Part shown: positions 1-64,000 of the stretch, in pieces
How the letters are laid out: the number at the start of each line of letters is the position of its first letter
Position numbering within the stretch: position 1 is the first letter of the stretch
Assembly: GCA_964016885.1 (NCBI GenBank)
Contig: OZ024742.1
Coordinates: 329,344,001 to 329,408,000, forward strand
Source of the DNA: Eledone cirrhosa
Taxonomy: Eukaryota
DNA: 64,000 nucleotides
Direction of reading: 5' to 3'
Position numbers and translations under genes: made by a program
Notes under the pieces: generated by a model
Told to the model about the DNA's origin: nothing
The model's database searches: none
What the model saw: only the letters and a program-made list of their open reading frames with translations

Positions 1-260
1 GTTCTGGTATTTAAATAGCCGAACTTGTCAAGGGGCAATTCCATATATGGTCAAAGAGATAATCACCAGGATTGGTCATCCCACAAGGTAGTAGTAATTC
101 TGGTGGTGGTCTCTGTAGTATTCCGACCCCCACCCACTCTGTTGACCAGTCACCGTACGATATACGCACTTATACCCCGCATAAGGGTCCCTTTATCTCC
201 GTCACACCTAGGGTTTTTTTTGTATCATTATCATTTGTTTTCTTATTCTTTTTATTCTAC

Positions 261-302
<42 letters not shown>

Positions 303-349
303 TTTTAAATCTATCTATCCATCCTTTTACTCACTTATTTGTTTATTTA

Positions 350-868
350 CTCACTTATGTATTTCTTGTGGAATATTATTTACGTATTTCTTATTTACTT
401 ATGTGCAATATTACTTATGTATTTCTTATTTACTTATGTGGAATATTATTTATGTATTTCTTATTTACTTATGTGGAATATTCTTTATGTATTTCTTATT
501 TACTTATGTGGAATATTCTTTATGTATTTCTTATTTACTTATGTGGAATATTACTTATGTATTTCTTATTTACTTATGTGGAATATTCTTTATGTATTTC
601 TTATTTACTTATGTGGAATATTCTTTATGTATTTCTTATTTACTTATGTGGAATATTACTTATGTATTTCTTATTTACTTATGTGGAATATTATTTATGT
701 ATTTCTTATTTACTTATGTGGAATATTACTTATGTATTTCTTATTTACTTATGTGGAATATTCTTTATGTATTTCTTATTTACTTATGTGGAATATTATT
801 TTTGTATTTCTTCTTTACTTATGTGGAATATTATTTATGTATTTCTTATTTACTTATTTATGTATTTC
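350..868. repeat. 35-bp minisatellite (~14 copies)
   Basis: Unit tacttatgtggaatattctttatgtatttcttatt is repeated in tandem; it explains the three overlapping repetitive ORFs. Confidence 0.95.
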
Positions 869-1201
869 CTCAGCCTAGCAATAGCGAGAGAATTAAGTCT
901 TAGTAACCAGATCCCGCTTATATTTATTTTCTCTCTCAGTACCTTTTACAGTTTTACATTTTCATCGTTCTACTTACCGTATTGACCTCCTCCCCCTCCC
1001 CCTCCCCTGCCTCCTCTTTGATCTCACACCCAGCTGTAGCTGGCACCACCAACGCATGAATGGGCCTACTCCGCCCCCTCTCCCCTTTTCTCCTACTGGC
1101 AGGTTTGGCTACCTCCCCCACCAACTTGCCATCGCAGAATTACTACTACCTTGTGGGATGACCAATCCTGGTAATTATCTCTTTGATCATATATGGAATT
1201 G

Positions 1202-1294
1202 CCCCTTGACAAGTTCGGCTATTTAAATACCAGAACTGATTTTTCATTCAGTACAGAATTAGCCGTCGAAACGGCTTGAGCTCAGCCGTCGGGG
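1202..1294 (+). ncRNA. Type I hammerhead ribozyme, U3:A8 core variant, extended stems II and III
   Basis: Stem I cccc/gggg; core TTGACAA (1206-1212); stem II cggcta/tagccg; GAAA (1268-1271); stem III acggct/agccgt; GUC cleavage triplet ending at 1290. Confidence 0.75.
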
Positions 1295-1386
1295 TCTTAC
1301 TTACTCCTATTACCCACTCTACTACCCTAAGTATTGAGTACTTTGGTGCGTTATGGTCCACCTGGTTCCTTACCACTTTTCCCTCG

Positions 1387-1427
<41 letters not shown>

Positions 1428-1431
<4 letters not shown>

Positions 1432-3082
1432 ATGATATTAAATAAGTGGAAACTATATTTATAAAACCATATTTATTTTATTATGTATATTTCAAGGGCA
1501 ACCAAACAACATTGGTGCGCTTTCATCAGATAAAATACAAAGTTTGTTTTATAAATAGAGACGTACCCATGAAAGTTCTACCTTATCGGTTGGAAATTCA
1601 CTGGATAGTGGAAACATATTAGTGATTATTCAAACTTATGTGTGAATATGCAAATGAATGTGTAAATAATTGAAAAACCGTTTATATAAATGACACTGGG
1701 GAAACATAGGGAAGAAACAGAGAGATAAAAGATATTAATATTACGAGATAGATAGAAAGAAGAAATTTACAAGAGGATGAATAGAAGTCTTGTAACGTAA
1801 ATATGGGGGAATAAATTTTAAGTGTATATCTACTAATGGTACGTATATTTACTATTATTTAGTTGTTAGAATTCTTTTTAATATAACTGTTTATACTTTT
1901 TGGCACAAGGTCAGCAATTACCCAGTACATTACAGGTACTTTATTTTATCGACCCCGTAAGGATGAAAGGCAAACTTAACCTCGGCGGGATTCTTTTTAA
2001 TATAATGTTTTCTGTTATAAGTAGATAGAAAAATAAATAGATCTATATAGAAAAGTAAATATATATAGAAATTAGATAGAGAAATATATGGAAACATAAA
2101 TAGTTAGAAAAAAGATGGAAAAATAGATAGATATAAAAATAAGTAGAACAATAAATAGAAAAATAAATAGTAAAATAAATAGAAAATAAATAGTAAAATA
2201 AATAGAAAAATCAAAAAAAAATCAATAAATAGATAAAAATATAAATAGATAGATAAATGGATATATGGGTATATCGTGTTATAGATAATTGTTTTAATGA
2301 GTTATGAGGGATATTGGTTTATATTTAATGTAAGTAACAAAGTTAACTGAGTTAATAAAAATGTTTAAATTTATATATTTTAAATTGGGAAGATACGGAA
2401 AAAAACTCCAGTTTTGTTTATTTATTAGTTAGTATGAGACCATTTTATCAAAATAAGTTTCAATGTTAAAGATATAAATGTTGAAAAACATATTTAGCCT
2501 GAATTAGTTAGTGGTTATAAATCTAATAAAAGATATTAAACAATTTTTTTATTAAAAATATTTAAAAATATTAAAAATTCGTGAAAATTAAAAAACATTT
2601 TTTTTATTTAAAAAATGTTATAATCATTTTTATAAAACAATTTATAAAAACTTTATAAAAACTTTTTTTTTATATTTTATAAGAGATAAGTAGATTAAAA
2701 AAAAGTAAATTTTAACATATATGAAAGATTTAAGAAGTAAAAAATGAAAAAATAAAAAATAAAGAATTAAAATACTTAAAAAATATTAAAATTGAATTTA
2801 ATATTAAAAATTAAAATTTAAAAATTTAGGATCATATTTGTATATAATTTAAAAAATTTTAAGAAGTGAAATTATAGCAAACAATATATTACAACAGAGA
2901 GGATAAGATTGTTATTGAAATAAGTAGAAATATTACAAGTACAATTATAATTTATAATTTATATATAGTTATAAACTTTGAATTTAGGCGATGTTTACAA
3001 GAACTAAATAAATTCATTCGTACATTAATAGATTTCCTCAACACACAATTTGCAAAACCCAGATAAAACTGTGTTTACGTAG
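1428..3082 (-). repeat. Duplicated segment: copy of 5833-7486 and reverse complement of 14712-16368 (PLE1 3' end, pLTR, HHR at 1474-1537)
   Basis: Near-identical sequence, including the nested SINE fragment; it ends abruptly at tacgtag|ccaaataa. Confidence 0.95.
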
Positions 3083-4367
3083 CCAAATAACTCTGACATC
3101 ACGATAGGCTCTAGCGACTCAGCACATGTAACGGACCTGGTTTGGGCTTTTCATTCTGAAGCAGATAAAAGATGAAATCCCCTGCCTGGGCGGCGGATTA
3201 TATCGTGACGATGTTCTCTTCACAGTATATGACCACAGCACCAATATGTTGGAAGGTATGAGGAGGCGTATTCGCCATTTCTTTAAGAACTAAGGGCACA
3301 ATATAGAACTAGACCCAAATAGAAAGGTAGTTAACTTACTAGACACCACCCTAAACCTGAACACCGAACAATACTATCACTACCACAAGCCCAACGAGAA
3401 ACTCGTGTATGTTAACGCCAAGTCAAACCAACCTAGATTCATAACCAAGGCCGTGGTGAACGAGTGTCTCGGACAGAATCTCCAGCCTGTCTGCAAGTAA
3501 GGAAATCTTCGATAACAACGCGGAATATTACAACGCAGCTCTAAATAAGGCGGCACATGACCAAAATATAACATATAGTCCGAATCGCCTGGATGGGGAT
3601 GGCCCAACGGACAACCACACCCGCGTTGTGAGAGGGGGTGCTAACAAAACAGGCAGAACTGAAACAAATAGGCACCATGAGCTCGACACCACCACACGGG
3701 CGTTGATGACGAGTACGCTTAAACATGAGATGAAACCCAATATGAGTAGCAGTCTCAGGGGTGATACTAACCACTCCAAGCCCGACGACGCCAACCGCAG
3801 GACACGTTGGGGGGAGGTCACCGGGGGACCACCCCACGGTAGATCTCCCAGCGCGGGCAACGACCATCCCACAGATTCGGGCCTTGAAGATAGCAACACG
3901 CATAGCGCCCAAAGGGGAAGCAACAATGCGGGAACCACCAGCAACCCAACAAATCTCCGACAACTCACGACGCCCCCGAGCCACATATATTGGAGGAGAC
4001 ACAGAAAAATCACGTGGTAAAACCCACCCTACTCAGCGGTCGTAAAGAACATCTTGGCCCGATCATTCTTTGGAGCAGTTGATAAATGCTTCTCGAGGGA
4101 CCATAGATACCACAAGATCTTCAACAGACACACTGGGAAGCTCTCGTATTCCACCACGAGAAATCTGGCCCAACACATAGCTAGCATCAACAGGAGTAGG
4201 CTTAAACCACACACAACCAGGAGATGGCAATACAAGCACTCAGCAGAACCATATCAAAGGAGAGAAGGGAGCACCCAGTGCCCAACCAAGAAACCACCCC
4301 CCACCCCCACCCCACCGTGCCTGGGAGAAGACCACCATGTAACACCTAACGGGAACCCCAATCTAGT
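3083..4367 (+). pseudogene. Naiad-type PLE2 reverse transcriptase fragment (derived copy, shorter at the 5' end)
   Basis: DITIGSSDSAHVTDLV, GGLYRDDVL, RKITW*NPP and IFNRHTGKLSYSTTRNLAQHI motifs; stops and frameshifts present. Confidence 0.85.
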
Positions 4368-5749
4368 CCCATAAAACCGGCTGCTATTTTTAGCGCACGA
4401 GTATTGGACGCGCTAGATGCTGCTACACATGTGCGTTCAACAACACATTTCTCTCAGTCTTCTTAAGTATTTTGAAGGGAAACTTACCAATTTCTGGATA
4501 CCTGCAGAAGAGCACAGGAATAGGAAATTTCACTTAATTGTTGCGAAACAAATTTAAAATTTAAAACTTAAAATTTGTCCACGTATCTCGGCTGTTGCCA
4601 ATATAGGTTTGTTTTTATTGATTTATTATTTTAAATCGAGACAGACAAACCGTATTATTTTAATTAGTATTTTTCAATCTAGCTAACTTGGTCATTTGCA
4701 ATGAAAACAATGTATACTTGTATCAGTGTTTATCCCTATGATATATTCATTTGTATTACACGGCTCAGAAATATTCCTTTCTTTGAGCTAGTTAATTGTA
4801 AAGGACTATTTGAGTTTATAACTCCATATATAATATTCGCGGCTCCATGCGTTGAGCTAATTTTTAGTCCCATAAAACCGGCTGCTATTTTTAGCGACAC
4901 GAGTATTGGACGGGCTAGACGCTGCGACACATGTGCGTTCAACAACACATTTCTCTCAGTCTTCTTAAGTATTTTGAAATGAAACTTACCAATTTCTGGA
5001 TACCTGCAGAAGAGCACAGGAATAGAAAATTTCACTTAATTGTTGCGAAACAAATTTAAAATTTAAAATTTGTCCTGGTATCACGGCTGTTGCCAAGATA
5101 GGTTTGTTTTTATTGATTTATTATTTTAAATCGAGAGAGGCAAACCGTATTATTTTAATTAGTATTTTTCAATCTAGCTAACTTGGTCATTTGCAATGCA
5201 AACACACGTATACTTGTATCAGTGTTTATCCCTATCATATATTCATTTGTATTACACGGCTCAGAAATATTCCTTTCTTTGAGCTATTTAATTGTAAAAG
5301 ACTATTTCAGTTCATAACTCCATATATAATATTCTCGGCTCCATGCATTGAGCTAATTTTTAGTCCCATAAAACCGGCTGCTATTTTTAGCGACACGAGT
5401 ATAGGACGCGCTAGACGCTGCGACACATGTGCGTCCAACAACACATTTCTCTCAGTCTTCTTAAGTATTTTGAAGTGAAACTTACAAATTTCTGGATACC
5501 TGCAGAAGAGCACAGGAATAGGTAATTTCACTTAATTGTTGCGAAACAAATTTAAAATTTAAAATTTAAAATTTGTCCAGGTACACGGCTGTTGCCAATA
5601 TAGGTTTGTTTTTATTGATTTATTATTTTAAATCGAGACAGGCAAACCGTATCATTTTAATTAGTATTTTTCAATCTAGCTAACTTGGTCATTTGCAATG
5701 CAAACACATGTATACTTGTATCAGTGTTTATCCCTATCATATATTCATT

Positions 5750-5752
<3 letters not shown>
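4365..5752 (+). mobile_element. ~500-bp non-coding tandem repeat (~2.8 units), one HHR-like motif per unit; retrozyme-like
   Basis: Units start at ~4365, ~4866 and ~5362 (agtcccataaaaccggctgc). HHR folds at 4497-4587, 4999-5082 and 5495-5584. The array ends at a TA tract. Confidence 0.8.
5495..5584 (+). ncRNA. Hammerhead-like motif with CAGAAGA core (also 4497-4587, 4999-5082; minus-strand mirrors ~16612-16701, 17114-17197, 17609-17699)
   Basis: Stem I tacctg/caggta; core CAGAAGA; stem II gca.../...tgc; GAAA; stem III acaaattt/aaatttgt; GUC triplet. Confidence 0.7.
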
Positions 5753-5832
<80 letters not shown>

Positions 5833-5835
<3 letters not shown>

Positions 5836-8800
5836 ATGATATTAAATAAGTGGAAACTATATTTATAAAACCATATTTATTTTATTATGTATATTTCAAG
5901 GGCAACCAAACAACATTGGTGCGCTTTCATCAGATAAAATACAAAGTTTGTTTTATAAATAGAGACGTACCCATGAAAGTTCTACCTTATCGGTTGGAAA
6001 TTCACTGGATAGTGGAAACATATTAGTGATTATTCAAACTTATGTGTGAATATGCAAATGAATGTGTAAATAATTGAAAAACCGTTTATATAAATGACAC
6101 TGGGGAAACATAGGGAAGAAACAGAGAGATAAAAGATATTAATATTACGAGATAGATAGAAAGAAGAAATTTACAAGAGGATGAATAGAAGTCTTGTAAC
6201 GTAAATATGGGGAAATACATTTTAAGTTTATATCTACTAATGGTACGTATATTTACTATTATTTAGTTGTTAGAATTCTTTTTAATATAACTGTTTATAC
6301 TTTTTGGCACAAGGTCAGCAATTACCCAGTACATTACAGGTACTTTATTTTATCGACCCCGTAAGGATGAAAGGCAAACTTAACCTCGGCGGGATTCTTT
6401 TTAATATAATGTTTTCTGTTATAAGTAGATAGAAAAATAAATAGATCTATATAGAAAAGTAAATATATATAGAAATTAGATAGAGAAATATATGGAAACA
6501 TAAATAGTTAGAAAAAAGATGGAAAAATAGATAGATATAAAAATAAGTAGAACAATAAATAGAAAAATAAATAGTAAAATAAATAGAAAATAAATAGTAA
6601 AATAAATAGAAAAATCAAAAAAAAATCAATAAATAGATAAAAATATAAATAGATAGATAAATGGATATATGGGTATATCGTGTTATAGATAATTGTTTTA
6701 ATGAGTTATGAGGGATATTGGTTTATATTTAATGTAAGTAACAAAGTTAACTGAGTTAATAAAAATGTTTAAATTTATATATTTTAAATTGGGAAGATAC
6801 GGAAAAAAACTCCAGTTTTGTTTATTTATTAGTTAGTATGAGACCATTTTATCAAAATAAGTTTCAATGTTAAAGATATAAATGTTGAAAAACATATTTA
6901 GCCTGAATTAGTTAGTGGTTATAAATCTAATAAAAGATATTAAACAATTTTTTTATTAAAAATATTTAAAAATATTAAAAATTCGTGAAAATTAAAAAAC
7001 ATTTTTTTTATTTAAAAAATGTTATAATCATTTTTATAAAACAATTTATAAAAACTTTATAAAAACTTTTTTTTTATATTTTATAAGAGATAAGTAGATT
7101 AAAAAAAAGTAAATTTTAACATATATGAAAGATTTAAGAAGTAAAAAATGAAAAAATAAAAAATAAAGAATTAAAATACTTAAAAAATATTAAAATTGAA
7201 TTTAATATTAAAAATTAAAATTTAAAAATTTAGGATCATATTTGTATATAATTTAAAAAATTTTAAGAAGTGAAATTATAGCAAACAATATATTACAACA
7301 GAGAGGATAAGATTGTTATTGAAATAAGTAGAAATATTACAAGTACAATTATAATTTATAATTTATATATAGTTATAAACTTTGAATTTAGGCGATGTTT
7401 ACAAGAACTAAATAAATTCATTCGTACATTAATAGATTTCCTCAACACACAATTTGCAAAACCCAGATAAAACTGTGTTTACGTAGGCATGTGTTTCTGA
7501 AATGATTTCCCAAGTTAAAGAATAGTCCATACTTTTGGATTTTAAGTTCCATATCAGGTTTGATAGAGAAGTTGAATATTTGTTATCAAGTTTATTGAAC
7601 GAGCATTTGTGATTATTCCAACGAGTTTTAAAGTCTGTTGAAGTTGAACCTACACAATTAAATATATTATCACTGGTTTTGACTGTGCATTTATAGACCA
7701 CTTCCTTATCTAAGCACTTATTTTTTAAAGGACAGTTTGATTTAATTCTACAGTTACATTTAGCGGAGTTGATGTTATTCGGAACGGTACTATTATGTTG
7801 GATACTGCTAGAGATATTACTGCTATTTTTGTTATGGTTTCAATTTCTATTATTGATTCTATTTATATGTTGTGCTATGTTCATAGTAGTAGAGTAAGAT
7901 AGTTTTATTGTATGTCTGTTAAAGATTGAGTTGTATCTATAGGCTTTAGGAAAACATGTATCTAGCGCTTTAAAGAATAGCTTAGCTAAAGGTGTTTTAA
8001 CGCTTAATGAAAATGGAGGTGAATACCAAATCATATTTCTAGTTCTATTTCTACTGTTAGTTTAAGTTAGGTTTTTTTATTGTAATTATAATTAATGGTA
8101 GGGTTATTTGCCTTATCACTGTTGTCAATGTATTTAATCTTATTTATATAGCCTGCTCTTTTTCTTATCGTCAAAAATGTTTTTATTAGCGGAGGATCGT
8201 GAAATACGTTGTTGGATAGAATTTACAATAGTGTTCTTGATAGATCTAGGATGATTAGAGTTGACGCTTACATAGTTTAGATTCTCATTAATTTTATGGA
8301 ATGGATAGTAGAGCCCTGTGTTAAGGTTTAATGTTACGTCTAAAAAGTTAACAATGTTATAGTTATTCTCTATTTCTAACTTAAGATTGTAGCTATTCAA
8401 AAATTGTATTATTGATTTTCTTTTTCTATTAATTTCACAATTACTATGATTTTCAATTAAAAGCAGGATATCATCACGATATAAACCACCGGTCATCTCT
8501 GGTATTTTTCTATGTAGTGTATTATTAATAAATAGCCCCACACGATCCGTTATTTGCGCCGAGTCCGATGTACCCATGGTGATATCAAAATTATTTTTTC
8601 TATCAGCCCCAGTCCAGAGATGATTGTGGAATACAATTAAAGTTTTCCATTAAAATGATATGCATTTCTTCTATATATCTATTTATTTTTCTATCTACTT
8701 ATAACAGTAAACATTATATTAAAAATAATTCTAACAACTACATAATAGTAAATATAGGTACCATTAGTAGATATAAACTTAAAATTTATTCCCCCATATT

Positions 8801-9273
8801 TACGTTGCATGAGTTCTATTCATCTTCTTGTAAATTTATTCTCTCTATCTATCACGCAATATTAATATCTTTTCTCTCTCTTTTTTTCTCTCTCTCTTTC
8901 TTCCCTATCTTTCGCCAGTGTCATTTAAATAAACGGTTGTTTTTTCAATTATTTGCACATTCATTTGCATATTCACACATAAGTTTCAATAATTACTAAT
9001 ATGTTTCCACTATCCAGTGAATTTCCAACCGAAAAGGTAGAATTTTCATGGGTACGTCTCTATTTATAAAACCAACTTTGTATTTTATCTGATGAAAGAG
9101 CACCAATGTTGTCTTGGTTGCCCTTGAAATATATATAATAAAATAAATATGGTTTTATAAATATAATTTCAATTTATTTAATATCATGGAATATTTACTC
9201 CAGTAAGCTGTTGAGTGTTCTAAATCAGTTATAAACATTTATGTTTGTCAGACTTCCAACAAATTAAATACAA

Positions 9274-9276
<3 letters not shown>
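5833..9276 (-). mobile_element. Naiad-type PLE1, mirror copy of 12922-16368
   Basis: RT and GIY-YIG pieces at 7429-8577 on the minus strand. pLTRs are in inverted arrangement, with HHRs at 5878-5941 (-) and 9081-9145 (+). Confidence 0.9.
9081..9145 (+). ncRNA. Minimal type I hammerhead ribozyme in the PLE1 pLTR (also 13053-13117 -, 16257-16320 +, 1474-1537 -, 5878-5941 -)
   Basis: tattttat CTGATGA aagagcacca..tggttgccctt GAAA tatata TA ataaaata; stem III is palindromic. Confidence 0.85.
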
Positions 9277-9318
<42 letters not shown>

Positions 9319-10042
9319 GGGAGTTTTGCGTCTGTGTGAGTATGGAGGTTCGTACGTATGGTGGGTGCGTGTATATGTGTATTTCTTGTTTTAGTTGACT
9401 TACGTCTCCGAACATTCGTGTATTCATATGTAGGTATGTGTGTGCGCTTGTTATATACGTATGTATTTATTCATATACGTTTATATAATTATTTATTTGT
9501 GTACACGCATACACACACACACACATATTTATTTGTTCGTGGTTTTGTAAACCTATGGTAAGTATTTGCGTATGCTTGTGTATGTACGTATTTGTTTGCG
9601 TGTATGTATTTATTTATTTCTATTACTTCTGTATTGTATTTATTTACTTTGTTCTTAACTCTGTAGCGGAGATTCATTTGGCCTTCTAGTTAGAATTTTA
9701 GTCTACGACTTCTTCTATACCATTTACGTGGTTTTGTCTTTGCGTGCTATTGTTCTCCACGCTCCACATTGACGTATTATCTTCGTTTTTTCGTTCATTG
9801 CCAGAGAATGTCTCTATGCACCACCTAAGAGAACATTAGTCTACGACCTCTTTAATACCATAAACGTGGTTCTGTTTTTGCGCGTAATTGCTTTTCACCG
9901 CTCCTATTAATGACGTATTATTCGTTTTTTCCCGTTCTTTGCCAGCGAACGTTTCCACGAACCAAAGTATCATCTTCCTGTCTTCCTCCGGTTGCAACGT
10001 TTTTTGAAATATCCAGTTCTGCGTTTACAGATTGACTTTGTT

Positions 10043-10093
10043 AGTTTCAGAAGATCCCGTTAAGGGTGAAAGCGGCGATTCTTTGCTTAAACT
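10043..10093 (+). ncRNA. Hammerhead-like motif with CAGAAGA core in the PLE3 pLTR (also ~11688-11738 -, 21479-21529 +, 23116-23166 -, 24705-24755 +, 26191-26241 +)
   Basis: agttt CAGAAGA tccc gttaa gggt GAAA gc(a)...tgc TT aaact; it lies near the pLTR end, where the other PLEs have their HHR. Confidence 0.65.
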
Positions 10094-10109
10094 TTAATCT
10101 GTTATTTTA

Positions 10110-10156
<47 letters not shown>

Positions 10157-10161
<5 letters not shown>

Positions 10162-11648
10162 GACGTAAAATAAGAAAATTTTAAAAGTTAAATATTTACT
10201 TACTTACTAAAATGTTCACTCCAACTAATTAGTTTCTGTAATGGGATAAATATAGTTACACAATGTAACTATCCAGAATTCATTACGTCATCAAGGAGTC
10301 TATTCTCAGCTAAGTTCCCAGGCAATGCGCGGACACTAGGAACCCATATAAAAATAATAATTCAGTGGATGTAATAAGCTAGTGGGGACTAAATTCCATA
10401 GCACTGAAAATGTTCACTGCCTCTGGTCAGTGGTGGATTCTAAAGAATCAATCACGTGACACTGAGGTTAGTCAGTTAGGAGTGGGGTGATATTATGACA
10501 AGAGCCTACTACTACTACTATGAATTGGCAGTAGATTTGGCAAGTTTGCTCAACAAATAATTTGGAGATAAATATAGAGAATTAATACATCTACCAATGT
10601 ATGCGTACAGATGTACACTAATACTAGTAAATATATAAGTTATGACAAAGTACCTAGGTGGTTCAATACAGGAGGATGCAGAACAATTATATGAAAGACG
10701 TAAAATAAGAAAATCTTAAAAATTAAAAATTAACTTACTGACTAAAATTTTCACTCCAACTATTTAGTTTCTGTAATTGGATAAATATAGTTACACAATG
10801 TAACTATCGAGAATTCATTACGTCTTCGGGGAGTCTATTCTCAGCTAAGTTCCCAAAATTATTATTTTTATATGGGTTCCTAGTGTCCGCGCATTACCTG
10901 GGAACTTAGCTGAGAATAGACTTCCTGATGACGTAATGAATTCTCGATAGTTACATTGTGTAACTATATTTATCAATTACAGAAACTAATTAGTTGGAGT
11001 GAAAATGTTAGTAAGTTAATTTTTAATTTTTAAATTTTTCTTATTTTACGTCTTTCATATAAATGTTCTGCATCCCCCTGCATTGAACCACCTAGGTACT
11101 TTGACATAACTTATATATTTACTAGTATTAGTGTACATCTGTACGCATACATTGGTAGATGTATTAATTATCTATATTTATCTCCAAATTATTTGTTGAG
11201 CAAACTTGCCAAATCTACTGCCAATTCATAGTAGTAGTAGCAGGCTCTTGTCATAATACCACCCCACTCCTAACTGATAACCTCAGTGTCACGTGATTGA
11301 TTCTTTAGAATCCACCACTGACCAGAGGCAGTGAACTTTTTCAATGCTATGGAATTTAGTCCCCGCTAGCTTATTACATCCACTGAATTATTATTTTTAT
11401 ATGGGTTCCTAGTGTCCGCGCATTGCATGGGAACTTAGCTCAGAATAGACTCCTTGATGGCGTAATGAATTCTGGATAGTTACATTGTGTAACTATATTT
11501 ATCCCATTACAGAAAGTAATTAGTTGGAGTGAAAATTTTAGTAAGTTAATTTTTAATTTTTAAAATTTTCTTATTTTACGTCTTTCATATAATTGTTCGG
11601 CATCCCCCTGCATTGAACCACCTAGGTACTTTGACATAACTTATATAT
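10157..11648. mobile_element. ~530-bp non-coding HHR-bearing unit in tandem, as two oppositely oriented arrays (centre ~10857); mirror at ~21570-23060
   Basis: Period 10920->11450. HHR folds at 10920-11000 (+), ~11450-11530 (+), ~10218-10299 (-) and ~10753-10834 (-). Confidence 0.8.
10920..11000 (+). ncRNA. Type I hammerhead ribozyme with long stem II and palindromic stem III (mirror 22217-22297 -)
   Basis: acttc CTGATGA cgtaat...atagttaca/tgtaactat...attaca GAAA ctaattag TT ggagt; ACTAATTAGT is a palindrome. Confidence 0.75.
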
Positions 11649-11808
11649 AAGTACTCTAGCGCAAATATTTATTAAAATAATAGATTAAATTTAAGCAAAG
11701 AATCACTGCTTTCACCCTTAACTGGATCTTCTGAAACTAAAAATGTCAATCTGGAACGCAGAAGTAAGTATTTAAGTATTTCGAAAACGTTGCCGCCGGA
11801 GGAAAACA

Positions 11809-11891
<83 letters not shown>

Positions 11892-12852
11892 AGAGATGCT
11901 AAAACATTGGTTGTTTAGTTTGTATTGTTGGTTGATATACGACAATGAGTTGTACGCATAGATTAGTGTGGCATAAATCGATCAGAACCACAAACATTAA
12001 ACAAACTAACATGGAATCCAACTGCTAATTTAGTTGTTTTCATTTGAGGTATAGTACGTGACAGAACCATGTAGCAATATGTATGTAGATATTAATATGT
12101 TGTTAAGACATGTTGGAATGTGTTAGTGTATGAGTACATACAGCGATGTGGCTTCCGAAATGAGTTCAGGTGCGTGAAGGAGTGAACGAGAGGGTGGAGG
12201 CGGAGATAATGGTTGAATTAAAACATCGCTTTAGAAATGGCGAAATCATGATTTAATGACAGGTCTTACAACATAGAAGGAATAGAGCGCTTTCAAACAG
12301 AGCGAACAAAGACAAGAGTGAATATGGTTTATTTGGCGGCTTAAGTACCTATAATTATCATCATAGCTGTTTCCGTTGAGCACGTTTTTGCTAATTTGTT
12401 TTGCATTTCGAATCCGCAAAATTCATCGGAATAATTTTGCTACAGATGTAACCCTCCCCCTATATATATACACATATATCTAATTACATAATGGCTATCT
12501 AACAGGATCATATCAATTACATAAGTGATAATATTAAAATGCGTATATTACCAACGACGTAATTAATAGTGATGAAAGAGTTCAGAATGCTGCCTTAGTC
12601 TTCATTATTATACAAACAATGTGTAGTACATAAACCTGACTAATTACATAACCGTCGGGAAACTGTACGACGTAGAGTGCTAAATGCTACGCACAGAAAT
12701 ATAAGCGATAAATATATACCGATTGACAAATGCAAACGGACTTAATGAATCGAAACTCTTGAAAGAGAAGCTTAGGCTGGAATGGTGAATGATGGGGGCC
12801 ATAATTTTTAGGACAGGCGCATACAGCACGAAAATTAAATACAACTTATATA

Positions 12853-12921
<69 letters not shown>

Positions 12922-12924
<3 letters not shown>

Positions 12925-15900
12925 TTGTATTTAATTTGTTGGAAGTCTGACAAACATAAATGTTTATAACTGATTTAGAACACTCAACAGCTTACTGGAG
13001 TAAATATTCCATGATATTAAATAAATTGAAATTATATTTATAAAACCATATTTATTTTATTATATATATTTCAAGGGCAACCAAGACAACATTGGTGCTC
13101 TTTCATCAGATAAAATACAAAGTTGGTTTTATAAATAGAGACGTACCCATGAAAATTCTACCTTTTCGGTTGGAAATTCACTGGATAGTGGAAACATATT
13201 AGTAATTATTGAAACTTATGTGTGAATATGCAAATGAATGTGCAAATAATTGAAAAAACAACCGTTTATTTAAATGACACTGGCGAAAGATAGGGAAGAA
13301 AGAGAGAGAGAAAAAAAGAGAGAGAAAAGATATTAATATTGCGTGATAGATAGAGAGAATAAATTTACAAGAAGATGAATAGAACTCATGCAACGTAAAT
13401 ATGGGGGAATAAATTTTAAGTTTATATCTACTAATGGTACCTATATTTACTATTATGTAGTTGTTAGAATTATTTTTAATATAATGTTTACTGTTATAAG
13501 TAGATAGAAAAATAAATAGATATATAGAAGAAATGCATATCATTTTAATGGAAAACTTTAATTGTATTCCACAATCATCTCTGGACTGGGGCTGATAGAA
13601 AAAATAATTTTGATATCACCATGGGTACATCGGACTCGGCGCAAATAACGGATCGTGTGGGGCTATTTATTAATAATACACTACATAGAAAAATACCAGA
13701 GATGACCGGTGGTTTATATCGTGATGATATCCTGCTTTTAATTGAAAATCATAGTAATTGTGAAATTAATAGAAAAAGAAAATCAATAATACAATTTTTG
13801 AATAGCTACAATCTTAAGTTAGAAATAGAGAATAACTATAACATTGTTAACTTTTTAGACGTAACATTAAACCTTAACACAGGGCTCTACTATCCATTCC
13901 ATAAAATTAATGAGAATCTAAACTATGTAAGCGTCAACTCTAATCATCCTAGATCTATCAAGAACACTATTGTAAATTCTATCCAACAACGTATTTCACG
14001 ATCCTCCGCTAATAAAAACATTTTTGACGATAAGAAAAAGAGCAGGCTATATAAATAAGATTAAATACATTGACAACAGTGATAAGGCAAATAACCCTAC
14101 CATTAATTATAATTACAATAAAAAAACCTAACTTAAACTAACAGTAGAAATAGAACTAGAAATATGATTTGGTATTCACCTCCATTTTCATTAAGCGTTA
14201 AAACACCTTTAGCTAAGCTATTCTTTAAAGCGCTAGATACATGTTTTCCTAAAGCCTATAGATACAACTCAATCTTTAACAGACATACAATAAAACTATC
14301 TTACTCTACTACTATGAACATAGCACAACATATAAATAGAATCAATAATAGAAATTGAAACCATAACAAAAATAGCAGTAATATCTCTAGCAGTATCCAA
14401 CATAATAGTACCGTTCCGAATAACATCAACTCCGCTAAATGTAACTGTAGAATTAAATCAAACTGTCCTTTAAAAAATAAGTGCTTAGATAAGGAAGTGG
14501 TCTATAAATGCACAGTCAAAACCAGTGATAATATATTTAATTGTGTAGGTTCAACTTCAACAGACTTTAAAACTCGTTGGAATAATCACAAATGCTCGTT
14601 CAATAAACTTGATAACAAATATTCAACTTCTCTATCAAACCTGATATGGAACTTAAAATCCAAAAGTATGGACTATTCTTTAACTTGGGAAATCATTTCA
14701 GAAACACATGCCTACGTAAACACAGTTTTATCTGGGTTTTGCAAATTGTGTGTTGAGGAAATCTATTAATGTACGAATGAATTTATTTAGTTCTTGTAAA
14801 CATCGCCTAAATTCAAAGTTTATAACTATATATAAATTATAAATTATAATTGTACTTGTAATATTTCTACTTATTTCAATAACAATCTTATCCTCTCTGT
14901 TGTAATATATTGTTTGCTATAATTTCACTTCTTAAAATTTTTTAAATTATATACAAATATGATCCTAAATTTTTAAATTTTAATTTTTAATATTAAATTC
15001 AATTTTAATATTTTTTAAGTATTTTAATTCTTTATTTTTTATTTTTTCATTTTTTACTTCTTAAATCTTTCATATATGTTAAAATTTACTTTTTTTTAAT
15101 CTACTTATCTCTTATAAAATATAAAAAAAAAGTTTTTATAAAGTTTTTATAAATTGTTTTATAAAAATGATTATAACATTTTTTAAATAAAAAAAATGTT
15201 TTTTAATTTTCACGAATTTTTAATATTTTTAAATATTTTTAATAAAAAAATTGTTTAATATCTTTTATTAGATTTATAACCACTAACTAATTCAGGCTAA
15301 ATATGTTTTTCAACATTTATATCTTTAACATTGAAACTTATTTTGATAAAATGGTCTCATACTAACTAATAAATAAACAAAACTGGAGTTTTTTTCCGTA
15401 TCTTCCCAATTTAAAATATATAAATTTAAACATTTTTATTAACTCAGTTAACTTTGTTACTTACATTAAATATAAACCAATATCCCTCATAACTCATTAA
15501 AACAATTATCTATAACACGATATACCCATATATCCATTTATCTATCTATTTATATTTTTATCTATTTATTGATTTTTTTTTGATTTTTCTATTTATTTTA
15601 CTATTTATTTTCTATTTATTTTACTATTTATTTTTCTATTTATTGTTCTACTTATTTTTATATCTATCTATTTTTCCATCTTTTTTCTAACTATTTATGT
15701 TTCCATATATTTCTCTATCTAATTTCTATATATATTTACTTTTCTATATAGATCTATTTATTTTTCTATCTACTTATAACAGAAAACATTATATTAAAAA
15801 GAATCCCGCCGAGGTTAAGTTTGCCTTTCATCCTTACGGGGTCGATAAAATAAAGTACCTGTAATGTACTGGGTAATTGCTGACCTTGTGCCAAAAAGTA

Positions 15901-16362
15901 TAAACAGTTATATTAAAAAGAATTCTAACAACTAAATAATAGTAAATATACGTACCATTAGTAGATATAAACTTAAAATTTATTCCCCCATATTTACGTT
16001 ACAAGACTTCTATTCATCCTCTTGTAAATTTCTTCTTTCTATCTATCTCGTAATATTAATATCTTTTATCTCTCTGTTTCTTCCCTATGTTTCCCCAGTG
16101 TCATTTATATAAACGGTTTTTCAATTATTTACACATTCATTTGCATATTCACACATAAGTTTGAATAATCACTAATATGTTTCCACTATCCAGTGAATTT
16201 CCAACCGATAAGGTAGAACTTTCATGGGTACGTCTCTATTTATAAAACAAACTTTGTATTTTATCTGATGAAAGCGCACCAATGTTGTTTGGTTGCCCTT
16301 GAAATATACATAATAAAATAAATATGGTTTTATAAATATAGTTTCCACTTATTTAATATCAT

Positions 16363-16368
<6 letters not shown>
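12922..16368 (+). mobile_element. Naiad-type Penelope-like element PLE1, 5'-truncated and decayed: inverted 5' pLTR, RT and GIY-YIG remnants, direct 3' pLTR
   Basis: MGTSDSAQITD, GGLYRDD, FLDVTLNL, SNHP, IWYSPPFS, CNCRIKSNCPLKNKCL..VVYKCTV, VGSTSTDFKTRWNNH, CKLC and CKH motifs at 13560-14830. ~13008-13530 is inverted relative to ~15730-16365. TA tracts lie on both sides. Confidence 0.92.
15803..15905 (+). mobile_element. 5'-truncated SINE inside the PLE1 3' pLTR (copies ~1887-1990 and ~6291-6394)
   Basis: ttgcctttcatccttacggggtcgataaaataaagtacc core; 16-bp TSD attctttttaatataa; the corresponding site in the 5' pLTR at ~13470 is empty. Confidence 0.85.
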
Positions 16369-16446
<78 letters not shown>

Positions 16447-17829
16447 AATGAATATATGATAGGGATAAACACTGATACAAGTATACATGTGTTTGCATTG
16501 CAAATGACCAAGTTAGCTAGATTGAAAAATACTAATTAAAATGATACGGTTTGCCTGTCTCGATTTAAAATAATAAATCAATAAAAACAAACCTATATTG
16601 GCAACAGCCGTGTACCTGGACAAATTTTAAATTTTAAATTTTAAATTTGTTTCGCAACAATTAAGTGAAATTACCTATTCCTGTGCTCTTCTGCAGGTAT
16701 CCAGAAATTTGTAAGTTTCACTTCAAAATACTTAAGAAGACTGAGAGAAATGTGTTGTTGGACGCACATGTGTCGCAGCGTCTAGCGCGTCCTATACTCG
16801 TGTCGCTAAAAATAGCAGCCGGTTTTATGGGACTAAAAATTAGCTCAATGCATGGAGCCGAGAATATTATATATGGAGTTATGAACTGAAATAGTCTTTT
16901 ACAATTAAATAGCTCAAAGAAAGGAATATTTCTGAGCCGTGTAATACAAATGAATATATGATAGGGATAAACACTGATACAAGTATACGTGTGTTTGCAT
17001 TGCAAATGACCAAGTTAGCTAGATTGAAAAATACTAATTAAAATAATACGGTTTGCCTCTCTCGATTTAAAATAATAAATCAATAAAAACAAACCTATCT
17101 TGGCAACAGCCGTGATACCAGGACAAATTTTAAATTTTAAATTTGTTTCGCAACAATTAAGTGAAATTTTCTATTCCTGTGCTCTTCTGCAGGTATCCAG
17201 AAATTGGTAAGTTTCATTTCAAAATACTTAAGAAGACTGAGAGAAATGTGTTGTTGAACGCACATGTGTCGCAGCGTCTAGCCCGTCCAATACTCGTGTC
17301 GCTAAAAATAGCAGCCGGTTTTATGGGACTAAAAATTAGCTCAACGCATGGAGCCGCGAATATTATATATGGAGTTATAAACTCAAATAGTCCTTTACAA
17401 TTAACTAGCTCAAAGAAAGGAATATTTCTGAGCCGTGTAATACAAATGAATATATCATAGGGATAAACACTGATACAAGTATACATTGTTTTCATTGCAA
17501 ATGACCAAGTTAGCTAGATTGAAAAATACTAATTAAAATAATACGGTTTGTCTGTCTCGATTTAAAATAATAAATCAATAAAAACAAACCTATATTGGCA
17601 ACAGCCGAGATACGTGGACAAATTTTAAGTTTTAAATTTTAAATTTGTTTCGCAACAATTAAGTGAAATTTCCTATTCCTGTGCTCTTCTGCAGGTATCC
17701 AGAAATTGGTAAGTTTCCCTTCAAAATACTTAAGAAGACTGAGAGAAATGTGTTGTTGAACGCACATGTGTAGCAGCATCTAGCGCGTCCAATACTCGTG
17801 CGCTAAAAATAGCAGCCGGTTTTATGGGA

Positions 17830-19532
17830 CTAGATTGGGGTTCCCGTTAGGTGTTACATGGTGGTCTTCTCCCAGGCACGGTGGGGTGGGGGTGGGGGGT
17901 GGTTTCTTGGTTGGGCACTGGGTGCTCCCTTCTCTCCTTTGATATGGTTCTGCTGAGTGCTTGTATTGCCATCTCCTGGTTGTGTGTGGTTTAAGCCTAC
18001 TCCTGTTGATGCTAGCTATGTGTTGGGCCAGATTTCTCGTGGTGGAATACGAGAGCTTCCCAGTGTGTCTGTTGAAGATCTTGTGGTATCTATGGTCCCT
18101 CGAGAAGCATTTATCAACTGCTCCAAAGAATGATCGGGCCAAGATGTTCTTTACGACCGCTGAGTAGGGTGGGTTTTACCACGTGATTTTTCTGTGTCTC
18201 CTCCAATATATGTGGCTCGGGGGCGTCGTGAGTTGTCGGAGATTTGTTGGGTTGCTGGTGGTTCCCGCATTGTTGCTTCCCCTTTGGGCGCTATGCGTGT
18301 TGCTATCTTCAAGGCCCGAATCTGTGGGATGGTCGTTGCCCGCGCTGGGAGATCTACCGTGGGGTGGTCCCCCGGTGACCTCCCCCCAACGTGTCCTGCG
18401 GTTGGCGTCGTCGGGCTTGGAGTGGTTAGTATCACCCCTGAGACTGCTACTCATATTGGGTTTCATCTCATGTTTAAGCGTACTCGTCATCAACGCCCGT
18501 GTGGTGGTGTCGAGCTCATGGTGCCTATTTGTTTCAGTTCTGCCTGTTTTGTTAGCACCCCCTCTCACAACGCGGGTGTGGTTGTCCGTTGGGCCATCCC
18601 CATCCAGGCGATTCGGACTATATGTTATATTTTGGTCATGTGCCGCCTTATTTAGAGCTGCGTTGTAATATTCCGCGTTGTTATCGAAGATTTCCTTACT
18701 TGCAGACAGGCTGGAGATTCTGTCCGAGACACTCGTTCACCACGGCCTTGGTTATGAATCTAGGTTGGTTTGACTTGGCGTTAACATACACGAGTTTCTC
18801 GTTGGGCTTGTGGTAGTGATAGTATTGTTCGGTGTTCAGGTTTAGGGTGGTGTCTAGTAAGTTAACTACCTTTCTATTTGGGTCTAGTTCTATATTGTGC
18901 CCTTAGTTCTTAAAGAAATGGCGAATACGCCTCCTCATACCTTCCAACATATTGGTGCTGTGGTCATATACTGTGAAGAGAACATCGTCACGATATAATC
19001 CGCCGCCCAGGCAGGGGATTTCATCTTTTATCTGCTTCAGAATGAAAAGCCCAAACCAGGTCCGTTACATGTGCTGAGTCGCTAGAGCCTATCGTGATGT
19101 CAGAGTTATTTGGCCAATCACTCCTGGTCCAAAGGTCTCCATCTAAACAGGTTAAGGTCTTTCTTGCGGCGTGGATGATGCTCACCTCATCTCGGGTTAG
19201 GTCCGTATTGGACATCGCTAAAAATAGGGCCTTATTGAGTACTATGGGTGAGATTGAGGAATAGTAGCCTGCGATATCCAGTTGTATAAAGCTGGTCTTA
19301 CTTTTCTCATGTAGTATCTTAAACCATTCTATTACCTCTTCCGTGCATGACCATTGCTGTAATCTAGTTTTTTTCCGAAGCTTGAGCAAAATCCTATCTA
19401 TTATGCTTTTACTGACGATCCCTAGGTCAGATCTGGAGGGGGTTATTAGCCTGAGAGGGAGTTCGGACACAAAATGTGGCCTGTGATCTTTAAGGGTAAT
19501 CCGCGGCTCGCTTGGTTGGTATGGGGCAATCC

Positions 19533-19533
<1 letters not shown>
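17830..19533 (-). pseudogene. Naiad-type PLE2 RT half (source copy)
   Basis: ITLKDHRPHF, RLITPSRSDLGIVSK, QQW..TEEVIEWF, FIQLDIAGYYSSI and GLYRDD motifs. The 3' end is fused to the 500-bp tandem array. Confidence 0.9.
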
Positions 19534-19566
<33 letters not shown>

Positions 19567-19569
19567 TTT

Positions 19570-19996
19570 TGAGTTTATGTTGGTTGTATACCAACACCTC
19601 AGTATGCAGGCTGGAGCACTCGACGAAGTGCGCAGGTTGGTTTGGTTACTCCGGAGTAGTGTAAAATAAAGTTAAATAAAAGTCAAATGATTAAAATTTA
19701 GCTTCGTTTATTACTGCTATATATATTTCAGTGACAGCCATCTTTGGCTGTGACCTCTTCAGGCAATTTGAATTAGTATGACTCCAGTTCCCCAGTGAAT
19801 TAACAACCCAACAAGGAACTGGGCATATCAGAGTATTGACAATATCATACACCTAAACAACATATGTACTTGTCTATACCATACTAATTCAAACTGCCTG
19901 AAGAGGTCACAGCCAAAGATGGCTGTCACTGAAATATATATAGCAGTAATAAACGAAGCTAAATTTTAATCATTTGACTTTTATTTAACTTTATTT

Positions 19997-20000
<4 letters not shown>
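19570..20000. mobile_element. Fold-back pair of PLE2 pLTR ends, HHRs at 19713-19767 (-) and 19893-19947 (+)
   Basis: ~19662-19790 is inverted relative to ~19880-19998; the same pLTR occurs at 26280-26500. Confidence 0.85.
19893..19947 (+). ncRNA. Minimal type I hammerhead ribozyme (also 19713-19767 -, 26329-26383 -)
   Basis: actgc CTGAAGA ggtcacagcca aaga tggctgtcact GAAA tatata TA gcagt. Confidence 0.88.
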
Positions 20001-20036
<36 letters not shown>

Positions 20037-20099
20037 CGATGCTACAAACTCTGCCAAGAGTATTGCAATCGCTTATCACATTGAGATGTGTGACGCTCG

Positions 20100-20500
20100 G
20101 ATATGGCTTTTCAAGCCTGCTAGAGACTTGCACTCATTCATACACTGACGACAACTATGCATCTCCCTGGCTTGGAGTCCTGCATCAGCATCAGGTTGCC
20201 CGTGAACCCTCACAACACTGTGGAGATCATAGTTCCCTGGTTCTCATTGAACATGGCTATGACTGTGGCTCCTGAGACCAGATTTGCTCAAGCACATTTT
20301 TCCAAACTCAGGGCACTTCAATTCAATGGAGACACCGATTTTTTCGAGAGAAACACAAGGGCATTGCTGACGCACATCCCGTTTGATCTTTTCGTGCTGT
20401 ATGCGCCTGTCCTAAAAATTATGGCCCCCATCATTCACCATTCCAGCCTAAGCTTCTCTTTCAAGAGTTTCGATTCATTAAGTCCGTTTGCATTTGTCAA
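20100..20500 (-). mobile_element. RTE-clade LINE 3' fragment
   Basis: A minus frame reads ..ELKCPEFGKMCLSKSGLRSHSHSH*, resembling the C-terminal zinc finger of RTE ORFs. Confidence 0.55.
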
Positions 20501-21329
20501 TCGGTATATATTTATCGCTTATATTTCTGTGCGTAGCATTTAGCACTCTACGTCGTACAGTTTCCCGACGGTTATGTAATTAGTCAGGTTTATGTACTAC
20601 ACATTGTTTGTATAATAATGAAGACTAAGGCAGCATTCTGAACTCTTTCATCACTATTAATTACGTCGTTGGTAATATACGCATTTTAATATTATCACTT
20701 ATGTAATTGATATGATCCTGTTAGATAGCCATTATGTAATTAGATATATGTGTATATATATAGGGGGAGGGTTACATCTGTAGCAAAATTATTCCGATGA
20801 ATTTTGCGGATTCGAAATGCAAAACAAATTAGCAAAAACGTGCTCAACGGAAACAGCTATGATGATAATTATAGGTACTTAAGCCGCCAAATAAACCATA
20901 TTCACTCTTGTCTTTGTTCGCTCTGTTTGAAAGCGCTCTATTCCTTCTATGTTGTAAGACCTGTCATTAAATCATGATTTCGCCATTTCTAAAGCGATGT
21001 TTTAATTCAACCATTATCTCCGCCTCCACCCTCTCGTTCACTCCTTCACGCACCTGAACTCATTTCGGAAGCCACATCGCTGTATGTACTCATACACTAA
21101 CACATTCCAACATGTCTTAACAACATATTAATATCTACATACATATTGCTACATGGTTCTGTCACGTACTATACCTCAAATGAAAACAACTAAATTAGCA
21201 GTTGGATTCCATGTTAGTTTGTTTAATGTTTGTGGTTCTGATCGATTTATGCCACACTAATCTATGCGTACAACTCATTGTCGTATATCAACCAACAATA
21301 CAAACTAAACAACCAATGTTTTAGCATCT

Positions 21330-21408
<79 letters not shown>

Positions 21409-23055
21409 TGTTTTCCTCCGGCGGCAACGTTTTCGAAATACTTAAATACTTACTTCTGCGTGCCAGATTGACATTTTTAGTTTCAGAAGATCCAGTTAAG
21501 GGTGAAAGCAGTGATTCTTTGCTTAAATTTAATCTATTATTTTAATAAATATTTGCGCTAGAGTACTTATATATAAGTTATGTCAAAGTACCTAGGTGGT
21601 TCAATGCAGGGGGATGCCGAACAATTATATGAAAGACGTAAAATAAGAAAATTTTTAAAATTAAAAATTAACTTACTAAAATTTTCACTCCAACTAATTA
21701 CTTTCTGTAATGGGATAAATATAGTTACACAATGTAACTATCCAGAATTCATTACGCCATCAAGGAGTCTATTCTGAGCTAAGTTCCCATGCAATGCGCG
21801 GACACTAGGAACCCATATAAAAATAATAATTCAGTGGATGTAATAAGCTAGCGGGGACTAAATTCCATAGCATTGAAAAAGTTCACCGCCTCTGGTCAGT
21901 GGTGGATTCTAAAGAATCAATCACGTGACACTGAGGTTATCAGTTAGGAGTGGGGTGGTATTATGACAAGAGCCTGCTACTACTACTATGAATTGGCAGT
22001 AGATTTGGCAAGTTTGCTCAACAAATAATTTGGAGATAAATATAGATAATTAATACATCTACCAATGTATGCGTACAGATGTACACTAATACTAGTAAAT
22101 ATATAAGTTATGTCAAAGTACCTAGGTGGTTCAATGCAGGGGGATGCAGAACATTTATATGAAAGACGTAAAATAAGAAAAATTTAAAAATTAAAAATTA
22201 ACTTACTAACATTTTCACTCCAACTAATTAGTTTCTGTAATTGATAAATATAGTTACACAATGTAACTATCGAGAATTCATTACGTCATCAGGAAGTCTA
22301 TTCTCAGCTAAGTTCCCAGGTAATGCGCGGACACTAGGAACCCATATAAAAATAATAATTTTGGGAACTTAGCTGAGAATAGACTCCCCGAAGACGTAAT
22401 GAATTCTCGATAGTTACATTGTGTAACTATATTTATCCAATTACAGAAACTAAATAGTTGGAGTGAACATTTTAGTCAGTAAGTTAATTTTTAATTTTTA
22501 AGATTTTCTTATTTTACGTCTTTCATATAATTGTTCTGCATCCTCCTGTATTGAACCACCTAGGTACTTTGTCATAACTTATATATTTACTAGTATTAGT
22601 GTACATCTGTACGCATACATTGGTAGATGTATTAATTCTCTATATTTATCTCCAAATTATTTGTTGAGCAAACTTGCCAAATCTACTGCCAATTCATAGT
22701 AGTAGTAGTAGGCTCTTGTCATAATATCACCCCACTCCTAACTGACTAACCTCAGTGTCACGTGATTGATTCTTTAGAATCCACCACTGACCAGAGGCAG
22801 TGAACATTTTCAGTGCTATGGAATTTAGTCCCCACTAGCTTATTACATCCACTGAATTATTATTTTTATATGGGTTCCTAGTGTCCGCGCATTGCCTGGG
22901 AACTTAGCTGAGAATAGACTCATTGATGACGTAATGAATTCTGGATAGTTACATTGTGTAACTATATTTATCCCATTACAGAAACTAATTAGTTGGAGTG
23001 AACATTTTAGTAAGTAAGTAAATATTTAACTTTTAAAATTTTCTTATTTTACGTC

Positions 23056-23094
<39 letters not shown>

Positions 23095-23099
<5 letters not shown>

Positions 23100-24866
23100 T
23101 AAAATAACAGATTAAAGTTTAAGCAAAGAATCGCCGCTTTCACCCTTAACGGGATCTTCTGAAACTAACAAAGTCAATCTGTAAACGCAGAACTGGATAT
23201 TTCAAAAAACGTTGCAACCGGAGGAAGACAGGAAGATGATACTTTGGTTCGTGGAAACGTTCGCTGGCAAAGAACGGGAAAAAACGAATAATACGTCATT
23301 AATAGGAGCAGTGAAAAGCAATTACGCGCAAAAACAGAACCACGTTTATGGTATTAAAGAGGTCGTAGACTAATGTTCTCTTAGGTGGTGCATAGAGACA
23401 TTATCTGGCAATGAACGAAAAAACGAAGATAATACGTCAATGTGGAGCGTGGAGAACAATAGCACGCAAAGACAAAACCACGTAAATGGTATAGAAGAAG
23501 TCGTAGACTAAAATTCTAACTAGAAGGCCAAATGAATCTCCGCTACAGAGTTAAGAACAAAGTAAATAAATACAATACAGAAGTAATAGAAATAAATAAA
23601 TACATACACGCAAACAAATACGTACATACACAAGCATACGCAAATACTTACCATAGGTTTACAAAACCACGAACAAATAAATATGTGTGTGTGTGTGTAT
23701 GCGTGTACACAAATAAATAATTATATAAACGTATATGAATAAATACATACGTATATAACAAGCGCACACACATACCTACATATGAATACACGAATGTTCG
23801 GAGACGTAAGTCAACCAAAACAAGAAATACACATATACACGCACCCACCATACGTACGAACCTCCATACTCACACAGACGCAAAACTCCCGTATTCACAT
23901 AGCCAAACCCTATGTACCAGAATATATAAAAAATTATACGCCATAACAATCAAATATACGTACGAGAAGGTATACGTAACTTCACAAAACATACGGGTAA
24001 TATATACTTACCTATGCAAATAAGTAAAGGAATAAACAAAACATATACTTAGCTCCCACATCAAGACGTAAAATATCCACGTATAAATCGTACTATCCGT
24101 TAGGGTATAACGTGGGGCTGTAATACAGGAAAGTTTTGTGCAATTTATGTTTACAAGCCGAAATTGCCTCAGATTTTTTGTTTAAGATGTGGTCTGTGGC
24201 GTAGAGTATTTCCAGGGCCTCAGCGGCGCCTAGGTCACATGGTCTTATATTTCCGTTATACGATCTAGCCCTAGCTAGGATCTCCCAGTGTAACTTATAT
24301 TGGGTGTGGTTGTCTTTTAGACTCCAGATATAAGCTGAAAGTGACGTCATATTAGAAATTTAGTCTACGACTTCTGCTATACCATTTGCGTGGTTTTGTC
24401 TTTGCGTGCTATTGTTCTCCACGCTCCACATTGACGTATTATCTTCGTTTTTTCGTTCATTGACAGAGAACGTCTCTATGCACCACCTAAGAGAACATTA
24501 GTCTACGACCTCTTTTATACCATAAACGTTGTTCTGTCTTTGCGCGTAATTGCTTTTCACCGCTCCTATTAATGACGTATTATTCGTTTTTTCCCGTTCT
24601 TTGCCAGCGAACGTTTCCACAAACCAAAGTATCGTCTTCCTGTCTTCCTCCGGTTGCAACGTTTTTTGAAATATCCAGTTCTGCGTTTACAGAATGACTT
24701 TGTTAGTTTCAGAAGATCCCCTTAAGGATGAAAGCAGCGATTCTTTGCTTAAACTTTAATCTGTTATTTTAATAAATATTTGCTCTACGGTTCTTATATA
24801 TTTGATATATATCTATCCTTATCGAGCCCTCTTTGGATTTTAGTCTTCAAATTTATTATTATTACT
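23095..24866 (-). mobile_element. Naiad-type PLE3, heavily 5'-truncated: inverted 5' pLTR (24352-24866), GIY-YIG C-terminus (24093-24350), 3' UTR/pLTR
   Basis: TSLSAYIWSLKD..YKLHWEIL..CDL..E..ILNKKSE..CKH; 24352-24778 is inverted relative to 23095-23522; TA tracts on both sides. Confidence 0.85.
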
Positions 24867-24987
24867 ATATATATATATATAATTATATATATATATAATT
24901 ATATATATATATATTTATATATATATATAATTATATATATATATAATTATATATAAAAATATATAAATATATATATATATAAATATA

Positions 24988-25731
<744 letters not shown>

Positions 25732-25771
25732 TAATTATATATATATATATAATTATATATATATATATATA

Positions 25772-25908
<137 letters not shown>

Positions 25909-25939
25909 AATATATATATGTATACATATATATAAATAT

Positions 25940-25976
<37 letters not shown>

Positions 25977-26027
25977 AATATATATATACATATATATATA
26001 TATACACACACATATATGTATATATAC

Positions 26028-26128
<101 letters not shown>

Positions 26129-26277
26129 CATATATATATTTATATAATATATATATATAATATATCAGTAATATTAATAAATTATTAGTTAGTTTCAGAA
26201 GATCCCGTTAAGGGTGAAAGCAGCGATTCTTTGCTTAAACTTTAATCTGTTATTTTAATAATATATATATATAATAT

Positions 26278-28052
26278 AATATAAAGTTAAATAAAAAGTC
26301 AAATGTTTAAAATTTAGCTTCGTTTATTACTGCTATATATATTTCAGGGACAGCCATCTTTGACTGTGACCTCTTCAGGCAGTCCGAATTAGTGTGGTAT
26401 AGACAAGTATATATGTTGTTGAGGTGTATAATATTGTCAATACTCTGATATGCCCAGTTCCTGGTCAGGTTGTTATTTCACTGAGGAACTGGAAATATGA
26501 TTTCAACCAAACGAATTTCAGTGTCAAATGGCCTCTTCTCCTCTCATTGGTCAGTTGTTAGAAAACTCCTCATTCTAAGTGTTGTTATTGTTGGAGTTAG
26601 CTTAAAAAATTGATAAATTGGTAGAAGGGACAAGGTGTTAAAGGAACAAAATAACAAAAAAAGTGTGAAACTTCCCATTGGTCAGTTCTGAGAGCATTCC
26701 TCAGTCAGAAGTCTATAGAATTCTTTCTGGGGTGAGGCTCCGTGTAGTGTTTGTGTTTGCTATTGTTAAGTACATTTGACCTCTACCATTATTTTGGTAG
26801 TGTTGTTGGTGTTGTGGTCAGCTTATGTCTTGCTACTGTTGACAATTTAGAAGTATCTGTGTGTGTTTTTCCTTCATCCCTCATGCCACCATCTCTCATA
26901 GTGGTGGTGGTGGTGGGGGGTTATTCCATGTATATGAAGAAATATAAGGCAATATATGAAGAAAACAGAAAATAAATAATATAATTTGTATAATTTGAAC
27001 ATAAATAATAAATAGAGAATAAAGAATAAAGAATAAATGAAAAATTGGTGAAAAAGTAATGAAAATGAATATGGAAGAGTGAAAAATAAAATGAAGATTC
27101 AAATAAAGTAGGATAAAGTGTGTGTGTGTGCTATAACCAATCTCAAGGTCAGAAATATGTTGGATAGATTGGTATGAGGCACAAGATGTTAAAATAAGAT
27201 AATCAAACAAAATGTGTTTGTGTAATAATCAATCTCAACTTAAAAATAAATATAAAGTGATACAGTGAAGAGGGCAGAAAAAAATAACAAATTAATTAAG
27301 AGAAATCAAGATTTAAACTTGGGACTTGAAAGTCAGAAATCAAGTAAATTAAAATGTGTTTGTGTTATATAGATGATGGCCAAATTATAATGGCTGTGTC
27401 CGATTCAATCTCTAGGCTATCATGGTGTCTGTTCAGCCTGTGCTGTTCCCTATGGCTTGAGGAGAGTTCACAACCTAGGGTGTTGTTACTGCCCATATAG
27501 CTTGAGGGAGGTCTGGCTGAGTGGTGTTTACATGTTCTGTAGAATTCCCTATAGCTTGAGGAGAGTTCACATCTTCTTGTGTTGCTACTGTCCATATATC
27601 TTGAGGAAGGTCCCTGCTCTAAGGTGTCTGCATGTCCCGAAGATGTCGGTTGTGAGGTTTATCAGGCCGCTTCCACCTCTTAGTATCTCGAGGGTCTCGT
27701 TCAGGCATAGTTTGCATATGCAGGACCCCATTTATCGGGTGGTACTTTCCTGATTATGTAGCAGGCCAGAGAGTACGGGGTCCTGTCCAGCTTAAGCCTC
27801 CAGATCAGGTCGGAGAGAGCCGCGCTTTTCCTGTTGGCCTTCTTATTGAATGAATCGCGATGGTTGTACCAGCGGTCTTTAAAGCTCGTTGATGTGGCTC
27901 CTATGTAGAGGTGTTCGGAGTTGGGGCTTTTAACCCTACAACCGTATACTAGGTTCTTCTTGAGGCATTCATTACCAAGGGGGCATGATTCGGGGTTTCT
28001 GCAGTTGCAGAGGGTGGTCGACCTCTGCATGCCTAGATTAGGGTTCCCGTTA
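26278..28052 (-). mobile_element. Naiad-type PLE2-family 3' half: GIY-YIG endonuclease, ~99-bp repeat, 3' UTR and pLTR with HHR
   Basis: CNCRNPESCPLGNECLKKNLVYGCRV..LYIGATSTSFKDRWYNH, then after a frameshift CKLCLNE..GTCRH. The first ~30 nt match the end of the RT half at 17830-17860. Confidence 0.9.
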
Positions 28053-28074
28053 TGTGTTACATAATATATATATA

Positions 28075-28132
<58 letters not shown>

Positions 28133-28140
<8 letters not shown>

Positions 28141-28363
28141 GTGAGGTTTTTTTTTACAAAATGAAAAATAACCGAGGTGTCCTACATGAGTGGAAGTATA
28201 AAGAAAAAGGGATGAAATCGAAAATGCAACTGAAGTCTTATTTTTTTTTTAAATATATATATTTATTTGGTTCCTTTACCGGTTTCGCAGTTCTTCTGCT
28301 TTTCAAAAGGTGAGTTGAGATGGAGGGTCTGTGGTTTTTCTCACATCTGTGGTTTTTCTCACA
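28133..28363 (-). mobile_element. Solo pLTR end of the Neptune-like family, HHR at 28273-28310
   Basis: Reverse complement of ~49035-49250, with TA tracts on both sides. Confidence 0.85.
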
Positions 28364-28376
28364 TAATATATATATA

Positions 28377-28419
<43 letters not shown>

Positions 28420-28431
28420 TATATATATATA

Positions 28432-28529
<98 letters not shown>

Positions 28530-29156
28530 GAGATACATATATTTATATAATATATATATATATATAATATATATATATATATACTATATATATATATATA
28601 CATATATATATTTATTTAATATATATAATATATGGATTTAAATATACTATATAAATATTCTATATATATATATACATATATATATTTATATATTATATAT
28701 ATATATATATAAAGAAAAAGAATGTCTGAATATAATAAATCTAATTCGAGTTTTTCGAATATTAATGATAACATTCGATTCGTTTGCAATTATGCACACA
28801 AGCCTCATTTTTAAAGCCATGTCATTCTTGCTCTTGTGTTGGCATGTAAATAGAACTGCAGACACTAATGTGTCTGTGTATCCCCCTTAATCATTACGGC
28901 TCTCTGTTCACCTGCCAACTGTCAGAGTTAGTGAAAATATATGCTACGTTCTAAAATATAGAGTTACTGACCCGTCTGATTTGCATATTGGCAGACTGGC
29001 TGATTAGTCAGATCTGCATATGAGCATTTCCACTCATCAGCCAGATTTGCATAACAGCAGACTGACCAGTCAGTTTTCTGTGTACGAGCGATAAATGGCC
29101 GGCTTTGCCACATTCAAATAAAAAAAGGTTTCGCTCTACATGGTAAAGATTACATT

Positions 29157-29203
<47 letters not shown>

Positions 29204-29206
<3 letters not shown>

Positions 29207-30750
29207 TGGTTACACAACAGTTAGTTCACCATACCGAGAACAATTGTTTCACCTTAGCGAATCCTCAGCTCGGAATGGACATGGTTATAGGAACAGGAAA
29301 GACAACCGTACGACCGTGCATGCGCAGAAACCCGGTCACTTCACACAGGCAATACTACACTGCGTACAAGGGGTGTGAGGGAGATAACTTCTAAAGTCCG
29401 GAAAGTTTTTAGGTTGAAAATAAGATTACAAAGAATCAGTCCGGAGCCTCGTAGTTATGCATAAGGTGTTTGGCGACGTGTGGACAACGTGTGGAAAAAT
29501 GCTTTTCTCGTGTTTAGGCAATCACTGATGCGTAATCTCTTTAGAATAGTTATTCGTTCGTCAATACATAAGCCACACATCGGATTTCCCCTTGCGTATG
29601 GCTTGGACTTGGTGCTGGCTTTCCATTGAATGGTGTAGTCTATACTTGAGTCATTGAGGGACCATACGTGGCTCGCGAGTTTCGTAGATGAACGTCTATC
29701 CGGGTACCTGACGTAGACTGGTGGTTCAGGAAACTTTCCTTAAATCGGCCCTCCGCCATGCCCACATAGGATTTGACCTCCTGTGGTTCGTTTGGTCGGT
29801 TGGTGCTGACCACAGCTTTATAAATAACAGCCTGTTTGTTGCATTCTGTTGAAGGGGGAAAGCTTCAGGCTTACGGCAAGAACACCCTGGTGGGTTGTTG
29901 CTCCGAGGGCTGTTGGTGATGTTGGCCTTCATCTTCGTAGCGCAAGAATATCACAGTTAACTTTGTGTCGGTTAAAGATGGAGCGGTATTTATGACCTAT
30001 GGGAAAGTGTCTATCTAAGAGGGTTGTGAGAAGCCGCTGTTAGTCAACCCCGTGTTACAGTAGGGTGCCGCCCTGTCAAATAAAGCCATATGAGAGCAAA
30101 TGTTTGAGATTCTAGTACTGATATTATATACGAAATTTCTAAAAACAGTGGAAGGGTGGCATGAGTACTTGTGAATGTAATTTAGTTACTCGTTTAGCTT
30201 ATGGAAAGGTATGTGGGTGCGTGTGCGAAGGTCTAAATTAATGTCTAAGAAATCTACGCTAGAGAGGTTGGTGGCTACTGTTATCCTAAGTTCTAACCCA
30301 TTGAAGGTAGAAGCTAAGTCTTTTTTAAACCGGTCGAGGTCATGACCACATTTATGGCTCGATAAAGCCAGTCCATTGTCGCGGTATATTCCCTTGTCCA
30401 CTCGCCGCCAAACACCTATTGCATAACTACAGGACTCCGGCTCCGGACTGCTTCTTTGTAATTTTATTTTCAACCTAAAAACTTTCCGGACTTTCGCAGT
30501 TATCCCCCTTACACCTCTCGCACGCAGTCTAGTATTGCCTGTGTGAAGTGACCGGATTCTGCGCATGCGTGTTCCTACGGTTATCCTTCCTGTTCCTATA
30601 ACCATGCCCATTCCGAGCTGAGGATCCGCTAAGGTGAAACAATTGTTCTCGGTATGGTGAACTAACTGTTGTGTAACCACTTCTACCTAACTCGTCCCAC
30701 GGACTGAGTGTTCTACCACTACGGATATTACCTTCCAGTGTTCCACCACT
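29204..30750 (-). mobile_element. Naiad-type PLE4, decayed: inverted 5' pLTR (~30397-30750), RT and EN remnants, direct 3' pLTR (29204-~29490)
   Basis: GIYRDNGL, VDFLDINLDL, PFHKLNE and GCSCRKPEAFPL motifs; the pLTRs are reverse complements; TA tracts on both sides. Confidence 0.85.
30613..30652 (+). ncRNA. Minimal type I hammerhead ribozyme (also ~29234-29273 -, truncated ~57072-57107 -)
   Basis: ccgag CTGAGGA tccgctaaggt GAAA caattg TT ctcgg; ACAATTGT is a palindrome. Confidence 0.85.
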
Positions 30751-30882
30751 ATATATATATATATAGTGGTGGAATATATATATATATATATATAGTATAT
30801 AAATATATATATTTATAATATTTATATGTAGTATATAAATATATATATATATATATAATATATATATATATATTTATATGTA

Positions 30883-30978
<96 letters not shown>

Positions 30979-31055
30979 TATATATAATATATATATATAA
31001 TATATATATAATATATATATATATAATATATATATATAATATATATATATAATAT

Positions 31056-31149
<94 letters not shown>

Positions 31150-31386
31150 ATAATATATATATATAATATATATATATATAATATATATATATAATATATA
31201 TATATATAATATATATATATATAATATATATATATATAATATATATATATAATATATATATATATTATATATATATATAATATATATATATATAATATAT
31301 ATATATATAATATATATATATATAATATATATATATAATATATATATATATAATATATATATATATATAATATATATATATAATAT

Positions 31387-31435
<49 letters not shown>

Positions 31436-31468
31436 TATATATATAATATATATATATATATAATATAT

Positions 31469-31516
<48 letters not shown>
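30750..31516. repeat. Long compound (TA)n microsatellite (others at 24866-25095, 25732-26165, 28053-28133, 28364-28710, 45570-45897, 49250-49552)
   Basis: Seen directly in the sequence. Confidence 0.97.
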
Positions 31517-31519
<3 letters not shown>

Positions 31520-32080
31520 AAAGTATGTACTCCTATGTGTAAATCATACACACAGGGAGACAAGTATGTTCCAACCGTATGCCAGTGTGGTTCGATGGCA
31601 AGTTAATAAATTAATATGCCAGAACATATAAAATCAAGGTCACGCAAATAGAGAAAAAGTCTGAAAATAAATTTCAAAATATTTTACTGTACTTACTATA
31701 TGTGTTTCACCTCTCATTCACTCTCATTCACTCTCATTCGGGAACAATTGTGTGTGGCGCCAGTTTGTAAATGAACTCGAGAATTTTATATTCTTCGAGT
31801 GAGAAAAGCCTTCTGACGACGATCTCTTTCTCAATGAAAATCCGCTTGGATTATGTGTTTATTTTGTGATCAGATACCGCGGTACAGGCACATATAGTAA
31901 GTACAGTAAAATGTTTTGAAATTTATTTTAAGACTTTTTCTCTATTTGCTTGACCATCATTTTATATGTTCTGGCATGTTAATTTATTAACTTGCCATCG
32001 AACCACACTGGCATACGTTTGGAAAATACTTGTCTCCCTGTGTGTATGATTTAGACATAGGTATACATACTTTTATTATA
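31514..32080. mobile_element. Non-coding fold-back element with ~190-bp diverged inverted arms, between TA tracts
   Basis: 31514-31704 is inverted relative to ~31889-32080; a degenerate HHR-like core lies in the spacer. Confidence 0.7.
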
Positions 32081-33049
32081 TATATATATGTGTGTGCGTG
32101 TGTGTATGCGTGCGTGCGTGTGTGACAAATACTGTTGCAAAGATTTTATTTCTGAGTCCAGTTCAAATTTACCTGATTTATTTTACCTATTATCCATAGC
32201 TATATACATTTTCTAAATACTGGTTAAAATTACAAATTCTATCTCTTTCTTCCCGCCCCCCCCCTCTCTCTCTCTCTTTCTGTCTTAAGTCAACCCCTGT
32301 GCGTTACTGCTACTTTATTTTATTGATCCCGTAAGTATGAAAGTCAAAGCTAACCTATGCGGCATTCGAACTCAGAAGGTAAAGCCCCGCAAATCTACGC
32401 CGAAAAGTATGTCGTCCGACGCTCTATCAGCTATGGAACCTAAAGTATAGTTATATCGTCTTGAGTGGACGAATGATAATACATTAGATCCTTTTATTTT
32501 GTACATAATGGGCTTTATTCTTCCTGTTAACTCATACACACATACACACATATGCATCATGTCTTGTTATATAGTAATTTCGCCGCTTCCTTAGCATTCA
32601 GTAGATTCCATATCTTAGAAAATGTAGACGTCTCAGCCATAGAAAATATCAGTGACCACAGTCAATAGCTATAAATACTACAATAGCCGAAAACTACCAC
32701 AATAGACGAAAAACATCGGTCTACAATCGCTATGAATAATCGAAAACCTTCAATCTGAAATTCCGACTGAGCGCTCTTAAACATTGTGCTATACGGCTTC
32801 TGACAACAAATTTCCTCTAAATAGGGAGCTAAACGAACTGTTGTGATATAAGGAACATTTCGAAGTGAAACTATCGGAGCGTTGAGTAAATTGAAGTTCT
32901 TAGTAAATCCAGATATGTCTAACGCAGAGCTACTTTCTTTGTAGCTGCTGGGTTATTTCTCCTATTATAGGTCTATTCCATTTGACATTTAATTTATTAC
33001 ATATAATAATAGACTGTGGTTTAGAATATTTTCTTAACTCTTTTATCAA

Positions 33050-34300
33050 GTTTACCCACTATATATTTTGAATATCTCAGAGCTTGTGCCAGGTTGTCAT
33101 ATTGTCCTCTTAACAAAACACGGAACGCTGTTTTGTTAACAGGACAATGTGATAGTGAATGGTGCGCCTGGTGGGCATTTTCTTCCAACACTTCGAGTTT
33201 CTCCTGATTATTTTCGATGAACCAGTCCTCCAATCCCTGGCATTCTTTGTAGACCACTCTGGGACATTTTCAAAGCAATTTAGCACGATTATTCATGTGC
33301 TCTCAAAGAAGTTCGGGAGAGTGATCCTTAAGATCTGGCTGACGCTATGCATGTGAGCACGCTTTTAAATTAACACGCAGAAATTGAGTTCTTCGAGGTA
33401 CCTAGTTTTCTTCAACTTCAATTGGAGACTGAGGTTGTCACAGACAAAACAATAATAATTATGACATTCCGCACAAGCCATTATTCATGTATATTAAACG
33501 TTTTGATAATCTATCTTGCGAACTAATGCGTAGTCAGTCAATTAGGTGAAAATACTTGGATTTAAGACGTAATCAGCTTGTCACACTTTCTGTGAGAAAC
33601 AAAATTTGTGCTGCACAGATGTAACAGAAGGCTACGATTTTCTTTGCAGCTTCAAATACAATGACTGAACCTTATTTTTTTCAATGTCTCTGAATCTCTG
33701 TCTACCCAGGCGTTAACATCACAAAAGAAGATAATCTTATCATGTACAGAGCTACCCAGTAGAAGGTTAACAAAATCAACATAAAGCGTTTTCATTTTTG
33801 CATGATCTACAGAAAAGCTAGAGGAGTATATGTGGTAAAGCTTGCTATGTTTCGGGGATTGAATTTGTAGGCGTATAGATATGATGCTGTCAGACAAACA
33901 CATTGGTAGGAATTTAAACTCGAAGTAATCGAGAGAACGCGTATTTCGGTGTTTGGCTTGCCAGTCCAGTATAGAGCCTACATTTTTTTAGACGAACAGC
34001 GCTAATAGCAACGGTAATAACTTTCATGTGCAACGAGAACAGAATCTCGTTTTGCGAGAACACAGTTTGTTGCATCCAGCATAGTCCTGATATTTAAACA
34101 AAAGAAATTCAATTGCTGTTTCTGTGCCACTTGTGAAGCATATGTGTATCTTTATTTGTAATTGGTGTTATTGTTCGACTGCGATTGCACACCAGCCATT
34201 AGTAAAGACATGAGGGGAAAGATGAGATATAATGAGGCCTCTTTTTCTTGGCGCATTTTCTTGGACTAGCAAACAGTGTTGTCTGAGAGAAGGCTATTTG
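33050..34300 (-). mobile_element. Old RTE-clade LINE fragment (APE endonuclease and linker)
   Basis: DKIIFFCDVNAWVDRD and DWFIENNQE..AHQAH..CPVNKTAFR resemble RTE/BovB-type ORF segments; many disablements. Confidence 0.6.
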
Positions 34301-34990
34301 GGCGTACAGTGTGCTTGGAGAAATAAGCTTCCGTTTTCAGCTTGAAAGCAAACTTTCACATGCTACAAGAACAGAACCTTGTTTTGGGAGAATCTACATT
34401 TGCTTGAACAGCAACTACCAGTTTTACCTTCCACATGCTGTTTTTACTGCCTTCTAAGTACTGCAGGGGTTGGTGAATTGATACAAATTGTCCTAGACGT
34501 GAGAGTATCCTTCGGTCTGGACAATGGAATGTTGGTGGGGTGTAGTTTGTAGAGTATTAGCCTTATCAATTCATGCGAGATTCATTGGCTATGACCTATC
34601 CAGGTTCAGGAAAACGAGGAACCTCGTAAATAGGGTGTTGTTCCAAACACAGCAATGTTGGAATGGCCAGTTACAGTGAGCCGAATAGCGTCACGCACTA
34701 CACCAAGAAAATTGAGGCTATCGTTTAACTAAGATGTCATGCTGATATTTCACCATTGTATAATATCCATTTCAGAGTAATACATACACTACGTAATACG
34801 ACGTCCGCAGAAGATACAACCCAAGGCCATACCATTAATTGAACCGCGAGAAATAGAGTGTGGTTTTGAAGTCTCTGTTTGTTCTTTTAATTTTCTCTTG
34901 CGTTGTGTGGGACTGGTAAGTGCGCTTGAATCTAGGTTTATGGATTTCATTTCGATTCATACATAAATATATATATACATATATACCTAT

Positions 34991-35365
34991 TTCCTGGATC
35001 TGACTCGAACATCTTCTCTTCCTCCCTCTGATCTCGTTGATGATCATCCACCTCTCCTTACATCCAGACATACCAACCGCTCTCTCCACACTTCTGTTCT
35101 TCTCTATAAATTGCCTCCTCTCTGAGGAGACATAGGTTAGCTGGACAGGTTCACCGACATCCAGAGTTGACACTGCACTCAGCGCTCCAGTGGGAGGCCC
35201 TGCATGGACACACTGGAAGAGGAAGACCAAGGTTAACGTATGTTGATACCCTAAGGACAGAAACTGGTCCGTTGGAGACGCAGAACATGGCAGCGATAAT
35301 GAGGGACAGAGACCGCTGGAGAGAACACGTCCATGGATCTCGGGAATTTTACCCGCCCTAGATAG
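34991..35365 (+). mobile_element. RTE-superfamily LINE 3' end with inverted 5' piece and 12-bp TSD
   Basis: LQWEALHG..GRGRPRLTYVDTL..MRDRDRWR on +; WMIINEIRGRK on -; atatatacctat at 34979-34990 and 35366-35377. Confidence 0.7.
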
Positions 35366-35622
35366 ATATATACCTATACATACATACATACATACATACA
35401 TACATACATACATACATACATACATACATACGTGTGGGTGTAGGGAAAAAGTAGCCAGTGGCACCTTCCATCTCTAGGATTAATCTACCAGATTTACTGA
35501 ACTATTATTTACAATGAAAGACGGTTGTTTCAGTTATTTTCTGGGTTTGGGATTCCCAGATATCTAAAGCACCCAGTCATTCGATATATATATATATATA
35601 TATATATAATCACTGGGTGATT

Positions 35623-35653
<31 letters not shown>

Positions 35654-35660
35654 GTGTATA

Positions 35661-35732
<72 letters not shown>

Positions 35733-35963
35733 TGTGTGTCTGCAGATAAAATAATATGACTGATCCTGGAAATGGAAAGATAATGTAAGAATATTTAATC
35801 GATTTTCGGATCTGATTGGGCTCACAGCAAATGACTTGTATATCATCTAATCAACACCAAGGAAACATGTAATTGACAATGAATGGAGCAACATTAAAAC
35901 CATTTTGAGAAAGGCTGCTAGAGAAACGTTGAGCTTTGAAATCAGTGGTTCCCTGCAAATAAT

Positions 35964-36063
35964 TGTTTCTACTTTTGGCACAAGGCCAGCAATTACTCAA
36001 TACATTACTGGTACTTTATTTTATCGACCCCGTAAGGATGAAAGGCAAGGTTAACCTCAGCGG
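35964..36063 (-). mobile_element. 5'-truncated SINE with 17-bp TSD
   Basis: SINE core; ggttccctgcaaataat at 35947-35963 and 36064-36080. Confidence 0.85.
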
Positions 36064-36377
36064 GGTTCCCTGCAAATAATGTTATGATCACTGATGCCAT
36101 TTAGACCGAAAGACAAATTCGGTTGGAGTTGGAGGCGGTGAAACATTTTCAAAAATATTGTACATACGGCAACTACAGGATAAACCCTCTCCTCTCCAGA
36201 GCAGGGAACTTTTTAGCAAGAATAATCTTAAGATGCTTGCACATACTGCTTAGAGTTCCAATGGGAATTCCGGTCCATCAGAGGGCCTATACTCACGATA
36301 TTCTGTGCAAGACAGGTACACAGAAAAGGCAGAGAACATCAAAGACTACTTTACATAATTTGACAGTATGCATAGTG

Positions 36378-36496
36378 AAGGCGTATGGCTTAGTGGTTAG
36401 AGCATTGCGTTAGTAATCGAAAGGTTGTGAGTTCAATTCTCGACCGCGTGATGTGTTGTTTCCGTTGCTCCAGTTTACTCAGCTGTAGAAATGAGA
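36378..36496 (+). mobile_element. tRNA-derived SINE, second family
   Basis: A-box-like tggcttagtggttagagc, B-box-like gagttcaattctc, then ctccagtttactcagctgtagaaatgag. Confidence 0.6.
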
Positions 36497-36614
36497 TGAT
36501 AGGACTGGGGTCCGTATCATTATCTTACGCAAGACACCTCCAATGGAGGAGGAGGCCAGCTAAACCTGCATCGGTATGAGCTGTTACACACACATACACA
36601 CACATACGATTAGG

Positions 36615-37215
36615 GAGGCCATGTGTCAGCTAGTGAAAAGGTTTGGATGTCCACCAACAATGGTCTCCATTATTAGAACATTCCACGATAATGTGGTGAG
36701 TAGGGTGCTGCACATTAACCAAACGACCGAAACCTTCCCGATCACATGCGTTTTATAATAGGAGTGTGTCTTGGCACCCGCATTTTTCTCCATCGATTTA
36801 GCAGCTATGATGATTGAAGTCCCACCTGAGAGACCTGGAATAAATCGGCGCTACCGACTTGATGGGACCATTTTCAATACTAGTCGCTTTCGATCTAGCA
36901 GAACCACCACGGTCTTTAGAGTGACTGACCTTCATTTTGCTGATGATATGACTGCCTTGTATGAGATTGAAATATCCGTGAGGAATCATACCAATGCATA
37001 CCAGTGGTTTGGCCTCATATTAAATGTAAATAAGACTAAAATCCTGATCCAACACCCCCAAGAGTAAATGGAAGTGAGCCCAAAATTAAAATCCGAGGGA
37101 TGGAGGTAGAAAGTGTTTCAATTCCCTACCTCGGAGACATCCTAACCGAAGACTCAATGTCAAGCAAAGATATAGAATTTAAGATCCAGCCAGCAAGTGT
37201 TGCAGTTTGGTATTT
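36615..37215 (+). mobile_element. RTE-clade RT fragment
   Basis: RFGCPPTMVSIIRTFHD, VLAPAFFSI, LHFADD and FGLILNVNKTKI motifs. Confidence 0.8.
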
Positions 37216-37544
37216 AGCACTGGGAAATATAACCTACATTACCTATGATTAAAGTGTTTGTTTCACATGTTATTACTTTCTCTAATGTGTGTTTGGTGTT
37301 TTTAAAGCTGTAGTGTTTTAAATGGTTCTGTTGATCATAATTTTAAACGTGTAAGTTTAGCTGCGGAACCTTTTAATGGTTGCAGCGAATTTCGTTTTTC
37401 CTATTGTCATATTTATTTACACAGCCGAAGATGACGATGAGAAGAACGCTGTGATGATGATGAGTATTATAAGAATTGTGTTTATAGTAAGGTAATGGGC
37501 ATTACGATGGTCATGAACATGTTAGTGCTTAGTATGATAATAAT

Positions 37545-37723
37545 TTTTTCTACTTTGAGCCCAAGGCCAGCAAATACCCAGTACATTACTGGTACTTTAT
37601 TTTATCGACCTCGTAAGGATGAAAGGCAAAGTTAACCTCGGCGGGATTTGAACTCAGATCGTAAAGGGTCGTAACTATGCTGGAAAGCATGTCCGACCCT
37701 CTACCAATTCTGTCAATCCACCG
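37545..37723 (-). mobile_element. Full-length tRNA-derived SINE with 18-bp TSD
   Basis: A and B boxes on the minus strand (gagttcaaatcccgccgagg); gcttagtatgataataat at 37527-37544 and 37723-37740. Confidence 0.9.
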
Positions 37724-39296
37724 CTTAGTATGATAATAATGACAGTGATATTACGACGACAACGACTATGGTGAGGATGATGATCATGATGATATCATTA
37801 ATATTGATTATTACGATGATTCCTGTAATTAGCATGATAATAATTTGCATTGCGCAACATCTCTTATGAAACTAATATAAACCACAATGAAGTTATACAT
37901 AAATTTAGAACATTTCCTCATACTTAGACAGCATGAATTAATTAAACTTACTGAACAGATGTAGTTATGCATTCAACAATAATTTGCTTTCTCTTTTATG
38001 TTCAACAGCAAGCCTTAATATATTTTATTAATTGGGTTTCCACTACAAATACTGTTAACGGACAAAATATACTAACACGGAGATATCTTCAATTAGTCAC
38101 TTGTTTTGATATAAATAGCAGCCAAATGTACCTGCCACTAATGTTACACGACTCAGGGCACATTTCATAATGTAATTCTACATAAACCATTAAACAGTTA
38201 GATATCAGTCCGCTGGAAACTGCCCCTCGTTCTTACCGCAAAACTTGCTATCTTAAAATAGACATATATTACAGTAAAATATTATATAACAATTTTAATT
38301 AAGAAGATTATGTCATGATCCAAACAGGTTTAATGTATTTGACTAAATTCTCCCGATTTATATATTATTTGAAATATATATTCTAAGAATATATTTTAAC
38401 AAAAGTTAAGAATTTTTTTTATCAGTATGGTAACAAAAGTGTTAAAAGCCCTAATGCTCAAGGCTAGTATGAATCTGATGGTGTGTGTTCTGAAACAACT
38501 AATACAACGATAATTTATTTGAGAGAAATTAAATGAACTTGGTATCGTATTCAGATATCTACCTATTATTACAGCACCACTGTATACAGACAACTATATT
38601 TACAATGTCAGCAAATACTCATGGCATTGGTATTTTAGCTCGTTCTGTCCTTGGTGAAGACAACATTTCATATATTCCCTGTCCACTCAAAATGAGAAAA
38701 ATGAGTTCATTATGCAATTCAAAAGGCTAGATTTATCATACACTGTGTTACAACGAATATTCCTAAGAATTCCGGTAAGATTACGTGTCACACACGGTAT
38801 TATCACGCGTTGTCTATTCCGCGGAGACAAAAAAATCTTAATGTTTAAATGAAATTAAGATCTGCTTTCTGTTACAGAATTTATTTAAAAAATCTTAAAG
38901 CAGCAAATATTCATCTGTAAATGGAGTCCCGCCAAGGTTAACTTTGCTTTTCATCCTATGGGGTCGTTGAAATAAAGTACCAGTAATGCACTGCGATAAT
39001 TGCTTGTCTTCTGCTAAAAGTAGAAACACTTATTTGTAATAGCAGCAACAATATGAATATATAAAAAGAGAAGAAAAGCAAGGGGGAGACTGCAATAGTA
39101 GAGGAAAGGAGAAGCAGAAGTATTACAAAAAACAGGGGCACAAGAAGTATAAAAAGAGAGAGGGAAGGGAAGAAAATATAAATATGATAACATCAGGTTG
39201 CAGAGTTCAAAGCAATATGCATATTAAGAATTCGTTTTAGTAGCCAATAAATAAATAAATAAATAAATAAATAAATATATATGTGTGTGTGTGTGT

Positions 39297-39375
<79 letters not shown>

Positions 39376-40633
39376 AAAACATACGCACAAACCTGAACGC
39401 ACATATACGTATATTAGTGCGGGACCATATATCAATATACATGTGTACATAATGCGGTGGGGGAAATTTTGAATTATAAAGTGAATAGCTTTAGATCATT
39501 AACATATGAACATTCTTTAGAGGCACGTTATTTGGATCATACAGGAAGTAATTATTCGACAGAGTTCATATAAGATATATATCAGTGGCAATCTCCATAC
39601 CCACGCCTTACTTACTCTGACGCACACATGGCCAATTTAACCTGCTAGAACTAATAGTCACATATCCATTATATTACAGTCTGAAGAACGAAGTATACAA
39701 TCGAAATATAGCTGAAATCTTGCGTTATATATTTATAGTTTAGTCCTGCGGTGGTAAAGCTCCATGCCTATTATGAGATTGGTAGGAAGGCTGACAAAAT
39801 ACTAACTCAGATTATAATGTTGGAGTGGTGCGTAGGTTTAATTCTAATAACAAAATAAGCCATGCAGTGATTCGAACTCAGAATGCATAATACCGAAACA
39901 CTTCCCACCCAGTTTAACGACTTAAAACAATAAAAAGCAAAGCTAATCTCTGGAGATTTTGAATTCAGAATGTAAGGAACAGGACAAATAACACTGGGCT
40001 TTTCGTCTGATGCAGCAAATCATCCCTCAAATTCACAGTATATATATAGTATCTGAATAAACACACACACACACACACTGACAAAATATAAGTGGCAATC
40101 GGTATAAGGCTTTAGGACGAATTTCTCTCTGTCTCTCTCCCTGCCCCCTCTCTCTCTCACACACAAACATATATATACACATGTAATTTTCTTCTTTTTT
40201 ATCATCTATTTTTTCCTCTTTTATTTTGTCTTATCTTCACAAAACGATGCAGAAATTAAATATTTCTAAGTAGTGTCGTGTAAACAAAAATGTGTTTTAT
40301 ATATATATATATTTTTTTTCACAATTTACACCCCCCCCCCCACCTTACACATAATTACCTAAAAACGCCTGCATATACGTACACGCCTACAGTTTCGCAC
40401 ACACACACATATATATATATTTACGTGCATTCACGCATATGAATGCATGTGCACTTATTTATGTGTGTATATTAAAATTCAAATAGACATGTCTAAACTC
40501 AAACAGAAAAAAATTATTTAATTTATAAGGCATATTTTATTCCATGCAAGTAATATAGTGGACATTGTATCAGGATTTTCAGGTACAAATCTGTTTATAT
40601 AAATATATATACATGAAACTTATAAGTAGACTA

Positions 40634-40678
<45 letters not shown>

Positions 40679-41018
40679 GCATGAAACTAATACTAATATC
40701 ATTTGTACTGCCTCTCTCTTTTTTGTTCTCTGTTTATTTATTAAACTATATATATATATAAGTTTCTATTTATTTGCCACGAGGGCACAAAAGAGGGGAA
40801 AAAATGCAAGGGAGGAGTTTACATAAAGGGACGAGTAAAAAAAAGAAATAACAAATATAAAATTAACAATACGGTCCTCAATAGGGAGGAGGCGTTTTGG
40901 GGGTTACACCCACCCCCGAAAAAGTGTGTAACCTTTTTCCTTACGAGCACAGAGAGGGGGGGGGGGTGCTCCATTGCAATTCCACCTTTCCACCTACAGG
41001 CTGATAAAGAGAGAAGGC

Positions 41019-43167
41019 CTATTCACACGGGCCATTCTCGCTTAATTTCACCCACCTTTCATAAAACTTGCTGGTGTAGGGCACCTCTCTCTCCATTCTG
41101 ATCCTTCTCTTAAAATGGTATTTAAAGAAAAGGACCAGTTGTTGGCCGGAGAGAAAGGTGTCCGACCTCAGCCCTTTCAAACGTGTCCACAATTCCACCT
41201 CTTTCACCATGGCTATTACACAGAGGAAGACCTCCTCTCCTTAATTTTTGAAGGGGGGAGGCGGCATGATCGTTACAATGGACTCGGTGGTCAATCGGAT
41301 TGGTCCCACCCGTGACAGAAGTCATTCTACATAGCCCCACAGATCGGCAACGCCCGAGTAGTGTACCAATGCGTGCGCAGCAGTTTCCTCGTCGCGCACG
41401 CATCTGGGACAGATCTTTTTCCAGGGATCCCTACTCGGACGCCCGTGTCTATAGATCTTTTCTCGAACGGACAGCGCCGCTCGGTAGCACTGCCACGCCA
41501 GGGACCTCTGGAAGTTTTCCATATGTCCCGGGCCAAATGTCCTCCTGAATAGGCTGGCCAGTTCGTCTTCATCCATGCCTAGGGCTTGTCCGACGGCATC
41601 GTCGCACATACTAACCACCAGCCCTCTATAGAATGACGAGGTGGAGTCTCCACCGATAGCCGGGTCCGCCTTCCAGAGAGCCGTGAGCGCCTGGGCACAC
41701 TCGGTGTGCCAGGCGCCCAGATTTCTCGGTCTTTGCTTGACCTAGGACTGCAGCACGGTGAGCGAGACGAGTCTCGGAAAGACTCGCCTCACAAAAGGGG
41801 CCCACACCGGTTGACTGGTGAGGAATACCTGGAGGTGTCGTAGCCTTAATGCGTGTTTATGCATCAGCAGCCACGGCATTCCCAGCCTTCCTTCCGAAAG
41901 AGTGTTGACAGCAGATGGATATCCTCACCAAATGAGCCCGCTTCTTCCAAAGGAATTGGAAGAGTGTGCGCTCCATTTTGGTGAGCGTTTCCCTTGGACA
42001 AGGCACGACGGTCAGGCGGTAATAGATGACGGACGCTATATAAGCGTTCGCCACCTCCTCCCAACCTTTCAGGGATAGTTTCCCAACTTCTGCGCCACCG
42101 CAAACACCCTGTTCGATACCTCACCCCAGTTCTTCTCCACCCGGAGGTGTGGCCCGAACCAGACCTCAAGCAACTTCACCGGGCCCTCCATCCAACGTCC
42201 AAACGACGCCGTTGGAGGCCATCGGTTTACCCATCCACTCGCCGAGTTGCAAACCGACTGATTTGTCCCGGTTCAGCATAGACCCGGTAAACTTTTCGTA
42301 TTCCTCCAGTAAGATGCCGATCACACCTATTTCTGAGGCGGTTGACGCCATTAATGTCACGTCATCGGCGTAGGCCGACACCGCTTTCCGCAATCCCGGT
42401 TCTAACTCCAGCTTCCGCAGCAGTGGCTCTAAGGCCAATACATACATAAGGGAGGAGAGAGGGCATCCCTGTCGGATGGACAGTGTTATTTCGAACGGTT
42501 CCGAGAGGTAGCCGTTCATCTTGACCCTAGAGGAGATGCGGCTGCTGTGAATGGCAGTTATTCAGCCCCTGAAAGCGGGTCCGAAACCTTCCGCCACTAG
42601 CACCGCATCCAGGTAACGATGGTCGACCCTATCGAACGCCTTAGATTGATCCAAGTTAAGCAGGGCCCCACCAAAGCCGGGTTCATTCCCAACCCTCTCT
42701 ATGATGTATCGCATTAGATGGAGGTTGTCGTGAATGGGCCTGGACGGGATGGCGCATGTCTGCGCATCTCCCACCAGGTTGTCGACGACAAGCGCCAACC
42801 ACTTTGCTAACACATTGGCCAAAATCTTTAACTCTGCATGTAGCAGAGTTATGTGCCTACAATTACTTATTTCATCCCCCTTGTTTTTGTCCTTCCTCAC
42901 TAGCGAGACTACGCCCTTGGTCACAGAACAGGGAATTCTCCCGTTCTGTTGCCAGTTGCAGCAGACCGCCTCGAGGAGATCGAAGAACAAGTCCGGCATC
43001 TCAAAGTCATCAAAGATGGGGGCCAGCTGTCGCAAGCTGCTGATCCGGGCCTCGCAAATAACCATCACATTTATACATCGTGACCTGAGGTCATTTAGAA
43101 GCATTGCTTGCTTCCAAGGTGAGCCCAGGCCACGCGCATTTAGACAACCTACTCTTAACACAGCCAT
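41019..43167 (-). pseudogene. ORF2 (APE fragment, RT, zinc finger) of the Tx1/L1-like LINE
   Basis: Motifs as above, spread over several broken frames; in-frame APE/RT fusion near 43000. Confidence 0.88.
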
Positions 43168-43499
43168 GTTGGTGGTAAAGAGAAAAGGCATTTACCTCTC
43201 TGCCTCCCGGGGACCGGACCGCACAATTTCCATGGGGTGTTCGGTGGGGTAGTGGTTTGTGGAGGTGTAGGGGCATCAGTGTGTGGTGGGGTTGGGGTGT
43301 TTGGAGTTGTGTAGGTGTCTGGGGGGGTTAGGAAGACACGGTTAATGGGCCTGACGCAGGCGGCCCCACGTCCTCTTTACAAATGTCTTTTAACGTTTTG
43401 TAAATGTCCATTGGGGCTTTTATCATTTTTAGACGGGGAAGCCCCGTTGCTTATGCGAAATTCGAACCTTCGGTTTTTATTAAGATGTTATTATAAATA

Positions 43500-45053
43500 A
43501 GGTTTAACAGTTTTTCTGTTTATTGTGTTTATGTCAGTGTATGCATATTTTTCTTTTTGTGTGATGTTTTTTTGTTTGTTGTTGTGTTTTTTTTGTGTTG
43601 ATGTCTGTGTTATGTATTGGGGAGGGGTTCTTTGTATTTGTGTTCCTGTGGTGTGTTTTCTTTTGACTTTATGAAAGTGTACCCCCCCCCCCACGTCTGA
43701 CGACGAAAGGGGGTCGTCTTCCGTATTCGAGGGGAGGGGTTCATTTTCGGCTCGTGTTTGTGGTGTGGGTGTTATTATATTTGTTTTCTGTGTGTGTGTG
43801 TGTGGTGGGGGGGGGGGGGTGATTGTTTTCAGTTGTGTTTTAACTTGTGGTGTTAGTTATTTTTGTGGTGGAGGTTGTGTTGGTAGTGTTGTAGTTGTTG
43901 GTGTGGGCAAAATCGGTGTTTTTTTGTTTGCTTGGGAACAGGCAGCCCTCAGGTGACCTCTGCCACCACAGAAGTAACAAGCGGGTCGTCTACCCTCCAC
44001 TGTGATGTGTAAGTAGGCAATCCCATCCAGCAATATCGGTCGGGGATCCTAGCAATTCGTTCTGGCTGCATTTGCGCCAGAACTTGCAGGCTAGTTCCAC
44101 CGAACACGTTGCTGGAAGACTTACCTACCGAAATTACTGCATCTTCTTTCAAGTCGAAAAGGCCACACAGTAACGCCCAGAAATCAATATCTGGATCGAT
44201 ACTGTGTATAGTCAATCTTTGTGTTCTTCTTCCCAAATAAGTGAGAAGAAGGTAAATAGGGGGGACACAATTGGGGCCAGGGTATATTTTTCGGTCGTCA
44301 ACTCATCTTTCATTCGGATGGATAGACTACCGTAGAGTCTATCCTTCCGAATGAATACAATGTTTTTCAGATGATCTTTTAACGCCAGTTCAATCTCTGT
44401 CTGTGTGAGTTGTACTGGCTTATTGGTTTTGTTGGATATTGTCCTATAAATAATAGTTTTTAAGCTATTTTCCTTTTTTAGCTCTGGGGGAGAATTTAAA
44501 GAAAATAGACCATTCTCCTCCAAAGTTATATACTTCCGTGCATTTTCCATTTGCTGAGCCATGTTTGAAATGTCAATAGGTTCAAACACAATGGTTTTTT
44601 TGGTAGTTTGAGCGAACGTAATTTTGTTCGCCCCCTCTTTGTTTACATTTGTCGAAATGTGGTTGTTTTCTCGTTTTTTGTTGTTACAATTTTCATTTTT
44701 TATTGTGTTTGTTTTATTTATGTTGGTGTATGCGTTCACAGTTTTTCCTCGTTGGGGTTAGAGTCCATATTTTCAGTATCCGAGAGACTTGTTGTCACAG
44801 CTACTACTTCTCTTTCACCTTCGCTGCTGGGCGTGGCACCGTAAAAAGTCGAAACGGCATACATTAATGTTGGCAATTTCTCCGAGTCAAAGTTTTTCAC
44901 ATTTTTTTCATTAAGGCTAGGCTCCATTTTTTCAATGTTTCTAATAATCATTATTCTTACAGTAGGGAGGCTTGTTGCCTCCGCTACCCGCCCTCCTTCA
45001 GTTTGTTTACCTGTGGTAATGGCTTCCATTACCACTAGCGTAGAGACAATCAC
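43500..45053 (-). pseudogene. ORF1 (gag-like) of the Tx1/L1-like LINE
   Basis: Successive frames at 44736-45053, 44212-44739 and 43949-44236; CYFCGGRGHLRAAC (CX2CX4HX4C) at 43938-43979. Confidence 0.75.
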
Positions 45054-45565
45054 AATATTATTAGGATGAAAAATTTCACCCCAAAAGGGGTGAAATAAAT
45101 TAACCCCTGTTGTCCGAAGATCCAGGCAAGGGGGTTAATTAACACAATTACGCAAGAATTCAGACAGACACTTACTGTTAACACGTAATAAATCCAATAA
45201 TCGAGGAGCCGATGTGAATAACGTCTATACCATCCGGAAATAGATAGATATATGGATATAGATATGCCAGGTATCAGTGGTTAGTGTTTTGGGATTAAAT
45301 TCGAACATTCATGACTACAATTCTCAGCAAGGACACTTTATATCACATTCCTCTCAATTGAAATAAAGACAAATGAGTTTTACCTGTAATTAAACCGGCC
45401 AGTCTTATAACACAAATCTTTCGGCTGGATCTCATTAGGAATTATGTCATAGGTACTGTCTGTGTCATGCCACCCTAGTTGCCTGTTATTTGCCAAAGTA
45501 GCCTCTGCAGTTCCTAGAATAAATTGGATACTCCTCGTTATGTCTGTTGGAGGTCCAAGGCTAAG

Positions 45566-45602
<37 letters not shown>

Positions 45603-45628
45603 TTTATATATATATATATATATACATA

Positions 45629-45699
<71 letters not shown>

Positions 45700-45700
45700 T

Positions 45701-45732
<32 letters not shown>

Positions 45733-45790
45733 CATATATTTATATATATATACATATATTTATATATATATATATTTATTTATATATATA

Positions 45791-45891
<101 letters not shown>

Positions 45892-46524
45892 ATATATAAA
45901 GAAAAAGGGATGAAATCGAAAATGCAACTGAAGTCTTATTTTTTTTAAAAATATATATATTTATTTGGTTCCTTTACCGGTTTCGCAGTCCTTCTGCTTT
46001 TCAAAAGGTGAGTTGAGATGGAGGGTCTGTGGTTTTTCTCACATCTGGTTGGTCTCTAAATGTTACTTGTTTTATATGGAAAAAGTGGCTCGAAAACCAG
46101 GTTTTTCGAGAAGTAATTTGATTGGTTTGTCAATAATTATAATAAATTTCGCGCCAGTTCGCGTTACAATAGTTCTTCAAATAAGAGAGGGGGGTGGGGG
46201 GTTGTCACAGGTTGTTTTTTCATATATGAGTGTTTGAATTTCTTTTTACTTGAAAAAATGAGGCTCACGAAGGCTTTTTTTTGGTTGGTTATAAATGAAA
46301 TTTGGCTGTCACGTGAACAAGTTTTCATTACATTTTTGCGCCCTTATTTGGAAAACTATTCTGTAGTCTTTATAGTGAATGTTATGACAATGGAGAGATA
46401 TTGGTCAAGGGAAAAGGGATTGGGAGAAATGTTCTGGTTCAGTGAATATGGCCAGCTGTCAGAGTTCAGGTGTCAGAGTTCAGATTTTCTATTGAGACTG
46501 AAGATATGTGTTTATTTGTGTGCT

Positions 46525-46576
<52 letters not shown>

Positions 46577-46682
46577 TATTGGAAGATGATTCTATTAGTA
46601 GAGATGGGGGAGGGAGTTGTGTGTGTGTGTATATGGGTGTTATGTGTGTGTCTGGGAGTATGGTTAGCATGTTAAGATGAAG

Positions 46683-46724
<42 letters not shown>

Positions 46725-46842
46725 GTGTGTGTGTATTTGTGTGTGTAGGAAAATGATTCCTTTAGTAGGAATATTTTTGAATGAACATATTTTCCTGACT
46801 TTTTCGTGTTTGCTGTTGTATTGCCAGTGCAAACGTATGTTT

Positions 46843-48025
46843 GGCACAAAAGCCGCTCCAACTTATGCCAACTTAGTCATGGCATACTTAGAAGTCCAGA
46901 TATATGAACAGTCCAAATCAAAATACGGATTGAACTTCCACAAATATTTATCAGAGAATTGGAAACGCTACTTGGATGATTGCCTCATACTTTGGTCCCA
47001 CACACTTGACCAACTGAAGGATTTCAAAAACTTAATAAACGGCATCAATAACCACATCCAATTCACAATGGAATACAGCCAAGATCAACTCCCATTTCTG
47101 GACATCTTAATCACAAAAAAAGACACAAATATCGAAACTGACATACACTACAAACCAACAGATTCCAAACAATATCTGCTATTCACCTCCAACCATCCAA
47201 AGCACACGAAGACGAACATTCCTTTTAACCTAGCAAGAAGAATTTGCACAATTGTCTCCAATTATGAAACGCGAAATAAAAGACTTCAAGAATTAAAGGA
47301 AATTCTACTTGAGAGAGAGTACCCACTATTACTAATAAATAATGGAATAGAAAGGGCTAAAGCAATAGGCATTGATGAATTACGGAAACAGAAACAAATT
47401 CAAGATACGTCCAATATTCTATCATATATCTCAACACACAACCCAAGAAATGCGGAAGCTTACAACACTATTCACAATAACATCCCACTACTAAAACAAA
47501 ACCCAAGAATGAAAAAAGCCCTTGAAACACACAAAATAATCAAAAGCAAAAGACAACTAAAATCACTGAAAACATTACTCACCAATGCCAAATTACCTAC
47601 CACAAACCCACAACCAAGTATCAAACAATGTGGTCGCTCTAATTGTGGAACCTGCACTCACCTCATTGAAGGCAACACGTATACATTTAAATCAGGACAA
47701 AATTTTACTGTAAAAAAATCACTTCACTTGCTCATCAAAAAATCTAATTTATGCCATTAAATGTAAAGGATGCAATGAAGATTATATAAGACAAACTAAA
47801 CTCAAACTCAAAAACAGAATGACAGTTCATCGCCAACAATTACGAGATCCAACCACGAGACAGAAACCACTAAGTGCACATCTAGACATTTGCGCAAGTA
47901 ATAAGACACCCAAATTCCAAGTCTTCCCATTTTACCTTTGCGCTAACAATACAACATAACAAATGCGAATAAATAAGGAAAATATGTTTATTCAAAAATA
48001 TAGACCAACATTAAATAAGGTTTAA
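46843..48025 (+). pseudogene. PLE RT C-terminal half plus GIY-YIG endonuclease
   Basis: GTKAAPTYANLVM, WKRYLDD, PFLD, YKPTD..SNHPKH and CGRSNCGTC motifs. After a frameshift in the A-run at ~47715 it reads FTCSSKNLIYAIKCKGCNEDYIRQT; one late stop codon. Confidence 0.92.
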
Positions 48026-49074
48026 TATACATTATGTCAACACCACAATATGACATACACACACACACATAACACCTTCTACTTTAGAAAATAAAAACCC
48101 GAACTAAATAAACCTTAAACATACGTTTGCACTGGCAATGAAACAGCAAACACGAAAAAGTCAGGAAAATATGTTCATTCAAAAATATTCCTACTAAAGG
48201 AATCATTTTCCTACACACACACATACACACACACACAACATATATATATATATATATATATATTCTCTTCATCTTGACATGCTAACCATACTCCCACACA
48301 CATAACACCCATACACACACATAACAACCCCCACACCTACAACACCCTCCCCATTTCTACTAATAGAACCACTTTCCTACACACATATATATATACACAC
48401 ACACAAAATATATATTCTCTCTATCTAACATACTCGCACACACACACATAAAACCCATATACACACACACACAACTCCCTCCCCCCATCTCTACTAATAG
48501 AATCATCTTCCAATACACACATACACACACACACACGCACACATATACACACACACAAGCACACAAATAAGCACATATCTTCAGTCTCAATAGAAAATCT
48601 GAACTCTGACACCTGAACTCTGACAGCTGGTCATATTCACTGATCCAGAACATTTCTCCCAATCCCTTTTCCCTTGACCACTATCTCTCCATTGTCATAA
48701 CATTCACTATAAAGACTACAGAATAGTTTTCCAAATAAGGGCGCAAAAATGTAATGAAAACTTGTTCACGTGACAGCCAAATTTCATTTATAACCAACCC
48801 CAAAAAAGCCTTCGTGAGCCTCATTTTTTCAAGTAAAAAGAAATTCGAACACTCATATATGAAAAAAACAACCTGTGACAACCCCCCACCCCCCTCTCTT
48901 ATTTGAAGAACTATTGTAACGCGAACTGGCGCGAAATTTATTATAATTATTGACAAACCAATCAAATTACTTCTCGAAAAACCTGGTTTTCGAGCCACTT
49001 TTTCCATATAAAACAAGTAACATTTAGAGACCAACCAGATGTGAGAAAAACCACAGACCCTCCATCTCAACTCA

Positions 49075-49112
49075 CCTTTTGAAAAGCAGAAGAACTGCGA
49101 AACCGGTAAAGG
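49075..49112 (+). ncRNA. 38-nt minimal hammerhead ribozyme, U3:A8 core (also 45971-46008 -, 28273-28310 -)
   Basis: cctt TTGAAAA gcag aagaa ctgc GAAA ccgg TA aagg; ACCGGT is a palindrome. Confidence 0.8.
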
Positions 49113-49243
49113 AACCAAATAAATATATATATTTAAAAAAAAAAAAAGACTTCAGTTGCATTTTCGATTTCATCCCTTTTTCTTTATACTTCCACTCGTG
49201 TAGGACACCTCGGTTACTTTTCATTTTGTAAAAAAAACCTCAC

Positions 49244-49439
<196 letters not shown>

Positions 49440-49442
49440 ATT

Positions 49443-49512
<70 letters not shown>

Positions 49513-50621
49513 AATACATATATTTATATATATACATATATTTATATATATATGTGTGTGTGTGAAATAATGAACATGAATAATATAATAGACATGAGTT
49601 ATGAAGAAACCCTAACGTACAAACACTAATGTGTACACACAATCACACCACTAGACATTCAATGAAATCTGTTGTATGCAGGAAGCTTTAGAAATATAAA
49701 TGATAATTCCAAATATAGAATGGAAATATAAATGTAATCAGTTAGTTCATTTATGTAGTTTATTAATTTTGTCTGACTTCAAATGAGATTGTACGGAATT
49801 AGGTTTGCTTCATTCCTTATACTGTCTAAGAATTCCATAACATTCTGAACAGATGAGAATTCACATAATAGCATATAAGGTTATCTGCTGACTGGCCACA
49901 CAATAGCATAATTCTCATAAATGTTACCAAACAATGGTACTATAAATATGTACTTTTATATGCATATAGTTTTATGTATAGTATAGTTGCAATCATACAC
50001 ACTACCGTACACATATATACATACATGCACACGCACAATCACCTCGTATCTCTCTTTTCCCTCTGGGTCCCTCCTCTTTCTCTATCTCTATCTATATATG
50101 TATATATATGGTTTTATGTGTTTATATTACATTAGCATCACTCTCTCCCCTCACTCTCTCGCTCTCTTTTGCTCTCTTTCTCCACATATGCCCCAATACG
50201 TGTGTAATTGTATGTTTCTGGAGATGTGCGTACTTCTAATGTATATTTATATTTCACTAACAAGATAAAAGCCACTCACTGAATCACTGACAAGTCTGTG
50301 TCTTGTTCTGTACCTAACCTAATACTGAAGATAACTTAGAAATCGAACTGATGTAAACATTTTCCATAAAATAATAACTCTAGTTAGGGGATTTCCACTG
50401 TTACTTGTACATGATTTCCTTTTATATCTTAATATGTGAAGAGATGTGTATATATGGCAAGAGATAATATGATTTAAACTTAACTTTTTGTCTTTTTTAC
50501 TGGTTCAATAGAATCGTCTGTAACTGTATTTCGGTTCGAATGAGAAGATCAAAAGTTCAAATATGTCCATTTCTTTGACGTTCACAATATCAATGGCGAT
50601 ATAATATTCAATATTCGGGTT

Positions 50622-50652
<31 letters not shown>

Positions 50653-52535
50653 TTGCGTGTGTGTGTATGTCTGTGTGCCTATGTGTGTATGTGTATTTGT
50701 GTGTTTCTGTGCGCGTGTGTGTGTATATGTATGTATGTACAGTCGAAACAAATTTGAAAATATCGAAGAGGCCTTTGAATTTTATTACATAATAAGTTAT
50801 ACTGAAAATCAAAATATATGACAAAATCAAAATAACTATAATAAAATAATTTTATTTATGTTTCTTTACCTAGTAGTTAAGACGTCGGATAGAAATGCGC
50901 GATAGAAATGCGCGATCTGAGTTCAAATCCCGCTGGGGACAATTTGCCTTTCATCTTTTCGAGAACGATAACAAAATTACCAGTCCAGTACTAGAGTCGA
51001 TTCGTCCTCTATAGAAAAAATCGGATGTGTTCAGACCTGCAGATGGTTGGACTCCACCAGGTTTTAAAAAAGTGCCCTAGACAGGCCGTTTGACGGGGCC
51101 TCTGCGACTCCACAAGGAGTTATGGGATCTTTATCCTTATCCTATTATCCTTCATTACTTTATGTCAGAAATAATATCATCCGCCACAAAATGCAGGTCT
51201 GCAATCAACAATGCTGTTGTGCTGTAACTAAATGCGATAACATGTAGCATTGCCAGAGAGGGAATTCAAATTGTTTCAATTCTAAACTGGATGACTATGC
51301 ATCTATGAAAGCCAACATTATGACACACATTGTGGATCTGGTTCCGTTTAGTTAGTAGTCTTCACAAATATTTTATTCTCTGAAACGTTTGCTGTTCAAT
51401 TAATGGTAGATATAGCATGTCGAGTGAACGTACATTTAACCATTGACTTATTCAGAGATTTATTAAGACAACACCACACGCAAATTGCATATACTCATTA
51501 AAACGTTCAATTTTTGTTTGCTCTTGGCCAAATCAAGCTATCTTTTTATGTTGTTAGATTTATGGCATCGACTCTTAAATGCATACTACATTCAACGGAC
51601 TGAAGTGAAATCCACACAATAAACAAAGAGTATTTTGTATGGGCTCTGAATAAACAACAACAACGAAAACAATTATACAACCGTTGTTTCTACATATATG
51701 TTTAAACGTTAGAATTTTATGCGTAATCTGTTTTGGATGAGTCCCTTATGATTATATTGTATACGTTCCTTACACTGTGCTATGTCTTTATACAAATTGA
51801 GCTCTTGCTAAGCAGATTTTAATTTAGCCTGCAGCAAGCGATCTTTTTTTACAATTGCAATAAGTAGTTGTTTAGAGACTTTTGAGGAAATGCAGTAAGA
51901 CTTAAGCGTTCAGGTTTGCGACATTAAATATACAATTATATATTAGCATATACTTCCTTTGCATAACATACTACCAATGTAAATATGTAAAGTTCTGTTA
52001 TAATAATGCAAAGTTAGAAATCTGTAGTGCCAATTTTACGACGGTAGATATAAACAAGAAGATTCATTGTTTATCTATAGAAAATGTAAATTACTCTGTA
52101 ATTTGTAATTCTTTAATTAAGAATGTAAACTATTTCCAGCATAGCGGCAATGAATAACTAGCTGCTTCTATATTCATATCTGTTTCGGTGTGATTTTAAA
52201 TGGATTTAATTATTGGACAGGAGCAAGCATGAACATTTGCATGCCCAATCGTTGATGTTTGGTGCATGTCGTCTCTATTGATATGTGATTAAATAGAAAG
52301 GTTTGATTTCAACAAAACATAAGAGACTTTGGAGTCATCTGTGATTCTGGGTCCTCGAACCAATACATTACTTATTGCGATCGGGCCCCACGAGCCGAGT
52401 TACCCTCCGGAGTAACGCATTTGCAATACTATTTGCTGGTACGTTTAAGAAATACCTTTTGGTGTAAGAATGTGTTGTCACCAATGTGGTAGAAGATGTA
52501 AATTCCAATTTAGCGGAGAAGTATATTTCAGAAGT

Positions 52536-52954
52536 TGTAATGTTGCCACGAGGAACCAGGTTTGGTAGAAAGATATGATAGGAATATCAAAAACGAATTT
52601 TGCTTGGTTTTAAATTATTTATTAACAGAGGTTGAGCTGGCATGCCAAGAGAAATAAAATAAACAAATTAAGATTCCAGAAAGACACGGGCTACAGGCTG
52701 AGAGAAGCGTTGCCAGGCCGTGGTTAAATTGTTGTGTTACATATTGTTTGTGCTGGCGTAGCAAAAGAACAAGCGGTGTTTACTTAGCATGGTCAAGCCT
52801 GTAAGTCATCTAGCATTCAAGTGTTTGTGTCTTCAAATCTTTGCGGGCTATTTCTCCCTCAGAACGCTATTTCTTCTCTTGGCGCTGATTGGCTGAGCTG
52901 AGCCAAATCACGCACAGAGAATGTATGTGAGTCCGCGGAATGTAGGTCACTACA
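52536..52954 (-). mobile_element. Possible solo LTR
   Basis: TGTAATG...CACTACA termini and an internal AATAAA on the minus strand; no TSD found. Confidence 0.25.
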
Positions 52955-55900
52955 ACCTAATCAAGGTTGTTGCAATTCAGAGAGAACGAGGAAAGGGGGA
53001 TCATGAGAGCGTTCTCTTCTTCTGCATTGTTCCATTCTATTACTATAACTTAACTATAATAAGAAAGGAGTGCCACACCATAATATATTTTTTTACCCCG
53101 TTTGTAAAATAAGTTGGATTACGTTGAATAAATAATGAATGAATATTACATAATTTTTGTGCTATATTTCGTGGATGTTGATTAAATATATGTTATAGCT
53201 TATTTAAAGATTCACTTCTTTAACATTTTCAAATGTCAACACTTCCGGTTAGCGGCCGTTATATCATAACACTTATAAAAATATCGCATATATTTCCGTC
53301 TCTAATTTTCTCCTATATATAATATGGTCTTTTTTTAAATGTATCATGAATTATATTACTGATTACAAAAGACAGTGTAACATAGACTTCGTTCAATTTC
53401 TGTGTATATTGTCAATTACGATTTTATTTGATGTATCATATCTACATGCATATATATTTGTGTATAATGTCAATATACACACAAGACATGCTAGCAGAAA
53501 ACCACCCGAATGGTGGATTTTCTGCTAGTATATATACTAACTCATGTCAACGCAGTTGTTGGCCTGGCCGCGTCATATAGAGCCTGTGGAACTCATCTTT
53601 TTCAATTCTGAATATAAAATGTTTTCAAAGAAAGTAAGAAAAAGAGGAATCTTGAACAAGACTAAAAGTAGAAATACCTTATCTATCGATCACGAAAAGA
53701 CGAATGGCATCTTTAACATTTGCGGTATTGAACTCAGAGCAGAGAATTTAACAACTAACACTGCGAATCATTTTATCCAACGTTCTATCTATCTGACTGT
53801 TCGCTGCCAGGATGATATCAGATAAATAATTAATTGTCTTCATATCATTCCAACACCTCTTCCTGATAAGGAATAAAATAGAGAATCAGACATGCCTATG
53901 GATATAGAAAATGGAATGTTTAAAATACATAACATATTCAGTCACTTACATATAAAGATATGTGAACTAATAACTAAATTGCACATATAGAAAATATATA
54001 TGTATCAATTACTATATTGAAAAATCCACCTTCGAATGAAGATAGTCCTGGTTTTGGTGAATTCAAAGATGCTTGTCCTGAAAAAACATTTTCAGAAAAA
54101 TGTAATTCTTAAGCTAGCCTATTTGGAACGAGTTCAGAGAAACACACGACACACACAAACGCACCCATATGTAAGTATGTATATATATATATATGTATGT
54201 ATGTCGGGTAACTCTTGAGTGCTACTGATAACATGTAACCCAGTACAACTTGTCGCATGGTCGGATCGTCGGTGACTAAACCGGCAACCCCACCAAGTTT
54301 ACTTGGTGAGCAGGACAAAAAACAAACCATGACAAAGGGTGCGAGAATTCATAAGAGTCAACGGCCATCCAAAAATGTGTAAATATGTATATAAACATGT
54401 AGATATGTATGTACATGTATATATGCATGTGTGCATGTGCATATATATGCATGGGGACATAGAAATAGTCGGGATGGATACCCGATCACGCGGTTAAACC
54501 ACTAGGAGTGAAGCACCCGTACCCATTGTCAGGTCATCTTCTAGGAGAAGGCAACTCAGGAAAGTGGGATAACTGCGAAATAAAACCCGCGGCTCTGTAG
54601 TTACCGATTGATGTTGATCTTTTCACGTTATAGCGATTGTCGCTCAGAGAGTGGGATTGGCTCAGTGCACAGTCTGTCCTCACTTTAAAAAATATCTTCA
54701 CGCACAGGCATTTCACGATATCATTAATTCATAATTATTAATACATTTATATCGTGCAATGGCCATACTAAATTACGAGGGGGGGCAGCCATCATATATG
54801 TATGTATCCTTGCATGCATGTATGTATGTATTTATGTATATATGTGCTTCTGGTTTTAGAATGTTACACATTTTTACCAATAAATTAAGAATCGGTTTCT
54901 AACATACTTTCATTGTACATCACACACAATTCTGTCTTTTGTAGCTTAATGACTATAAATTCATGTTTTGACACTCGTCTTTCCTCCACTGGACAACGTG
55001 TGGCTTATATCTGACGCTGTGAACCCGGATAGACCAACAGTGCTATTGGTAGGTGTCAGCACTGCCCAAGTTCACCTCAACAGCCAATGGCAGTGAAGTT
55101 CTGTGTCCTTCGTTGGTATTTTTATTTTTCAAAAATTTGTTCGTTTTGTTTGCTTTCCATTCGTTTTGTCTTGTCTTTTCTTTGTTAATAGATAGATATA
55201 TATAAATATATATATATATATATCCATCTATTTATCTATCTAGCTATCTATCAGTCTGTCTGTATGTACACATGTCTCTCATTTCTGTGTATTTATATAT
55301 TTTTACTAACGTTTCTGCTTCACGCCAAGAACATTGATAAAAACTAGAAAGCCCGAATCCAAACAACACTCCTCGGCGGGATTTGAACTCAGACCGTAAA
55401 GGGGTGTAACTCTATGCTGCAAAGCATAGCGTCCACCCCTCTACCGATGCTGCCAATCCAATAATAAATTAAATTCATTTTTCTTTAAACGGCATAATTA
55501 TTGACAGGTACTATGCTGCTGTACAAACACACACATATACATATATAAATGTACGTGTATGTATGAATATTTAAGTATATTTGTATGTATGTTTAATTGT
55601 ATGCGTATATATGTGTAAGTAATTGGGATAAAATATATATATTTTTAAACATTGTATATTAATTTATGTTGAAGTGAGGACATCTGAAGCCGTAATATTT
55701 TTCAAAGTGTGAAATATAACAATGAAATAGATTTCTCAAGGGAACAAAGCTGACAACAATTTCAGAAATAATAAATTGCTCAATATGCAAACAATCTTAA
55801 TTTATTGTAAAGTGCTTTAGACACATTTTAACAATCAATTTATTTTAAAAATCTGTTAGGAAAATATTTCGTAAATTAGGATTGTTATACAACTGAAAGC

Positions 55901-56394
55901 TTCGAATATTGCATAAAATGTAAAATTGAAGATTTCTGATTCAGAATATTAAGAAATTACTCGTATATTATTATCAGTGATGTAATTGTTACATGGAAGC
56001 GTATTAATTTGATACAATTTAATAGATAAGATGTAGAATTAAATCTACTTAATTATATCAAAATTTACTCACGTTGTTTATCTAAAAATGTCCTCGTGAT
56101 ATTGTGAAGTAGAAGGAATGGACCTTCGTCTTTTCCATCACAATGTGTTCCAGTTGTTCGAGCAAGGGGAGAAACTACTCGAGAAATTAGCGTGCAGTAA
56201 GCTGGGTATTCTACTGAATTATAGCAATAAAGCTATTCTACGGACCTCAGATATTTACCCTATATCCTGATTAAGTAAAGACGAGGGTCGACCTGTAATT
56301 ATGGAAGACTAATATTATGGTAATTTGCTTCGCAACGCAGATATTTTAAATTTCATACATACGCAGTCACATATATATAAATTAATAATAATAA

Positions 56395-56997
56395 TAATTG
56401 TTTCTACATTTGGCACAAGGCCAGCAAATTACATAGTTCATTACTGGTACTTTATTTTATCGACCCCGTAGGGTAAAGTTAACCTCGACAGGATTTGAAC
56501 TCAGACCGTAAAGGGACGTAAGTATGCTAGAAAGCATGGCGTGCAAACGTCTACCGATACTGCCAATTCACCGCCCTATTGTTTCTAGTTTAGGCACAAG
56601 ACCAGCAATTTTGGGGAAGGGAACTCGATTAGATTAACCCCAGTGCATTACTGATACTTTATTTATCCGCCTGCAAGGATCAAAGATAAAGCTAACCTAG
56701 GCAGGATTTGAATTGATAACGTAAAGGGTTGTAACTTGATGCTGCAAAGCATGGAGTCTGTCGCTCTACCAATATTAATAATATATTTATATGATTATAA
56801 TATTATTATAATTGTTTCTACTTTAGGCACAAGGCCAGAAATTACCCAGTGCATTACTGGTACTTTTATTTTATCGACCCCGAAAGGATGAAAGGCAAAG
56901 TTAACCTCGGCGGGAATTGAACTCAGATCGTAAAGGGACGTAACTATGCTGGAAAGCATAATCCAACCCTCTACCGATACTGCCAATTCACCGCCCT
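56395..56997 (-). mobile_element. Cluster of three tandem tRNA-derived SINEs
   Basis: Copies at ~56395-56576, ~56578-56772 and ~56810-56997. Confidence 0.9.
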
Positions 56998-57040
56998 TAT
57001 AATATTATTATAATGATATATATATATATATATATATATA

Positions 57041-57141
57041 GAAGTGGTTACACAACAGTTAGTTCACCATACCGAGAACAATTGTTTCACCTTAGCAGAT
57101 CCTCAGCCTACCACTACGGATATTACCATCCAGTGCTCTAC

Positions 57142-57145
<4 letters not shown>
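57041..57145. mobile_element. ~105-bp PLE4-family mini-element (HHR piece joined to inverted pLTR tail) in (TA)n
   Basis: 57041-57107 matches 29204-29269; 57108-57145 matches 30713-30750. Confidence 0.8.
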
Positions 57146-57198
<53 letters not shown>

Positions 57199-58489
57199 TG
57201 AGAGAGTGTGTGTGTGTGAGAGGTAGATAGAATTTTGAATAAATATACATGCTTTTAAACATACAATAATTAAATTAAATCTATACATATAAAAATATAT
57301 TGATTATGTTACTCAACATAGAATGATCAATGAACATTAAGGTCCGATAATAATGTATATAAATTAAAACGATATACAAACACTTTTTTTCCATATGTAT
57401 ATTGTTGACAGTCACGTAGCATTAAAATCATATATATAGGATGACAAATAATTAATTTATTGACCTAAAGAAAGTGTCATGACAAATTTGCCTAAAATTC
57501 AATTATACGGCCGTTTCATGAAAATTTAAGAACGTGAAGCTTATAACCGATTGAATTGGTCTCAATCTCCAATCATTTTTATAACTAATAAGTATCATTA
57601 AAACCAAAGAAAATCATTCACCAATAAGTGATTAAGGTCTTTCCTGTATATATCACTCTCCAGATTAACTAGTTAAATGTCGAAGGAGGATGATTGAATA
57701 AAATTGCATAAATTAACGTCTTGCGCATAGACAGATATTACAGGACTTGTCAAAATAAGTGCTGAATACAAGAGTCGATGGAGTCCCTCAGTGGAAACTC
57801 TACAAATATATATATGGAAAAAACTTTTGTATATCGTTTAAATTTCTCTATATATATACATACACACACACACACACCTACACATACACACCCACATACA
57901 CACACACATACACACACATATATATATATATAAGTTTATCCCGGGTTCAATCGGGGGTAACCACAGTAAGTAAGGTACTCAATACAAAGCAGAGTATAAA
58001 TATTTAATAACCACCCTCTCCTACCACCAAAAAAGATATAAATACCACCATATTACTTGGACAGCCAGCTTCCTGATGAATTCTCATGAATGAAAGTGTG
58101 CTAGATCTGTAGAAGCTTTTATATATTATATAAGAGTCAGGACTCCGACGACTGAGCTCCGGACATTTTGTCATGTATATTTTCACTAGCTCTGACAGTC
58201 GGCAGGTAAGCAGTATATTGCACTGATGAAGGATACTGACCCAGACACTTTAGTGTCTGCAGTTTTGTTTGTATGCCAACACAAGAGCAAGAATTTCGGT
58301 ATCATTCTACTGACATGGCTTTAAAGAGGATCTTTGCATAATTTCAAAAGAATCAAAATATTATTAATATTGGAAAAACTCAGATTACATTTATTGTATT
58401 CAGCCATGTAGAACGATAAAACATTTGTTTGTTATATATATGAATATATATGAAATAAGTCAAGACCCAAGCGTCATAAACTGTTAGAT

Positions 58490-58865
58490 TTGGCAGTATC
58501 GGTAGAGCGTCGAACGCCATGCTTTGACGCGTAGAGTTACAGCCCTTGCCATTCTGAGTTCAAATTCCGCCGAGGTTAACTTTGTCTTTCATCCTTACGT
58601 GATCGATAAAATAAAGTACCAGTAATGTACTGGTGGATTGCTGGCCTTGTGCCAAAAAGTAGAAACAATTATCATAATTGTTTCTACTTTAGGCACAAGG
58701 CCAGCAAATTACCCAGTGCATTACTGGTACTTTATTTTATCGACCCCGTAAGGATGAAAGGCAAAGTCAACCTCGGCGGGATTTGAACTCAGATCATAAA
58801 GGGACGTAACTATGCTGGAAAGCATGGCGTCCGACCCTCTACCGATACTGCCAATCCACCACCCA
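58490..58865. mobile_element. Tail-to-tail inverted SINE pair
   Basis: Plus copy at ~58490-58670 and minus copy at ~58676-58865 with TSD caattatcataat. Confidence 0.9.
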
Positions 58866-60339
58866 ATTATCATAATGCCCCTCCGTGAGCTTACATGGCA
58901 ACCGCATAAAATTCGTGAACATTGAAGAAACTCTCCTTAGACGAAATTCGTTTATAGTAGTACTATTTTCCTTTCATACAACATTAAGACAATTAGTGAG
59001 ATTTCCAAACCATTCATATTTCCTACATTTTTTTTAATTTTAGCGTTCATCAAATCTGATTGGCGATACGGAATGTATATTATTTTCCCAAAGCTATTAA
59101 ACCTATTTCGATGGAAGCTAGAATGTTTACTTTAATTGCTTTTACATTTCACATTCCACTCATTCTAAATGGATTTTTTGCACTCACTAGAACGTCAATT
59201 TATGTAGTATTTTCCATATCATTTTGTTTCGGCTGAGAAAAAATAAAATAAAATAAAACAAAAATATCGAAAACTATTATTATGAGGCATTATAACAACC
59301 AAATGTTCCTTATTCTTAATGTTAAACAGTTTTTGAAGACAAATGTTTACATTTTTTATATACGATATGTTTCAACAGTCATTCATTTATTTATGAAAAA
59401 AAAAAAAGTTATATTTCCAACTCATTAAAAGTGTCTTCCTATACTTGATTTCATGTGCTTTTATTGTTCATATAACGTGGCAAGAATTGGTTAATTTTTG
59501 CTACGAAATAACAATCGCATGACGGCTATAATCTTTATCTGCAATTTTTAATAAATAATGTCTAAAGTAACAATAATATATTTCGAATCGAAATTATGTT
59601 TGGTTTTACATTTAGCGTAAAGAATACATCACCAAACAAAAATCCTGGTAACGCTCTATATGTGTGCTGATTTCTATTGTTATTTCATTTCATTGTAGTA
59701 TTTCATTGTTTGTTGGTCGATAAATTAAGTACACGTATTAATCTGATGAGTCAAAAACGAGTTTGAATTTGAAGATTAATTGATTTTACTATCTAATGTT
59801 TTCTGTATTTTTTCGTAATGTTTTTCTCAACATTACATTGCTTAAGCATGATCTTTTCTGGAGTCTGAGATTCTTGCATTTGAACTTTTGTAGTTTATAA
59901 ATTTGGGTTTTATTTCTTATATAGTCGACGCTCTTCTGTTCTTTTATCTGACATGTTTTCGTCTTTTATATAATTTGTATACGGAGAGTTCAGTATTGAC
60001 GTTTTCATTAGTTTGTCATAGATTATGTATTCATGCATAATGAGATGTTTCGTTTCATTTTCAATGATTTCGCCATCTATAAATCTTTGTTATACCTGGT
60101 TGATTCATCCATAAATTATTAGTTCTTATATAATGTAGCTTTATGTTTGCTTTTTTGAAATACATAAGAAATATTAATATTAATAATCAGGAGTAATTAT
60201 TTAATTTATCAATATATATATATTTTTTTTTTTTATGTATTAATATATATATATTAAAGGCATATTTATTTTGTGGATAGAATGAAGTAAATAACAGTAT
60301 CTGTGCACAAGTTTCATTGCCTAAACCGAAAAAAGACCG

Positions 60340-60580
60340 AGAATGTATTTCACCGCTTGAAGATCGACGTCTCCATTCTGATTGAAGATATGGGCAATGT
60401 GGCTCGGAGACCCAGTACGTTAGATGCTTCTAGCGATGTGGATCCAACAAGAAACCTTTCAAAATATCGCAGATATTTTGGCAACTTGAGATCATCTGTT
60501 TGCAGGGTGCCGAAGGCAGAGTCAGATCCCAATCCTGCCAGCTTGTCGCTGAGGAAAGTAGCGTCCTCTGTCGCAGAATT
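60340..60580 (-). mobile_element. Probable old RTE-clade fragment
   Basis: DSAFGTL and SNVLGLRATLPIS..IRME weakly resemble the RTE C-terminal region. Confidence 0.35.
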
Positions 60581-61069
60581 CGTGTATGTGTGTGTGTGTA
60601 TGTGTGTGTGTGCGTGTGCGTGTGCGTGTGCGTGTGTGTGTGTTTATGTGTGTGTATTATTTAACGTATGTTTGTGTAAGGAAAATTTTATGTATAATAT
60701 ATATATATATCAATTATATCATGCATGGAATGATGTCTTTGCACTTAACATTTCATATTATTTCGTATTTGCTTTAGATTTAACGATAATTATTTTATAA
60801 GTTCACATTGTTTTTCAGCGACAGCCTCGTCCGATTCCCTCCGAAGTCGAATTTTTCATTGATATTTCCAAGTACAATAAAATAATGTACTGAAGCACTG
60901 AATATGCATGATCGGGAACCACTGGACAAAATGATACGTGTTATTATATTTTGAGTTGATCTTTACATTTTACCCGTTCAGGGCTCCATAAAATGTAGTA
61001 CCTGTGAAGCACTTGGAAATGTTATAATTGGTTTTCTCCTCCGTTAATTTGCTGCCCTTTTGCCTAAAT

Positions 61070-61745
61070 TATAATGATGATAAACATTTAAGGGTGGCTA
61101 TAATGAGGACGATATTCATGAAAATTCTGTTGATGTTGCTAATGTTGATGGTAATCACAATAATTATGTGATGATTAACATTATAAGTGTCGCGATATAT
61201 TTGATGATGATGACGAATAAGACGATTAAGATTATAATATTGATGACGATGATGAGGGTAATGATGTTGACGATGATGATTTATAAACTTATAATGGTGA
61301 CATTAATGCTGTGGCTTTCTGATGATGATGATGATGTTGATAATGATGCACCTGAAAAAGATGATGATGTATATGGAGATGCAATGATAAAATTATAATG
61401 GTGATGTTAGTGATGGTGATGATACCATTGATAATGATGATGATGATAATGATGATGATGATGATGATGATGATGAAGTAGATATGATGATAATAATGGT
61501 GTTTGTGTTGAAAAGCAAAACAGATGATGAAATTGATATCGTAGAAAATGAAGGCATGTGAAATATTTCTGCCATTAATAATATCGTTAAGTTGTTATAT
61601 CTAAACTGTGTTAGATTATCTCAACATTCTTCTCATCTTCTGGTGCACATCGTCATGAATATCATCATCATCATCATCATCATCGTAGCCGATGTCGTCA
61701 TCATCAAGATCATGATCATGATCGTCATTATTATTATCGTCATAA
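61070..61745. repeat. (GAT)n/(ATC)n low-complexity region
   Basis: Seen directly in the sequence. Confidence 0.9.
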
Positions 61746-61749
61746 ACAA

Positions 61750-61955
61750 GGGGCGCTGGATTGGTAGTATCGGTAGAGGGTCGGATGCTATGCTTTGCAG
61801 CATAGAGTTACGATCTGAGTTCAAATCCCGCCGAGGTTACCTTTGCCTTCCATCCTAACGGGGTCGATAACATAAAGTACCAGTCACGCACTGGGGTCGA
61901 TTTAATCGACTTTACCCTCCCCCAAAATTGCTGGCCTTGTGCGTATAGTAGAAAC
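61750..61955 (+). mobile_element. Full-length tRNA-derived SINE with TSD
   Basis: A box tggtagtatcggtagag, B box gagttcaaatccc; flanked by tattattatcgtcataaa on both sides. Confidence 0.9.
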
Positions 61956-63533
61956 TATTATTATCGTCATAAAAATTATTATCCTCAAAGATATAAACAC
62001 CATGTTCATCCTCGTCATCATTATCATATTTTTCCTTCCATGTCTTTATTAGTATCATGACAATCCTCGTCATTTATTTCTTAGCAATCATGATCAGTGT
62101 TAAGATCATTATCGTTATTTATTCTTTCCGAGTGCTCTTTCATCTTCTATTTTCCTCTTTGCGTGAAATCACTTCTCCTGTGTCTCTTTTATCATCAATA
62201 TACTAAATTAAGTTATCTTTTTTTTGTGTAAACTCATCTTAAACAACTACAAGCAAATCAACAATTCTTTACATGAATAGGAATGACAGCAGCAACAACA
62301 ATTCTTTAGATAACAACAATGACTGCAATAACAATGTTTTACATAATATCACCAACTGAATTTCTTTACGTAAATAGCAGCAACATTTCTTAACATATAT
62401 AACAACATCGGCAGCTCATTACAAAAGTAACAACAACAATAGGAATTGTATACGTAAATAAAAACAACTGCAATAACAAAAAATATAATACATTTCAACT
62501 GTAAAAAAACTTGTAATCAAACAAACAAACACGGAAATAAGATATACGAATGTGTGAAGATCGTCAATTAATAATGAAACAAATCCTGTGAAGTGGCCCA
62601 AAGTAAAGTGATAATATTTGTTTTGGCAGATCTGAAGATGATAATGACCTTAAAAATAATACGATAATGTCGTTCAGAAATTTACATATATCTATTTACT
62701 CTTATATATATAGACAATTCAAAAGTGTCCTTGTTCTGTTATATTTAATCGAGCATTTTCGATCAATTCTAAATATGATATAATAGTGTTAATGGAGACC
62801 TGTGACTTAGTGGTTAAGGTGTTCGCCTGACATTCATAAGTTCTGACCTCGAATAATTGTGGTTCCTTCCGCCATTCAGAGAAAAACGAAATTTCTTCAA
62901 TAGTACTTAATCTTTGTGAAATGCTGTCCGTGGTATATAGCGGTTATGCAAGGAAAGATGCTGGAACAAATCCCTACCCCTCTAATAAATATTTTATAGA
63001 CTTAATAATAACATTCTCACAAAGAACAAGCTTGCACTCGTTTAACTATTAAGAAAATGAACTTTAATCGAATACAAATTCTAAAATATATCAATCATGT
63101 TCTCGCAAATGGTTCAGCCAGTTGTTGAAGTGCCAATGTAGACGATTTTGTAATTAGCTGTTGTCAAGATCTCTGTTCTCTGTCATGCATAGAAGGGTCC
63201 TAGTGTTACTGCTGGCCTTCCAGTGCTATTTATGAGTGAGGCCCTAGCCGTCAAAAAACACGAAACAACAATAAAAGCAGACCGTTACACAAGTCCATGA
63301 AGAATCAAACAAGCACACACAAAACGTTTATACTATTGTCGTGGGTAAATCAACAACTAATGTCCCTCCTAGTTTAAAGAGTGGGCGTAGAAACAGAGGG
63401 TGAAATATTTTGTAAAATACTGAAAGACTGGGGTGCAAATGACGGGAGAACCTGTTCAGACATTCACAAGGGTTTGACAATACCGACAAGAATTCCCAAA
63501 TGCACCAGTGTAGACCTGCATTAATCGCACATA

Positions 63534-63570
<37 letters not shown>

Positions 63571-63580
<10 letters not shown>

Positions 63581-63990
63581 AGATCAAGAGATGGTTAAAG
63601 GAGTTCCATATATTTTATTATGCGCATTTCAAAAACAAACATCATCATGCAATAATATTTGTGTTTTCATCAGATAAAACAGGAGGACATGATATGAAGG
63701 CTAAAAAACACTTGTGGATAGTGCAGTTTTAAATCAACATATGAAAAGTAGTTTTAGATTGATGTGTGATATTGGGAAAATATCAATCTAAAACTACATC
63801 AATCTAAAACTACTTTTCATATGTTGATTTAAAACTGCACTATCCACAAGTGTTTTTTAGCCTTCATATCATGTCCTGCTGTTTTATCTGATGAAAACAC
63901 AAATATTATTGCATGATGATGTTTGTTTTTGAAATGCACATAATAAAATACATGGAACTCATTTAACCATCTTTTGATCTTATATATTAT
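63571..63990. mobile_element. Fold-back pLTR pair with HHRs at 63612-63680 (-) and 63881-63949 (+)
   Basis: ~195-bp inverted arms; gttttat CTGATGA aaacacaaa..tttgttttt GAAA tgcgca TA ataaaat. Confidence 0.85.
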
Positions 63991-64000
63991 GTATACTCCT

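Follow-up and report, generated by a model that had tools for sequence, protein, structure and literature searches.

Local n-jumps (10.1101/181339) and chromoanasynthesis by FoSTeS or MM-BIR, with their DUP-TRP/INV-DUP relatives, are outlined as low copy gains, with clustered local breakpoints on one haplotype, 1–3 nt overlaps, foldback and return to the original DNA (10.1101/181339; PMC13065848). A block sharing these traits, its copy gain forming a 1-2-3 staircase, lies in a 64,000-nt stretch of Eledone cirrhosa contig OZ024742.1 (the window). It is likely an instance of this known class, a local n-jump or templated inverted insertion. It differs from described local n-jumps in that its pieces are co-oriented, its entry and exit proceed by (TA)n palindromy, and it lies in a repeat-rich non-cancer assembly and is known from that assembly alone. 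Our preferred explanation, held at about even confidence, is a recent real insertion arising from DNA-level foldback at a TA tract and subsequent local template switching, perhaps in two episodes. On this explanation the block is a repair scar and serves no function in itself; no host gene was identified within it.

Other described systems overlap in part. Like the local foldback templated insertions reported at double-strand breaks, the block has a 15–16-nt inverted arm at its pivot, after which the other end is captured. Those insertions are given as 2 to ~150 bp, whereas the block adds three tracts of 1.7–6.2 kb (PMC11724301). Tandem or inverted insertions and trans-mobilisation by Penelope-like elements (PLEs), as described, are matched by the source element PLE1, textbook in its 5'-truncated RT and GIY-YIG region, inverted pLTRs, one-end tail and TA target, and the block ends coincide with pLTR ends (PMC8557442, PMC3846280, PMC11167929). 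Unlike such insertions, the block has an inherited pLTR pair (90% alike), adjoins its source, shows no discernible TSD and includes a segment (segment 3) without PLE1 sequence. Foldback chimeras from amplification or long-read sequencing likewise contain near-identical inverted copies within one read length (PMC6218980, PMC12870357), but the block forms no mirror palindrome, makes co-oriented internal jumps, and differs from its source by substitutions and in microsatellite length but by no homopolymer indels. A search of literature titles for PLE-driven local multi-kb inverted duplication found none.

The whole 11.4-kb block (1430–12846) comprises four reverse-complement copies of 12923–23894 at 99.4–100% identity. 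Self-BLAST and global alignment agree on this arrangement, which the first-pass annotation had proposed. A (TA)21 tract (1388..1429, junction 1) joins the left flank to the block. Segment 1 (1430..3082, minus strand) is the reverse complement of 14712–16364 and carries the end of the PLE1 GIY-YIG region, the 3' UTR and pLTR B; it is also a direct repeat of 5834–7486. Including TA, 1388–3082 matches the reverse complement of 14712–16406 with one substitution. Segment 2 (3082..9275, minus strand) is the reverse complement of 12923–19114, holding the entire PLE1, part of PLE2, a TA tract and a tandem array of 496-bp units. With TA included, 3082–9317 matches the reverse complement of 12881–19114, with two substitutions and a 2-nt TA length difference. 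A further (TA)21 tract (9276..9317, junction 3) leads from segment 2 to segment 3, and at 9315 the copy terminates in ...CCCGTAT before this 42-nt tract. Segment 3 (9315..12834, minus strand) is the reverse complement of 20389–23894 with eight substitutions and three dinucleotide-repeat length differences. All of these lie opposite 21334–23816, and 11889–12834 is exact. Segment 4 (12832..12846, minus strand), identified by alignment, is a 15–16-nt foldback arm, the reverse complement of 12923–12937; with TA, 12832–12870 is an exact reverse complement of 12899–12937. Segments 2 and 4 do share an end nucleotide at the tip of the pLTR tail, as had been noted, but copying did not stop at the tail, as both matches continue into the TA tract. 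The sole uncopied part of the source interval, 19115..20388, is single copy. As read from the assembly alone, the implied copy number over 12923–24000 is 3-2-3-2-1-2-1, which indicates that neighbouring DNA served as template for the extra copies and that the breakpoints cluster.

The source interval opens with PLE1, which by its sequence reads as an RT followed by a C-terminal GIY-YIG domain, the name PLE deriving from domain order and pLTR architecture. Its ORF (13549..14766, plus strand) is 5'-truncated, contains in-frame stops and runs unbroken across 14712. The inverted pLTR A (12923..13529, minus strand) has a tail of ~75 nt; pLTR B (15732..16364, plus strand) has none, is 90% identical to pLTR A and contains a 110-bp dispersed repeat at 15802–15911. 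The inverted pLTRs and one-sided tail were seen directly. Hammerhead-like motifs at 13109 and 16265 came from a scan with a pattern that we take to describe the hammerhead core. None of the 41 matches (E up to 1) from an Rfam scan of 1–27000 was a hammerhead; all were sub-threshold and repeat-driven. PLE1 matched an unnamed ~720-aa protein by tblastn (38% over 384 aa, E 8e-67). Its Pfam GIY-YIG and RVT_1 matches were below cut-off, and Pfam on 11 window ORFs returned one match, outside the block and source. A (TA)38 tract (16365..16440), within which segment 1 terminates, lies at the right end of PLE1, followed by the 496-bp tandem array (16444..17832; 2.8 copies, 94% matches). The PLE2 RT (17831..19530, minus strand) is decayed and frameshifted, yet unbroken across 19114. 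Two C2H2-zinc-finger-like pieces (20079..20411, minus strand) in a frame spanning 20389 are possibly a LINE C-terminus; these are presumably the earlier 'RTE' fragment, and an in-window search for an RTE relative returned self matches only. A PLE3 remnant (23092..24779, minus strand; endonuclease C-terminus at 24129–24395) completes the interval, its direct repeats bracketing the 23894 break. The earlier reading of these elements as PLEs is supported, and the ORFs of PLE1–3 at the locus are all broken.

From the sequence, the right-hand copies are judged to be the source of the block. With 53 PLE-like query proteins, 49 tblastn HSPs span 14712 and 53 span 19114, by more than 30 nt on either side, whereas none spans 3082, 9315 or 12833. 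Because coding matches run through the right-hand positions but not the block junctions, the right side is the source. The same queries gave no HSP across 20389 or 23894. A stop-free 55-aa zinc-finger-like frame spans the 20389 break by ~22 nt. Evidence at 23894 is architectural, the break falling between direct repeats 23092–23519 and 24352–24779 (96% identical). The first-pass annotation had argued for a right-hand source from continuity of the PLE2 RT, the RTE fragment and PLE3. The source assignment and PLE2 at 19114 hold, while PLE3 contributes by architecture only.

Three of the five junctions fall in (TA)n tracts. The other two overlap by 1 nt (3082) and 3 nt (12833, TTT). Random joins share at least 1 nt in 47% of cases and at least 3 nt in 6.9%, and overlap at these two junctions is no more than chance. 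The junctions otherwise fit the earlier description of 1–3 nt microhomology or TA tracts. At 3082, 12 of 20 upstream positions match (P 0.005), but this was the best of 12 tests. No unusual hairpin was found ahead of the three stop points or at the two landing points (background fractions 0.35–0.66).

The pivot is a (TA)38 tract (12847..12922) with one interruption at 12871, predicted to fold as a 36-bp hairpin within a 114-nt DNA fold (–22.5 kcal/mol). TA repeats are described as break hotspots (PMC13645644), and the pivot would qualify as a fold-back-capable initiation site of break-prone type. Edges of the two longest TA tracts account for three of eight source end points, although TA tracts cover 228 bp of a source interval of 11,048 bp. 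The pLTR-tail clue is confounded, since the shared end base is also the edge of a self-folding 76-nt TA tract. Likewise, 12923 (used twice) and 16364 are insert ends of the kind expected from a tail or RT start, yet coincide with TA edges. No non-TA target-site duplication is visible, and TA lies on both sides, where one could not show.

Under our preferred foldback explanation, a break or stalled fork would have occurred in the pivot tract, triggered by cruciform cleavage or a PLE endonuclease nick, which are indistinguishable here. Since (TA)n reads the same on both strands, the minus-strand 3' end could have paired with its own TA tract or invaded the sister's tract in reverse. On a minus-strand template, 12923–12937 would then be copied, followed by a TTT jump to 20389–23894 and return to TA via TAT. 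Possibly within this episode but more probably in a later one, 12923–19114 would be copied, with a slip back to 14712 and on to TA at 16365, after which nascent TA would anneal with the left-flank TA. The TA tract at 9276..9317 would be the likely boundary of the two episodes. All these steps are inferred, and the direction of synthesis is not readable from the sequence. A single template strand would account for four co-oriented copies, all within 11 kb. That the insert adjoins its own source and returns to a TA tract also favours this explanation. Published local foldback insertions at breaks are mostly ~5–34 bp, the size of segment 4 (PMC11724301), and MM-BIR insertions are reported to span 13 bp to 18 kb, to overlap by a median of 2 bp and to include foldbacks (PMC13065848). 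Against the explanation stand the uniform orientation here, where PCAWG local jumps are said to point at random, the chance-level overlaps, the lack of unusual hairpins at the switch points and the absence of junction 3082 from the contig sets described below. Inverted structures do arise in this genome, since older inverted pairs (85–97%) share the window.

Copy and source differ by 11 substitutions and four dinucleotide-repeat length changes. No homopolymer indel was seen in 38 runs of at least 6 nt, and the differences therefore resemble divergence rather than long-read error. Eight of the 11 substitutions lie in segment 3 (P about 0.005). This uneven spread between segments makes two episodes plausible, and may alternatively reflect a mutagenic patch or haplotype mixing. 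Private substitutions occur at 1824 in segment 1 and at 6213 and 6218 in segment 2. The three map to a single template window of 16 bp (P 2e-5 by simulation, or 0.006 as two events), and no other copy in the window shares the three pLTR changes. In segment 3, five changes can be polarised clearly, and in all five the source rather than the copy has the derived state (P 0.06); ~5.4 kb of source outside the triplicated part shows zero substitutions against the copy. The foldback-repair explanation leaves this substitution pattern unaccounted for, which counts against it. Gene conversion from in-window paralogues was rejected for segment 3, as neighbouring paralogue-specific bases were not transferred at the sites inspected. 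That two alleles were falsely assembled as a duplication is disfavoured, since copy and source are identical over most of their length.

An assembly artefact, which the first-pass annotation had listed with MMBIR/FoSTeS as alternatives, stands with them as a candidate, and we regard it as possible but distinctly less probable. Chimeric amplification or library molecules (fold-back priming at TA by a strand-displacing polymerase) or mixed haplotypes would have been assembled, with the odd substitutions arising from polishing. The clustered, one-sided substitutions and the substitution-free ~5.4 kb fit this account. Whole-genome amplification is reported to have made 40–50% of the reads of one data set palindromic and to have put false inverted duplications into assemblies (PMC6218980). 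Sequencing-run searches covered six runs, namely three contig sets from one sample (0.82–0.85 of 125 words) and three RAD-seq runs, with no RNA run. Junction 3082 was absent from all three contig sets, which would also fit an artefact, though its PLE2 side was missing in source form as well. The PLE1 source form was unbroken in all three; these are contigs only, and one of five junctions was examined. Contig depths of 19.4, 14.4 and 27.8 (PLE1 piece) and 13, 8.5 and 8.3 (exact PLE2 pieces) are not copy numbers. The runs contain both PLE families at high copy (word depths summing to thousands), so paralogue reads could bias polishing. One RAD-seq run gave five matching reads. Conversely, the block is not a mirror, only ~16 nt being symmetrical about the pivot. 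Joins with 1–3 nt overlap should be impossible for overlap-graph misassembly, five switches would have to finish in a TA tract beside the flank, and homopolymer indels are lacking. Foldback reads are put at ~0.55–0.6% for ONT sequencing of genomic DNA, with virtually none in HiFi data (PMC12870357).

We consider it unlikely that PLE RT acted in trans on a read-through RNA of the minus strand that stopped at the tail of pLTR A, with a TA nick and template jumps giving local multi-kb transduction. One antisense RNA could supply all four segments and would yield co-oriented copies, which lends this route some probability. Two segments begin at the tail tip and one finishes at the short pLTR end, and the families are abundant in the runs. 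An anole PLE is described in vitro as nicking and extending both strands in AT-rich DNA, with RT starting at two tail-defining sites and no need for ribozyme cleavage (PMC11167929). Trans-mobilisation of an intron-containing host gene by rotifer Penelope pLTRs is reported, for which template jumps and antisense templates were proposed (PMC3846280). That documented case went to a new site with a TSD, whereas the block lies beside its own source despite more than 70 TA tracts in the window. The RNA model predicts the same end points as TA edges, because the edges used are also PLE1 ends. The local PLE1–3 ORFs are broken, and an unbroken 11-kb RNA, or two long RNAs, would be required. Segments 1 and 2 do resemble PLE architecture, as first described, but segment 1 matches pLTR B in 463 of 464 columns and pLTR A in 435 of 483. 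It derives from pLTR B and is not a newly inverted copy of pLTR A, which would have done the priming, so the PLE-like outline is inherited from PLE1. The earlier proposal therefore holds for local template-switch duplication from a right-hand source, but not for PLE RT as the best copying enzyme. Its fullest form, in which RT/endonuclease in trans takes up antisense read-through RNA as it is transcribed from the element's own locus, nicks TA beside the tail and rewrites 11 kb with jumps, twice, would constitute retrotransposon-driven local chromoanasynthesis, and seems to us doubtful. Stepwise simple events (inversion, tandem duplication of 14712–16364, deletion and unequal TA exchange) or extrachromosomal re-integration are very improbable. 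The differing substitution density of segment 3 and segments 1–2 fits such a series, and in formal terms segment 1 directly repeats part of segment 2. Against it, four or more independent events would be needed in a short time within 11 kb, all co-oriented and leaving the source intact.

If real, the block would be a base-pair record of long (TA)n tracts seeding multi-kb inverted duplications in a repeat-rich animal genome, and could help explain the growth of such genomes and the old palindromes crowding the window. Proof of the RNA route would make PLEs drivers of complex rearrangement at their own loci; an artefact would mark an assembly failure mode at TA tracts. Within the source interval, an older imperfect palindrome (21403..23236) has roughly 530-bp units at 85.6% identity.

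Self-comparison of the window (34% GC, 0 N) recovered, to within a few bases, the four reverse-complement segments described in the first-pass annotation. These form a block at 1430–12846 (segments 1–4: 1430–3082, 3082–9275, 9315–12834 and 12832–12846) next to source DNA at 12923–23894, which carries three Penelope-like elements (PLE1–3). A (TA)38 pivot tract (12847–12922) separates the two. Starting at the pivot and following the minus strand, the order is TA tract, 12923–12937, 20389–23894 and 42 nt of TA, then 12923–19114, 14712–16364, 42 nt of TA and the left flank. This layout in the assembly implies copy numbers of 3, 2, 3, 2, 1, 2 and 1 along the source. Other window pairs above 150 bp were 69–98% alike, none of the long ones reaching the similarity of block to source. 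No host gene was identified in the block.

As earlier proposed, the right side is the source of the block, judging from sequence continuity across the breakpoints. A stop-free PLE1 piece gave 184 relatives among 738 candidates, and the 53 proteins of at least 630 aa among the 120 relatives listed served as tblastn queries. Right-hand position 14712 was spanned by 49 HSPs and 19114 by 53; the same 53 PLE-like queries gave 0 HSPs across the left-hand junctions. The 23894 break sits within an element whose bounding direct repeats are 96% identical. The 20389 break, the weakest of the four source-side breaks as evidence, falls in a zinc-finger-like frame, possibly of an RTE element.

The two non-repetitive junctions have overlaps of 1 nt at 3082 and 3 nt at 12833, lengths that joins drawn at random from the source interval reach or exceed in 47% and 6.9% of cases, respectively. 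Upstream of 3082 an ungapped 12/20 match (P 0.005) was the best among 12 tests. The remaining three junctions are TA tracts. Segments 2 and 4 do share a point at the tip of the PLE1 pLTR tail, taken previously as their end, but their matches extend into TA to 12881 and 12899. PLE1 is bordered by the interval's two longest TA tracts, both 76 nt long. The end of the pLTR and the edge of the TA tract therefore coincide at one base, and this clue cannot tell RNA from DNA mechanisms. Segments 1 and 2 together resemble a PLE, but this outline was passed on from the source rather than made by a new insertion, since segment 1 carries pLTR B (15732–16364; 463/464) rather than inverted pLTR A (12923–13529; 435/483). 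Given the architecture described in PMC8557442, one would expect a new insertion to carry a duplicate of one pLTR.

Foldback at the TA pivot, then local template switching, has in our view an even chance of being the origin of the block. A (TA)n repeat reads the same on both strands, and the pivot is predicted to fold into a 36-bp hairpin. A 3' end inside it could be extended on its own strand, or could enter the sister in the reverse orientation. Subsequent synthesis would all use one template strand, leaving copies co-oriented and restricted to the neighbourhood, and exit via a second TA tract would restore the chromosome. This DNA-repair reading includes a hybrid of breakage by a PLE endonuclease and copying by host polymerases. 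These proposed steps match foldback insertions at breaks (mostly about 5–34 bp; PMC11724301), MM-BIR insertions (13 bp–18 kb, median overlap 2 bp; PMC13065848), the published class of local n-jumps (10.1101/181339) and TA repeats as break hotspots (PMC13645644). The block is a further case of an already described rearrangement class, located in decayed repeats; its moderate interest lies in the TA pivot and in the opportunity to test whether PLEs take part. Copying by PLE reverse transcriptase (RT), as first suggested, seems improbable. It is self-consistent given one antisense RNA, and two-strand nicking, tail-defined starts and trans-mobilisation have precedent (PMC11167929, PMC3846280), but landing beside its own source needs explaining. 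Among literature titles, no earlier report directly matching the PLE-driven version was found.

An artefact rather than a real insertion is less likely, yet keeps appreciable weight because no read confirmed the block. Three contig sets from one sample, which may not be the assembled individual, and one RAD-seq run were aligned to 2830–4360, covering one of the five junctions. In 3/3 sets one record spans ~2989–3082, then goes on 41–76 letters in source form. Junction 3082 was absent from all contig records, and so was the source-form PLE2 side, which must exist (3090–3141, depth zero, 3/3 sets); contig sets drop variants, showing presence and not absence, and both PLE families are high-copy there. 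The missing junction counts against the block's presence in that sample, though the PLE2-side source form is likewise missing. Of five RAD-seq reads placed, 0 were informative.

Copy and source differ by 11 substitutions and four dinucleotide-repeat length changes, with 0 homopolymer indels in 38 runs of at least 6 nt. Segment 3, which makes up 3.4 of the 11.2 kb in the comparison, holds 8/11 substitutions (P 0.005), and each of the eight lies opposite 21462–23816. By in-window paralogues, five of these are derived on the source side (5/5 of those clearly polarised), one is ambiguous and two had no paralogue in the scan. Identical sequence gives way to diverged sequence at a (CT)40 tract (21327–21406). 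The other three, private to the copies (1824 in segment 1; 6213 and 6218 in segment 2), map to one 16-bp pLTR B window, 15970–15985 (simulated P 2e-5, or 0.006 counted as two events). Two episodes, segments 4 and 3 earlier and 2 and 1 later, each starting and finishing in TA, would explain the uneven density, but not the source-side one-sidedness or the 16-bp cluster. Both could have arisen during error-prone resynthesis of a source strand after resection, or alternatively from polishing with paralogue reads. Microsatellite BIR is described as mutagenic across kilobases (PMC11161834).

The source also contains an older 1.8-kb imperfect palindrome (21403–23236, 85.6%) whose ~530-bp units occur in direct and inverted orientation; it may represent a non-autonomous PLE passenger or a mosaic left by earlier template switching. 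A tandem array at 16444–17832 (496-bp unit, 94% matches over 2.8 copies) is truncated by a TA tract at 16440. In the left flank, a 98% inverted pair (1–102/1135–1236) surrounds a 35-bp x14 tandem array (367–857) and probably marks a further PLE-type insertion, interrupted by the edge of the window. More decayed PLE-like RT/EN fragments lie at 27588–28057(-), 29539–30392(-) and 46942–47370(+). The stretches 45570–46717 and 48385–49551, whose ends are long and TA-rich, form an inverted pair at 90%. Inverted pairs at 19662–19998 and 63566–63995 carry, on both arms of each, a putative hammerhead-like core motif, for which Rfam gave no support. A dispersed 110–220-bp repeat family, with certain copies in inverted pairs, interrupts pLTR B at 15802–15911 and recurs at 35956–36083, 37530–37742, 38927–39036, 56371–57016, 58487–58874 and 61659–61958. 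An RT fragment at 42565–43191 (-) (Pfam RVT_1, E 8e-7, slightly below cut-off), probably a decayed LINE, lies in a GC-richer island at 41–44 kb.
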